A stretch of DNA of 64,000 nt, from the NCBI RefSeq assembly GCF_004010195.1, contig NC_057714.1, positions 117,620,638 to 117,684,637 of the forward strand. The letters run 5' to 3'. The stretch comes from Chiloscyllium plagiosum (taxonomy: Eukaryota). Positions 1 to 64,000 of the stretch are shown here, piece after piece. A program made the position numbers and the translations under genes. Below the pieces are notes generated by a model. That model was not told the origin of the DNA and ran no database searches. It saw nothing but the letters and a program-made list of their open reading frames with translations. Within the stretch, counting starts at the first letter, position 1. Each line of letters starts with the position of its first letter.

Positions 1-325
1 TCAGATTTCTCCAGTTTCCTCATTTCCCCTCCCCCCACCTTGTCTCAGTCAAATCCCTCGAACTCAGCACCGCCTTCCTAACCTGCAATCTTCTTCCTGA
101 CCACTCCGGCCTATCACCCTCACCTTGACCTCGTTCCACCTATCGCATTTCCAACGCCCCTCCCCCAAGTCCCTCCTCCCTACCTTTTATCTTACCCTGC
201 TGGACACACTTTCCTCATTCCTGAAGAAGGGCTTATTCTCCTGTTCTCCAGATGCTGCCTGACCTGCGCTTTTCCAGCAACACATTTTCAGCTCTGATCT
301 CCAGCATCTGCAGTCCTCACTTTTT
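1..325 (+). mobile_element. Penelope-like element 3' end (pLTR); hammerhead core partly deleted
   Basis: Matches the sequence that follows the GIY-YIG C-terminus at 24855-24960 (gatttc.ccagtttcctcatttcccct) and ends in the same tail as other copies (gatgctgcctgacctg...cagcatctgcagtcctcacttt). CTGAAGAAGGGCTTA at 221-235 lacks the GCCCGAAACGTC half. Confidence 0.7.
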
Positions 326-1649
326 TCCACTATGTTTGATCCCTTTGTTGATTAAAATTGGTCACATTTCTCCAGTGTTGCTGAAAATCTGGGGGGGGAG
401 GGGTAACAATTCTGTATAAAATTTCAATAAGATTTGATAGAAAGGCCAAAGCATCTAAGACTTTGGTTTCAGTTTGTACCCTACTGAGTTTGAAGGCCTT
501 AGCAAGAAAAATGAAAACCACAGCAATGTGTTTCTTTGCCAATCTGGCCCCTACATTCAGTTAGACAGGGAGAGTCATGTTTTGTTGACCTTCTAGCAAT
601 AAAACGTTACTGCTTCATCTGAACATTGATGGCTTTAGAGTATCCATCAGATGGGATCACTAGTAATTGGTCTCTTGCTATCAGCCTCCAACTTTGGGAG
701 TAAGATGGTCCTGCAAGCTTTAACGTTATTAGGAGTTGTGCTGGTCGTCAACCGAAGTGTAAAATACTGAGCTAACCGTGGGGTTAGCATTCCTAAAAGC
801 TGACAGTTCTGCTACACTGGATTTTTGTCAGTTCTCTGATATCATGTGCAAAGTTGATATGGTAACTTGCTTTAGCAAACTTAGTAACGTCTGGTTTATT
901 ACATGAGCGAGACCATTTTTCCAACTCTGTATTGGATAGAGTGCCCTTAATTTTATCAGGGCAGTCAAAAACTTCACTAACTTTTCAAATGCACTTGTGT
1001 AATTTTGTAAGCCAATTTTTTTTATAATATGTTTGCTGCTGGCGTTAGTTTGTATTTTTTTTTGGTTTGTTGCCCTTTTAGCTAATTTTTAGCTGCCTGT
1101 TTCCCTGTAACATTCTTTTACACAATTAGTTTGTATATGCCATCGATGTTATACAAATGACCAACATTTTTATTATTAATCATACCTTGTAGAATGTCTA
1201 GGAGTTTTCAAATATTCTATTCAGTCCTAATCTTTCAGTTCCTAACTATCTGGTATGGCTTTGGTAAACCTATTATCCATATCTACATCCAAAATTCTTT
1301 TAATTTTATCAATCTCCTCCTCCTCTAAATCTTTATTGTAGGCAACTATTGGACTGTACATAACGATTTCAGCTTTTGACTGAAATGTCGATTCTCTTGC
1401 TCCTCTGATGCTGTCTGACCTGCTGTGCTTTACCAGCACCACTCTAATCTTGATTATGGCTTCAGTCCCAATGGATTTATCCTTTAGGGTAAGCTATTCA
1501 GCTGACCTCTTGTTAGAAATCTGTTTTGTGAATCTCCGTTTGTAATTTGTTGAAGACCATGAATTGTTTTTCTAATTCTGAAATTTGACTTCAACAGAAC
1601 CGAAGGGTGGTTTGGTTTCCTCCTGCATCCATGTTGATCTTTTAAGATT

Positions 1650-1775
1650 CGGAGATGCCAGTGTTGGACTGGGGTGTACAAAGTTAAAAATCACACAACA
1701 CCAGGTTATAGTCCAACAGGTTTAATTGGAAGCACACTAGCTTTCGGAGCGACGCTCCTTCATCAGGTGATTGTC
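1650..1775 (-). mobile_element. Penelope-like pLTR fragment with intact minimal hammerhead motif
   Basis: Reverse complement of about 1733-1770 reads CAC-CTGATGA-A-GGAGC-gtc-GCTCC-GAAA-GCTA-GTG. Same family as 15268-15509 and 58748-59140. Confidence 0.75.
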
Positions 1776-1856
1776 TTCTATGGTGCATTCTACGGTGCAT
1801 CTATTACAGTTGGTGAAGGTCATTGAGTCATAGAGATGTACAGCATGGAAATAGAC

Positions 1857-1972
1857 CCTTCGGTCCAACTCTGGATTAGTGGTGCTGGAAGAGCACAGCA
1901 ATTCAGGCAGCATCCGAGGAGCTTCAAAATCGACGTTTCGGGCAAAAGCCCTTCATACCTTCGGTCCAACTC
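1857..1972 (-). mobile_element. Short Penelope-like insertion into a CR1 tail, 15-bp TSD
   Basis: CCTTCGGTCCAACTC is duplicated at 1857-1871 and 1958-1972. The insert reads ATGAAGGGCTTTTGCCCGAAACGTCGA on the minus strand. Confidence 0.75.
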
Positions 1973-2054
1973 ATCCATGCTGACTAGATATCCCAACTTA
2001 ATCTAGTCCCACCTGGCCCATATCCCCCAAAACCTTCCTATTCATATAGCCATC

Positions 2055-2620
2055 CCTGGTCCTTATGGACTTACTGAATTTCCTTAGGCTCCTGAGGAGG
2101 AAAATCATTGGTGCCTTCTTGACCATCACATCTGCATGGGAGGTCCAGGATAGACTATTGCTGATCGTCACTCCGAGGGACTTGATGCTCTCGACCCTCT
2201 CCACTCTTCTGCTTGCTCCCTGAAGTTGATTCTCAGCTCTTTTATTTTGCTGTTGTTATCTTTGCACCATGACACCAAGCATTCTCTCTTGTTCCTGTAT
2301 TGTTTTGTCATTGTTTGATGTCTGGCCTACAATGGTGGTGGTATCAGTGAAGTTGTAGGTAGAGTTTGAATGGGATTCGGTCACCACAGTTGTGAATGTA
2401 CAGTGAGGAGCTGAGTATGTATCCTTGCAGGACGCCAGTGTTGAGGATCATCATCAAGGAAGTGTTGTTACCTATGTTTACTGATTGATTGCGGTCTATG
2501 GGTCAGGAAGCAGAGGATCCAGTTGCAGAGGGCAGAGCTGAGAACTAGATCTGAGTTTGGACAGTAGTTTGATTAGGATTATAGCTTGAAGATGGAGCTG
2601 TTATCGATAAATTGATACTC
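2055..2620 (-). mobile_element. Degenerate Rex1/Babar-type LINE RT fragment
   Basis: Translation ERVESIKSLGVTISNSLSWTSH..VKKA..FLLRSLRKF, homologous to the 6990-8070 copy. Confidence 0.6.
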
Positions 2621-3056
2621 AGCCAAGTCTGCATCCAATTAGCCAAATTTCCATGGGCTCGTACCCTCATTATCAGTCTCCCTTGCAGGACATTATCAAA
2701 AGCCTTGCTGAAGTTCAATGAGACTATGTCAAAAGCATTGCCCTCTTATGCATACCTGGTCACCTTTTTTTTTTCAAACAATTAAATTAAGATGGTCAAA
2801 CATCACCTCCTGTAACAAAATCCATGCTGAATGTCTTTGATTAATCCCTGCTTCTCCGAATGAAGATTAATTGTCAGAATATCTTCCAGTAGTTTTCCCC
2901 ATCACTGAGGTTAGACTGACTTGTGTTGACTGGTTCAGAGAATCTCTGCGACTCACGTGACTGATAAATGTGAAATGATTTTGACATGCAGAAAGAACTA
3001 TGTACACAAGCCAGCAGTCAGTGAAACACTCAACTTTATTTGAAGACAACAAACGA

Positions 3057-3640
3057 ATTGTGTTTAAAAGTAGGGAGGTTATATTGCAGCTGTCTAAGGT
3101 GCTGGTGAGGCCACACCTGCAGTACTGTGTGCAGTTTTGGTTTCCTTACTTGGGAAAGGACGTACTGGCACTGGAAGAGGTTCATTCGGTTGATTCTGGG
3201 GTGAGGGGTTTGGCTAATGAGAGTCTGAGTAGACTGGGATAATATTCATTGGAATTTAGAAGAATGAGAGAGGATCTTGTACAAACATAAAAAATTATGA
3301 AGGGAATAGATACGATAGAAGTAGAGAGAATGTTTCCACTGGTGGGTGAAACTAGGACAAGAGGGCATAACCTCAAGATTAAAGAGAGCAGATTTAGCAC
3401 TGAATTGAGAAGGAACTTCTTCACCAGTGGATTGTGAATTTATAGAATTCCCTGCCCAGTGAAGTCGTTGAGGTTTCCTCAGTAAAAGTTTTTTTAAATC
3501 TAAGTTTTTGAACAGTAAAGGAATTGAGGGTTATAGTGAGAGGGTGGGTAGGTGAAGCTGAGGCCATGAAAAGATCAGCCATGATCTTATTAAATGGCGG
3601 AGCAGGGTCAAAGGACCAGATGGCCTACTCATGCTCCTAG
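3057..3640 (+). mobile_element. CR1 LINE 3' fragment
   Basis: KSREVILQLSKVLVRPHLQYCVQFWFPYLGKDVLALE, typical of the CR1 ORF2 C-terminus, followed by a 3' UTR. Confidence 0.85.
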
Positions 3641-3644
3641 TTCT

Positions 3645-4110
3645 TAGTCATAGAGATGTACAGCATGGAAACAGACCCTTCGGTCCAACCCGTCCATGCC
3701 GACCAGATATCCCAACCCAATCTAGTCCCACCTGCCAGCACCCGGCCCATATCCCTCCAAACCCTTCCTATTCATATACCCATCNNNNNNNNNNNNNNNN
3801 NNNNNNNNNNNNNNNNNNNNNNNNNNNNNNNNNNNNNNNNNNNNNNNNNNNNNNNNNNNNNNNNNNNNNNNNNNNNNNNNNNNNNNNNNNNNNNNNNNTA
3901 AATCTTTTCTGAACCCTTTCAAGTTTCACAACATCTTTCCAATAGGGAGGAGACCAGAATTGCACGCAATATTCCAACAGTGGCCTAACCAATGTCCTGT
4001 ACAGCCGTAACATGACCTCCCAACTCCTGTACTCAAAACACTGACCAATAAAGTAAAGCATAACAAACACCACCTTCACTATCCTATCTACCTGCGACTC
4101 CACTTGCGCA
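3645..4110 (-). mobile_element. CR1 (HER1-like) LINE 3' fragment containing an N gap
   Basis: LRLYRTLVRPLLEYCVQFWSPPYWKDVVKLERVQKRF on the minus strand; tail ...ctgtacatctctatgact. Confidence 0.85.
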
Positions 4111-4780
4111 GTGACTCCACCAGCTATGGTATTGGCTCCCAATCCACTCTGGTTAGGTGATATCTGACTTTATTTTATTAAAATTCCCTCCTGCCCCCTG
4201 ACCCCAACCCCTCCGACCCTAACCCCAACCCTTAGTTCAGTAGTTCCATCTCTGGCCCATCCTTACCATTTTCCATAATATTTTTGAATCTAAAAGAGTT
4301 ATGATGGCTGTGTGCACATGCTCCCCCACTGATCCTTCAGCCACTTGCCCAGCTACATTACCTGAAGTTAAACCCAGGGCTATCCCCTCTCTTGTAGGGC
4401 GCTCTAGATTTATCAAGCATGATTTACCTTTTGTAAGCCATGCTGATTTGTCTGATTTTTACCACTATTTTCTATGCTGTTAATAAAATCCTTGATAATG
4501 GACTCTAGCATCTTCACCACTACCAGTGTCAGACTTACTGGTTTATAATTGCCTGTTTTCACCATCCTGACTTAGAAATAGTTTGCTGTTCCTTCAGAGT
4601 CATTAGGATTAAATCATAGAACTCCCTCCCAAAAGACAGCACATGTACTGCAGTGGTTCAAGAAGGTAGATCAACACTTTTGTTCTGAGGTAGGGTCAGC
4701 AGCCACCATAAGACCATTTTTTTTTTAAAAAAAAGAGAGTAAGCCATTCGGCCCCTCAATAGGAGCAGGGCTGTCCCAAC

Positions 4781-5033
4781 GATAGATAGATAGATTACTT
4801 AGTGTGGAAACCGGCCCTTCGGCCCAACAAGTCTACACTGACCCTCCAAAGAGTAACCCACCCAGACCCATTCCCCTACAGGCAATTTAGCATGGCCAAT
4901 TCACCTAACCTGCACACCTTTGGATTGTGGGAGGAAACAAAAACCCATGCAAACTCCACACAGACTGTTGCCTGAGGTAGGAATTGAACCTGGGTCTTTG
5001 GCGCTGTGAGGCAGCAGTGCTAGCCACCGTGCC
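4781..5033 (-). mobile_element. HE1-type tRNA-derived V-SINE
   Basis: Minus strand has a tRNA-like head (GGCACGGTGGCTAGCACTGCTGCCTCACAGCGCC...GGTTCAATTCC), a V-domain and a CR1-derived tail with (ATCT)n. Confidence 0.8.
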
Positions 5034-5211
5034 CCCCACTAACATTCCCCACCTCTACATTCCTGCTCTTTCACTGTAACCAATTTTCCCTTTTCTGCAC
5101 AAATACCCCCAGGTTCCGTTTTGATTTGCAGCTTTTCTCCATTTTAAATAATAGTACTTTATTCTTCCTTCCTAAGGATCAACAAATCTCTTTCAGCTTT
5201 AAATATACATG

Positions 5212-5433
5212 ATATGGAGGTGCCGGTGTTGGACTGGAAGGATAAGGTCAGAAGTCTCACAACACCAAGTTATAGTCCAGCGGGTCTATTGGAAATCACA
5301 AGCTTTCAGTGTTGCCCCTTCGTCAGCTGAACTGAAGTGATCACGTCACCTAATGAAGGGGCAGTGCTCTGAAAACTTGTGATTTCAAATAAACCGCTTG
5401 GACTAGAACTGGTGTCGTGTGCCTTTTGACTTT
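5212..5433. mobile_element. Inverted pair of Penelope-like pLTR ends with degenerate hammerheads
   Basis: The arms are reverse complements (acaacaccaagttatagtccagcggg / accgcttggactagaactggtgtcgt). Central CTAATGAAGGGGCAGTGCTCTGAAAACTTG. Confidence 0.65.
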
Positions 5434-5929
5434 AAATATACACAAGGACTTTGCTATAGAGAGCTATGGGGGCGGGTCATGGATTCCAAAGATACTCAAG
5501 TCTCAGAAGAAATTCCTTCCTCATCTGAGTCTTAAACTAATGTCCCTCAATTCTGAGATTATAAGACTCTCCAATGAGGGGAAACATCCTCTCAGCATTT
5601 GTCCCTTTATGAATTCTATATGTCTCAACAAGATCTTCTAAAGCCCAATGAGTGGAGTTGAACTTCTAATCATAAGACAATTCCTCCTTTTTATTTTAAA
5701 AAAATTCATTCATGAGATGACAGTGTCACTGGTGGGGCCAGCATTTATTGTCCATCTCTAATTGCCCAGAGGGCAGTTAAGAGTCAACCACATTGCTGTG
5801 GGTCTGGAGTCACATGTAGGCCAAACCAGGTAAGGATGACAGTTTCCTTCCCTGAAGAACATTAGTGAAACAGATGGGTTTTTCAGACTATCAACAATGG
5901 AACATGTTTGTCATTAGACGCTTAATGCT

Positions 5930-6500
5930 TCCGAGACTTTATAAAGCTCCACTTAGGCCCCATTTAGAATTCTGTGTCTAATTTTGGGCCCCACACCTCA
6001 GGAAGGCCATACTAGCACTGGAAGATGTCCAGTGGAGATTCACATGGATGACCCATGGAATGGTAGGCTTAACATATGACGAATAGCTGAGGATTCTGGG
6101 ATTGTATTCATTAGAATTCAGAAGGTTGAGGGGAGATCTAATAGAAACTTACAAGACAATGCGTGCCTTAGAAAGGGTGGATGCTGGGAAGTTGTTTCCG
6201 TTAGGTGGGAGACGAGGACCCGTGGGCACAGCCTTTGAATTTGGTGGGGTCAATTTAGCACAGAAATGAGATATTTCTTCAAAGTGTGGTGGGCCTGTGG
6301 AATTCATTGCCATGGAGTGCAGTGGAGGCCAGGACATTAAATGTTTTCAAGGTAGAGATGGATAAATTCTTTTCTCAAGGGATAGGGGGAGAGTGCAGGT
6401 AAGTGGAGTTGAAATGCCCATCAGCCACGGTTAAATGGCAGAGTGGAACTTGATGGGCCAAATGGCCTTATTTCCACTCTTATGTCTTATGGTCTTAATT
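5930..6500 (+). mobile_element. CR1 LINE 3' fragment nested in a minus-strand SINE (about 5700-6600)
   Basis: ttaggccccatttagaattctgtgtc...ttttgggccccacacctcaggaagg is CR1 ORF2-like. The flanks resemble the SINE at 32460-32780. Confidence 0.65.
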
Positions 6501-6989
6501 CCAGACTGTTATTGAATTCCAATTCCGTACTGGGATTTGATTCTGGGTCCCCACAACAATACTTGGTTCTCTGGATTTACAGTCCAGTGGTAATACCTTC
6601 CCCCTGCTGGCGATCATTCTGCTGAGCTTACACTGAGCTGCTTCCTACGAAACATTACCTGTCATAGAGATGTATGGCATGGAAACAGAACCTTCGGTTC
6701 AACTCTTCCGTGCTGACCAGATATCCCAACCTAATCTAGTCCCATTGGCCAACACTTGACCCAAATCCCTCTAAACCCTTTCTATTCATGCACCCATCCA
6801 GATGCCTTTTAAATGTTGCAATTGTACCAGCTTCCATCAGTTCCTCTGGCATCTCATTCTATACATGCACCACCTTCTGTATGAAAAGGTTGCACCTTGA
6901 GACCAAAACTGCTGTCAGTACTCCCACATGTGGTCACACCAGCACCTTGTACAGATACAATAAGACTTCCCTACTCTTTGTACTCACTA

Positions 6990-8070
6990 TATACCCATGA
7001 CTGCGTTGCCAAACACCAGCCTACTGCCGTTTACACATTCACTGATGACACCACCATAGTTGGTTGAATCTCAGATGATGGGGAAACAGACTACAGGTGG
7101 AAGACCTGGAAAAATGGTGCCCTGAGAACAATCTAGCTTTCAATGCTGGCAAAACCAAGAAACTCATTATTGACTTTCGGCAGGATGTTACTCATACCCC
7201 CCCTACACATTAACAGTGGAGAGTGTCAAGCTCCTGGGAGTGGTCATCCACAACAAGCTTTCTTGGCCTCTTCATGTGGATGCACTGGTTACAAAGGCCC
7301 AACAACGCCTCTTCTTCCTCAGGCAGCTGAGGAAACTTGGCATGATGGCAAATACCCTTGCCAACTTTTATAGGTGCCATCAAGAGCATTCTGTCTGGAT
7401 GTATCACTACCTGGTATGAAAATGTGTTGCTGGAAAAGCGCAGCAGGTCAGGCAGCATCCAAGGAGCAGGAGAATCGACGTTTCGGGCATGAGCCCTTCT
7501 TCCTGAAGAAGGGTTCATGCCCGAAACGTCGAATCTCCTGCTCCTTGGATGCTGCCTGACCTGCGCTTTTCCGCCAACACATTTTCAGCTCTGATCTCCA
7601 GCATCTGCAGTGCTCACTTTCTCCTCACTACCTGGTATGGCAACTGTACCATTCAAGATCGGAGACGGTTACAGAGAGTGATGAACACAGCCCGGACAAT
7701 CACAAAGGCCAACCTCCCATCTATAGAATCCCTCTACCAGGCCCGCTGTCAAGGAAAGGCCGCCAGCATTCTCAAAGATCCATCCCACCCTGGCAATGTT
7801 TTTCTACAACCTCTACCATCGGGGAACAAGTACAGAAGCCTGAACACACACACCAGCCGGTTTCGAAACAGTTTCTAGTCAACTGTTGTTAGAATACTGA
7901 ATGGACTCTCAAACTCTTAACATTCACCCGTACCTGTGTTTTGGTTTTTGCTGCTGTTTACCTATCATTTACTTATCCATGCTACTTAACTCTGTCTTGC
8001 AAGCAATACAGGCTGATCACAAAGTTTTTCACTGTGCCTCGGTACACGTGACAATAAATTCAATTCAATT
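6990..8070 (+). mobile_element. Rex1/Babar-type LINE 3' fragment interrupted by a Penelope-like hairpin
   Basis: FTDDTTIVG, ESVKLLGVVIHNKLSW, KAQQRLFFLRQLRKL, TTWYGNCT, SILKDPSHPG..FLQPLPSG..YRSL...TSRFRNSF; tail aataaattcaattcaattc. Confidence 0.8.
7404..7639. mobile_element. Palindromic Penelope-like insertion with hammerhead core, 15-bp TSD
   Basis: TCACTACCTGGTATG at 7404-7418 and 7625-7639. Near-perfect inverted arms centred near 7501. CTGAAGA-A-GGGT-tcat-GCCC-GAAAC-GTC at 7503-7530. Confidence 0.85.
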
Positions 8071-8072
8071 CC

Positions 8073-8237
8073 ATTAGATTAGATTACATTACAGTGTGGA
8101 AACAGGCCCTTTGGCCCAACAAGTCCACACCGACCCGCCGAAGCGCAACCCACCCATACCCCTACATTTACCCCTTANNNNNNNNNNNNGGAAACCCACG
8201 CAGACACGGGGAGAATGTGCAAACTCCACACAGTCTT
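8073..8237 (-). mobile_element. HE1-type V-SINE, partial, with small N gap
   Basis: Same tail and V-domain as 9334-9640. Confidence 0.75.
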
Positions 8238-9049
8238 CCTCATTACCTGTTGCACCTGTGCCAGCTGTCTGTTTTCTTTCTAAGTAACTCAAGTCCCTTT
8301 GAATTGCAGTTTTTTTTCCACTTCAAATAATAGTTCTTTCATTCTTCCTTTCAAAATGAACAACTTCACATTTTTGCACATTATACTCCATTTGCCAAAT
8401 GTTGCCACTAAATCTATCAATATGTCTCTTGCAACCTACCTTTCCACCAATTTTTGTTATCTGTGCCTCTCGCTACACTACATTTACTTTCTGTCCTCTG
8501 AGTCATGAAATACACAAAGTTGTGGTCCCAGCACTGATCCCTGTGGAATTCCACTGGTTCCTGAAAGAAAGCCCCCCCCCTTATCCCCAATCACCGATTC
8601 CTGTCCATTAGCCAATTCTCTATCTATGCCAATATACTACCTTCAACACCGTGGGGTCTAAGTCTTTAACTTGTCATAAGGTCCCAGAACCCAATCTGGA
8701 AGTCCAAATGCTACACATCTACTCATTCCCCTCTATCCACTCTGATCGAGACTTCCTGAAAACATTCTAATAAATTAGTCAGACACTATTTCTCTAGATG
8801 AAAACATGCTCATTCTGCAAATGTTCTCCTCTTACTAACTTAATGATCGATTCCAACACTTGTCCAGCCCTTTTGGGCTAATTGACCTGTAGTTACCTAA
8901 TTTTTGCCTCTTTCTTTTGGAATATGTGTGTCACATCAGTTTTCCAGTCTGTTGGGACTTCTTCAGCATCCAATGACTTTTGGAAAATTAATGGCTGTGT
9001 CCAGTCTGACCAAGTGAAATTTTACCTTTTCAGGACCATTATGCTAGTC

Positions 9050-11310
9050 CCTGATGTAAGGGTGCTGTATAAATGAACAGTTGTTGTCGCTGCTGCAGCT
9101 TCTCCTGCTCGCAGTGAACTCAGGGTCAGGTGAAGGACCAGGGCCTCACTAAAGGTGCTGTATAAATGAAGTTGTTGTTGTTGCTGCAGCACCAGCTCAC
9201 ACTGTGCCCAGAAGCAGGCTGAAGCTCACTAAAGGTGCTGTATAAATGAACAGCAGTTGTTGTTGTACCAGTTCCTGCTCACACTGTGCCCAGGGAGCGG
9301 GCTGAGGCTCACGAAAGGTGCTGTATAAATGAAGATTACTTGCTTGCTTACAGTGTTGAAACAGGCCCTTCGGCCCAACAAGTCCACACCGACCCGCCGA
9401 AGCGCAACCCACCCAGACCCATTCCCCTACGTTTACCCCATCACCTAATACTACGGGCAATTTAGCATGGCCAATTCACCTGACCTGCACATTCTTGGAT
9501 TGTGGGAGGAAACTGGAGCACCCGGAGGAAACCCACGCAGACACAGGGAGAATGTGCAAACTCCAGACAGAGTCGCCTGAGGTGGGAATTGAACTCGGGT
9601 CTCTGGCGCTGTGAGGCAGCAGTGCTAACCACTGTGCACCCATAAAAGCAGGAGATTGACTTCATTCTGCTCTGCTCTAGCAAACTGCAGTTGCAGGCTA
9701 AGGAAGGCAGTCCGTTTTGCCACAGGGGCATTTCCATTTGCTCTATTCATTCACAGAATGAGAGCAAAGGTGGCTGGCCCAGCATTTATTGCCTCTGTCT
9801 CAAGAGTAGTTGTTGTTGTACCAATTCCTGCTCATACTGTGCCCAGGGGCCGGGCCGAGGCTCACGAAAGGTGCTGTATAAATGAATAGTAGTTGTTGTT
9901 GTAGTACCAGCCACTGCCCACACTGTGGCGGGCTGAGGCTCTCTAAAGGTGCTGTATAAATGAACAGTAGTTGTTGTTGTAGTACCAGTCCCTGCTCACA
10001 CTGTGCCCAGGGGGCGGACTGAGGCTCACTAAAGGTGCTGTATAAATGAACAGTAGTTGTTGTTGTAGTATCAGTCCCTGCCCACACTGTGCCCAGGGGG
10101 CGGGCCGAGGCTCACTAAAGGTGCTGTATAAATGAACAGTAGTTGTTGTTGTAGTACCAGCCCCTGCCCACACTGTGCCCAGGGGGCGGGCTGAGGCTCT
10201 CTAAAGGTGCTGTATAAATGAACATTAGTTGTTGTTGTAGTACCAGTCCCTGCTCACACTGTACCCAGGGGGTGGGCTGAGGCTCACTAAAGGTGCTGTA
10301 TAAATGAACAGTAGTTGTTGTTGTAGTATCAGTCCCTGCCCACACTGTGCCCGGGGGGGGCGCACTGAGGCTCACGAAAGGTGCTGTATAAATGAACAGT
10401 AGTTGTTGTTGTAGTATCAGACCCTGCCCACACTGTGCCCAGGGGGCGGGCTGAGGCTCACGAAAGGTGCTGTATAAATGAACAGTAGTTGTTGTTGTAG
10501 TATCAGTCCCTCCCCACACTGTGCCCGGAGGGCGGGCCGAGGCTCACTAAAGCTGCTGTATAAATGAACAGTAGTTGTTGTTGTAGTACCAGCCCCTGCC
10601 CACACTGTGCCCAGGGGGCGGGCTGAGGCTCACTAAAGGTGCTGTATAAATGAACAGTAGTTGTTGTAGTACCAGTCCCTGCCCACACTGTGCCCAGGGG
10701 GCGGGCTGAGGCTCACTAAAGGTGCTGTATAAATGAACAGTAGTTGTTGTTGTAGTACCAGCCCCTGCCCACACTGTGCCCATGGGGCGGGCTGAGGCTC
10801 ACTAAAGGTGCTGTATAAATGAACAGTAGTTGTTGTTGTAATACCAGCCCCTGCCCACACTGTGCCCAGGGTACGGGCTGAGGCTCACTAAAGGTGCTGT
10901 ATAAATGAACAGTAGTTGTTGTTGTAGTATCAGTCCCTGCCCACACTGTGCCCAGGGCGCGGGCTGAGGCTCACTAAAGGTGCTGTATAAATGAACAGTA
11001 GTTGTTGTTGTAGTACCAGCCCCTGCCCACACTGTGCCCAGGGGGCGGGCTGAGGCTCACTAAAGGTGCTGTATAAATGAACAGTAGTTGTTGTTGTTGT
11101 ACCAGCCCCTGCCCACACTGTGCCCAGGGGGCGGGCTGAGGCTCACTAAAGGTGCTGTATAAATGAACAGTAGTTGTTGTAGTACCAGCCCCTGCCCACA
11201 CTGTGCCCAGGGGGCGGGCTGAGGCTCACTAAAGGTGCTGTATAAATGGACAGTAGTTGTTGTTGTAGTACCAGCCCCTGCCCACACTGTGCCCAGGGGG
11301 CGGGCTGAGG
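9050..11310 (+). repeat. 86-bp (83-88) tandem array abutting the RECQL4 promoter
   Basis: Unit AAAGGTGCTGTATAAATGAACAGTAG(TTG)nTAGTACCAGCCCCTGCCCACACTGTGCCCAGGGGGCGGGCTGAGGCTCACT. 17 units counted between 9867 and 11310, plus 4 diverged units at about 9058, 9151, 9231 and 9314. Confidence 0.95.
9334..9640 (-). mobile_element. HE1-type V-SINE inserted inside the 86-bp array
   Basis: Full head-V-domain-tail structure. It interrupts a unit after TATAAATGAA and the array resumes near 9805. Confidence 0.85.
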
Positions 11311-11720
11311 TCCACCTGCGCGCGCAGCCAGCTGCAGCTGAGCGGCCAGAGGCGGGAAGCTCGGATTCGAGAAGCTTCAGCCGGCCCCCGCTGTCCAGGG
11401 GAAGGCTGCAGCGGTTCCCCCGCGAGCGGGGGGCAAAGGGCAAAGGGCAAGGGGCGGGGCGCGGCGCGGCGCGGCGCTCTCCCGGGCTGGGTAAGGACGA
11501 TCATTTTCTCAACAACCCCCCCCCCCCAAAACAACCAAGGGTCCGCTCGGGGGCGCGCTGGGGACCGTCCAGGCTCCGCTCGGGGGACGCGCGGGGGGGC
11601 GCTGCTGCCGGGTTACCATGGCGACAGGGTGACCATGGAAGTGGGGAAAAAGGCGGGAGGAGGCCATTCGGCCCCTCGAGCTTGCTGCTCCGGTCATGGC
11701 TGGTCATCGGAGCCTCCCCA
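11311..11720. promoter_or_regulatory. CpG-island promoter of RECQL4
   Basis: Dense CpG. TGCGCGCGCA palindrome (NRF1-like) 11317-11326, GGCGGGAA (E2F-type) 11351-11358, GC box GGGGCGGGGC 11451-11460, RFX X-box-like GTTACCATGGCGAC 11612-11625. It is the only CpG island upstream of the first coding exon. Confidence 0.8.
11330..11490 (+). other. RECQL4: Probable non-coding first exon of RECQL4 (start approximate)
   Basis: Donor TGG|GTAAGG at 11490/11491 inside the CpG island. The ATG-containing exon has its own strong acceptor at 15684, so an upstream UTR exon is implied. Confidence 0.55.
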
Positions 11721-12076
11721 CCCCCTCCCACGAACTGTGTCCAACTCCTTTTATCCTCTACCGCCTTCTGTGACAGAGAGGCCATTGCACAGGCTCTGGG
11801 GTTACCCTCTGAATGTCTCCTCACCTCAGTCCTAAATGACTCCTCACCTCAGTCCTAAATGACTCTTCTCCATATCCTTACCCTGCAAGCCCAGAATCTG
11901 GGCTCCCCCACCATCAGGACCATCCTTCCTGCTTCACCCTGATAGAACTCAATAAATTCATCAGCCACAGCTTTGCCCATTCACTTCCCCCTCCCTACCA
12001 TGCTTCTAAGCTCCAGCGAATACAATTTTAAAATAATACAATCCTGACCAATCTCGTTGGTTCAGTTTATCTTTTT

Positions 12077-12400
12077 AGAATAGAATCCCTTCAGAGGCTA
12101 TTGAGTCCACATAACCCTCCCGATACTATCCCACCCAGACTCACCCTTCCCTATCCTATCCCTGCATTTCCTGTGGCTAACCCACCTAGCCTGCACATCC
12201 CTGGATACTATGAGCAATTTAGTGCAGCTCATCCACCTAACCTGAACACCTTTGGACTGTGGGAGGAACCTAGCACAAACCCACACAGACACGGGGAGAA
12301 TGTGCCAACTCCACACAGATGGTCACTCAAGGCTGGAGTTGAATCTGGGTACCTGGTGCTGTGAAGCAGCAGTGCTAACCACTGCGCCATTGTGCTGCCC
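12077..12400 (-). mobile_element. HE1-type V-SINE (older copy)
   Basis: gcagcagtgctaaccactgcgcc head and cacagacacggggagaatgtgc core. Confidence 0.75.
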
Positions 12401-12444
12401 AATTTTAAAATTTAATTTATTGTCACGTGGATTTATTCCAAATA

Positions 12445-13570
12445 AGACCATAAGACATAGGAGTGGAAGTAAGGCCATTCGGCCTATCGAGTCCACTCCG
12501 CCATTCAATCATGGCTGATGCGCATTTCAGCTCCACTTACCAGCGTTCTCCCCGTAGCCCTTAATTCCTCGAGACAACAAGAATCTATCAATCTCGGCCT
12601 TGAACTGGACTTCATTGAGTTGTAGAANNNNNNNNNNNNNNNNNNNNNNNNNNNNNNNNNNNNNNNNNNNNNNNNNNNNNNNNNNNNNNNNNNNNNNNNN
12701 NNNNNNNNNNNNNNNNNNNNNNNNNNNNNNNNNNNNNNNNNNNNNNNNNNNNNNNNNNNNNNNNNNNNNNNNNNNNNNNNNNNNNNNNNNNNNNNNNNNN
12801 NNNNNNNNNNNNNNNNNNNNNNNNNNNNNNNNNNNNNNNNNNNNNNNNNNNNNNNNNNNNNNNNNNNNNNNNNNNNNNNNNNNNNNNNNNNNNNNNNNNN
12901 NNNNNNNNNNNNNNNNNNNNNNNNNNNNNNNNNNNNNNNNNNNNNNNNNNNNNNNNNNNNNNNNNNNNNNNNNNNNNNNNNNNNNNNNNNNNNNNNNNNN
13001 NNNNNNNNNNNNNNNNNNNNNNNNNNNNNNNNNNNNNNNNNNNNNNNNNNNNNNNNNNNNNNNNNNNNNNNNNNNNNNNNNNNNNNNNNNNTTTGTATCA
13101 TCGGCAAACTTCGCTAGAATTCCCCCGGTTCCCTCATCCAAATCATTAATATATATTGCGAACAGCTGTGGCCCCAGCACCGAACCCTGCGGGACACCGT
13201 TCGTCACCGGCTGCCATTCTGAAAAAGGACCTTTTATCCCAACTCTCTGCCTTCTGTTAGACAGCGAATCCTCAATCCATCCCAGCAGCTCACCTCGAAC
13301 ACCATGGGCCCTCACCTTGCTCAGCAGCCTCCCGTGTGGCACCTTATCAAAGGCCTTTTGAAAGTCTAGATAGACCACATCCACTGGGTTTCCCTGGTCT
13401 AACCTACTTGTTACCTCTTCAAAAAATTCCAACAGGTTTGTTAGGCATGACCTCCCTTTACTAAATCCATGTTGACTTGTTCTAATCAGACTCTGCTCTT
13501 CCAAGAATTTAGAAACCTCATCCTTAATGATGGATTCTAGAATTTTACCAACAACCGAGGTTAAGCTGAT
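12445..13570 (-). mobile_element. Young CR1 LINE, RT domain to 3' end, containing an N gap
   Basis: Open frame with [49 protein letters not shown] and FADDT. Confidence 0.92.
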
Positions 13571-14171
13571 AGTGTTGTGTAGTGTCACCACTCTTCAGTC
13601 CATCTTCAAACACAATATTAGGCCTGAAAAATGAAACAATAACATTCATCTTATAGTCTTATCTTAAAGTTAGATAGTCTTTGGAAACCCTTTCACTTGT
13701 GGCTCAGTCATGGGCTTGGATTAGTGTCCTCTGCCCCGATATCTTGAATCCCTGTGGCCAAACCAATAACACTGCTTTGCCATGCTACGAGAACAAACAG
13801 GTGTCTCTCCAGTCCCATCTCACTTCCACCAATGCCTCCCAATTACTTCAAATTCCACATGAACACTTCTGTTTTTCTCCCCCAGTTGCCTGACTTGTAA
13901 ATTCTCATTTTATACATAACTTCTGTCCCTTTGTCAGTCTTCTTGCTTTATTTCTACCTGAAGTGAGTTGTTTCTTAATAGTATTTAAAACACCACTTTT
14001 AAAAGGAAGTGTTACCATTGAGAAATGTTGATCACAATGATGCTTGTTGGTTATGGTCCAGTTTTTTTTGTATGTTGCTGGCTGGACCAACATTTGTAGC
14101 CAATCTCTCATTGCTCTAAGGAAGGGGGTCAGGAGCTGCCATCCTGAATTGTTCAGGGGTGCTTTGGTTAG

Positions 14172-14630
14172 ATGGCTGATTTGTTGAAGTAGTCTCTCTC
14201 TCTCATGAGAAAGCAGCCTGTGGTATTATATATGCTTGGAATTTTTTGTTAACTGTTGTAGTCCTTCTGGTGTAGGTACAGCCACAATGCTACCTGGAAG
14301 GGGTTTCCATGATTTTGACCCAGTGACACTGATTACCAAGTCAGGATGGTGAGGTTTGTAGCTACAAATTTACACCTCACTTTCACATCGGTCTGGTTCT
14401 GTTCCTGACATGATCTCTCATGGAAACACGCTTGGTCCCCCTAGCTTGATAAAAGTGGCTGATTTCCTGATGCAGTGTCTCTCTCATGAAAAGCAGCCTT
14501 TGGTATTATATATATACTTTGATTTTTTTTCTTTAACTGCTGCAATGCTTTAGCTGTAGGTACAGCCAGAGTTCTATCTAGAAGGGGTTTCCACAATTTA
14601 ACCCAGTGACACTGATTACCAAGTCAGGAT
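14172..14630 (+). repeat. Old local duplication of about 175 bp (14172-14348 and 14456-14630)
   Basis: Both copies run from tggctgattt...tctctctcatga...aagcagcct to acccagtgacactgattaccaagtcaggat. Confidence 0.75.
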
Positions 14631-15267
14631 ATGCTGAATTATGAGGTTAAATTGTGGTTGAAAATATTGCCACTGCACGTCATTAACTACAGCACCTCAT
14701 TATGAGTTACTGGCCATGAGTGGGATCATGAGGGGTGGACTTGTATGAAGTTCTGACCAAGTGTTACCAGTCTTGATTTTGACTGACATTTTTGGAACAA
14801 AGTTGTAAATAATGTTCATTGCAAAAAGCTGCATAGTTCCAATAACCATCCTCTGTGTTCTTGGAGCCCTGTTCTCCCAGCACTCCAATTTCATCTGTGA
14901 TGAAAAGTAAAATCATAACCTCCTTTGGAAGGAATCTGATGGGAACAGTATTTCTGTTGGGAAGGGAAATACCATGATTGAAGATTGTGTGGGATCGGGA
15001 TTGGTTCCGGCTGACTAGCACTCGACCTTTTGGAGCCAGTGAATGGAAAAGGGATTAAGGATACAGCTCAGGATAGGGGTTGAATGGATTGAACTGATGT
15101 ATGAAATATTTGGAGTGGATTGAGCGCGAGTCATAGTTTTCATTGAATGAGAGCATGATGGCAGGAGTTCTGATCCTTTTATCTCAATCCTTCATCCTCC
15201 ACCCTACTTTTAAGATCACTGACGTTAAGTGTAGAGCTGATCGAATCACCCTCTAAATCAACGCAGC

Positions 15268-15509
15268 CTTGAAGTGTATAAAGTTAAAAATCACACAACA
15301 CAAGGTTATAGTCCAACAGGTTTAATTGGAAGAACTAGCTTTCAGAGCACTGCTCCTTCATCATGTGGTTGTCACAATCACCTGATGAAGGAGCAGCGCT
15401 CCGAAAGCTAGTGCTTCCAATTAAACCTGTTGGACTATAACCTGATGTTGTGTGATTTTTAACTTTGTACACCCCAGTCCAACATCAGCATCTCCATATC
15501 TTGAAGTGT
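15268..15509. mobile_element. Palindromic Penelope-like insertion with intact hammerhead on + strand, 10-bp TSD
   Basis: CTTGAAGTGT at 15268-15277 and 15500-15509. CAC-CTGATGA-A-GGAGC-agc-GCTCC-GAAA-GCTA-GTG at 15379-15413. Confidence 0.85.
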
Positions 15510-15731
15510 TTAAGATTTGGCATCAAGTAGGGGAGTACATATACCCAGTCAGATGTGTCTTGACTATAGGACTGAAAGTTGTTGAAGGCTACTTTTCTTC
15601 ATCTTTTGATAAACACACAATTCTAACTTTCAAAAAAATGTGTGCAATCAAATGTTTTATTTTGTCTTGTTTTCTTCCTTGTAGAGACAAATGAAAGATT
15701 GAGAGAAACCACTGTGGACTATTGTTGGGAA

Positions 15732-15815
15732 ATGGATCGATACACTGAGTTAAAACTTGCGTTGAAAAAGTGGGAGACTTTGTTCTTTGAGAGAAACAGA
15801 CGGAAACCAACTAAG
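15732..15815 (+). CDS. RECQL4: RECQL4 coding exon 1 (exon starts at 15685), Sld2-like N-terminus
   Basis: MDRYTELKLALKKWETLFFERNRRKPTK resembles human [28 protein letters not shown]. Acceptor ttccttgtag, donor AAG|GTAGT, phase 0. Confidence 0.9.
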
Positions 15816-17171
15816 GTAGTCACTGAGTATAGAAAACCAATCACAAACACTTTATGATTGAAGTAATGGCTGTGAATGTCACTAGCTTCACAGTTTCCAA
15901 TAAGAGTTAGTTCCGGACAGGTTGCCAGCAGAAGTCATTTGAAACAGGAACAGAATAGCAGGAAAAACTAGGTAGGTCCCGCAGAAAAAGCAGTGTCAGT
16001 GTTTCTGGTCCAGTGATCCTTCTTCAGAACTTCCAAAAAATAGTCTAAGATCCCCTTACCTGTTGGAGTATTAAAATGAATTTGCGCTACCTTTCACAGC
16101 CTTGTGACATCCAGCAGTGTTTCAATCAGTGAATACAATTTTAAAATATTCACTGATCTGCATACTTGAAAAGGGCCTGTACAGTGTGTGAAAAGAATGA
16201 CCTTTTTAAACTGTGGGTTTTTTCACATAGTTATTCTGCAGCTATCTTCAAGAGAATTTATACATTTTCGAAAGGTGTAAATGGCTGACCACCTAATGAT
16301 GATGGACACATAAAGAAAATGTTACGTCCTCTAAATCTGCAATAGCTTGTATTAAATTGGAGAAATACCTTGCATTCATGTTTTATTCACTCATAGTCTC
16401 CGGTCTTTGGGTGTGAACCAAATTAGACTCACTAGTACCCTCGTTACCCTTGAGTTTTATTGTCTGAAAAACTATCAATAATCTTATCCTCACAATCCTT
16501 GTTTCTTCAATCTCTAAATAACTAGTTGAATTGGTATAATTGCACTCATGAAAAAAAAGAGTTCAATAAATTCTGCCATGCTGCTCCTCTATCTGAAATT
16601 TTGTTTTTGTTTTAGTCATAAATTCTTCGGCAATCCGAGTGTTACTATTTTGATGACTCTTACATTTATTGAATTTTAGACAAGAAATAGTTTTGGACCA
16701 AATCGATTTCCCTTCACCTTATTACTTCAAATAGCAGTATGCTCATGTCCTCCTTGTTCTAAGCTAATCTTGTGGTGGATGGTCTGTCATGATTGTATTA
16801 AATGATAGAACAGGCTTAACAGGCTGAGTGGCCTATTCCTGTTCCTATGTTCTGGCCTGGTACACCATTTAATTTGGTCTTCTGTTTCTTTTTCCCCCTG
16901 TAGGATTTGGCACATACCTGTGTTGCTAGTCATGCAAATCAATTTGGTCTCATCTGGAAATTTACAGACAATTCATGACGTTTTAAAACTATGACTTTAT
17001 GGAGGGAATGCAATATGTGGTGCAGATCAGGCTAATCTGGTATATGTGTGGCTGCTGCAAGTAGCCATTTGTAATAAGTATGATTTCAAATTGTGATCTT
17101 TTAATTTTGTGTAATAAAGCTGCTCTGTCTGTCCAAGAAAACTTACTGTTCCTCAACGTTTTCCTCTGTAG

Positions 17172-17205
17172 GTTGATGTGGCTTGTGCTTCAGAAGAGAC
17201 TCAAA
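17172..17205 (+). CDS. RECQL4: RECQL4 coding exon 2 (34 nt)
   Basis: VDVACASEETQ resembles human DDVEAAPEETR. ctgtag acceptor, A|GTAAGT donor, phase 0 to 1. Confidence 0.88.
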
Positions 17206-19088
17206 GTAAGTAATGTATGAAAGGAATATGTCTTGTTACCTTAATCCAGAGAATTTATTGGTAGTGGATGGAAGGGAAAGAATGCATTGGACCGACCTTT
17301 ACTTGCATAATCTGGTTGCAGGGAAAATATCCATGTAACATGTATCACACAGTAAACAAAGTTTCTCCTCTGCAGCTTTTTCTGATTTCTTGTTGTTCTC
17401 AAGCCTTTCTGAGCTGTAGGTTTTTATTGTCAATGGATTGTGTTGGCACAGATAAATTAGCTTGTATGTTTTGCTTGATAGAAATAAAAGCCTAAGGTTG
17501 CTTTACTAAGCCGTAAAGAAGGAAGGGAAGTGGTTTGGGAAAATTTGAGAAGGAAATGTTACAGAGGGGAGGGCATTCGGAAGGCAAGGGATTCCAGAAA
17601 AAAAGTAAAAGCCTTAGTGGAACAGCGATGCTGAGGAAAGAATTACAGTTTGGTGGAGGGGCAGTTGGAGCAAATATGACAACACTCTTGCCATTCTGTA
17701 GCTGGAGAAGTGACAGAGGCCAGGAGTGTGAGGGAGCTGAGGAAGAATGCTTCAGTTTTGATATATTAAACTAAAGGAAGTTTTTACTCTGATTATGCTT
17801 GATCTTCCCCTGCCTAACCCTAACTTTATCCAACCAAGTAACTTGACTAAGTGAATAGGTCCTCTACTTAGGCCAGTACTAAAGACAGTCAAGACGGAAT
17901 GCAAGGCAGCAGCTTGATAACAGTTGTAACTTATTAATGTTTTTCTCTTATTTTTTCCTTTATCTGCTTGGCTTGGAAACATGGGGGTTTCACTCGTCAA
18001 AATGTAGAAGAATTTGCACATCTCTGTGATATCACAATACTGTCACCAAATATTTCCAACCTTTGTCTTTTATAGAAAGTGCTAACTCTTCCTTGGGTTG
18101 GGATGGTTGCAATAATGCTGGCTGCTGGAAACCACTCAGGACCATTATTTGATTGTGAGGTTACGCATTGAATGTTCCCGAAAGGCATATCAATGGAGTT
18201 CACCATATCGACCTTGGTTTTTATTTGATGTCCATAAGTATACACTTTTAGCAAAGATTACTGAATGAGGGGCATGAGGAGGAAGAGTTGTGCCTTTTTA
18301 TAGTTCCCTCTTTGTTTTGTCCAGGGAAGTATGAAGTCAACCTTGTATCCTGTTGTGTGGGGATAAAAAGATCCTTGCCCCCTGAAGATCAAAAAACTGA
18401 TCCTGTGATTTCTCGGGCTGTGTGACTCTCACATAATTCGTTAATTGACCAACTGAACCATCTTTACACAAATGCTAACAAATAACGTGGGTGACTGCCA
18501 TTCCTTGGTTGATTAATGCCTTGATTAATGAGCGTCAACTATGCTCAAATGTAAACAAAGCTTGTCAGTTTACTGTCAGTCATTGCCTCACTGGTGGATT
18601 TTCCATGGCAATATCTCCTACCAATCAGAGTCCATTTGTTAATCAATCAGCACTCTTTTTATAATGGTATTCTTGCAACTCTCCCAAGGATTGCAAGATG
18701 AAAAGACTTAATGTCTCCCTTTTTTCCCCCCCAGTAATATTAACACACAATTTCTGAAATAACCCAAAATATTGTCTGAATTTTCTGGCATGGCTGGAGG
18801 GTGACTGTTTTTTTAAGTAATTCTAGTGTATATAAAGAGGATCTGAACTTCAAGACCGGAAATTCCCAACCCCACTATGGGTCAGCTGGAATTGTATATG
18901 GTAAAATAACGTATCTGAAAGACGAGAATGCAACCCGTTCCATCTTGCATGGATGGTGCCCGACTAATGTGGATCGAACTTGTTTATATTGTGTTGTCTT
19001 GGAACTGAGTTCACTGATATTAATGTATTGGATTAAACCATTTACATCCCAGGGCACACTAATAATCCATGTTTTTTTGAATTCACAG

Positions 19089-19207
19089 AATTGTATAGAG
19101 AATATAGAACTATCAAGCAAAATAGGGAGGGACATACTACAGAGAACAATCAACGTCCACCGGTGAGTGGGAGTAAGCCCTTGATGAAAACTAGCCAAAA
19201 TGAGGAG
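19089..19207 (+). CDS. RECQL4: RECQL4 coding exon 3
   Basis: LYREYRTIK resembles human LYREYRTLK. cag acceptor, GAG|GTAAGT donor, phase 1 to 0. Confidence 0.92.
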
Positions 19208-19559
19208 GTAAGTCTAGATTTCTGCATTATGTCCATTTTCTTTGCTTCTTTTCCCATAATATGTCCCTGCGTAGAATATTCCTCATGGAATTTTGTGCAG
19301 CAAAAATCAAAAATTCTGTCTGCCTCCAGGTAACCAGTCATTTACAGAATATTGTGGCTTAAGTAGCAGGACAGGCTGTGATCTCTGACAGAGAGACTAC
19401 TTAGTGAAGCGATTGATTCTGCTTTTCAGCCAATAAAGATAGATGTTTGCCTTTCCAAACTTTTAGCTGTCTCTGATTTGTAGCTTTTATGTTCCTTTTT
19501 TAATAATTGGATTTGAACTGTCAATGTCTCTTTTCCACCAACATGTAGAACAAGGGATA

Positions 19560-22060
19560 CCTCCGGTTATGTTAAAGGTTGATGGGGTAAGCTGTTAATG
19601 ATGGAGTGCCACAGGCATCTGTGCTGGGGCCTCAACTATTCACAATCCATATTAACAACTTGGATGAAGGAGCCGACGTTATTGTAGCCAAACTTATTGA
19701 CAGTATGGTAAATAGAAAAAGCAATTTGTGAAGAGGCTAAAATGGGCTTATACAGAGGTTAGGTGAGTGGGAAATATTGACTGATGAAATATAATGCAGT
19801 CAAACACAGATCTCCATTTTGGCAGCAAAAGCAGAAACGCAAGATCTTGTTTCAATGAAGAGAGATGACAGCACTGTGGTACAGAGCGACCGGTATCCTT
19901 GCACATAGATCACAAAAATAAACATATAACTCAGAAGGCAAGCAGAATCTTTAACTTTATTTCAAGGCAATAGAGTATAAAAGTAGACGTACAAAGAGAT
20001 TTGGGTGTCCTTGCACACCAGTTGATGAAAGACAGGCAGGTGCAGCAAGCAACGAAGATGGCACATGATAGAGGGGCCTTCATTGCAAGGCACTTTTGAG
20101 TTTAGAAGTAAGAATGTCTTACTGCAGTCATTACTACAACCTTAGACGACATTGGTGAGATCATGTGGTATTCTGGTTTCCTTAAGAACAGACATACTTC
20201 CGTTGGAAGTAGTTTAGAAAATGTTCACAAGGCCATGATGAAGGTGCTGCCCTTTGAGGAAAGGTTGAACAGGTTGGGCTAGTACTCAGCGAAGGTTAGA
20301 AGAATGAGAGGTGATCTTATTGAAACATGTAAGATCCTAAAGAAGCTTGACTCCAAGGATGTTTCTTCTGGAGGGAGTTGGGAGCAGCAAATTGGCATGG
20401 ATTAGAATTGATTGACTGAGGGGAAGCATTTTTCCAGGTGGCAGGCAGTGACCAGTGGGTTAAGATCATAAGATGTAGGAGCAGAAACAGACCATTGAGC
20501 CCATGGTGTCTTCTCCACCTTTTCAATGAATCACAGCTGATTTGATAATCCTCAACTCCACCTTCTTGTTTTTGTCTCCATAACTCTTGATTCCCTTAAT
20601 GATTAAAAGTCTAGTTATCTCAGCCTTAAAGATACGTAATGAGTCCGCCTCTATAGCCTCTATGTTAAACAATTCCACAGATTTGCCAGCTTTTGCAAGA
20701 AGAAATTCCTCCTCACATTTAAATGTGCAACCCATTATCCATTTAGCCCTCTGGTCGTAGACATTTAAAGACTGGGTGGAGCAAAGGAGGTTTCATGGTA
20801 ACTTTGACATGGTAACTTCAAGAACGGCTTCTTCTCCCCTGATCAGACTGCTGAACAGACCTCTCGTATATCAGAATTGATCTTTGTAACTTCTCTGTAA
20901 CTGTAACACTACATTCTGTGTTACGTTCTGTCTGGATAGCACGTAAGGCCTGTTTCCACACTGTAGGTAATCTAGTCTAATCTAAACAATACTTGTTGCT
21001 GCATTTCGCACATCGGACAATAATAAATCAAATCCAACAAGTCTGAGTGAGTGAGGAGACACATGGCAGATGCAGTACAATGTGGCTAAAATTGAGTAAA
21101 TACTTTGTTGTGAATTACAGACAGGAAGAGTATTATTTAATGAAGTATTGGGAAATGTAGATGTACAAAGAGGTTTGGGTGTCCTTGTACACCAGTTAAT
21201 GAAAGACAGGCAGGTGCAGCAAACAATGAAGATGGCACATGATAGAGGGGCCTTCATTGCAAGACACTTTGAGTTTAGAAATAAGATTGTCTTGCTGCAG
21301 TCATACAGGGCTGAAAATGTGTTGCTGGAAAAGCGCAGGGCTTATGCCCGAAACGTCGATTCTCCTGTTCCCTGGATGCTGCCTGACCTGCTGCGCTTTT
21401 CCAGCAACACATTTTCAGCTCTGATCTCCAGCATCTGCAGACCTCACTTTCTCCTGCAGTCATACAGGGTCTTGTTGGGACCACACCGGAAGTAATGTGT
21501 ATGATGTTGGTCTTCCTTCCTAAGAGAGAATATTCTTGGCACAGAGAGATTAACTGGACTAATAACAGAGATGGCAAGATGATCTTTTTGAATATAGATG
21601 GTTCGATTTGGCCTGTATTCGCTACAGTTAAGAGAGATGAGATAAAAGGTGAAACAATTCTAACAAGGAGGAAGCTAGATGCAGGGAGTATGATTTTCCT
21701 GGTTGAAAACTCAAGAACTGGGGGACACAGACTCAGGATAGTGTTGACTGATGAAATATAATGCAGCCAAACACAGATCTCTATTTTGGCAGCAAAAACA
21801 GAAAAGCGGGATATTTCAGGGTAGGGCATTTCCGACTGAGATGAGGAAAACAATTCTTCATTCAAAAGATAGTGTATCTGTGGAATACTTTACCACAGAA
21901 ATCACTGAATATTGTCAAGAACGAGATAAATTTTTTAGATATGGCATCGAGAGGTAGAGGGAGAAAATGGAAATGTGGCTTTGAGATTTAGGTTCAACTG
22001 TTGTCATATTGAGTGGTGGAACAAACTCAAATGACTGGCTGCTTCCTCCTAGTTCTATGT
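19560..22060 (+). mobile_element. Cluster of old CR1 fragments (+ 19560-20400, - 20500-20760, + 21040-22060)
   Basis: Degenerate RT and C-terminal motifs (ggagtgccacaggcatctgtgctggggcctcaactattcaca; gatttgggtgtccttg) and CR1 3' UTRs. Confidence 0.65.
21295..21469. mobile_element. Penelope-like insertion with short inverted arm, 16-bp TSD
   Basis: CTGCAGTCATACAGGG at 21295-21310 and 21454-21469. Contains GGGCTTATGCCCGAAACGTCGATTC. Confidence 0.85.
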
Positions 22061-22705
22061 AACGAGGAACACAGTTAAAAATTAAGATAGAGATGGTATT
22101 TCCTCTGCGGATCTTTATGATTCTCTTTCTCCAGACAGCGATGGAGGTTGGGTCTTTGTCTTTATCTTTGTGTCACTAGACTTGTATATGTTCAGACCTT
22201 TGACAAGGAAGTCTCTGGCTATGTGGGACAGACAGGAAAATGAAGTTATGGGCACACTCAAACTAACCATGATGCAGCCATTACTATTGAATGATGGAGC
22301 AGACTCCATGGACTGATTGACTCAGTCCTGCTGTTTATGCAGGGTTTTTTGAATTTCACTGCTATTATGTAGACACATGACTCCAAATGCATTGATGGGG
22401 GTAGATAATTATTTGCTCTAGTAGGGAAAGCCAAACAATGTGGAAAACATTTAATATTTGAGCCATTCAGAATTTGTTTTACACAAGGGGCATGGTGTTC
22501 TAACCAGCAAGAATAAGTCACTGTCATTTGGTCCATCCGTTGTTTGGTAACTGGCATGAATCACGTCATTTTGTAACTGGATAACTGGTTGAGCCTTCCA
22601 ACATCATGTAAGCAACTATTGGTCATCTTTTGAGATGGCTGTAACTGAGGAGGGAATCTAGTTTGTTTTTAAAAAAAAATAAATTTAGCTGATTTATCTC
22701 TCCAG

Positions 22706-22852
22706 GCTTCTAAGTGTGATATTTGGGGATTACATCTTAATCGTCAGAACAGAAAGTTTCAGGAGCTCACACCGAAGGAGCACGGTGCTCTAAAAGCATC
22801 GGCACAGTATTATGGAATGAAATTAAAGGAGAAACTTGGAACATCAGGAAAG
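22706..22852 (+). CDS. RECQL4: RECQL4 coding exon 4
   Basis: ASKCDIWGLHLNR...SAQYYGMKLKEKLG resembles human CWGPHLNR...YGQRLKANL. Canonical splice sites, phase 0 to 0. Confidence 0.92.
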
Positions 22853-23431
22853 GTAAGTGTTACTTCCTTTGCTGCTTCCCACCCTCTGTATCACACGTAT
22901 GAAACCGTCTACCCTGACTAAGGAGGGTACAGTTGCAGTTACTTCAGTTGTGCTGTATCTATCTCTGTGGAACGTGTTGGTGTTGGATTATCCTGGTAAC
23001 ACGGCTGATATCAGACCCTTGGTAAACAGTCACAGGAACTTTGAAAAGCTCTCTTTCGAGAGGGAGTCAGGAGAGTGGAATGTGTTTTTTTTCTGTCACA
23101 AACTTGACACAGTCCACAAATTATTTGAAACCGGAGAACTTTAGGGGGTACTGGGAAGAAGGAAGTGAGTGAGTTTAGAGTTGGGTACTTTATCTGGAAG
23201 AATAAAACATAAAGTTGATGGGTCATTTGGCTTGTTTCCGTCATTCTCTTGATGAATTCAGAGAAAGTACAACAAAGCTGAGTACTGGAGCTGCAAAATC
23301 AGCGAGTTTAGTTACAAGAGACTACATAGTTTTAGCCGCTTGGTTTTAAATGTTTTGAACTTTAGTACAGCTGTACAAGTAAAAGACCAGAGCAAAAACA
23401 GTGAATGTCTTTTTTTTTAAATATCTGAAAG

Positions 23432-24651
23432 GAAAGGCCAATTTCTCTCCGTAAGTCGCTGACTTCAAGGAGGACGCAGATATCCAAAGAGATCGATGAT
23501 GGAGAGAATGGCCCAGTTGTTGGGGGACACCCTGTCACCCCCAAGCCTGCTGAAGATCTGCAGCTTGTATCTCAAGACTCTCCAGATGGATCTGATCAAC
23601 TAAAATTTCAGCATCCAGTCATGAAAGGTATTTCTCCATCAAAAGTGCTCCGAACCCAGACAAGGACTCCCCAGTCTATTAATAAACTACAGCAATTACA
23701 GCAGTGTGTGTCTCGGAGATTATCCTCGATTGATCGTGGCTGGTTGGACAGATGCCAGGAGAGAACACAACCAGATGTTGAATTGCCCATATTGGGCAGA
23801 CTTTCACTCCCAGCCAGTGGTAAATACAGTCTTGACTCTGATCATGGGAAACCTCCTTCATTCGGTGACTCTACTCCCCAAGTTGATCACAAGCCTCAAA
23901 ATGTGAATGACACAATACAGGTAGCCAGTGAGCAGCCTCTGCAACTAAGTGATTCCCCAACAGTCAATAAGGGGTCCTGTACAGTGACTGCTACATCTCC
24001 CTCAGCTGGTGATACACCCTCCTCATTGGGTAATGTCTCTTTAAAAGTTAGACATGATGAGCTATCCGTTTCCTCGAGTGATTTTCAGGATTCTGAAAAG
24101 CCTCCAGAATTAGGGAATGGCTATTTCCGAGATGATCATGCTTGCCAAAAATATGTTGACACGGGGAAAATGCAGATTCTAACAAGAACTGGTTTGGAAC
24201 ATCAATTGTACATTAATTCAGTGACCAGTGAAGAGAGAAATTGCAATGCCCCAGAATCTTTGCAGGAAAATTATGATGAAGGAGAGAGAGAGACTGATTG
24301 TGAGCAGTCTAAAGTGATAAATACTAGGAAAGGTACACAAGACCTAAAGAGAAGCAGTAAGAAGCGACGGAGAACATTGGCAGCAGACGGAGTGAGTGCT
24401 GACGCTTGTGAAGATCTCAATGGCAATGCCAAGAAACGCAGAAAAACAACTAAACCTTCAAACACTACCACAGCTGAGATGGTGAAGAAGCAAATCCTCA
24501 AAGCCAATTGCAGAACTGTGCTGGACGACAGCAGTCCACCAGCGAATGAGGATGAGGGGAAGCCAAAACCCGAGCTGCCAAAGGAGAATCTCTACGGAGA
24601 TGTGGAAGAAGGGAACATCTGTTCAGAGGCTCAGAAGAGCAGTGGCATGAG
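23432..24651 (+). CDS. RECQL4: RECQL4 coding exon 5 (1220 nt, largely disordered, basic NLS-like clusters)
   Basis: Open frame ERPISLRKS...KLQQLQQCVSRRLSSIDRGWLDRCQ (human [24 protein letters not shown])...KRSSKKRRR...KKRRK. aag acceptor after a T-run, AG|GTAGGT donor, phase 0 to 2. Confidence 0.88.
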
Positions 24652-24841
24652 GTAGGTACAGACATTGACCTAACAAGCAATATCAGAGGTATATGAGAAA
24701 GATGTACTCAATTTTGTTTTGCTTTCTATTTTAATGCTCGATTCAACGGAACAAATTCTTACTTTGGTTGCAGTTGTAGTTATCTATTACGAGACCAAGC
24801 CTAAGATGGAACTATTTGTCCTTCCCAGTTAGAAGAAATGC

Positions 24842-25056
24842 CATTATATAGTTCCGCCTAGGAACCCTCCAACCACAAGGGATGAACTCGGATTTCACCA
24901 GTTTCCTCATTTCCCCTCCCCCCCCCCACCCTGTCTCAGTCAAATCCATCAAATACAGCACCGCTGCTGCCTGACCTGCTGCGCTTTTCCAGCAACACAT
25001 TTCCAGCTCTGATCTCCAGCATCTGCAGACCTCACTTTCTCCTCATTATATAGTTC
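24842..25056 (+). mobile_element. Penelope-like insertion retaining the GIY-YIG endonuclease C-terminus, 13-bp TSD
   Basis: Translates FRLGTLQPQGMNSDFTSF. CATTATATAGTTC at 24842-24854 and 25044-25056. Confidence 0.8.
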
Positions 25057-25289
25057 AGGCTAGTAAATGTGATCTTTTGGGCTGTTTCTTCAGGGCTTTT
25101 TTAGGTGCATTGATCTCATTTCTCATGCAAGGTGTATGAAATATCTTTCTATAACCTTGCTATACTTGAGCTGCTAGGGATCATAGTTGATTGAACTTAA
25201 CTGAAAAGCAAAGGTGGATGGCAAGTCAGAAGGCTGCCTTTTTTTCATACTCCATACAACAAATGACTAAAAGAATGAGAGCAAAATTA

Positions 25290-26580
25290 GAGTACAAGAG
25301 AAAGCTAACAAGAAATAAAGATAGTAAGAGTTTCTAATCATAATTCTATTAATTTTAAAATAGTTATGGAAACAGGCCTTGTATAAAACTTAAAGTTCTT
25401 AATTAGAGTAAGGCAAATTTTGAAGATACGAGACAAGAACTGTCAAAAATTGATTGGAATAGACTGTTTGCGGGTAAAGGGACAACCGGCAAGAGGGCGC
25501 TTTCAGAAGTGTGATAACAAGTTCAGAAGCATTATCTTCCTGTTCGAGAGAAGGCTAAGGTTGGTAAGAGTGGACCAATGAATGAATAAAGATATTGAGG
25601 CTCTGGTCAAGCATAAGGAAGGGCTGTATATTAGGTATAGATAGCTGGGATCAACTGAATTTCTTGAGGAATAACAGAGGTGCAGAGTCATTCTTGAGAG
25701 GGAAATCAGGAAGGCAGAAAGGGAATATGAGATTGCCTTAGCAGATAAGGTTAAGGATGATTCAAAGACATTCTACAAATTCATTAAGAGCAAAAGAGCA
25801 AGACGGGAGAGAATAGGGCCCCTTAAAGATCAATGAGGTTGTCTATCTGTAGAACCACAGGAGATGAGAGAGATACTAAATTAATATTTTGTCAGTTTTT
25901 ATTGTTGAGACAGAAATGGAGGAACTCGGAAATAAATATTGATGTTTTAAAAATAGTCCCCATTACAGAAGACGAAGTGCTGGAGGACTTATAAAACATT
26001 AAGGTGGCTAAATTTCTAGGACCTGATCAAATGTATCCCTGGACAGCATGGGAAGTTAAAGAAGAAATTGCAGGACCTCTATCAGAGATATTTGTATCAT
26101 CTACAGCCACGAGTGAGGTAACAGAGGACTGGAGGATGGCTAATGTTGTACCTATATTTAAGAAAACCAAAGACAAATGAGTCTGACATCAGTGGTGGGG
26201 AAGTTGTTGAAGGGGATTCTGAGAAATAGGATTTACATGCATTTGGAGAGGCAAGGACTGATTCGGGATAGTCAGCATGGCTTTGAGCTCGGAAAATAAT
26301 GTCTGACAAACTTGATGGAATTCTTTGAGGGCAAAGTGTTAACTGTTATCCACATGGACTTTAGTAAGGCCTTTGACAAAGTTCCGCTGTAGATGGAAAA
26401 TGTTAGACGTTGTTATTAAGGACAATAGAGCAGGTTACTTTAAAAAAATCAAGGTAATCTGGTGGAGTCATAGTTTTGTGAAAGGGGAAAGCTTATCTAA
26501 TTAATTTATTGGAGTTCTTCAAAGAAGTAATGTGCAGTGGGTAAAAGGAGAATGAGTGGATGCAGTATACTGCAAACCGA
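25290..26580 (+). mobile_element. Degenerate CR1 ORF2 fragments
   Basis: aggcaaattttgaa, ggacctgatcaaatgtatccc, agtcagcatggcttt and atggactttagtaaggcctttgacaaagttcc, with many stops. Confidence 0.75.
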
Positions 26581-26691
26581 CTGAGAAAAGGATTTCTGTT
26601 GTAGATGTTTACATTGTAGTCGTGTTGAGTCTTGACTGCTTGATCAATCTTCACTACTATTACTTTTGGCTTTGCTTATAATCTGTTGTAG

Positions 26692-26794
26692 AGTTGCACC
26701 ACCTAAAAAAGATGGAAACTTTGTGAGAATCAACCTTAAGAAGAAATCACACGTCAGAGGTGGAGTGTTACGAGGAACGTATCTTCGCAAACAG
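26692..26794 (+). CDS. RECQL4: RECQL4 coding exon 6
   Basis: GNFVRINLKKKSHVRGGVLRGTYLRKQ resembles human [27 protein letters not shown]. Phase 2 to 0. Confidence 0.93.
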
Positions 26795-27582
26795 GTACTG
26801 CATTTAAGTTACTTTCTGCGGTAGAACTTGTTGTTCACGACGCTTCTTTTGATGAATATAAAACTAGTAGCTTCTCCTTTTTTGAGGTATGGAAGTTTGA
26901 AAACAATGCAATTGTGTTCTTCCTGGTTTTTATTAATATTAATATGGTTATTAATATTTGGATAGCTGCAGGTTTTTCAGTATTTGAAAGATGATTTTAA
27001 AAGGGCAAGGACCTGACTATTGACATTAGCAGTGATGTGATTGATCAGAAAAAAAACACACCTTTTGAATTTTATCTGTTGCCTGAGATGCAATCAATCA
27101 AATCTGTACGTTTCACTCAGGGAATGAACCAAAACTTGGCTATGTAGTTAACATGAACATCTGCCTGTTTGCCAGAAAAGCATCAACTTAGAGCATATTG
27201 TGTTGACGAGTCACTGTCTTTGTGGACCCAGGCTAATACTTTGTGGATATGACTTCAAATCCAGCTCAGCAGCAGCTGATTGAATTTAAATTCACTTCAT
27301 CAAATTTGGAATTGAAAACCAATCTCTGTGACAGGGACCATAATAACTCTCCTCGATTGTTGTAAAACCCACCTAATTCATTGATCTTTTAAGGAAGGAA
27401 ATCAGCCGTTGTAACCCATCTGGCCTCCGTGTCGTTCCAGACCCAGCAAAATATGGTTGGTTCTCAACCACAGTCTGAAGTGGCCTAGTGGGCTCCTCAG
27501 TTCAAGGCCAATTAGGGAAAGGTAACAAATACTGCTATTGCCAGCGACATGCACAGCCGCTGTTTTCCCTTTCTTTCAATAT

Positions 27583-27765
27583 GGACGCTCAGCAGGTCTG
27601 GCAGCATCTGTGGAGAGAAATCAGCACTAACGTTTCTGGGCCACTCACCCTTCCTTCAAACAGGAGCGGAAACGTTAGCTCTGATTTCTGTCCAAAGATG
27701 CTGCCAGACCTGCTGAGCGTTTCCAGCAATTTCTATTTTTGTTTCTGATTTCCAGCATCCACAGT
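27583..27765. mobile_element. Inverted Penelope-like pLTR pair
   Basis: acgctcagcaggtctggcagcatct and agatgctgccagacctgctgagcgt arms; GAAACGTTAGC remnant. Confidence 0.65.
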
Positions 27766-27989
27766 TGTAGAGTCGTACAGTCATACAGCATGGAAATAGA
27801 TCCTTCGGTCCAAGCGCGACACAATCCCAAACTGAACTAGTCCTTCCTACCTGCTCCAGACCCATATCCCTTCAAACCTTTCCTATTCATGTATCCATTC
27901 CAAATGTCTTTTAAATGTTGTAATTGTTTTGGTTTTGAAAACAAATGTAGTTTACTAATGTGCCTTTCTGATGTTATGGATTTCCAAAG

Positions 27990-28119
27990 GCCTGGAAGCA
28001 GAAGTGGAATTTAAAAGGGGAACGTTTTGGTGGTGGTGCTGGTCAATTCAGCAGAAAGGGAGACACGTGTTTCCGCTGTGGAGTAGCAGGTCACTGGGCC
28101 AAGAACTGCAGCAGTCAGG
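27990..28119 (+). CDS. RECQL4: RECQL4 coding exon 7, CCHC zinc knuckle
   Basis: AWKQKWNLKGERFGGG...CFRCGVAGHWAKNC (C-x2-C-x4-H-x4-C). G|GTAAGT donor, phase 0 to 1. Confidence 0.93.
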
Positions 28120-30172
28120 GTAAGTGTATTCAGTCATACCATTCTTGCCTTTCAGAGGTTGGACATTGTGCTTTTTTTTTAAAAAGGAGACTTGTGTTGA
28201 CTTTTATAGTAATGAGGGGAGACCCCAGGTGGCAGCCCTACCTGACCAGGCAGGAGCTCTATCAAGCAGCATGATGTGACAGTCCGGAATCCATGTTCTG
28301 CTTGGCTGAAATGATACCACCAACCCCTGCCAAACCTCCCTACCCCCCCCCTCCCCCACTCCCCTCCAGGCCTGTGGTTGATATCAGAATTAATGTTTTG
28401 GATCAGGGTCGGCTGTGAATTCCTGATGTTCCTGTATTCTGCTGCTTGTTCTGGTTCACACCTCAGTTGGTGCCAAAAGGCTGATTGTTGAGATTGAGAG
28501 AGTGCAGAATGACATCCTGACAGCTGTAAATTCGAGTAATTCTGTTTTATCTGTGTCCGCTGGGGACGACTTAAGAGAAGTTAAGCTGGTATGTGCTGAA
28601 ACAAATGAAGCCAGTGGGAAGAAAGTGGTTCTGTCATCCAAACTGGAATCATTTAGAGATTTGTTATCTCAGATCTTCAGCTGCTATTTGCTTGTGCTTA
28701 GAAGAAGACAAAAGTATAAACTTTTAATTTAAGAAATTTTATAGGAATTTAATCCCTTTTGTTTTGATTGGGGTGAAGAGATTGGAGTAAGGGTGCTATT
28801 TAACGAGTATCTATGAAAACGGGTTATACCCATCCATTATTCTCTTTTCAAAAATTGGAATGAGAGTATTTCTCATTCTCCAGCAGCTTGTCAGTGAGAG
28901 AAAGTGAAGCGTATTAAAAAATCTACTGCCTGGCTCTAGATTTGTTTGTGACATATGGGGTTCCAATTCTGTCTTTTGCATCCTGAAGGAGTAAGTACAA
29001 AGACAATCAGCAACTGAAATTAACTTGAAACAGTAAGTCATAGAAAGCTGGAGGATCTACAAGGGAATCACAGCACTTGATCCACACAGTATGGAATGAG
29101 TTTATTTCCTCTGATCAGAAGCCACAACAGCTGCACCCCCACCCCCCCCCCCCCAAACCCAAACATCCCCCCCAATCCATGCGCTCTATTTTCTCCCCAT
29201 TCCAAATGTGAAGTAACTTTGGCAGTAAGCTGGAGAAACGTGTTCAGTCTGAATGGACTTGAACACATCGATATTTCAAGATTCAGCTTATTATAAAATC
29301 TGTCATGTTTCAAATCTCCTTTTCTTTACTCAGACAGCAGTAAGGGTATGGAATGCTTTGCCTGCAACGGTAGCAGATTCGCCAACTTTAAGTGCATTTA
29401 AGTCGTCATTGGACAAACATATGGATGTACATGGAATAGTGTAGGTTAGATGGACTTCAGATTGGTATGACTGGTCGGTGCAATATCGAGGGCTGAAGGG
29501 CCTGTACTGCACTGTAATGTTCTATGTTGTATGAAAAGGTGCCCTGGCAATATTAATCAGTGGCTTCAGAATTTTATGGCTCCTGTCCAAAAAAGCAATT
29601 AACAGGCCTGCACGCTCAATAAAGGACTTTGCTGGTCTAAGAGGAAAGAAATACATGTCTGGCTGCTGCTGGAAGCAATGTTCACAGACTGTGCAATCTG
29701 AGTGGAACTGACTTTAACATGTAAATCATCAGAAGAATTGTACAATGGTTGCAGCAGAGAAGGAGCTCATTCAGCCCATGGTATGTGTTCCTGTTGCACA
29801 AGCGCAAATCACCTAGCACCTCCATCATCACCTTTTCTTTTTCCGGAGCTTTCCTGGGTCTTTGTCTCCCCCCGCCACCCCACCGTCTTTTGGTCCATCT
29901 TTCTGGTGCAGACAGCTCTTTCAGTACTGCCCTATGCCTGAGCACCCTGATACCTGGCAGCTTATGCTGTGTCAACCAACTGTCTGAATCCTTTTAGTAA
30001 ATGACCATGGAACAGCTCCTCATGATGTTGGATGACCGTTGTCACCTTGCTCACCTCCATTTGAAAGTTTTTGTTTCTTCCACAAACAAAAAATTGTTAT
30101 TTTTGAAAACGCTGCATTTGTAATCAAGGAGCGTGGTACATGATAAGTCTTTGTTTACACTTGTAGAAGGTT

Positions 30173-30597
30173 AGTCATAGGGATGTACAGCACGGAAACA
30201 GACCCTTCGGTCCAACTCGTCCATGTCGAACAGATATCCCAACCCAATCTAGCCAGCACCCGGCCCATATCCCTCCCAACCCTTCCTATTCATATACCAA
30301 TCCAGATGCCTTTCAAATGTTGCAATTGTACTAGCCTCCGCCACTTTCTCTGGCAGCCCATTCCATACACGTACCACACTCTGCATGAAAAAGTTGCCCC
30401 TTAGGTCTCTTTTATATCTTGCCCCTCTCACCCTAAACCTATGCCCTCTAGTTCTGGACTCCCCCACCCTAGGGAAAAGACTTTGTCTATTCACCCTATC
30501 AATGCCCCTCATGATTTTATAAACCTCTATAAGGTCACCCGTCAGCCTCCGATGCTCCAGGGAAAACAGCCCTAGCCTATTCAACCTCTCCCGATAG
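30173..30597 (-). mobile_element. CR1 (HER1-like) 3' fragment
   Basis: YRERLNRLGLFSLEHRRLTGDLIEVYKIM...TRGHRF...FFMQSVVRVWNGLP. Confidence 0.88.
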
Positions 30598-31398
30598 CAG
30601 GAAGTCTGATGCGACACGGGAAATGCTAAATATGGAATACTAAGAACACCGTTTTAAAGGGGAACCCCATTTCCAATAGTACCCTTGTAAAATCATCCTT
30701 TATTTTATTCTGCATTTCCTCATTACTCCTGCTAAAGTAAATAATTTCACTTCTCTACATTAAATTTTGTCCTCAATGTACATGTCCAAACTACTAGCCT
30801 GTCTTTGCCCTCTTGAAGTTTATCACTGTCTTCCTTGCAGTTCTGTAAACTTTCACTATTCGGGCTATTGCCCTGGAAGGACTACTGATGTGGGAAGAGA
30901 TGTTCCCCTATTAAATGTTTGTCTCCAGCCAGAAATACTGAAGTGCCTTTCTATCACCTTTCCAATTACAAAATGACCAAAGTCCTTTGCACAACTTGAA
31001 TGAGCTGCCAGAGGATGTGGTGGAGGCTGGTACAATTGCAACATTTAAGAGGCATTTGGATGGGTATATGAATAGGAAGGGTTTGGAGGGATATGGGCCG
31101 GTTGCTGGCAGGTGGGACTAGATTGGGTTGGGATATCTGGTCGGCATGAAGAGTTTGGGCCGAAGGGTCTGTTTCCATGCTGTACATCTCTATGACTCTA
31201 TAACTTAGTAATGCCCTTAGCCTCTATTACACTTATAGTTTGCTTTCTCTCTAGACCAAACTTGCACATTACAGTAACCCTTGCTAACTAACCTCCATGT
31301 CTCTGGACAGGGAATCTTACAGCGTGGAAGTGATACTAAACACCATTGCACATTTCTGAACAGTGCAGTAACTGTGGCAATGTCATGCTTTGTTTCAG

Positions 31399-31530
31399 GA
31401 GTTAACACCGGGTTTAAAGCAGTATCTGAGGAGAAAGTGGAAATGTCTGAGATGATAGATGATGACATTGCCCCATTACCAACCCTGGAGGAAGTAGCCC
31501 GTTTGACATCAATGTGTAACACTGAGAGGG
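31399..31530 (+). CDS. RECQL4: RECQL4 coding exon 8
   Basis: ...DDDIAPLPTLEEVARLT. tttcag acceptor, G|GTAAGA donor, phase 1 to 1. Confidence 0.8.
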
Positions 31531-32248
31531 GTAAGAGAGATGACTGAGAAACAAATGGTTCAGGTTTCAATAAAAACGAGTTTAATTTTCAATGTACAAT
31601 GTAAAGGAAGAGAGTGGAGCAAAATAAAATGTAAAACCTTTTTAAAAAGCACATTAGGTGTGCAGTTGAATGGAAGGATCCTGTTGGTGTGATTCACTGT
31701 TAGCATGACTAAAGAATCACATTGATTCTTGCATTTGGGCAACCTGCAGTTTGGAATAGAATGAGGCTTGTAAGTACTGCAAAACAAATGAAAATCCAAA
31801 GGTAGAGGGGACAGGTACACTTTAGTTATGTTCTCCATGATCAATGAATGGATTGGTTTCCCTCAAAGGCCATGGGATTTTTCTCATCAGTGGGTGGTGT
31901 TGATAATTAATAGAGTGGAACCGTTTATGGATACACTCGGGAAATCTCCTATTAGGCCAGTCTGATCCTGTATGGGCCATCTTTCATGTCTAATAATGTC
32001 GGATATGAGTTAGTTAAAATTGACCGCATAGTTTACCCATTTGTAACATCATTAGAAATGAAAATTGGTTGGGGATAAATCATGAGCAAGTCTCCCACCT
32101 CACAGAAGCTGTTGAAATGAACCCTTTTTCCCTATTTTATTACTACTTAGGGCTGCTGACTCTGAAAGTGGTCCTTATTACATGTCTGTGTCACTGTTTT
32201 AACCTTTTAACCAGGACCATGTTCTTGGCTATCACATTTTCATTGCAG

Positions 32249-32401
32249 GCATCTCGGCTCCAGATAATACAAGGGCACAGTTTGAACCGGGGTCTGCTGC
32301 TGAGCTTCAAATGAACACTGCATGTCCGACATTTGAGAAACCAGAAGCTCCCCCAGCAGTGGAACCTCTGTACAGGCTTGGAGAGGATGGAAAGGTCATG
32401 G
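32249..32401 (+). CDS. RECQL4: RECQL4 coding exon 9
   Basis: ...PEAPPAVEPLYRLGEDGKVM resembles human PTVLPLYSLGPSGQLA. ttgcag acceptor, G|GTATGA donor, phase 1 to 1. Confidence 0.88.
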
Positions 32402-32459
32402 GTATGAGATTTAATTGAGTTTTAACAAACCATCTTCTGCTACTTCATCAATGATCTTT

Positions 32460-33660
32460 TTTAAAATTTATTCATGGCATGAGGGTGTCGCTGGCTGGGC
32501 CAGCATTTATTGCCCATCCCTAATTATCCAGAGGGCAACCACTTTGCTGTGTCTGGAGTCACATGTAGGCTATGGGATTTCCTTCCCTAAAGGACATTAG
32601 TGAGCCAGGTGGGTCTTTAATGATAATCAGCATTGGTTATATGATCATTGTTAGACTATTAATTGCAGATTTTAATGGAATTCAAATTCCACCATTCACT
32701 GCAATGGGTCTTCAGAACATTATTTGTGTCTCTGGATAAATAGACTAGTGATAATGACACTAAGCCATTGCATCCTCTTCATACGGTCAGAAATGGGGAT
32801 GTTTACCAAGGATTGGTTATGCAATATTCGGCACCATTTGCGACTCCTCCAGTCATGAAACAGTCCATGTTCGTATGCAACAAGGCCTGGAAAACATCTA
32901 GGCTGGGGCTGACAAGTGGCAAGTAACATTTGCAACACAGACTGCCAGGCAATGACCATCTCCAGTAAGAGGCAGTTTAACCACTGCTCCTTGACATTCA
33001 ATGATGTTACCATCACTGAATCTCCAACTATTAACATTATGAAGATTACCATTGACCAGAAAGTCAACTCGACTGGCCACATAAATCCAGTGGCTGCAAA
33101 AGCAAGTCAGAGACTGGGAGTACTGCAATGAGTAACTCACCTCCTGACTCCCCAAAGCCTGTCCACTTACTACAAGGCACAAGTCAAGAGTGTGGTGGAA
33201 TACTCCCCACTCAAGAAGCTTGACACCATCCAGCAGTCTGCATGATTGGAACCACATCTACAAGCATCCAGCACTGTGATGCTCAGAAGCAGCAGTGTGT
33301 ACTAGCTACAAGATGCACCAAATTCATCAAGAATCCTCAGACAGCACCTTCCAAACCTACAACCACTTCCATCTAGAAGGACAAGGGAACACTAATACAA
33401 GGGAACACTACTATCAACAAGTTCCTCTCCAACCCACTCATCATCCTGACTTGGAAATCTATCGCTGTTCCTCCACGGTCATTGGGACAAATACCTGGAA
33501 TTTCCTCCCTTAAGTGCGTTGTAGGTCAACCGACAGTATATGGATTGCAGCAGTTTAAGAAGGTAGCTCATCACCACCTTCTCAAAGGCAGCTAGAAATT
33601 GGCTGACCAGCATTTATTGCCTATGACACCCCACGTCCCATGAATGAATTTATTTAAAAA
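32460..33660. mobile_element. Minus-strand SINE (32460-32780) next to a degenerate CR1/L2-clade LINE 3' fragment (+, 32780-33660)
   Basis: LINE part contains ggctggggctgacaagtggcaagtaacatt and tacaaggcacaagtcaagagtgtggtggaatactc. The SINE shares its gggcaataaatgctggccc-type tail. Related copies lie at about 36780-37860 and 63100-63975. Confidence 0.6.
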
Positions 33661-35072
33661 AAAGCCCCTTCACATTCTAATATTTGTAAGCTATCCTTGC
33701 CAGAAAGTATATGTGAGCTTGGTGTAAGAGATAAGATCATGTTTCCAAATAGTTCCATTATCACCTCTGCAGGAGATTGCATGTTGATGTCCATGTGCAG
33801 CACTGCAAGGGAAGATGTAATAGAGTAGTGGAGAGAGACCGTCTTTGTAATGTTAAGTTATCTGGCTGCCTAATTTTATTCTTAGTAATGGGTGAATATA
33901 AATGAATCTCTGTCTATTACTGACATTATAACCATTGGCAACTTTTTCATGCAGATGTTATAAAATGAGTAGCCAGAGGAAATGGTGGAGGCTGGTACAA
34001 TTACAACATCGAAAAGGCATCTGGATGGTTACATGAATAGGAAGGGTTTAGAGGGATATGGGCAAATGGAACTAGATTAATTTAGGAGATCAGGTCGGCA
34101 TGGATAAATTGGATCGAAGGCTCTGTTTCCGTGCTGTATAACTCTATAACAGTGACTCTGATTTGTTATGGAACACAAATGAATAACCACTGTCTTTTCT
34201 GTCGGTTGAGATCCCCACAAATAGGACAGTCCTTTACAATCAACCCAAAGGGACAGTGTAACAAGTGACTGATGTTGAGTGAAGCTTTAATTACGGAAAA
34301 ATATGTATTAATATTGGTCATGTGATGTAGACATTATTGGCAAGACCAACATTTTGTGTCATTCCTAATTGCAGTTGAGAAGGTAGTGGTGAGCTGCTGG
34401 CTTGAATTGCTCCAATCCATTGAGTATAGGGACACCTACCATGATTTGGATAAGGAGTTCCAGAATTTTGAGCCAGTTGTAGGGAAGGAACAACAACACA
34501 ATTTCAAGTCAGGGTGGGGTGTGACTTGGAATAGAAATTGGTGTTCTAATTGGTAGAGGTTGAAAATGCTGGGGAAGCATCCTCTGAGTTGGTGCAGTGG
34601 AGCTTGTAGTTAGATGGGTTGCCAATCATGTGGACTACTTTCCTTTGGGGAAATTTGAATTAACCATAAGGAAGGAAAGGTTTTGTATTTCTATAGAATA
34701 TCTTAGGGTGTGTCAAACAGTGTTCACTGTTGTCAGGTGAAACATGTAGCAGCCAATTTCCAAAGGACGTGCTGTCTCAAACAGCAGTATTTGATGATGA
34801 TTGAGGAATAAATATTAGTAGGACACCAGAGATAAGTTCTCTGCTTTTCCTTGAAATGGTACCAGGCAGTCTTTTGCTTTGTCCTGTTGAGTGTTTGGTT
34901 CCATGGTTTAATGATTTGTCTGAAAGTGTAGGACTATGTACTGTCAGCCTGAGGTTTTTGTACTCCGGTTTTGGAATGGGATTTGTGACCTGGTGATGTG
35001 TGCTACCAGCTCAGGCTCCGGATTTGGGCAACACTACATTTATTAATTTTTTTTTTAAACTCTCTTTGTCAG

Positions 35073-35165
35073 CTACTCCGGCAGAGGTATTTGAAGCCCT
35101 GACAGAGCTCGGGTACCATTCATTCAGACCAGGCCAGGAATTAACCGTGATGAGAATTTTATCAG
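35073..35165 (+). CDS. RECQL4: RECQL4 coding exon 10 (helicase motif 0/Q)
   Basis: [31 protein letters not shown] resembles human [31 protein letters not shown]. Confidence 0.96.
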
Positions 35166-35936
35166 GTATGTCAGAAAGAACAAACTGGTTCAGGCAGTGA
35201 CCATGTTTCAGTAACATACATATGGCAATAGTGGTGCAGTCTCTCCAGCTAGGAAGTCTGCTTATACTGTAACCATTGGCACTATGTGGAAACCCACACT
35301 GTCAAATAAAGTTCTGCAAACAGGAATAAATGACATAGCCACTCAATATGAAGGCTGCGAGACGTGAGAAGCAAGGCGAGGAAAGGCTTCATCTGTGTGA
35401 CGGCTTTACTGAATTATTCGTTTCCTTGTGACAATTAGAATGAGTCATATCTCCTCTGCTTCAGCATGTGAAGTAACTTCAAACTTTGTTTGAACCAGCA
35501 CTTTGTGAACTGGCACACTTGATTAAACCAGCAAAAATTATATACCTCAAATAGCAGACATTTACTGTATTATTGCAATCTTCACAATGTCTGAGTAGTC
35601 AGCTGAGAGTGCGAGTGAGAAGTCTCTCTGACAGTACATTTTAAAAAAAATTTAAGGCAAAGTTGCATCATTACTTAAGTGATTTATGTTGTAAATAAAG
35701 TATAACAGGGATGTGTATACCTGCATTACTCTGTGTTTTTACATTGATTATGTGGACCTCTTGATCAACCAGAATTTTTGATAACTGGTACACTCCTGGT
35801 CCCATAGGTGCTGGTCAATAAAAAGTTTGCTGTACAACTTAAGTAGTTAATTAAAATGTAACACTTGAATACAACATTTTCAGAGGTGCCTAATGTTCTT
35901 GTCTGGTGTCTGTTCTGTCCATTGTCACCAAACTAG

Positions 35937-36073
35937 GTCTTTCTACTTTGGTTGTGCTCTCCACCGGAATGGGGAAATCATTTTGCTACCAATTACCTGC
36001 ATACCTGTATGCCAAGAGGTCAAAGTGCATCACCTTGGTGATTTCACCTCTTGTCTCACTGATGGATGATCAG
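35937..36073 (+). CDS. RECQL4: RECQL4 coding exon 11 (Walker A, motif Ia)
   Basis: [20 protein letters not shown]...[17 protein letters not shown]|GTGAG donor. Confidence 0.97.
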
Positions 36074-37923
36074 GTGAGATTTTCAGTTTATTTTCTTTAT
36101 CGTATAGTGTATCTGTTTTTAAAGAGTGACCCTCACTACATTCACACATTTAGAAAATGTAACAGCATCTGTTCATAACCCAGAGGATCATTACACTCGA
36201 GTCCTGTTCTGTCTAACTCCTAACTCGACAAATTATGAAGTATGTTTTACCCTAACAGATGATGTACCAATCCAGCTTCAGTTACTTCTCAGTCACAAAC
36301 CTAAACTATAACTCAGGCATACATTATGGTATTAGTACTCCATGCAAAGTGCTGATAGTTTAAGGTTACTAAATGGAAGCAAGGCTAAGCACTCTGAGAA
36401 CTCTGAAATATAAACAAAATGCTGGAAATGCACAGCAGGTCAGGCATCATCTGTCACAAGGTCTTTCAGATGGGGCTGAAAAGCCTGGTTATCTGTTTTG
36501 CAGCTGTCTGTGGGATCATACTGAAACAAACTGGCTGCTGCATTTTCTTCAGTCCAACAACATTCCATCACAGAATCCTGACTGTCTGTCTACAGCTGAG
36601 GATCAGTATCGATCAGAATCCGACTGAACCAGCTTTACAAATATTGCAGCCACCAGGAGCAAACGTGGAGAAGTTCAGCAGGCCCGGCACTGTCTGTGGA
36701 GAGAGAAACCGAGTTCATGTTTCGATGCCAGTATGATTTCTACAGAACTCGGAAATCAGAACTGACCTAACTGAACCAATAATTGCCCCATCTATCTACT
36801 GTCAGTTATCAGGGAAGTGATGGAAGGTGTGCAGTTGCTTAGCCATGAGCTATTCACTGACATTCAGTTTGGATTTTCCTAAGGCCTATTAGCTGCTGAT
36901 CTTATTTGTATCTTTAATTTTAATTGTGGTTTTAAAAAAAAACCTGAACTCCATAGGTGAGTTAAGAGTGATTCCCCTTGACATCAAGCAGCACTTGACT
37001 GAGTATGGATTCTTGGAAGCAATGGGAATAATGACAGTCACTCCACTGATTGGAATAATATGTAACACAAAGGTTACAGTTGCTGGAGGACATCACTGCA
37101 ATCCGAGGACATCACTTCAATCCAAGGACATCACTGCAGGAATTCCTAAGTGTAGTATTCCATTTTCAGCTGTGTCATCAATGACTTTCCTTCTATTGTG
37201 AGATTAGTAGAGGGAAATGTTACCAGAGGTTTGCAGAATATTCGATATCATTTGTGATTCCTCAAATACTGAATTAGAATTAGCTTTATTGTCAGGTTTA
37301 TTGTCCCTCATTAGGTACAAAGTAGCTAGGTAAAACTTTTATATACAGAAAGAGAAATAAAGGAGAAAAAAAGTTACATTGCCTTACAGTGATTCATAGT
37401 ATAAGTTATAAAGTAAGACGTAAAGTTAAAAGGATAAACATTACTTTGCAGTAGATCAGCACAGGGGCATCCACATGTGGTCTGACCGGCCTCACAAGCC
37501 TCTTACTGCCCACGGCAGTTCTGACTCCAAGCCTCCAGCTGGGTCCAGCAATAAGACATGGAGAACATTTAAGCTTTGGCTAATAAGTGGCAAGTAACAC
37601 TTTCACTCTTCTAAACCCACAAACTTGACCACCTGGAAGGGCAAGGGCAGTAGGTGCCTGGGACCATCACCTGCATGATCCCTGTCAAGACACCTGCCAT
37701 CCTGACTTGGAATCCTATCAATATCACAGAACTTCCTTTGTAACAGCAATGTGGTGTTCCGAGACCTCAGGGACTGCAGCACATCAAGAAGTCAGCACAC
37801 CACCTTTTCTGAGACGATGAGGGATGGGAATAATGATATAGCTAGTGATGCCCAGATCCTCCGGAAAAAAAATAAAAATGAAAGAAGTACTTGGTTGGAT
37901 GTGAACTGCTTTGGGATAGCCTC

Positions 37924-38240
37924 ATAGAGTCTCAACAGTGTGGAAACATGCCCTTCGGCCTAACAAGTCCACACTGACCCTCTGAAGAGTATCCCAGCCA
38001 GACCCATCCCCCTACCCTATTACTCTACATTTTCCCCTGACTAATTCACCTAACCTACACATCCCTGCACACTATGAGCAATTTAGCACAGCCAATTCAC
38101 TTCACCTGCACATCTTAGGATTTTGGGAGGAAACCGGAGCACCCAGAGCAGACCCACGCAGACAAGGGGAAAATGTGCAAACTCCACACAGACTCTCGCC
38201 CGAGGCTGGAATTGAACCCAGGTCCCTGGTGCTGTGAGGC
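37924..38240 (-). mobile_element. HE1-type V-SINE
   Basis: Same structure as 9334-9640. Confidence 0.8.
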
Positions 38241-38876
38241 CTAAGGGCAGAATAAAATCACTGATCTATTGTTTGCTTTATATCAGGTATGAGAATAACT
38301 TTTAAATCTTGAAAGGAACAACAAGCAATATGCAACATCAGCACAGGAGAAGGCAATTCAATCTATCCTGTTCATGCTGACTTTATGCAGGAGCAAATCA
38401 CTGAGAGGCAATCCCCGGCCTTTTCCCCGTGACTCTACAAATTGTTCCTTTTCAGAGAGTAGTCCCTCTTGAATCCTTTGATTGAACTTGTCTCGACCAC
38501 ATACTCATGTCGAACATTCCAGACCGTAACCAGTTGCTGCATGAAAATGTTTCTCCTCCTGTCACCATTACTACTTTTACCAATTATCTTATACCTGTGA
38601 TCTCTTTTGATGCTTGCAGCATTGGAAAGTTTCTCCCTGTCTACTCAATCCAGAACCCTCATGATTTTGAACAGCTCTATCAGATCTCCCTCAATCTCTC
38701 TTCTCCAAGGAGAACAACCCCAGGTTTTCTGTTCTGCAACTGAAGTTCCTCATCACTGGAATATAGTGGATCTTCTTTATTCTCTGTCTCATCCCTTCAC
38801 TTCCTTTGTCATGTATGACCACGAACTGGATGCAATACTACGTTTGAGGTTGAACCAGTATTTTGTACAGGTTTAA

Positions 38877-39601
38877 AATAACAACCTTTGTTGTGGTTCT
38901 GTTCGCCGAGCTGGGAATTTGTGTTGCAGACATTTCGTCCCCTGTCTAGGTGACATCCTCAGTGCTTGGGAGCCTCCTTTGAAGCGCTTCTGTGATGTTT
39001 CCTCTGGCATTTATAGTGATTTGTNNNNNNNNNNNNNNNNNNNNNNNNNNNNNNNNNNNNNNNNNNNNNNNNNNNNNNNNNNNNNNNNNNNNNNNNNNNN
39101 NNNNNNNNNNNNNNNNNNNNNNNNNNNNNNNNNNNNNNNNNNNNNNNNNNNNNNNNNNNNNNNNNNNNNNNNNNNNNNNNNNNNNNNNNNNNNNNNNNNN
39201 NNNNNNNNNNNNNNNNNNNNNNNNNNNNNNNNNNNNNNNNNNNNNNNNNNNNNNNNNNNNNNNNNNNNNNNNNNNNNNNNNNNNNNNNNNNNNNNNNNNN
39301 NNNNNNNNNNNNNNNNNNNNNNNNNNNNNNNNNNNNNNNNNNNNNNNNNNNNNNNNNNNNNNNNNNNNNNNNNNNNNNNNNNNNNNNNNNNNNNNNNNNN
39401 NNNNNNNNNNNNNNNNNNNNNCACTATAAATGCCAGAGGAAACATCACAGAAGCGCTTCACAGGAGGCTCCCAAGCACTGAGGATGTCACCTAGACAGGG
39501 GACAAAACGTCTGCAACACAAATTCCCAGCTCGGCAAACAGAACCACAACAAAGAGCACCCGAGCTACAAATCTTCTCCCAAACTTTGAATAGCAACCTT
39601 T
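38877..39601. mobile_element. Inverted Penelope-like element spanning an N gap, hammerhead in each arm
   Basis: 38890-39017 is the reverse complement of 39422-39551. Motif GCA-CTGAGGA-T-GTCACC-tagaca-GGGGAC-(G/A)AAA(C/T)GTC-TGC. TSD AATA(A/G)CAACCTTT at 38877-38889 and 39589-39601. Confidence 0.8.
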
Positions 39602-39806
39602 CTTTTTTTACTTTGTCATTATTGATAAAACCCTGGATGTTGTATGCTTTATAAACTGCATTCAACTTGTCTTTTATGTCACCTTCGATGGCATATGCAC
39701 ATAGCTCCCTTTGTTAGTTCACTCCGTGTAAAATTGTGCCCCGATATCAGGTTATTGGTGAGAAACTAATTGACTTTTGCATATTTATTTTGTACCTTTC
39801 TAACAG

Positions 39807-39890
39807 GTTTCGGGGCTTCCTTCCAACCTAAAGGCAGTTTGTATCCACTCCAGTATGACAAGGACACAGAGAGAAGCAGCTATTGCAAAG
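39807..39890 (+). CDS. RECQL4: RECQL4 coding exon 12
   Basis: VSGLPSNLKAVCIHSSMTRTQREAAIAK resembles human [28 protein letters not shown]. Confidence 0.96.
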
Positions 39891-40126
39891 GTCAGCTGAA
39901 GATTTAATGATTCATTGTGCTCATCAACTATAGAAATATGACAATCTGACCTAGTTTCAATTATTCTTTGAGCTGTTTAGAGAACTGTGCCATACAGGTG
40001 GGTATGCTGGCTCTTTGAAAGAATACTTTAATTAGTTTCATTCCTTTCAATTATCCTTTTAGCCTCCAAATATTTGTCTAAGTGTTTATTCAATTCCACT
40101 TTTGAAAGCTGATGTTGACTCTGCTT

Positions 40127-40443
40127 AGAATCGTAGATTCCCTACAGTGGAAGCAGACCATTCAGCCCATCGATTCCACACTGATCCTCAGAAAAGCATC
40201 CCACCCACACCTACCTCCTACCCTATCCCTGCAAACCTGTATTTCCAATGGCAAATCCACCTAGACAGTACATCCCTGGGAAATTTACCACGGCCAGTCC
40301 ACCTAACCTGCATGTCTTTGGACTGTGGAAGGCAACACACGCATACATGGGGAGAATATGCAAACTCTACACCCAGTTGCTTGAGGGCGGAATTGAACCT
40401 GAGTCCCTGGCACTCCGTACTAACCACTGAGCCACTGTGCTCC
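40127..40443 (-). mobile_element. HE1-type V-SINE (diverged)
   Basis: cctacagtggaagcagacc tail, ggagaatatgcaaactc core, taaccactgagccac head. Confidence 0.7.
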
Positions 40444-40775
40444 CACTGCTATTTTAGACAGCATCCACTCTCTCAAATGGAAAGAACCCAATTATTTCTA
40501 TCATCTTTTGGGATACATGGATGCCAGTTTTACAGTACAGTTTGGAGTGAGGATACTATTTCTTTGCTCCAGGTTTCCATTAATCCCATTTTAAATATAA
40601 GCATTTAGATTAGCAGCAATGCTGTCATCATCATAAAAACTCCGGTACAAGTCTGCTGAATACTGATGCTAAAGGATTCTGAGAGATTATCCATATTTCA
40701 AAAGCATTACTGGAAAGCATTTTTGGTTCAGAAATATGCTGTTGAAACAAGTTGTGTCCCCAGTACAGCTCGGTG

Positions 40776-40928
40776 ATATCAAAGTTCTGAGGAAGGGTCA
40801 CTTGACCCAAAACGTTAACTCTGATTTCTCTCCACAGATGCTGCTGGGCCTGCTGAGCTTTTACCAGCAATTTCTATTTTTGTCTCTGATTTATAGCATC
40901 CGCAGTTCTTTCGGTTTTTAATATCAAA
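40776..40928 (+). mobile_element. Penelope-like pLTR fragment with mutated hammerhead
   Basis: GTT-CTGAGGA-A-GGGTCA-ct-TGACCC-AAAAC-GTT-AAC, flanked by ATATCAAA on both sides. Confidence 0.7.
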
Positions 40929-42365
40929 TGATGCTAGTCCTTGCAAATGTTAACTTTACAGAGCCATCAAAAACTTCACTTGTACAGTTTGTTACTTCAT
41001 GCCTTGAACTATGGGAACTTTTACTTCTCAAACATTATAGTGTCACATTTTGAATTTCTGGATTCACAGTGAGTATGACAGTCAGGAGATGAGAAAAGAT
41101 TAGCTCCCTGCCTTAAAAAAGAAAGTGTCCCTTAATCCTGTATGGGTACATCCTTGTAACTGTCTGTGTGTAGTTTTTAACCTTGGTATGCTCAGAACAT
41201 TGCAGAAGTAGGCCATTCAACCCCTACAGCCTGCTCCACTATTCCAAGCTGAGTATCTACCTCAATGCCATGTGCCTGAACTATTCCCATATTCCTTGTC
41301 ATTAGTAACTAGAAATCTAATGACTTCTGTTTTGGACTTCCACAGTCCTTGAGGATGAACAATACCAAACACTTGCTACCCTCTGAGTGAAGGGGTTGTT
41401 TCATATCTCAGTTTTACATGCCCTGCCTTTTATTCTGAGACTGTCTCATGGTTATAGACCCCAGAGCTTGTGAAAACGTTCTTTATGCATTCACTCTTTT
41501 TTTTATATTTAACAGTTTTGTAGGTTTCTATGAAATGTGCGTTATTCTTCGAAACACTGAAAATACAGGCGTAACTTAAAGCACCTTTGTGTGGGATCCA
41601 TCAGATATACAGTCACCTGTGATGTTTCTTGCTGTCTTGTTTCTCCAAGTATGTGGCAGGCCTTTGGTTGCAGCTTTTTGCCTTTATCCTCTATTGAAGC
41701 AATCTGTACTTTTTGGTCTCATGGTACCAAGTAGCAAGTACTGTCATGTTTATGTCACTCAAGTTTCAGGCAGTGATCATTTTTAAATTCACTTTATTTG
41801 TTTGCTGGGCCAGCATTTATTCCTATCCCTATTTGCCTACAACCATCTTGCTATCTCCAGCAAGAATATATCTACCTCCCAGTGATATTTCTTGTCCTTT
41901 ATAATGCCCCACCATCAACATCTTGTAAGTCGCTACTTATCAGAAAATCAACTGGAACAGTCGTGACTATGAAAACATGTCAGTGACTGGGAATTGTGAT
42001 GACTGACTTCCCTGAGCTTATCCTTTACCTGCAAGGCAGGTGTATGATGGAACACTTTGCCTAAATGAGTACAGCTCTAATAACATCATGTAGTTTGACA
42101 TCATTCAGGACAAATGAGTCACTGATTGGAGCCCCGTTCACCATTGGCACAACGTGCAACAGTTACTGACTTCACTCTCAACACTTCTCATTGGATGATT
42201 GGTGATGTTGAGGTGTATGACCAGATGGTTGCAGAGCAGAATATATGCTGAAAGACATCAAGTATTTTAAAACAAACTGCAGCAGGAATTTTTTTTTTTG
42301 TTTCAATGTAATTGGAAGTAATTTCAGATTGGTTTGGATTCATATGTTTATCTTTGAATCCTCAG

Positions 42366-42554
42366 GTGAAAGAGGGTAAGGTCCATGTGCTGTTGCTGTC
42401 CCCAGAAGCACTTGTTGGTGGTGGTCGGGCTGGATCAAGTTGTCTCCCGCCTGCACACGAGCTTCCCCCAGTGGCTTTTGCATGTATTGATGAGGCACAC
42501 TGTGTTTCGGAATGGTCTCACAACTTCAGACCATGCTATCTCCGTCTGTGTAAG
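42366..42554 (+). CDS. RECQL4: RECQL4 coding exon 13 (DEAH box, aromatic-rich loop)
   Basis: [13 protein letters not shown]...[31 protein letters not shown]. Confidence 0.97.
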
Positions 42555-43056
42555 GTAAGGGAGGAACACCTCAGTGGTGTCGTGGTTTAGAAGGGTGGCT
42601 CCCTTGTGAGGTGCAGCTTTGATCAGGATTAGCTTGAGGGAAATAATCTGAATTCAAATTCGGAATCTAATTACATTTTCAGTTTCCTGCTCTCCTTCCT
42701 AGAGCATGTGACCTATTTGATTGACACCCTGACTTTGAGTAATGTATGTGATGGGCATTGTAATGTTGGCCTTGCCCAATTTCCACCCTGATGCATTTCC
42801 TGGAAGGACTTTTTGTCTTGCACTGAAGAGAACTGGGATGCGAGGAACAGATATAGAAAACGATTGCATTTATATTGTGCCTTTCTCATTGGGGAGAGAA
42901 AAAGGGTCATAGAGACTGTAAATCCCCATTGCAACCACCTGGTAACACCCTGACTGATCTGTGTACCTGCTTGATCCAATTACTAAGGTTGAGTTAACTG
43001 CGTCTCCACACCAATGATGAATCCACCAATCAGCACCATATTCTGATGTTGTATAA

Positions 43057-46000
43057 AACCATAAAATATAGGAGTAGAGTTAGGCTATTCAGCCCATCCG
43101 GTCTACCGCACCATTCGATCTTGGCTGACATGTTTTTCAGCTCCATTCTCCTGCCCTGTCTCCAAAACTTAATCCTCTTACTAATCAAGATCTTATCTAT
43201 CCCTGTCTTAAATATACTCAATAACTTGACCTCCACAGCCCTCTGGGGCAATGAGTTCTACAGATTCATCACCCTCTGGGTGAAGAAATTCCTCCTCTTC
43301 TCAATTCGAAAGGATCATTCCTTCACTCCGAGGCTGTACCCTTGAATCCTAGTCTCTCCTACTTTTGGAAACATCTTCTCCAGGCTGACTATCAAGGCCT
43401 TTTGGAAGTCTGGAAGTTTCATTCAGGATCCCCCCCGTTCATCCTTCTAAACTTCATCAAGTGCAGACTCCGAGTCCTCAATTGCTTCTCATCTGACAAG
43501 TCCTTCATCCCTGGCATCATTCTAGGAAGCCTTCTCTGGACTTCCTCCAATGCCAACACATCCTTCCTTGGATGCAGGGCCTCAAACTGCTCACAATATT
43601 CCAAATGCAGTCTGACCAGAATCTTATACATCTCTTGTGTATTCTGGCTCTCTTACATTGAACATAAAATATAAAACAGTACAGCATGGTACAGGCCCTT
43701 CAGCCCTCCATGTTGTACTGACCTTTTATCCTACTCTAGGATCAGACTAACCTACATACCCTTCTTTTGCTATCATTCATGTACCTATCCAAGAGTCACT
43801 TAAATGTTCCGAATGTATCTGATTCTGCTACCACTGCTGACCGTGCATTCCACTTCCCCACCACTCTGTGTAAAGAACCTACTTCTGATATCTCCCCGAA
43901 AACTTCCTCCAATCACCCTAAAATTATGTCCCCTCTTGATAGCCATTTCCTCTCTGGGAAAATGTTTCTGGCTATCCACTCAAACTCTGCCTCTCATCAG
44001 CTTGTACAACTCTTATCAAGTCACCTCTCATCCTTCTTCTCTCCAATGAGAAAAACCCTAGTTCCCTCAACCTTTCTTCGCAAGACATACTCTCCAGTCC
44101 AAGTAGCATTCTGGTAAATCTCCTCTGCACCCTCTCTAAAGCTTTCACATCTTTCCTATAACGAGGTAACTATAACTGAACACACTATTCCATATGTGGT
44201 CCCACCAGGGCTTCACAGAGCTGCAGCGTAACCTCGTGGCTGTTAAACTCAATCTCCTTGCTAATGAAAGCCAACACACGATATGCCTTCTTAACAACTT
44301 GGGTGGCAACTTTGAGGGATCTAAGGAGGTGGACCCTAAGATCCCTCTGAATACTTTCCATTTACCACCACCCTCTGTCTTCTGTGGGCCAGCCAATTCT
44401 GTATCCAGGCAGCCAAACTTTCCTGTATTCCATGCCTCCTTTCTGAATGAGCCTACCTTGGGGAACCTTATCAAATGCCTTGCTAAAATCCATGTACACC
44501 ATATCCACTGCTCTACCTTCATCGATGTGTTTTGTCACATCCTCAAAGAATTCAATAAGGCTTGTGAGGCATGACCTACCCCTCACAAAGCCCAGCCAAG
44601 CTGACTATCTCTAACCAACCTTCCAAATAATCATAAATCCTGTCTCTCACAATCCTCTCCAATAATTTTCCCACCACTGACATAAGACTGACTGGTCTGT
44701 AATTCCCAGGGTTATCCCTATTCCCATTCTTGAACAAGGAAATAACATTTGCCACCCTCCAATCATCTGGTACTACTCCAGTTGACAGTGAGGACGCAAA
44801 GGTCATCACCAAAGGCGCAGCAATCTCTTTCCCTGCTTCCTGTAGTAGCCTTGGGAATATCCCATCTGGCCCAGGGGACTTATCTATCCTCATGTTGTTC
44901 AAACTTTCCACCACATTCTCCTCTTCAACATCAATCTGTTTAAGCATATCAGCCTGTTTCATGCTATCCTCCCTCTCAGTAGTGAATACTGAAGCAAAGT
45001 ATTCATTGAGGACAAAGTGAGGACTGCAGATGCTGGGGATCAGAGCTGAAAATGTGTTGCTGGAAAAGCGCAGCAGGTCAGGCAGCATACAAGGAAGAAG
45101 GGCTCATGCCCGAAACGTCGATTCTCCTGCTCCTTGGATGCTGCCTGACCTGCTGCGCTTTTCCAGCAACACATTTTCAGCTCTGATTACCAGCATCTGC
45201 AGACCTCACTTCCTTCCTCAACCTTAAGTAAGCTTCCTTCCTCTTGACTAGATGTTCCACATCTCTTGTCATCCAAGGTTCCTTCACCATACCATCCTTT
45301 CCTTGCCTCAGTGGGACAAACCTATCCAGCACTTGCAGCGAGTGCTCCCTAAACAACCTCCACATTTCTGTCATGCATTTCCCTGAGAATATCTGTTCCC
45401 AATTTATAGTCCACAGTTCTTGCCTAATAGCATTGTAATTCCCTCTCCTCCAATTAAATAGTTTCCCATACTGTCTGCTCCTATCCTTCTCCATGACTGT
45501 AGTAAAGGTCAGGGAGTTGTGATCACTATCACTGAAATGCTCTCCCACTCAGAGATCTGACACCTGATCTGGCTCATTGCCAAGCAGCAAATCCAATATG
45601 GCCTCCCCTCTACCTACATGTTGAGTAAGGGATCCTTCTTGGACACACCTGACAAAGTCTGCTCCATCAAACTATTTGCACTAAGGAGGTTCCAATCAAT
45701 ATTAGGGAAGTTGAAGTCACCCAAGACAACAACCCTGTTACTTCTGCAGCTTTCCAAAATCTTGCTCCCAATCTACTCCTCTGTGTCTCTCTCTTGCTGT
45801 TGGGGGCTGTATACAATTCTCTCAATAAATTGACTTGCTTTCCTGCTTCTGACTTCCACCCATACTGACTCAGCAGACAAACTCTCCTTGACGACCTCCC
45901 CTTCTGCAGCTGTGATACTATCTCTGATTAGCAATGTTACTCATAGAACATAGAAAAGTACAGCACAGAACAGGCTCTTCGGTCCACGATGTTGTGCCGA

Positions 46001-47240
46001 GGATTATTCCTAATCTAAAATAAAATAAGATAACGTACACACCCCTCAATTCACTGCTGTCCATGTGCATATCTAGCAGTCGCTTAAATGTCCCTAATGA
46101 CTCTGCTTCCACCACCACTGCTGGCAACGCATTCCATGCATTCACAACTCTCTGCGTAAAGAACCTATCTCTGACGTCTCCTCTATACCTTCCTCCTAAT
46201 ATCTTAAAACTATGATCCCATGTGCCAGTCAATCCTGCTCTGGGGAAAAGTCTCTGGCTACTCCCCTCCCTCTTCCTTTAGAAACATCTAAACCCCGGAA
46301 CATGTAACAACCATTCCTGAACCTGTGATATCTGTAATGGCCACAACATCGTAGCTCCAAGTACTGATCCATGCTCTGAAGTTCATCACCCTTTATTCTT
46401 GACACCTCTTGTGTTAAAACATGCACACTTCAAACCATCACACTGACTGCAACTTTGCCCTAACAACTGTCTATCCTTTCTCAAAGACACTCTGCACGCT
46501 GTACCTGCCTGTTCACCAGCTAGCCCAACCTCTGATCTGTAGTTCCAGTTCCAAACCCTGCCAAACTAGTTTAAACCCTCTTGTAAAGCTCTAACAAAAC
46601 CTTTAGCCCAGGATATTGGTGCCCTTCCAGTTCAGGTACAACCTATCCTCCATGTACAGGTCCCACCTTCCCCAGAATGTATCCCTATGATCCACATATC
46701 TGAAGCCCTCCCTCCTACATCAGCTCTGCAGCCATGTGATCAGCTACACTCGCTCTCTGTTCCTAGCCCATGGCACTGGTAACAATCCTGAGATTATTAC
46801 TCTGCTTGTCTTGCCTTTTAGCTCACAACTTAAATTCCTACATTCACTTTTCAGATCCTCCTCCCTTTTCCTAGCTATATCACCAATGTGTACCACGACT
46901 TCTGGCTGCTCCCCCTCCCCGTTAAGAATCGTGTAGACTCAATCCGAGACATCCCTGATGCTGGCACCCCAGGAGTCTCGTTCACGACCTCAGAATCTTC
47001 TGTCTGATCGTCTAACCATTGAATCTCCTATCACTATTGCTCTCCTATTCTCCCCCTTCCCTTCTGATCCACAGAGCCTGGCTCACTGTCAAAGACCTGG
47101 CCGCTGGCTTTCCCCTGGTACGTCATACCCCCCCCAACAGTATACTTATTATTGAGGGGAACAGCCAGAGGAGATCACTGCACTGTCTGCCTATTCTCTT
47201 ACCCTCTCCTGACAGTCACCCAGCTACCTTTATCCTGTAA
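43057..47240 (-). mobile_element. Nested CR1 LINE block (3' fragment 43057-43660, long decayed copy about 43660-47240, second tail inserted near 45942-46260)
   Basis: LNEYFASVFT, KSPGPDGIFPRLL, WRVANVISLFK, NYRPVSLMSVVGKLLE, YMDFSKAFDKVP and SDHNSLTF motifs on the minus strand. Confidence 0.85.
45010..45215. mobile_element. Palindromic Penelope-like insertion inside CR1
   Basis: Inverted arms; GAAGAAGGGCTCATGCCCGAAACGTCGATTC at about 45094-45124. Confidence 0.8.
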
Positions 47241-48277
47241 CTTAATTGGTGTCCTTTGTTTCAATCAAGCCTGTATCTTGTCCCCTAATTTTGAGTGTAA
47301 AATGAAAAGCTTTGACTCTGTTTTTAGTAATAATATATGATGGCATGTTTGTTTTCTCAAAGGTGTTGGTCAAATGCAATGAGGTGCGAATGCATCAATT
47401 GTACACGATCTTGGTTAGATACCATCTGGAGCTCACGTCTTTAGTTTTGAACATCAAGGGTCAGCAATCACTTACAGAAGTAGAATACTGTACATGTTGG
47501 AAATCCAAAATTAAAGTTGACAGTGCTGGAATAGCTCAGCAGGTTAGGTAGCATTTGTTAAGAGAAACAGAATCCATCTTTCAGATTGATGAACTTCCAC
47601 TGATTCTGATGGTGATTCGGATTCTGAATTTCCATTGATCTGAGGTACTTATCTCCACAGGTTCTGCCTAACCTGCTGAGTATTTCTAGCATTTTCTGTT
47701 GGGAAAGATTTGAAGGTTAAACAGATTCACTGGAATTATGCCTTTGATTAATTGGTCAAATTGAGGACAGAGTGAGCATGGCTGTACAGATATTCTTAAT
47801 CACTGTCTTCAGATGGATTATCATCATACCTCTGAAGCAGGTGAGCTTGAACTTGGGCCTTTTGGCTCAGAGGCAGGGACATGACCAGACCAGAAGAGCC
47901 CTTAATGATGGCTGCATATCCTTGATATATGATCATTTATGTGCTAAATTGTTTGACTAAAGAAAGACCAAGTGCTGGACACTTGACTATTCGAGCATAG
48001 GCAGTGCCAAAGCATTTGCATCCTATCACAAATCAGTCATTTTGAGATGAGGGAGGGTTATTGGAGGAATTTGAAAAGAAAATCAGTGACGCACTGAACA
48101 CTATTGTCATTTAGCTAGTAGGCTAATTAAATTGCTCCTTTTCTCAGTTATGTCAGAACTTCAGCCAGTGAATGAACAAATTCAATTTAAATTCCAAATG
48201 TCAGTAACACTAGAGAGAGTAACCTGCAGAGTTTCACTATGTTTATTCTTTAGTCAATTATTTTGTCTGATCTGCAG

Positions 48278-48460
48278 GTCCTGAAGGAACGTTTGGGAGT
48301 GAAATGCCTGCTGGGATTAACAGCCACTGCCACACTAGCGACAGCCCAGAATATCGCACATCACCTTGGGATCCAGGAGCGAGAAGGAATAGCTGTTCGC
48401 TCTGCAGATGTACCAGCCAATTTATTCCTCAGTGTGTCTACTGACCGGGATAGAGACCAG
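48278..48460 (+). CDS. RECQL4: RECQL4 coding exon 14 (motif III)
   Basis: VLKERLGVKCLLGLTATAT...VPANLFLSVSTDRDRDQ. Confidence 0.97.
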
Positions 48461-48788
48461 GTAAAGCCTGAGAGTCGGACTGTTAATAGCCCATTGTAGA
48501 AGGGAGCTTTTTAATCACTTACTGGATGTGGTCCTTGCTGGCAAGGATAGCATGAGAGCGAAAACCATCTGGTTCTTGTTAGTAACTGTGTAAAAATATG
48601 CAATAATATGGTTACGAAACGTTAACTCAGCTTTCTGTCCACAGATGCTGTCAGATCTGTTGAGTTTTTCCAACAAGTTCTGTTTTTGTTTGCAATAATG
48701 TGGTGTATGAGGGTGCAAGACCCAAATTAAATTGAAGTTAGACCAGATGAACATTGAACTTTTTAAAATGATGCTATTCTATAACCAA

Positions 48789-49010
48789 GGATTGGACTTA
48801 GATAAAGGCAAGTTACTGCGGATGCTGGAATCTGAAACCAAAAGAGAAAATGCTGGAAAATCTCAGCAGGTCAAATGCTGGAAAATCTCAGCAGGTCTGG
48901 CAGCATCTGTAAGGAGAGAAAAGAGCTGACATTTTGGGTCTAACTGACCCTTTGTCAAAGCTGTGACCTGCTGAGATTTTCCAGCATTTTCTCTTTTGGA
49001 TTGGACTTAG
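48789..49010. mobile_element. Penelope-like inverted insertion, 13-bp TSD
   Basis: GGATTGGACTTAG at 48789-48801 and 48998-49010. Inverted ccaaaagagaaaatgctggaaaatctcagcaggtca arms. Confidence 0.75.
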
Positions 49011-49192
49011 CTACTCTGTACCTAAGATGGTGCAGTATGTTAGTGACACTGTTACACTGTGAGTAGTCTGTAACTGAAGAAGCTGTACCTTGGCATCTAA
49101 GATGGCGCTGTAAGTGACAACTAATGATCTTTTCACTGTACTCATTTGAGCATGTGACAATGAAGTTAATTCATGCATTCATTCAAATTGGA

Positions 49193-49392
49193 TATCACTG
49201 AGAATAGGAGAAAGAGAGGACTGCAGATGCTGGAGATCAGAGCTGAAAATGTGTTACTGGAAAAGTGAAGCAGGTCAGACAGATTCCTGAGGAAGGGCTC
49301 ATACCCGAAACATCGATTCTCCTGCTCCTTGGATGCTGCCTGGCCTGCTGCGCTTTGCCAGCAACACATTTTCAGCTCTATCGCTGAGAATA
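49193..49392. mobile_element. Penelope-like inverted insertion, 14-bp TSD (1 mismatch)
   Basis: TATC(A/G)CTGAGAATA at 49193-49206 and 49379-49392. CTGAGGAAGGGCTCATACCCGAAACATCGATTC. Confidence 0.8.
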
Positions 49393-49824
49393 CTAGCATT
49401 TATTCCACTTGACTAATTGCCTTTGAAAAGCTGCCTTGAACAAAGTGCTATTGGGTAGAATGATTCAGGTTTTTATCCTTGCAACCCTGCAGGAATGGTG
49501 TTATAAAGACTGATTTTTTTTTTACATATTAAAGGCATCGAGGGTTATGGAGAGAGGAGGACTATGGTGCTGAGGTAAAGGATCAGCCATGATCCTAGTG
49601 AATGGCAGACCAGGTTCCAACAGCCTACTCCTCCAGCCACTTTCTATATTTTCAAGTTTGGAGGGGAGTTTGCTGGTGGTTATGATCTGCCCATATTTCT
49701 GCTGCTTTTGTCCTTGTAGGTGGCAGAAACTTTGCTCCAGAAATAATATTTTAGAATATCAACTTTGTGTTTTATATGTGTGCTTTTTTATTGTGGTAAA
49801 TTGTTTAACTTCATTCCTGCCCAG

Positions 49825-50029
49825 GCTCTTGTAACTTTGATCCAAGGGGATCGATTTGCCTCTTTGGATTCCATTATTGTCTACTGCACACGAAGAGAAG
49901 AGACGACCCGCATTGCAGCCCTGCTCCGGACATGCCTTCAGGGAGTCACACTAAAGGAGTCACCACAAGAACTAAATGAGGAGGGGAAGATGGCTGAGGA
50001 AATCCTAGCAAAACGAAAGAAAGCTATGG
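49825..50029 (+). CDS. RECQL4: RECQL4 coding exon 15 (motif IV plus insertion)
   Basis: [38 protein letters not shown].... G|GTAAGT donor, phase 0 to 1. Confidence 0.96.
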
Positions 50030-50374
50030 GTAAGTTGCTTTTAGAAGCTCAGGATGTTGCTCAAAATGAGTTGTTTGGGGTAGAAACTGAAATGCTATAC
50101 ACTCAATCACTGGGGCATAAAATGTCTGGAAAGCATATCAATTTAGCATTGGTTTGCAGCTTCACGATGGTCCCACTGCTAAATTTGCTAAGTTCATTTT
50201 TTTAAGGACACTTCTAATCAGGAGTTAAGTCCTTTAAATGGCTATGTTTGGATCTGGTACCAATTTAAAGATTCCATTGTAAAACTTATTAGGTAGGAAT
50301 AGAACATTTTTAAAGAAGGGACAGTGTTGATCTCCAGTGTCAGAGGACTGTAACTATAATGCCAGTCTTGATAT

Positions 50375-50615
50375 ATACTACAACCTCGGTTATCCAAACA
50401 AGACGAGTGGGGAGTATTTTGTTCGAATAACTGATCCGATTGTAAACAAGCGATAATTTGACCGCTGTTTATCAAACATGCCTCAGTTATCCGGCATTGC
50501 ATGCCATAATGCTGTTTAACTGTGAACTGAATGCTGAGTTGCCTCATGCCGTTTTTACAGGACGTTGAGAGCTTTTTCAGATAATTGATGTTCAGATAAT
50601 CGAGGTTACACTGTA
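50375..50615. mobile_element. Tc1/mariner-pogo (Tigger-like) MITE
   Basis: Imperfect terminal inverted repeats aacctcggttatccaaa and ttcagataatcgaggttacactg, flanked by TA. Confidence 0.6.
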
Positions 50616-52045
50616 TGTGACATAAGAGGGCACTGTTTACAGATATGGAAAACACTGCCTGGAATCAATTCAGTGGAGCCACTGCAAGTTGAATCCAGAC
50701 TGTCTGACAAGGATGTACTAGTAGTAACTCATTGACAAGTTCAATATTTTATATCAAGAAGCAGAAAACACCAAAAAGACACGTCCGTTGGCAGAAGGGT
50801 CAAGAATCAGGACATTGATTTAAGATAAATGACAGAAGAAATCGTGACACAAATATATTTTTACATGAGTGCTTATGATCTGGCATGCATTACCAGAGAG
50901 TGCAGCCAGATTCAACATAGGGTTCTAAAAAGAAATTGGATAAGCACTGGGAGAGAGAATTTGCCAGGTCATATAGAAGGAGGAGGGGAATGGGACTAGC
51001 TGAATTTATTTGGCAACTGTTATGTATGGCCTCTTTCTATGCTATAATCATTGAGAATGATAAATAGCTAGAATGTTGATTAGAGTGGTGGCAACAGTGT
51101 AGTGTCCCTGCAATGAATGAGAAAATTATTCTTGGTGAGAGTCTCGTTTCTGAAGATTTTTGACTCGTACTTATTGTGACTAATGGAATAATCTCAAACT
51201 CATACATGCAATCGAGCCAGAGTCTGCCACTCTGAACCTGAACAGTGCTTCGTCTACTTCAGAATGCCCTGGGAGAGGCAACACGTTGAAACATTTGAAC
51301 AACAAACTAAGCAAGTCATTTCATGCTGCCATTATGCAAAGGTAACACAGATAGTATTTTCCATTAATGGGGTGCTGTGTGCCCAAAAGGATGCTCTACT
51401 ACTCTTTACAGTTATATATGATTTGTATATTGCATCATTGTATATGAATTTCCGTGCCAATGCAATGCCAGGTCCATAGGCTGTACATCTTGCAGTTCCT
51501 TCAGCTGTTTGTAATAGACAGAGCACAAACTGTATCCAACCAACCTGTACTGGCAAAACCCAAAACCAAAGTCTACCTTTTGGAGTCAATAAAATGTGAA
51601 GCTGGAAAAACACAACAGGTCAGACATCATCGAAGGAGCAGGAAAGTCGATCTTTTGGGTCAGGACTGGGGAAGGAGACTTGGGAATAAATAGAGGGAGG
51701 AGAGTGGGGTTGGGGCTTGAGATTCTGTAACTGGGAAGCACTTGCTTGAATAATCCTGGCTATAAATGGCTCTACGAACAACCAATTTCAGATAACAAAT
51801 TAAGGTGGGAACAAAGCTCATTTATGCTCATTAGAAGTACATTGATTCATACACAAGAATCCAGACACTGCAAACAAGAATATGCTCAAGCCTTGTGCCT
51901 TTTTTGAACTATCCAAGAGCTCACTGAACCGACAGTTCCTTGCTGTGTTCTTCATGGAAATATTTCAGCCAATTAAGAGACAACTTGCTGACCAATCAGC
52001 ACCCTTTTCTCCAAAAGTATGAGTTTTTGTGATCATTTTGAAGTT

Positions 52046-52334
52046 TTGCATTCTTGCATGTCTAGAAGCATGGCATTCCAACCAGAACTCTATCAACAAA
52101 TACATTGATTTGGATCCCATTTACCTCCCCCTGAGAAAAAGAACAAGAAATGATGTCACCACAGGAAATGACATCACCAACCCAAGGAAACCTAAATACA
52201 TAATTAGAAAGTAATCCATACCACCAGTGTTTCACCCAAAGGCTCACTGATAATGTTACCTGGTATGGTGACAAAACGTCTGAAAACGAACCTTCCAGCT
52301 CAGCGAGCAAACCTACATCCTTGCATTCTTGCAT
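52046..52334 (+). mobile_element. Penelope (Poseidon-like) 3' end with decayed hammerhead, 14-bp TSD
   Basis: LEAWHSNQNSINKYIDLDPIYLPL (GIY-YIG C-terminus). TCA-CTGATAA-T-GTTACC-tggtat-GGTGAC-AAAAC-GTC-TGA. TTGCATTCTTGCAT at 52046-52059 and 52321-52334. Confidence 0.8.
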
Positions 52335-52711
52335 TGGTCCTAATGAGTGCAAGCCAGAAAACTTATGACTTTTTTTCACAACATTGAAGGTGGATTAGTG
52401 TTTTGTGAGGGAGGGACACATGTAGGATCCCGAGACAGATTTGATAGTTATCTCTGCAATTTATTTCTCCGCCCTGATGCCATTCATAACACTGTCTGCC
52501 GTTTTTCTTGAGGTCAATTAAACCAGTATCACTGGTGTACTTTACTGCCAATGATAGTCAGTGTATTTAATAAGAGTCTGAAATGAGTTTATTATATAGG
52601 ATTTTTTGCCTGTCCTGACACTGGGGAAAAATATGCTCACGTACAACTTGTTTTGGTTGTGGAGAAGGTTCTAAAGACTATTTTCTTGCAATTCCTCTAC
52701 ACAAAATGCAG

Positions 52712-52989
52712 CAAAAAAGAAGTTGAGGCGGCCTTTAAAATGGATTGCTGATTGCTACCATGCTGGAATGTCAGCCAGTGAACGGAGGAGAATTCAGAAC
52801 AACTTCATGAGTGGTCAGCTGCGTATTGTGGTGGCAACAGTGGCATTTGGCATGGGATTGGATAAGTCGGATGTCCGAGGAATCATACACTATAATATAC
52901 CAAAGGGCTTTGAGAATTATGTGCAAGAAATTGGCCGTGCTGGGAGAGATGGGAAGCCTGCCCATTGCCATCTCTTCCTCGACCCAGAC
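52712..52989 (+). CDS. RECQL4: RECQL4 coding exon 16 (motifs IVa, V, VI); last exon found in the window
   Basis: [41 protein letters not shown]...[24 protein letters not shown]|GTGAGT donor, phase 1 to 0. Confidence 0.97.
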
Positions 52990-53019
52990 GTGAGTACAAA
53001 CCTGTTTTGTATTAGTTAC

Positions 53020-53220
53020 GATGTGAGGTGCTGGTGTTGGATTGGGCTGGACAAAGTCAAGTCACACGACACCAGGTCATAGTCCAACAGGTTATATGAA
53101 ATCACAAGCTTTCAGAGCGCTGCTCCTTCACCTGATGAAAGGTCAGTGCTCTGAAAGGTTTGATTTCATATTAACCTGTTGGGCTGTAACCCGGTGTTGT
53201 GTGACTTCTGACTTTGTATT
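53020..53220. mobile_element. Inverted Penelope-like pLTR pair (degenerate)
   Basis: acaaagtcaagtcacacgacaccagg and ccggtgttgtgtgacttctgactttgt arms; central CACCTGATGAAAGG. Confidence 0.7.
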
Positions 53221-53339
53221 GCTTACTTTTGAGATTTGCCCTTCTGCCTCCCTGGTGCTGGAAGCAATTACTGTGTCTCTTTGCACTGGTAGGAGGATCA
53301 TTAATAGAGAACACAGAGCAAAGTTAATTAGCAAAAGAA

Positions 53340-54742
53340 CAGTTCATTGTCCCATGAAAGTGGAGTTGCAGTTGGACAGAGTCGTAAAGCAGATGTTTGG
53401 TATGCTTGCCTTTATTAATCAGTTCATTGAGTGTCAGAGTTGAGAGGTCATGTTGCAGCTATACAGGACATTGGTTAGGTCAATTCTGTATCCAGTTCTG
53501 CTTTCCCTGCTCTGGGGAAGATGTTGTAAACCTTGAAAGGGTTCAGAAAACATTTACAAGGATGTTGCCAGGGTTGGAGAGTTTGAACGATAGGGAGAGG
53601 CTGAACAGGCTGGTGTTGTTTTCCCTGGAGTGTCAAAGGCTGAAGGGTGACATTATAGAGGTTTATAAAATTATGAGAGACATGGATAAGGTTAACAGCC
53701 AAGATCTTTTCCCCAGGAAAAGGGAATCCAAAACTAGAGAGCATAGTTGAGAGGGGTAGGATATAAAAGGGACCAAATGAGCAACTTGTTTCTGCAGAGG
53801 TTGGTGTGAATGGAATGAGCTGTCAGAGGAAGTGAGAGACTGGGACAATTGCAGCATTTAAAAGGGATCTGGATGGATATATGAATAGAAGGGTTTAAGA
53901 GGGATATGGGCCAATTGCTGACAAATGAGACGAGATTAATTTAGGATATCTGGTCAGCATGGACTGAAGGGTCTGTTTTTGTTCTATACAGTTCTATGAT
54001 CAGAGGAGAAATGATTTCTTTGTTTAACATAGAAAGGTGATATTCTCAGAAATGTATAGTCTGGAAAGGTGATGGAAGCAAAGTCAACAGCATCTTTCAG
54101 TAGGAATTTTTTTTTAAAAAGATGCAATTTGCAGGGCTGTGCTGACAGAGAATGGGACTAATTGGATAGTTCATAGAGCTAGAAGAGACACAGTGGTCCA
54201 AATGGCAATCTCCTGTGCTTATCATTCAACTGGTACAGAAACAGTCAGGTTAGCTATCTCTTTGCAGTCAGATCCTCCTGTTACTTGATGTCAGTCTGGC
54301 ATATTTCAAACAGCTGAAATAAACTGATCACGAGCAAGCCTTCAGCTGTATTTTACTTTTCCCACAAACACCAGGGACCCCCCTCCCTCTTTATTTTGTT
54401 CAGAACATAGGACCATTCAAGAGTCATAGAGATGTACAGCATGGAAACAGACCCTTCGGTCCAACTTGTCCATGCCAACCAGATATCCCAACCCAATCTA
54501 GTCCCACCTGCCAGCACCTGGCCCATATCCCTCCAAACCCTTCCTATTCATATACCCATTCAAATGCCTCTTAAATGTTGCAATTGTACCAGCCTTCACC
54601 ACTTCCTCTGGCAGCTCATTCCATACACGTACCACCCTCTGTGAAAAAGTTGCCCCTTAAATCTCTTTTATATCTTGCCCATCTCACCCTAAACCCATGT
54701 CCTCTAGCTCTGGACTCCCCAATCCCAGGGAAAAGACTTTCC
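53340..54742. mobile_element. CR1 3' fragments (+ 53340-54000, - 54420-54742)
   Basis: LERVQKTFTRMLPGLESL..RERLNRL.LFSLE..RLKGDIIEVYKIM and the standard tail. Confidence 0.8.
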
Positions 54743-55371
54743 CTTGATACCCAACAATCAGAAGGTTTGAAGAATAATTGTATAGCTGTTAATATTTTCA
54801 TTTAATGAATTAAACATATTCACATTCCCTTCCTAAATTGCAATGGAAATTGCCTATAAAAGCTTGTCAGGCTGGCCATGTGTGTGAAAAGAGTACAAGC
54901 TTTAAATGCTTGTGGAAATAGGATTTAGGATAGAAATAAAAAAATGAATGAAGTAATATTTAGAGGTATTGAGTAATAAGTTAACTGCCTTGATTCAATC
55001 ACTCTTGTTAGATACTGGAGATTAGAACTGTACCTTTACATTGATTGCAGGGGAGCCAGAAATGGAAATTCACACTGATCAAGTTTAAGCTGTTCCATTT
55101 TGTAATTAAGTGTTAATTAATGTGAAAAAGTGCCTACAATGGAAGTAAATAGACTTCCCAGCTGATAACAAAGTAATTCATGTCCTAAAATAAAAACCCA
55201 GAGAAACCAAGTAATGATGCTGAAAGATTTGTTATTATGGTAAACATTTTCTTTGGAAAACATTTCTTAAAATACTGTATAAGTAATCTGCAGTATAAAT
55301 TTGAGTGTACTTTGTTTTAAAAAAGCTTGGATAAATCAAGTTTGTTTTCTAATATCAATGTAATCACATTC

Positions 55372-56489
55372 GCCCCTGGATGGTGTCCTGGCCTGTCTCA
55401 CTGGCCCTGTGGCTGGTGTCCTGGACCGTCCCTCTGGCCCAGTGGATGGTGTCCTGGCCTGGCCCTCTGGCTCTGTGGCTGGTGTCCTGTCCTGGCCCTC
55501 TGGCCCCATGGCCCATTGGATGGTGTCCTGGCCCGTCCCTCTGGCCCCGTGGATGGTGTCCTGGCCCGTCCCTCTGGTCCCTTGGCTGGTGTCCTGGCTT
55601 GACCCTCTGGACCGTCCCTCTGGCCCCGTGGATGGTGTGGCCTTTTGGCTCCGTGGATGGTGTCCTGGCCTGGCCTTTTGGCTCCGTGGCTGGTGTCCTG
55701 GCCTGTCCCTCTGGCCCCTTGGCTGGTGTCCTGGCCTGGCCCTCTGGACCGTCCCTCTGGCCCCGTGGATGGTGTCCTGGCCTGGCCCTCTGGCCCATTT
55801 AATGGTGTCCTGGCCCGTCCCTCTGGCCCCGTGGATGGTGTCCTGGCCCGTCCCTCTGGTCCCTTGGCTGGTGTCCTGGCTTGACCCTCTGGACCGTCCC
55901 TCTGGCCCCGTGGATGGTGACCCTCTGGACCGTCCCTCTGGCCCCGTGGATGGTGTCCTGGCCTGACCCTCTGGCCTGTCCCTTTGGCCCAGTGGCAGGT
56001 GTCCTGGCCTGTCCCACTGGTCCCGTGGATGGTGTCCTGTCCTGGCCCTCTGGCCTGTCCCTCTGGCCCAGTGGATAGTGTCCTGATCTGTCCCTCTGGC
56101 CCCATGGCTGGTGTCCTAGCCCGTCCCTTTGGCCCAGTGGCTGGTGTCCTGTCCTGGCCCTCTGGCCTTTCCCTCTGGCCCAGTGGCTGATGTCCTGGCC
56201 TGTCCCTCTGGCCCAGTGGATGGTGTCCTGGCCTGGCCCTCTGGCCCACTGGATGGTGTCCTGGCCCGTCCCTCTGACCCCGTGGATGGTGTCCTGGCCC
56301 GTCCCTCTGACCCCGTGGCTGGTGTCCTGTCCTGGCCTGTCCCTCTGGCCCACTGGATGGTGTCCTGGCCTGTCCCTCTGACCCCGTGGCTGGTGTCCTG
56401 TCCTGGCCTGTCCCTCTGACCCCGTGGATGGTGTCCTGGCCCGTCCCTCTGGCCCAGTGGATGGTGTCCTGTCCTGGCCCTCTGGCTGG
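55372..56489. repeat. About 33-bp GC-rich minisatellite beginning at the MBLAC2-like stop codon
   Basis: Units GGTGTCCTGGCC(C/T)GTCCCTCTGGCCC(C/A)GTGG(A/C)T with 5-nt and sub-unit length variants over about 1.1 kb. Confidence 0.95.
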
Positions 56490-57326
56490 TCATCTGGTCA
56501 AGTGCCTCCCCCTCAGTGCTACGTTTGCCAGGCAGCCGATGGCACTGGCCGTAATCCTGTGGCAGAGCCCAGCCCGGGCCAGGTAGTCGGAGGCCAGGCT
56601 GCGCATCGTGTCGGGCCCGAAGGGGTCGAAGTGCCCGGGCAGCACGGTGTGTACCTGGCCTTGGTCCAGCAGCTCCAGGAGGTGCCTGCAGCTCCGGCGG
56701 TAATGGCCCACATTGCTGTGGGGCAGCCAGTCAATGAGAGCCCCCTGGTACAGGGTGTCCCCGGTGAACAGGAGGCCGCGCCTGGCCTCATGGAGACACA
56801 CGCTGCCCCGGGAGTGCCCGGGGGTGTGCAGCACCCGGAGCTGCTGCGTGTCCCCCAGCTCCAGCAGGTCACCGTGCTCCAGCAGGAGGCCGGCCCTGAC
56901 GGCCTGTACCCGGTAACCGCGGGCCGTCCATCCTGGGCCTGCCCCGGGAGGCGGGCGCCTCAGCTCCCGCTCGCTGAGCCAGCTGACCGCCTCGAGCTGG
57001 TCGCCGCGGGCCAGCGCCTCCGCCTCGGCGCGGTGCACCGCCACCTGGCCGCCCTCGAAGTGCCGCAGGCCGCCCGCGTGGTCGAAGTGGACGTGGGTGG
57101 CGACGGCGAGCAGCGGCCGGTGGCCGGCGAGCAGGCCGTGCCGCCGCAGGTACTCGGGCAGGCTGCCCAGGCCCAGGCCCGTGTCCACCACCACGTCCCG
57201 ATCGGAGCCCCGCAGCAGCCACATGTTCGCCCGGTTCCCCGACTCGAAGTAACGCTCCCGGATCAGGTAGAGGCCGTCAGCCAGGCGCTGGTGGTAGAAC
57301 CACTCCCCGGTGTCCGTGCCCTCCAT
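56490..57326 (-). CDS. MBLAC2: MBLAC2-like metallo-beta-lactamase-fold protein (acyl-CoA thioesterase family), intronless, 278 aa
   Basis: Colinear over its full length with human MBLAC2 as I recall it: [53 protein letters not shown] (HxHxDH), [36 protein letters not shown] in strong Kozak context (GGGATGG). Orthologue versus paralogue is not determined. Confidence 0.9.
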
Positions 57327-57632
57327 CCCCCAGAGTGACCCCGGGGAGGGGGTGGCTCCCCCAGACACTGGCCCCTTACTCCATTCACCACAGACTTGGG
57401 GAACTCTTAATCACATCTACATCTCAAACCTGGGAATAATTAATACAAACTCATCCACTCGCAGCATTTCCCGGTGGAGTGCTGTGCTGTCAGCTTTATC
57501 ACTGCTCCCTTACTGAGCACAGTGTTAAATATCACACAACACCAGGTTACAGTGCAGTCCCCCGCCCCCTCTCCCTTCGCTCTTCTGCAGTTCCCGTGTT
57601 GTGCTCCTTACAAATCAACTCTGCACTCCAGA

Positions 57633-57989
57633 ACTGAACCCATTTGCAACCCAGCGACTGCCCGCAGTGCTCTGTGTGTATTTCTGGGGGGAGGGGGGAA
57701 AGTGCACAGTGGAGCTTCCTATGGGTTGATACTGGGATTTTCTGCTCCTCCTGTTAATGCATTTAATATTCCGGATCTTGATCTGCAGGGGACAATTTTC
57801 AATTTTCCGCACTGAACCCATTTGCAAACCCAGCGACTGCCCGCAGTGCCCGTGTGTATTTCTGGGGGGAGGGGGGAAAAGTGCACAGTGGAGCTTCCTA
57901 TGGGTTGATACTGGGATTTTCTGCTCCTCCTGTTAATGCATTTAATATTCCGGATCTTGATCTGCAGGGGACAATTTTCAATTTTCCGC
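57633..57989. repeat. Near-identical tandem duplication (178 bp + 179 bp)
   Basis: 57633-57810 and 57811-57989 both run ACTGAACCCATTTGCAA...ATTTTCAATTTTCCGC. Confidence 0.95.
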
Positions 57990-58499
57990 AATGACACTAA
58001 ACTTGTTAAAATTGCAAACTGTGAGGACAGTGTGGAACTCCACACTGGGGGAGTGGAAGGATGAGGTTCAATGCAGAGAAGTGTGTGGTGATGCATCAAT
58101 AGAAAGAATAATTAATAAAGCATCCAGTTTCCCCATCCTCAGCTCAACTACCTTTAATTTGCTTCATCAAGAAGACCACACCACGAATGTGCAGAAGTAG
58201 GCAATTCAACTGTTTTGTTTTGCCATTCAGTGAGATCACGGCTGATCTGATAATCCGCAACTCTACTTTCCTGCCTTTTCATCATAATCCTTGATTCCAT
58301 TATTGATTAGAGATCTGTTTTTGTTTTAGAACATAGAGAACATAGAACAGTATAGCACAGTACAGGCCCTTCAGCCCTTAATGTTGTACCGACCTTTTAT
58401 CCTACTGTAACATCAAACTAACCTACATACCCTTCATTGTACTAACTTCCATGTATTTATCCAAGAGTTGCTTAAATGTCCCTAATGTATCTGACAGGC

Positions 58500-58625
58500 A
58501 GTGTATTCCAGAGATACAGATTCCTGATGAAGGGCTTTTGCCCGAAACGTCGATTTTGCTGCTCGTCGGATGCTGCCTGAATTGCTGTGCTCTTCCAGCA
58601 CCACTGATCCAGAAAGTGTATTCCA
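58500..58625 (+). mobile_element. Penelope-like mini insertion with intact hammerhead core, 11-bp TSD, nested in a CR1 tail
   Basis: AGTGTATTCCA at 58500-58510 and 58615-58625. CTGATGA-A-GGGC-tttt-GCCC-GAAAC-GTC at 58524-58551. Confidence 0.85.
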
Positions 58626-58747
58626 TGCACCCACCACTCTCTGACATCTCCCCTAAACCTTCCTTAAATCGCCTTAAAATTATGGTCCCTCGTGATAGAC
58701 ATTTCCGCCATGGGAAAACGTCTCTGGCTATCCACTCTATCTATGCC

Positions 58748-59140
58748 TCTCATCATCTTTAAACACCACACAACATTGTAGTCCAATGGTTTATTTGGGA
58801 GCACTAGCTTTCAGAGCGCTGCTCCTTCATCAGGTAACTAGTGGGACAGCCATCATAAGACACCAAATTTATAGCAAAAGATTAGTGTCATTCAACTGAA
58901 ATGATATATTAAACAAACCTAGCAATCTAGGTTTGTTCAATATATCACTTCAGTTTATTAAACAGTAATTTTTTGCTATACATGCTGTGTCTTATGGTCC
59001 TGCTCTACAATAACATGAAGGAGCAGCGCTCCGAAGGCTAGTGCTTCCAAATAAACCTGCTGGACTATAACCTGGTGTTGTGATTTTTAACTTGTCTACC
59101 CCAGATTAACATCAACTCCTCCACATCATCTCATCACCTT
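58748..59140. mobile_element. Palindromic Penelope-like insertion, 12-bp TSD (1 mismatch)
   Basis: TCTCATCA(T/C)CTT at 58748-58759 and 59129-59140. Arms are inverted about 58923. Minus-strand CTGATGAAGGAGCAGCGCTCTGAAAGCTAGTG at about 58802-58833. Confidence 0.8.
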
Positions 59141-59194
59141 GTACACCTCTATCAAGTCACCTCTCATCCCATTTCTCTCCAATGAGAAAATAAC

Positions 59195-60540
59195 CAGTGG
59201 AGTGCCACAACTGTGACCAGTGAGGTGCCACAAGGATCGGAGCTGGGTTCACTACTTTTTGTCATTTACATAAATGATTTGGATTCGAGCATAAGAGGTA
59301 CAGTTAGTAGGTTTGCAGATGACACCAAAATTGGAGGTGTAGTGGACAGTGAAGAAGGTTACCTCAGAGTACAACAGGATCTTGATCAGATGGGCCAATG
59401 GGCTGAGCAGTGGCAGATGGAGTTCAATTCAGATAAATGCGAGGTGCTGCATTTTGGGAAAGCAAATCTTAGCAGGACTTATACACTTAATGGTAAGTCC
59501 TAGGGAGTGCTGAACAAAGAGACCTTGGTGTGCAGGTTTATAGCTCCTTGAAAGTGGAGTTGCAGGTAGATAGGATAGTGAAGAAGGTGTTTGATTAGAT
59601 TCCCTACAGTGTGGAAACAGGCCCTTTGGCCCAACCAGTCCACACTGACCCTCCGAAGAGTAACCCACCCAGACCCATTTCCCTCTGGCTAATGCACCTA
59701 ATGCTGTGGGCAATTTAGCATGGCCAATTCACCTGACCTGCACATCTTTGGACTGTGGGAGGAAACCGGAGTACCCAGAGGAAACCCACGCAGACACAGA
59801 GAGAATGTACAAACTCCACACAGTCACCCGAGGCTGGAATCGAACCTGGGATCGTGGTGCTGTGTGGCAGCAGTGCTAACCACTGAGCCACCGTACCACC
59901 TCCTTTATTGGTCAGAGTATTGAGTACAGGAGTTGGGAGGTCATGTTGCGGCTGTACAGGACATTGGTTAGGCCAGTGTTGGAATATTGTGGGCAATTCT
60001 GGTCTCCTTCCTATCGGAAAGATGTTGTGAAACTTGAAAGGGTTCAGAAAAGATTTACAAGGATGTTGCCAGGGTTGGAGGATTTGAGCTATAGGGAGAG
60101 GTTGAATAGGCTGGGGCTGTTTTCCCTGGAGTGTCGGAGGCTGAGGGTTGACCTTATAGAAGTTTATAGAGGGGCATGGATAGGGTAAATAGACAAAGTA
60201 TTTTCCCTGGGGTGGAGGAGACCAGAACTAGAGGGCATAGGTTTAGGATGAGAGAGGGCATAGGTTTAGGGTGAGAGGGGAAAGATATAAAAGAGACCTA
60301 AGGGGTAACTTTTTCACGCAGAGGATGGTATCTGTATGGAATGAGCTGCCAGAGGATGTGGTGGAGGCTGGTACAATTGCAATATTTGAAAGGCATCTGA
60401 ATGAGTATATGAATAGGAAGGGTTTGGAGGGATATGGGCTGGGTACTGGCAGGTGGGACTAGATTGGGTTGGGATATCTAGTCGGCATGGATGAGTTGGA
60501 CTGAAGGGTCTATTTCTGTGCTGTACATCTGTATGACTTT
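59195..60540 (+). mobile_element. CR1 (HER1-like) RT to 3' end, with a nested HE1 SINE (-, 59592-59895)
   Basis: VPQGSELGSLLFVIYINDL, RFADDTKIGG, LYRTLVRPVLEYCGQFWSP, FFTQRMVSVWNELP. Confidence 0.9.
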
Positions 60541-60544
60541 ATAG

Positions 60545-62430
60545 CCTAGCTCCCTTTCTTCATAAGACATGCCCTCCAGTTCAGGCAGCATCCTGGTAAA
60601 TCTCCTCAGTGCTCTCCTGGTAAATCTCCTCTCAAGCTTCCACATCTTTCCTATAATGAGGCAACCAAAAAGGAACACAATATTCCAAGTATGGTCTAAC
60701 CAGGACTCTATAGATCTGCAGGGTTTAAATCAGTGGTGCTGGAAAAAAGGCGTCTATTCCTGATGAAGGGCTTTTGCCCAAAATGTCAATTTTCCTGCTC
60801 CTCTGATGCTGCCTGACCTGCTGTGCTTTTTCAGCACCACTCTGATCTAAACTCTGGTTTCCAGCATCTGCAGTCCTCACTTTGCTTCTATAGAGCTGCA
60901 GCATAACCTTACAGCTCTTAAAATCAATCCCCTGGCTAATGAAAGGTAACACACCATACATTTTCTTAACTTGGGTGACAACTTTGAGGGATCTGTGCTA
61001 TGGGTGTGGACTCCAAGATCCCTCTGTTCCTCCACTCTGCCAAGAATCCTGTCTTTAGCACTGTTTTCTCCATTCAAATTTGACCTTCCAAAGTGAACTC
61101 CATCTGCCACTTTTCAGCCCAGTTCTGCATCCTGTCAATGTCCTGTTGCAACCTATAGAAGCCTTCCACACTATCCACTATTCCACCAACCTTCGTGTCA
61201 TTGGCAAACTTACTAACCCTCCCTTCCACTTCCTCATCCAAGTCATTTATAAAAATCACAAAGAGCAAACGTCCCAGAACAGATCCCTGTATATCACCAC
61301 TGGTTGTCAAGCTCCCGGCTGAATACTTTCCATCTACCACCACTCTCTGTCGTCTATGAGCTAGTCAATTCTGTATCCAGACAGCTAGATTTCCCTGTAT
61401 CCCATGCCTCCTTACTTTCTGAATCAGCCTACCATGGGAAACCTTGCTAAAATCTAAATGTGCCACATCCACTGCTTTACCGTCATCAATGTGTTTTGTC
61501 ATATCCTGAACAAATTTGGTAAGGCTTGTGAGGCATGACCTGCAACCCCCCCACCCCACCCCAGCCAAAGCCATGCTGACTATGTCTAATCGAACAGTAG
61601 TTTTCCAAGTAGTCATAAATCCTGTCTCTCAGAATCCTCTCCAGTACTTTGCCCACCACAGACATGAGACTGACTAGTCTGTAATTCCCAGGATTATCCC
61701 TATACCTATCTTGAAGAAGGGAATAACATTTGCCACCCTCCAATCATTTGGCACTATTCCAGTGGAGAGTGAGGATGCAAAGATCATTCCCAAGATGCAG
61801 CAATCTCTTCCCTCACTTCCTGCAGTAACCTAGGGTATATCCCATCTGGTCCCATTTATTTATCATCAATCATGGTGTTTCAAACTTTTCAGCACATCCT
61901 CCTTAACGTCAACCTGTTTGAGCTGTTTCATGCTGTCCTCAGAAATGTCAAGGTCCCTCTCAGTAGTGAATACTGAAGCAAAGTATTCATTAAAGCTTCC
62001 CCTACCACCTCTGACTCCAGACACAAGTTCCCTCCACTACCCTCACTCTGGCCATCCTCTTGTTCCTCACATAAATGTAGAGTTTTGAATACAAATAATG
62101 ACCCAGCTTCTATAGCTCTCTGCAGTAAAGAATTCCACAGAATCATTACCCTCAGAAGAAATTCATCCTCATCTCTGTTGTAAATTGGTGACCTGTGATT
62201 GTGAGATTATGCCCTACAGTCTTCAACACTTCCACAATGGGAAACAACCTTTTTGCATCTACATTGTCAAGTTCCCTAACAGGGTTGTATGTATCAATAA
62301 GGTCACCCTTCATTATTCTATATTTCAACTCATAAGAAAATCCCACCATCCTAGTATCAGCCTCGTGAACCATCCCTGCACTGCCTCCAATGCTAGTATA
62401 ATTTTCCTTATCTAAGTTTTTCAGCTGTGA
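60545..62430 (-). mobile_element. Decayed CR1 copies, with a Penelope-like insertion at 60707-60901 (15-bp TSD, 1 mismatch)
   Basis: NPGNYRLVSLMSVVGKVLE, QGSVLGRLLFVIFINDL, KFANDTKVGG. TCTATAGA(T/G)CTGCAG at 60707-60721 and 60887-60901. Confidence 0.8.
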
Positions 62431-62450
62431 TATTGACTTGTGCCTGTATG

Positions 62451-62686
62451 TGAAATAACTCCACACAGGATGGAATCCCATCACCAAGTCACCCTTTATT
62501 GACATGTGGAAAGGCATTGACACTGATGCAGCTTCTTTAGAGCCGGCTGTCAGAGCGAACAGAACCGCTGACAGTCCTGTTTATATCTGTCGGCCAGGGC
62601 TCCCTGTTTCAACCTCATTAACAGTCCCAATCAGGGAACTCATACTTTATGAAGTCCATCTGGCTGACCTCGTTACGATCACTACA
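62451..62686 (-). mobile_element. Solo LTR (236 bp, probably Gypsy-type)
   Basis: Minus strand starts TGTAGTG and ends TTATTTCA, with internal GATTGG, TATAAA and AATAAA in the expected order. 5-bp flanks GTATG and GTATA. Interrupts a CR1 fragment. Confidence 0.7.
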
Positions 62687-64000
62687 GTATAGTTCTAGCA
62701 AAAGGTCCTTACTTTTATACTCCATTTCCCTTGGAATAAAGACCATTTTCTTTATCTGCTAAATTTGAATGCTAGCTTTTTTGTGATTCATTGATCAGGA
62801 CTCCCAAGCATCTTGAGCATTTAAATAGTATTCAGCTCCTCCTCTTCCTACCCAAATGTATAACCTTACATTTCCCCATTTCTCCATTGGCCAAGTTTTT
62901 GGTCATTTGTTTAACCCATCTATATCTCTGTGAAGACTGTGTCTTCATCACTACTTGCTTTCCCACCTATTTTTGTGTCATCCACAAACTTGGCTGTAGT
63001 GCATTCACATCCCTCATCCAAGCCATTAATATAGATGGTAAATTATTGTGGCCCCAGCACTGATCCCTGTGGCACACTATCAGTTCAGGATCAATGACCT
63101 CTGTCCATCTCAAGGTCAGAAGTGGGAATATCTACTGATTGCATAATTGTCAATGTCATTGTAACTCTTCAGATATTGAAGCAGCCTATGTTTCCATGCC
63201 ACAAGGTCTGGACAATATACAGGCTTAGACCAACCATTGGTAAATGACATTACCTGGCACCTGGTTACATGATTAGTCATGCTACACATCACCCGTGACA
63301 TTCAGTGGCATTGCCATTGCTAATTCCCCCACCATCAAAATCCTGGGGTTGACCATTGAACAGCAATTGAACTGGACTAGCCCTATAATTGCAATGGCTA
63401 CAAGTGAAGCCAGAAGCTAAGAATCCTGCAGCAAAAAGGTCTCCTCCTGAGCCTGTCCACAAGGCACAAGTCAGGAATATGCACAGTTGCCTGGAAAGAG
63501 TGCAGCTTCACCAGAAGTTTGGCACCATCCAGGACAAAGCAGCACACTTGATTGGCACAACATTCACAAACATTCAGTCTTTCCATGATGCTTAGTAGTA
63601 CTAGTAGTGTGTACCACCCACAAGATGCACTGCAGAAATTCACCAAAGCTCCTTTTGACAACATCCTTCAAAATCACAACCGTTCAGTAGGACAACGGCA
63701 GCAGATACTTGGGAGCACCACCAACCACAATTCTCCCCCACAACCGCCCCCTCCCACTCAAAGCCACTCATCTTCCAGATTTGGAAATATATTGCAATTC
63801 CTTAGTGTGGCCAGGTCAACGTTCTGAAACTTTCCGAAACGATATTGTAGGTCTGCTGAGACCAGATACCCGGCAGTGGTTCAAGAAGGTAGCCACCCAC
63901 CATCTTCTCTAAAACAACTAGGGATAGGCATTAAATGGTGGTTCAACCAGTGACATCCGCATCCTGTGTATGAACAAAGAGGACATGAGTAAGGAGGTGA

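Follow-up and report, generated by a model that had tools for sequence, protein, structure and literature searches.

Minimal hammerhead ribozymes (min-HHRs) were described in 2014 in the pseudo-LTRs (pLTRs) of metazoan Penelope-like elements (PLEs) (Cervera and De la Pena, PMC4209133). In the part of that report drawn on here, they combine a type I core with an extra base before stem II, a G10.1-C11.1 pair, a palindromic 15.2-16.2 and no loop 3, and fall into several consensus families within a genome, most being lone motifs of truncated elements, alongside some opposite-strand pairs. The anatomy of endonuclease-bearing (EN+) PLEs, as given in the cited portions of Craig et al. (2021, PMC8557442) and Arkhipova et al. 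(2013, PMC3846280), includes 5′ truncation, an inverted 5′ arm, target site duplications (TSDs), a one-sided 30–40 bp tail, solo pLTRs and TATA/Inr-like signals in a pLTR. For the green anole Poseidon element PAc, the sections of Frangieh et al. (2024, PMC11167929) used here place the ribozyme at the pLTR-ORF junction, with two 3′ ends 30–40 nt apart in the tail and without RNA reads that stop at the cut; reverse transcription starts internally at two adjacent sites, and the template 5′ end sets product length. Non-LTR retrozymes, according to the excerpts considered of Cervera and de la Pena (2020, PMC7229834) and Li et al. (2026, bioRxiv 10.64898/2026.07.22.740005), are non-coding units with a type I hammerhead, kin to PLE pLTRs, that occur as tandem ribozyme units and circular RNA.

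The insertions analysed here share the min-HHR core and family structure, the EN+ PLE anatomy and the PAc features just listed. They are also non-coding for the most part, like retrozymes, but are single or head-to-head rather than tandem. The 2014 survey, in the part cited, counts up to about 9,000 motifs per vertebrate genome and names no shark, whereas in this genome a single exact 41-mer already accounts for 2747 copies.

Census of hammerhead-bearing insertions

The window is the whole 64,000-nt stretch of Chiloscyllium plagiosum DNA analysed here. A BLAST comparison of the 64-kb window with parent copies, made after masking a SINE in one family B reference and an inverted arm in one family C reference, gave 37 fragments representing 26 insertions. 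An initial annotation, made from the letters of the window, had reported highly abundant minimal hammerheads of Penelope type, from at least four families and for the most part short and non-coding, all of which was borne out. Its estimate of about 20 insertions was slightly low, and its size range of 100–400 bp has to be extended downwards, many window copies being shorter than 100 bp. The 8–16 bp TSDs that it noted were present at 13 of 25 testable insertions and at one of 25 shifted controls; in a 1-Mb systematic genome sample, TSDs were present at 82 of 218 insertions and 4 of 207 controls. The families cover 7.35% of the window and 7.49% of the sample; the earlier description of them as a major intron component thus holds only in the sense that they make up about 7.5% of DNA anywhere sampled. 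Extrapolation from the 1-Mb sample gives about 0.8 million insertions genome-wide.

Direct tandems were absent from the window and numbered at most three among the 229 insertions of the 1-Mb sample (two direct pairs and one complex), against 158 single and 67 head-to-head insertions. Ten insertions in the window are head-to-head, with arms on both strands. Four belong to subfamily A1: 7417–7626, with short-tail and long-tail arms, a core at 7503–7526 and a 15-bp TSD; 21306–21455, with a 16-bp TSD; 45008–45219, without the first core box; and 49206–49379, with a core at 49287–49310, a G preceding the start base and a 14-bp TSD. Two are of family B, at 15274–15503 (both arms from about −37 relative to the cut site, core 15382–15406, 14-bp TSD) and 58763–59128 (longer arms, to −115 and −145, 12-bp TSD), two of B2, at 5208–5433 (13-bp TSD) and 53023–53218 (8-bp TSD), and one of D, at 27587–27766. 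The tenth, a C2 insertion at 38886–39588, spans an N gap: the motifs near 38930 and 39478, previously listed as two motifs of family C, are the arms of one insertion with a 13-bp TSD and cores at 38933–38962 (−) and 39478 (+).

The remaining minor pieces comprise an old D fragment at 15983–16031 (−), two old A/D tail fragments within 36420–36724 (−; 36420–36453 and 36666–36724), two old, oppositely oriented D fragments within 47487–47700, D fragments within 48615–49002 (48615–48689 on the plus strand, and a hairpin at about 48815–49002) and an A2 fragment at 51591–51659 (−). A weak U6 match at 36894–36943 is joined to no element.

Ribozyme cores and stems

Exact cores (CUGANGA, a stem II of at least three pairs, GAAA) were found eight times in the window and 0–2 times in each of eight shuffles. 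A relaxed scan gave 20 matches against 2–10 in shuffles, so part of the relaxed list is chance. An Rfam scan of the window gave no hammerhead and 18 weak matches, mostly miRNA-like hairpins. The majority letters of all six subfamilies match the core of the minimal type I hammerhead, with GUC, CUA or GUU as cleavage triplet. The core positions of the initial annotation were recovered for A, B and D and for the minus-strand C core; the C motifs at 39478 and 52247 are present with one and two core changes, respectively.

An intact core with minimal stems is kept in 65 of 187 aligned copies, and 18–33% of copies have a mutation at G12, a CpG position of the core. Non-CpG core sites diverge from the majority less than tail sites do (5.0% versus 7.2%, p 0.001), which we read as probable constraint on the source lineage together with subfamily variation in the tail, rather than selection on the copies. 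Stem pairs were counted family by family and by position, because MAFFT alignments of the window ribozymes are out of register between families. The compensatory stem changes claimed earlier are real between families, while two-sided changes within families are rare (0–4 per pair); the covariation reported for stem I meets a weak stem in family A, with two pairs followed by a U-U mismatch. Single-strand folding of seven monomers was no better than that of shuffles except for one at z −2.05, as would be expected of minimal hammerheads. In one fragmented poly(A) library read ends do not pile up at the cut site and depth is flat across it, a result that is compatible with cleavage.

Protein-coding parent elements

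Reverse transcriptase (RT) and, at the C terminus, a GIY-YIG endonuclease (EN) share one ORF in loci of family A (L128), B (L245 and L255) and C (L133). The A parent has a 561-aa open frame followed by an A ribozyme, the frame matching RT (Pfam RVT_1) at E 1.4e-8 and, under the cut-off, GIY-YIG at E 4.9e-4; the B parent L245 has a 480-aa frame followed by a B ribozyme, and a B ribozyme lies downstream on the same strand in 21 of 25 B-type endonuclease loci; the C parent has a 341-aa RT-to-EN frame followed by a C ribozyme. Of the parents that the initial annotation had proposed to locate, copies with both RT and GIY-YIG were found for three families; for D the search gave a decayed EN region upstream of a D ribozyme, at L116. 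An uninterrupted full-length ORF was found for none of the families in this genome.

The terminal repeat carries its hammerhead at the 3′ end and also at the ORF start, the 5′ end being shown for A1 and B only. The tail runs continuously into the ORF start at L337 and L349 (A1) and at L366 (B), where the ATG directly follows the long tail; L349 begins at the first bases of the ribozyme. When full-length 5′ ends were sought, the leader was reached in two of the 30 A1 loci and in one of the 12 B stretches; an N gap interrupts one of these.

A Cys-X2-5-Cys-X-X-Cys linker lies between RT and EN in the A and B parents, which are 29% identical over 449 aa. From these predicted features A, B and D are classed as Neptune-type, the decayed D by its likeness to A. 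Family C has no cysteine linker, matches A weakly and starts its ORF at stem II of the ribozyme (the ATG position being read from 3′ copies), and is likewise classed as Poseidon-type. With the ATG where stem II begins, its layout is that of PAc in the sections of PMC11167929 cited; unlike PAc, families A, B and D have the Neptune cysteine linker and an ATG at or after the tail end.

Three longer window pieces reflect this organisation. An A1 3′ piece at 1–323 (+), cut by the window edge, comprises 3′ UTR, a partly deleted ribozyme and the tail. GIY-YIG C-termini had been reported at 24855 and 52060, and both were confirmed. The first belongs to an A1 piece with its tail and a 13-bp TSD at 24852–25044 (+), which has lost its ribozyme through internal deletion. 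The second belongs to a 5′-truncated C1 copy at 52062–52320 (+), with a decayed core at 52247 and a 14-bp TSD. Judged from sequence, the insertions are the hammerhead-bearing termini of four protein-coding Penelope-like families in the same genome.

Fixed 5′ start of Neptune-type copies

In the 1-Mb sample 118 of 268 Neptune-type (A/B/D) fragments (44%) start between −47 and −24 from the cut, with A2, B and D starts resolved to BLAST resolution only; A2 and D were mapped in part against short references, a procedure that can give rise to a pile. Others start past −60 (58/268), at −23 to −6 (40/268) or within 5 nt of the cut (16/268). Truncation at the 5′ end is of the ordinary, variable kind in family C, where 21 of 26 copies extend beyond −60, one starts at −47 to −24 and one within 5 nt of the cut. 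Many Neptune-type pieces therefore do share a fixed 5′ start, in line with part of the initial reading, whereas truncation is treated as variable in the cited portions of PMC8557442 and PMC3846280. We found no published description of a fixed start just 5′ of the ribozyme rather than at the cut, and the part of PMC4209133 used here makes no mention of a fixed 5′ start, a cap G or a poly(A) site.

Six single stubs in the window illustrate the class and its fringe. Those of leader length are a B copy at 1646–1774 (−), from −37 to +91 with an intact core at 1742–1766; a D copy at 40778–40920 (+), with G12 mutated in its core at 40787–40812 and an 8-bp TSD; and two A2 copies, at 58516–58611 (+), with an intact core at 58524–58547, a G preceding the start base and an 11-bp TSD, and at 60752–60884 (+), with G12 mutated. 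Two further A2 stubs lie at 1372–1463 (+), from −18 to +74 and so starting within stem II, and at 1872–1956 (−), from −25 to +60, with a 15-bp TSD and nested in another repeat.

The modal start is −32 in A1 and −37 in B. Only in A1 is it sharp to the base, at 22 of 73 short copies; the starts of 26 short copies of B are scattered across 10 positions, and numbers for A2 and D are small. The A1 start base preceded by G has 2747 exact genome-wide matches (41-mer), and preceded by A or T together 1994 matches to a looser 35-mer, a G:(A+T) ratio at least 3.6 times that expected from 43% GC. Parental sequence lay upstream in 0 of 30 G loci, and in 96 reads from a near-identical organism the match to A1 ends ahead of this base, with diverse flanks. 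In a pooled unselected set the preceding base was G in 10, T in 9 and A in 3 copies. By eye, the target duplication would continue with the same G in 7 of 9 single copies, and in about 10 of 21 inverted copies the other arm could have supplied it. L349, the sole near-full-length copy showing its 5′ end, starts 3 nt inside the modal start.

These starts could instead mark a truncation hot spot, in which ordinary 5′-truncated copies of long templates pile up through arrest or template switching of the RT after the folded ribozyme, or through endonuclease cutting of the intermediate, with the G as microhomology. PLEs as a rule show heavy 5′ truncation and inverted 5′ arms (PMC8557442, in the portion cited), the anole enzyme prefers ATT according to the sections of PMC11167929 used, A1 stubs begin at ATT, the G is usually common to target or other arm, and starts tail off through the ribozyme into the −23 to −6 interval. 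However, the pile sits 5′ of the structure, on its far side, and family C lacks it although its stem II is as strong; B and D copies do not open with ATT; microhomology by itself does not explain why an untemplated position should hold a G; and the TATA spacing in B, described below, also argues against such a hot spot, which we consider unlikely.

The earlier suggestion of retrozyme-like units, in which ribozyme cutting would free unit RNAs or circles that are then copied back, is far less probable still. It could draw on the copies with an intact core and minimal stems, on the fragments starting within 5 nt of the cut and on the presence of some tandem retrozymes in a chondrichthyan genome. 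Against it stand the scarcity of direct tandems, the flat read depth with no end pile, and the position of the cut site, which is internal to the stubs and not their start. Retrozyme identity was rejected on the tandem count, and cleavage-made 5′ ends were rejected as the main class. Head-to-head arms put two ribozymes on opposite strands, so dimerisation within one RNA is impossible. With almost no tandems, each family the terminus of a coding element and family C variably truncated, the retrozyme-like reading is unsupported; the ribozyme-bearing insertions are end-pieces of a known Penelope-like class, not a separate mobile family.

Putative promoter and poly(A) signals

Family B has a TATA box at L255:2352–2358, 32 nt before the −37 start; family A has, by eye, a weak TATA-like stretch only. 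In family B, A-tails follow L255:2449 (372 reads) and 2452 (489 reads), 12–15 nt past a poly(A) hexamer, which places the poly(A) position about 30 nt past the cut and before the tail sites. Family B scatters poly(A) signals that RNA uses; the reads concerned may come from host transcripts ending in B copies. RNA reads showed no poly(A) site for A1, and the RNA library no pile of molecule starts or ends. Copy 3′ ends in the 1-Mb sample fall into two modes per family, at tail positions about 35–40 nt apart.

Stubs are present in poly(A) RNA, as they would be if they were self-propagating, SINE-like non-autonomous mini-elements with an internal promoter, copied in trans by the parent protein. 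The fixed unit length and the extrapolated copy number fit such elements, Drosophila Penelope has an internal promoter (PMC2377424), and non-autonomous PLE derivatives exist (PMC8557442; bioRxiv 10.64898/2026.07.22.740005, in the portions cited). Yet the stubs have neither B's upstream TATA box nor the RNA downstream of the reverse transcription start (the first 172 nt of the ORF) that the anole protein needs, as the cited sections of PMC11167929 report. Stub 3′ ends carry no flank along, shared flanks occurring in at most 2 of 36–182 per family (one pair being an unrelated flanking repeat), and the decay of G12 also counts against them. We regard mini-elements as improbable.

Proposed origin of the short copies

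We think it probable that the commonest Neptune-type class is run-off cDNA of the capped 5′ leader of the element mRNA. RNA polymerase II would start a few bases before the ribozyme, as the B TATA box suggests. The element protein would nick target DNA and start reverse transcription internally at either of the two tail sites, for which the anole element offers an in vitro precedent. If the mRNA is linear and capped, its promoter-proximal tail site would lie only 90–135 nt from the cap, so the enzyme would run off at the 5′ end and often add an extra G by copying the cap; full-length L1 5′ junctions have an extra G attributed to the cap (PMC11702581). The stub would be sealed in alone or head-to-head with a second stub. 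In family B, with poly(A) before the tail sites, the promoter-proximal site would be the sole one on processed mRNA. Stubs would then be dead by-products whose ribozymes decay. Counting against this leader reading, the internal promoter of Drosophila Penelope has no TATA box, and its start lies about 120 nt ahead of the ribozyme (PMC2377424; PMC4209133, in the part used). A run-off class is not reported in the sections of PMC11167929 cited for PAc.

The wider proposition is that Neptune capped mRNA begins with the hammerhead and that its leader gives strong-stop-like cDNA integrating alone, leaving hundreds of thousands of cap-to-tail fossils; we rate it slightly better than even. It bears on where PLE RNA starts, why the ribozyme is weak and how inverted ends arise, in families that make up about 7.5% of the sampled DNA. 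If the leader reading is wrong, the copies are an abundant repeat of a known kind. If it is right, fossil cap-to-tail copies would map each family's promoter and account for the head-to-head 5′ arms. The B poly(A) site lies upstream of the 3′ tail, so full-length copies would need read-through, tandem or circularised templates, a need that would give the ribozyme a concrete job. We know of only one Penelope-like element that has been reconstituted in vitro; here the start site, the two reverse transcription start sites and the B poly(A) site would be readable from the genome and would give exact in vitro templates.

Hammerhead-bearing insertions in the window and in the genome

A scan of the window found eight exact hammerhead cores with at least three stem II pairs, compared with 0–2 per shuffle in eight shuffles, and a complete or mutated core was present at every position where the initial annotation had placed a motif; a separate Rfam scan of the window found no matching hammerhead model. 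Mapping to parent copies resolved 26 insertions (37 fragments), of which 15 were single, 10 were head-to-head (two inverted arms with ribozymes on opposite strands) and one was of another type. Target-site duplications (TSDs) of 8–16 bp flanked 13/25 insertions versus 1/25 controls, with one insertion at the window edge omitted. The 11 core letters agreed with the hammerhead consensus in all six subfamilies. Compensatory change in stems I and II, proposed in the initial annotation, was evident across subfamilies, and two-sided changes were few within families. Core and minimal stems were intact in 65 of 187 aligned copies, and the CpG position G12 was mutated in 18–33%, in keeping with decay of the DNA. 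An A-G mismatch at the middle of stem II was common to all six C2 copies (window 39478; loci L145, L191 and L236 elsewhere in the genome) and is thus a family trait rather than decay.

For comparison we sampled 100 stretches of 10 kb at fixed positions (962,638 non-N bases) from the 3.56 Gb assembly that contains the window (G000:C5:117620638-117684637), whose repeats resemble those of a cartilaginous fish. The sample held 229 insertions (158 single, 67 head-to-head, two direct pairs, one complex and one tail-to-tail), which extrapolates to approximately 0.8 million per genome, with TSDs at 82/218 versus 4/207 controls. The families covered 7.49% of the sample versus 7.35% of the window, and by number of insertions the window ranked high, the resampled median being 14 and the 99th percentile 27. 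Each family exhibited two 3′-end modes, counted from the predicted cut site, at about +60 and +95 (A, B) or +40 and +75 (C), corresponding to the known tail 3′ of the ribozyme. Retrozymes are defined as tandem units in the relevant passages of PMC7229834 and bioRxiv 10.64898/2026.07.22.740005; as these insertions are mostly single or head-to-head, they are not the retrozyme-like units first suggested. Minimal hammerheads in truncated elements, both lone motifs and ones on opposite strands, had already been noted in 2014 (PMC4209133).

Coding parents of the four families

Genome searches with the window copies recovered longer copies of all families, and every long copy seen was broken, gapped or truncated. 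In family A, a 561-aa frame with reverse transcriptase (RT) and GIY-YIG domains is followed by the A ribozyme (L128); family B frames of 474–480 aa are followed by the B ribozyme (L245, L255), which lay downstream in 21/25 B-type endonuclease loci; family C RT-endonuclease frames are followed by the C ribozyme (L133, L135); and the upstream endonuclease region of family D is decayed (L116). A cysteine linker, a Neptune element hallmark according to PMC8557442, was present in the A and B parents and absent from C. The ORF start carries ribozyme and tail as well: the A1 tail continues into the ORF in L337 and L349, and in L366 the B ORF ATG directly follows the long tail.

Because long inverted arms often lay at assembly N gaps (window 38886-39588; L121-L126), the assembly of this genome probably under-represents full-length elements. 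In several A1 copies an internal jump leads from the 3′ UTR to the tail or ORF N-terminus and bypasses the ribozyme (window 24852-25044; L032-L038; L326, at L127:2430-2560), suggesting template switching around it. Family C copies recur with flanking DNA 1.8 kb apart (L157:814 and 2573) and 3.5 kb apart (L139:4233 and 7732), as either local duplications or partial tandems.

A fixed start of short insertions

Fragment starts in families A, B and D clustered between −47 and −24, immediately 5′ of stem I (118/268 in the sample), a pile that may be inflated for A2 and D, whose mapping references were partly short, those for A1 and B being long. Other starts lay beyond −60 (58/268), at −23 to −6 (40/268) or within 5 nt of the cut (16/268). 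Family C starts fell in the −47 to −24 zone in 1/26 cases and beyond −60 in 21/26. The A1 start mode was a single base, four nucleotides before the core (22/73 short copies), while B was without such a mode among 26 short copies. The B parent has a TATA box 32 nt upstream of the −37 start; weaker stretches resembling a TATA box or an initiator are visible by eye at a comparable distance in A and D.

We propose an origin for the stubs, short insertions running from just before the ribozyme to the tail: transcription would start just before the ribozyme, the promoter-proximal tail site would yield run-off cDNA of 90–135 nt, and copying of the cap by RT may leave a G at the stub start, as proposed for full-length L1 junctions in PMC11702581. 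Every step in these families, from promoter to integration, is one that we infer. PMC11167929 reports that reverse transcription of an anole element starts internally at two sites matching the tail ends, that the template 5′ end sets product length, that the protein requires RNA downstream of the RT start and that the ribozyme cleaves only with protein. With neither the promoter upstream nor the protein-binding RNA downstream, stubs would be dead ends. Among rival readings, a truncation hot spot is unlikely, self-propagating mini-elements are less likely still, and retrozyme or cleavage products are very improbable.

The base preceding the A1 start was G in 2747 exact genome-wide matches versus A or T in 1994 matches to a looser pattern (68 A and 32 T among the first 100 listed), with parental sequence upstream at 0/30 G loci and 1/30 A/T loci. 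Several observations weaken the cap reading: in 7/9 single G copies the duplicated target likewise has G as its next base, in about 10/21 inverted G copies the other arm could supply it (judged by eye), the counts in the unselected set were G 10, T 9 and A 3, and no single-base start mode was seen for B. A C-ended cDNA, by pairing preferentially with a G in the target, would produce the same pattern; the data are not proof of this.

RNA reads

In run X17 (single-cell poly(A) reads from a near-identical organism, about 2% of the run read), depth on both strands of A1 increased approximately tenfold at the ribozyme, and reads broke off before the modal start into diverse flanks, as expected for genomic stubs within host transcripts. 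No end pile occurred at the A1 cut in this library, which can neither exclude cleavage nor show starts. On B, depth was strand-biased and flat across the cut, and A-tails in 372 and 489 reads began 12 and 15 nt downstream of a poly(A) hexamer, at sites about 30 nt beyond the cut that precede both tail ends. The X13 contig set showed no such B A-tails at its six best loose ends.

Host genes and significance

Exons of a RecQ-type helicase gene, presumably RECQL4-like and with Pfam matches to DEAD and Helicase_C, occupy about 22600-53080 of the plus strand, including a long exon at about 23429-24652, a DEAD-box exon near 35900 and a Helicase_C exon near 52700-53000. Plus-strand B/B2 copies whose ribozyme is followed by a poly(A) hexamer lie at 5350-5433, 15382-15503 and 59015-59128; such copies inside the helicase gene could be candidate intronic poly(A) sites. 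A GC-rich, intronless 306-aa ORF with a metallo-beta-lactamase fold (56493-57410, minus strand; Pfam Lactamase_B, E 1.6e-22), which we take to be MBLAC-like, is nested and antisense relative to the helicase gene and adjoins a 33-bp minisatellite (about 55350-56480). A tandem array of an 86-bp unit (~16 copies, 9770-11300) is immediately followed by a GC-rich stretch resembling a promoter island (about 11300-11850).

The presence of hammerheads in Penelope termini is already known, as are the tail, inversions and TSDs. Within mainly open-access literature, we found no published description of a fixed, cap-marked stub class or of polyadenylation beside the ribozyme. The insertions are real, abundant and of a known kind of element, and it is the stub variant class that is probably informative.

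Follow-up and report, generated by a model that had tools for sequence, protein, structure and literature searches.

An intact, probable MBLAC2 retrogene nested in a RECQL4 intron of a bamboo shark, and the altered metal site of its parent gene

On the opposite strand within an intron of RECQL4, the bamboo shark Chiloscyllium plagiosum carries an intronless MBLAC2 gene (56490..57326, minus strand; coordinates are those of the whole 64,000-nucleotide stretch analysed, the window) that we identify as a functional retrogene. Four of the five features considered were found: an intron-containing parent gene that occupies the ancestral syntenic position, precise removal of the parental intron, purifying selection and transcription. 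Taking the sequence comparisons together, we think it probable, with some reservation, that this is an intact, transcribed retrogene of early shark or shark–ray origin that likely supplies the ancestral two-zinc hydrolase activity, with the parent in a different role.

The nested open reading frame (ORF) translates without interruption into 278 amino acids plus a stop codon, has a good start context and is MBLAC2 by every sequence test applied. Its protein matches the Lactamase_B family (PF00753) with 81.2 bits against a cut-off of 22.7, and its AlphaFold2 model (mean pLDDT 85.2) has the metallo-beta-lactamase (MBL) fold, for which Foldseek returned generic MBL matches only. The closest named relatives are shark ‘MBLAC2-like’ proteins (60–82% identity), followed by vertebrate MBLAC2 (51–59%), and in trees the protein falls inside the vertebrate MBLAC2 clade; its identity to sheep MBLAC2 is 60%, versus 63% for the parent. 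Alignment with the 279-amino-acid mammalian protein, following the MBLAC2 numbering in the accessible part of PMC7949124, predicts the zinc ligands H78, H80, D82, H83, H171, D190 and H232. The first four form an intact HxHxDH motif (57078..57095, minus strand), which reads NxRxDH in the syntenic parent. Cys255 (56562..56564, minus strand) is the equivalent of Cys254, described there as palmitoylated. The translation, Pfam score and alignment thus bear out the initial annotation, which had described an intact 278-codon frame with the metal ligands and a C-terminal cysteine.

That annotation had also remarked on the base composition of the ORF, and the figures agree: GC is 0.714, GC3 0.907 and the observed/expected (O/E) CpG ratio 0.74, compared with GC 0.437 and CpG O/E 0.29 for the window and 0.397 and 0.11 for the intron stretch 52990–55371. 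The CpG ratio is 0.90 over codons 1–151, the part matching parent exon 1, and 0.50 over codons 153–278, the part matching exon 2, values that would be compatible with the germline hypomethylation suggested in the initial annotation. Because GC3 of the exon-2-matching part is 0.88 in the nested gene and 0.41 in the parent, the copy must have gained GC after it moved.

A full-length RECQL4 protein aligns by tblastn in 15 blocks within the window (15732 to 52989) and in 8 more beyond it (window-equivalent 73967 to 86993). The fifteenth block, the last within the window, is a coding exon (52711..52989, plus strand) ending in a GT donor 3.5 kb from the nested ORF, and spliced contigs end exactly at 52989. 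About 10 kb past the window an AG acceptor precedes the next exon, which opens at window-equivalent 73967, and seven more follow it to the last codon. The intervening plus-strand intron is 20,977 nt in total (52990..64000 is the part within the window), the longest of the 22 RECQL4 introns, the next longest being 5,702 nt. MBLAC2 is therefore truly nested antisense in a RECQL4 intron with host exons on both sides; the window does lack a further RECQL4 exon after the donor, as had been pointed out, and RECQL4 does go on beyond the locus.

The parent is a two-exon MBLAC2 gene with an intact ORF in the same genome (G000:C2:47271743-47280249; loci L002 and L003). Its 7.7-kb phase-1 intron, with GT and AG ends, splits a glycine codon after the first base (G|GT). 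The nested copy reads CAC GGT GAC across this site, without interruption at the Gly152 codon (56871..56873, minus strand), an intronless state that was seen in the DNA of this genome only and involves one parental intron. Exact loss of the parent’s single intron makes the copy a probable retrogene; neither a poly(A) remnant nor a target-site duplication would be expected to persist in a copy this old. The intron is ancestral, because four truncated vertebrate isoforms, from human, a rodent, a marsupial and a frog, diverge from the alignment at the residue where it lies; human MBLAC2 has an intron in its coding region. CETN3 exons lie downstream of the parent, and an exon of POLR3G (RPC7) lies 71 kb upstream on the opposite strand. 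This 40-amino-acid first coding exon was identified by a PDB sequence search, a Pfam search having given no match for it. CETN3–MBLAC2–POLR3G is also the human arrangement, according to the accessible text of PMC10605170. A second, intron-containing MBLAC2 beside POLR3G, which the initial annotation had suggested looking for, is thus present. MBLAC2 and the POLR3G first coding exon stand head to head, 71 kb apart (G000:C2:47280249-47351447), a gap that a non-coding first exon may bridge. Besides NxRxDH in place of HxHxDH, the parent protein carries W119C, and from its sequence is likely to be a one-zinc variant or pseudo-enzyme.

Four decayed, intronless-looking MBLAC2-like fragments occur elsewhere in the genome: L035 (C15:39717140), L036 (C30:37236638), L037 (C37:23475425), which crosses the exon junction, and L038 (C15:44296418). 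In score they are nearer to queries of the nested or ancestral type than to the parent; they may be further retrocopies, derived from the retrogene itself, or its old siblings.

The nested gene is transcribed. In run X5 a single contig spans 56490–57620 at a depth of 13.8, versus 9.1 on the RECQL4 exon and 0 on unique intron, although contig depths are a poor measure of expression. Another X5 contig, of 1,207 nt, fits exon 52711–52989 exactly, its other 928 letters coming from elsewhere; this exact fit, together with the absence of unique intron, marks X5 as spliced RNA. A contig of run X10 also ends at 52989. In run X1 the nested gene reaches a depth of 28.3, the RECQL4 exon has depth 0, and the nested sequence is reproduced with 2 differences; this run may be a CpG-enriched DNA library rather than spliced RNA. 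The X1 and X5 contigs that span leader and ORF define a non-coding 5′ leader at least as long as 57327..57620 (minus strand) with several short upstream ATGs, and we infer that the gene’s own promoter lies upstream of 57620. Six minus-strand upstream ATGs fall in or near the leader (57384–57643), each opening a short frame of 1–16 codons, and a 179-bp tandem duplication with a 97% match (57633–57994) lies just upstream of it, in the likely promoter region.

Three nucleotides past the stop codon begins a GC-rich minisatellite based on a 33-bp unit (55372..56486), likely within the 3′ untranslated region, with reads beyond it. This 1.1-kb repeat is CpG-poor (O/E 0.20) and is the source of several long spurious ORFs. 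Poly(A) single-cell reads of run X16, which are few and drawn from about 2 in 100 of the run, pile on 55204–55365, where first mates map exclusively to the plus strand (depths 13.7 and 8.8, versus 0). Such a strand pattern agrees with the 3′ end of an RNA transcribed from the minus strand through the minisatellite, making 55204..55365 (minus strand) the likely 3′ end region of the retrogene mRNA. No canonical AATAAA signal was found near 55200–55370, and internal priming is a possible source of the pile. The ORF body drew no X16 or X17 reads in the roughly 2 and 6 in 100 of these 3′-biased libraries that were sampled.

Nested-type proteins are on record in ten other sharks, galeomorph and squalomorph: two Chiloscyllium/Hemiscyllium relatives, Rhincodon, Stegostoma, Mustelus, two Scyliorhinus, Heterodontus, Pristiophorus and Heptranchias. 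The suggestion that this was a lineage-specific second MBLAC2 is thereby overturned. The nested-type protein and RECQL4 are on a same-length record in all eight sharks that could be tested (S. canicula and Pristiophorus fell outside the test), which is co-location by record and not a view of gene structure. In six sharks the two have adjacent or near accessions, for example chiPu_0018079/78, scyTo_0015669/68, XP_067871837/838 and XP_060681204/202. Among the proteins listed (the best 120 of 289 and the best 120 of 215), no nested-type protein was found for Carcharodon, Cetorhinus, seven named rays or Callorhinchus, an absence from protein lists that is weak evidence for rays, lamniforms and the chimaera alike. 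The lamniforms Carcharodon and Cetorhinus (P0043 and P0273) have only the parent among the proteins listed, with its ligands intact, and their relatives have the nested copy, which was likely lost secondarily in lamniforms. Rays and lamniforms apparently live with the derived parent alone.

In trees of 40 and 44 proteins the nested clade (support 90/89) is sister to a clade of shark parents and ray genes (99/88), the two together are supported at 99/98, and Callorhinchus falls outside. Approximately unbiased (AU) tests, whose hypotheses were chosen after the tree was seen, reject a clade of all shark copies without rays (p 0.012), a nested plus Callorhinchus clade (p 0.027) and a clade of shark parents alone (p 0.029). 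In the tree the duplication falls later than the chimaera split, an older duplicate being rejected by the second of these tests, and probably earlier than the parting of sharks and rays. Sharks are monophyletic, and because rejection of the shark-parent clade clashes with this, the pre-shark–ray date is probable, not firm. Comparing the two copies of a species one gene half at a time revealed no clear trace of gene conversion (78 and 81% identity in Heptranchias).

The nested ORF is under purifying selection. The X5 and window versions differ by 8 synonymous changes over 221 sites and 7 non-synonymous changes over 613 sites, 15 positions in all, and this one pair gives a dN/dS of 0.31 (Fisher p 0.033). 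X5 shows no indels in the 837-nt ORF versus 9 in the next 294 nt, which also carry at least 18 substitutions. X5 is not independent of record P0241, because its six amino-acid changes are identical to those of that record. With the parental intron absent, this constraint upholds the earlier proposal of a retroposed, still-constrained paralogue.

Both copies have diverged, in a way that depends on lineage. Of 118 deeply conserved positions, C. plagiosum has lost 16 in the nested copy and 13 in the parent. The nested losses near the ligands and active site include M167T, V190T, Y202H and D207H, which set the copy apart from human MBLAC2, as do its lack of an intron, its position in RECQL4 rather than by POLR3G and its being one of two; it resembles the human protein in about 60% of residues, the seven predicted ligands, the Cys254 equivalent, the SGNRAN loop and the MBL fold. 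In slowly evolving lineages the nested gene is, by the same counts, clearly the conservative copy (4 positions lost versus 8 in the parent in Heptranchias, 4 versus 6 in Pristiophorus, 8 versus 11 in Heterodontus and 9–10 versus 16–17 in Scyliorhinus), whereas carpet sharks show the reverse (15–16 versus 10–13). The drift of the carpet-shark nested copy goes largely with a shift to GC-rich codons (GARP 0.36, versus 0.24). Since the nested copy evolves faster overall in C. plagiosum, it may have changed substrate too. The parent does not appear to be decaying: it is intact in all 11 two-copy species, and two Chiloscyllium records differ at 5 of 278 positions in the parent and 6 of 278 in the nested copy.

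Human MBLAC2 is predicted to bind Zn1 through H83, H85, H170 and D189 and Zn2 through D87, H88, D189 and H231; palmitoyl-CoA hydrolysis is lost in the D87A and H88A mutants, and alanine at each of the remaining five ligands, H83A and H85A included, gave insoluble protein (PMC7949124, accessible sections). We compared these positions across 33 chondrichthyan and 64 named bony-vertebrate full-length cluster representatives, leaving aside fused, partial, unnamed and invertebrate matches. All seven ligands are kept in 11 of 11 nested copies, in 63 of 64 bony-vertebrate clusters (none has a substitution, the remaining one having a gap) and in 11 of 11 proteins of species without a nested record, one of which is an unnamed skate-like cluster. 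By contrast, in species that have both genes, nine of 11 parents show changed ligands. In human numbering, H83N occurs by itself in the parents of Rhincodon and Stegostoma and together with H85R in those of the three bamboo sharks, C. plagiosum among them; the parent has D87E in Mustelus and both Scyliorhinus, and D87N in Heptranchias. In Heterodontus and Pristiophorus both copies have all ligands. The parent tree shows three independent ligand changes, and an independent-pairs test of the association found one pair on starred branches (p 1) and so had no power. N28 of the SGNRAN (S-x-N) loop is kept in 11 of 11 nested and 63 of 64 bony-vertebrate proteins but is missing from all 21 proteins of the parent lineage, those of rays among them, indicating that divergence of the parent set in soon after the two copies arose.

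The C. plagiosum parent has lost two Zn1 histidines and keeps all four Zn2 ligands. The accessible text of PMC5018959 describes B2 metallo-beta-lactamases, such as CphA, as active with one zinc and with Asn at the first ligand. As Asn is normal at this position in active enzymes, the parent need not be dead. The carpet-shark parent (NxHxDH) resembles them in this His-to-Asn change at the first motif position. B2 enzymes, however, need His118, the second histidine, and Cys221, whereas in the C. plagiosum parent Arg replaces the second His and the Zn2 ligands are of the B3 type, so that they are an analogy for the parent and not functional homologues. By this analogy the parent may be either a changed one-zinc enzyme or a pseudo-enzyme.

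We hypothesize that mRNA of the MBLAC2 gene in the CETN3–MBLAC2–POLR3G neighbourhood would have been reverse-transcribed into the RECQL4 intron, where the retrocopy would have acquired a promoter of its own. Once two active copies existed, the parent could have been freed to alter its metal site three times independently: through H83N followed by H85R in carpet sharks, and at D87 in ground sharks (D87E) and in the sevengill (D87N). It would have stayed intact and conserved and taken a different, one-zinc or non-catalytic, role, the work being divided between two copies and the parent not being lost. More tentatively, and with some doubt on our part, the jobs of MBLAC2 might be split cleanly, the retrogene performing two-zinc catalysis and the parent having become a conserved pseudo-enzyme three times, which would reveal a non-catalytic function.

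Several observations would sit as well with an ordinary functional retrogene in a new or tissue-restricted role, the parent being the main enzyme and its ligand changes either tolerated or a one-zinc switch unrelated to the copy. The nested protein has drifted more in carpet sharks, towards GC-rich codons; the parent is as conserved as the copy between close species; the C. plagiosum parent retains its Zn2 ligands, for which the B2 enzymes in the accessible part of PMC5018959 offer a one-zinc precedent; and two species have both sites intact. We nevertheless regard this account as rather unlikely: the ligand changes occur only in parents coexisting with a nested copy (9 of 11, versus 0 of 11, and none in 64 bony-vertebrate clusters), D87, essential in the human enzyme in the accessible account of PMC7949124, was changed twice independently, and H85R finds no precedent in the B2 enzymes described in PMC5018959, where His118 is required. 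That the copy instead arose at the DNA level, by whole-genome or segmental duplication, and later lost its single intron and came into RECQL4 would take one intron loss. Such an origin is improbable, as no CETN3 or POLR3G paralogue was seen beside the copy in the window and the next 30 kb, which hold RECQL4 exons, the clade with Callorhinchus expected of an older duplicate was rejected, and the dispersed decayed copies show that this mRNA was retroposed repeatedly.

We likewise give little credence to the possibility that the locus is kept mainly as an antisense CpG-island transcript regulating or interfering with RECQL4. Its antisense position, its CpG-rich 5′ half and the contrast between the two genes in run X1 would suit such a regulator, yet it is the protein that is under selection, with a dN/dS of 0.31, no frameshifts and all ligands conserved in 11 of 11 nested copies, and nested and RECQL4 RNAs are both present in run X5, which leaves the transcriptional interference raised in the initial annotation unsupported. 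We reject a processed pseudogene or assembly artefact as scarcely credible; the intronless structure, and nothing else, speaks for it, against an ORF that is intact in 11 species, transcribed and constrained and whose sequence run X1 reproduces.

The functional retrogene that we favour is not an orphan retrogene, because its parent survives. It shares with that class (PMC3548309 and PMC4772013, both in their accessible parts) a retrocopy that appears to carry the ancestral function and a CpG-rich 5′ part, which the latter reports for most of them, but the shark parent has been neither lost nor pseudogenised; it is intact and conserved, with its metal site altered in three independent lineages. 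For gene evolution this would be a case between coexistence and orphan replacement, in which a very old retrogene appears to have repeatedly released a living parent from catalytic constraint. NCBI shark models named ‘acyl-coenzyme A thioesterase MBLAC2-like’ are the same gene, auto-annotated, and supply names only. In the literature consulted we found no description of the origin, the nesting or the reciprocal active-site pattern, although the supplementary retrocopy tables of PMC13320880, beyond its accessible text, might list the copy.

The physiological role of MBLAC2 is unsettled. The accessible parts of the respective reports describe the human protein as an S-palmitoylated acyl-CoA thioesterase (PMC7949124) and as a nucleolar rRNA-processing factor whose effects are attenuated by a catalytic mutant (bioRxiv 10.64898/2026.07.31.742021), and place MBLAC2 in the rDNA damage response and the silencing of rDNA breaks (PMC13039405, in which part no catalytic test of MBLAC2 appeared); it is also an HDAC-inhibitor off-target. 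Sharks offer natural, long-conserved variants at exactly the ligands concerned, together with an intact sister copy, making catalytic and non-catalytic roles directly testable. If the proposed division of labour holds, the two genes would be a natural separation-of-function pair bearing on whether MBLAC2 acts as a thioesterase on lipids, as a nuclease in the nucleolus or as a scaffold. The part worth testing is the reciprocal active-site pattern, the parent’s altered metal site having had no place in the initial annotation. The palmitoylated cysteine also varies on occasion: it is replaced by Trp in the S. canicula nested copy and by Tyr in the Narcine gene (P0005 and P0034).
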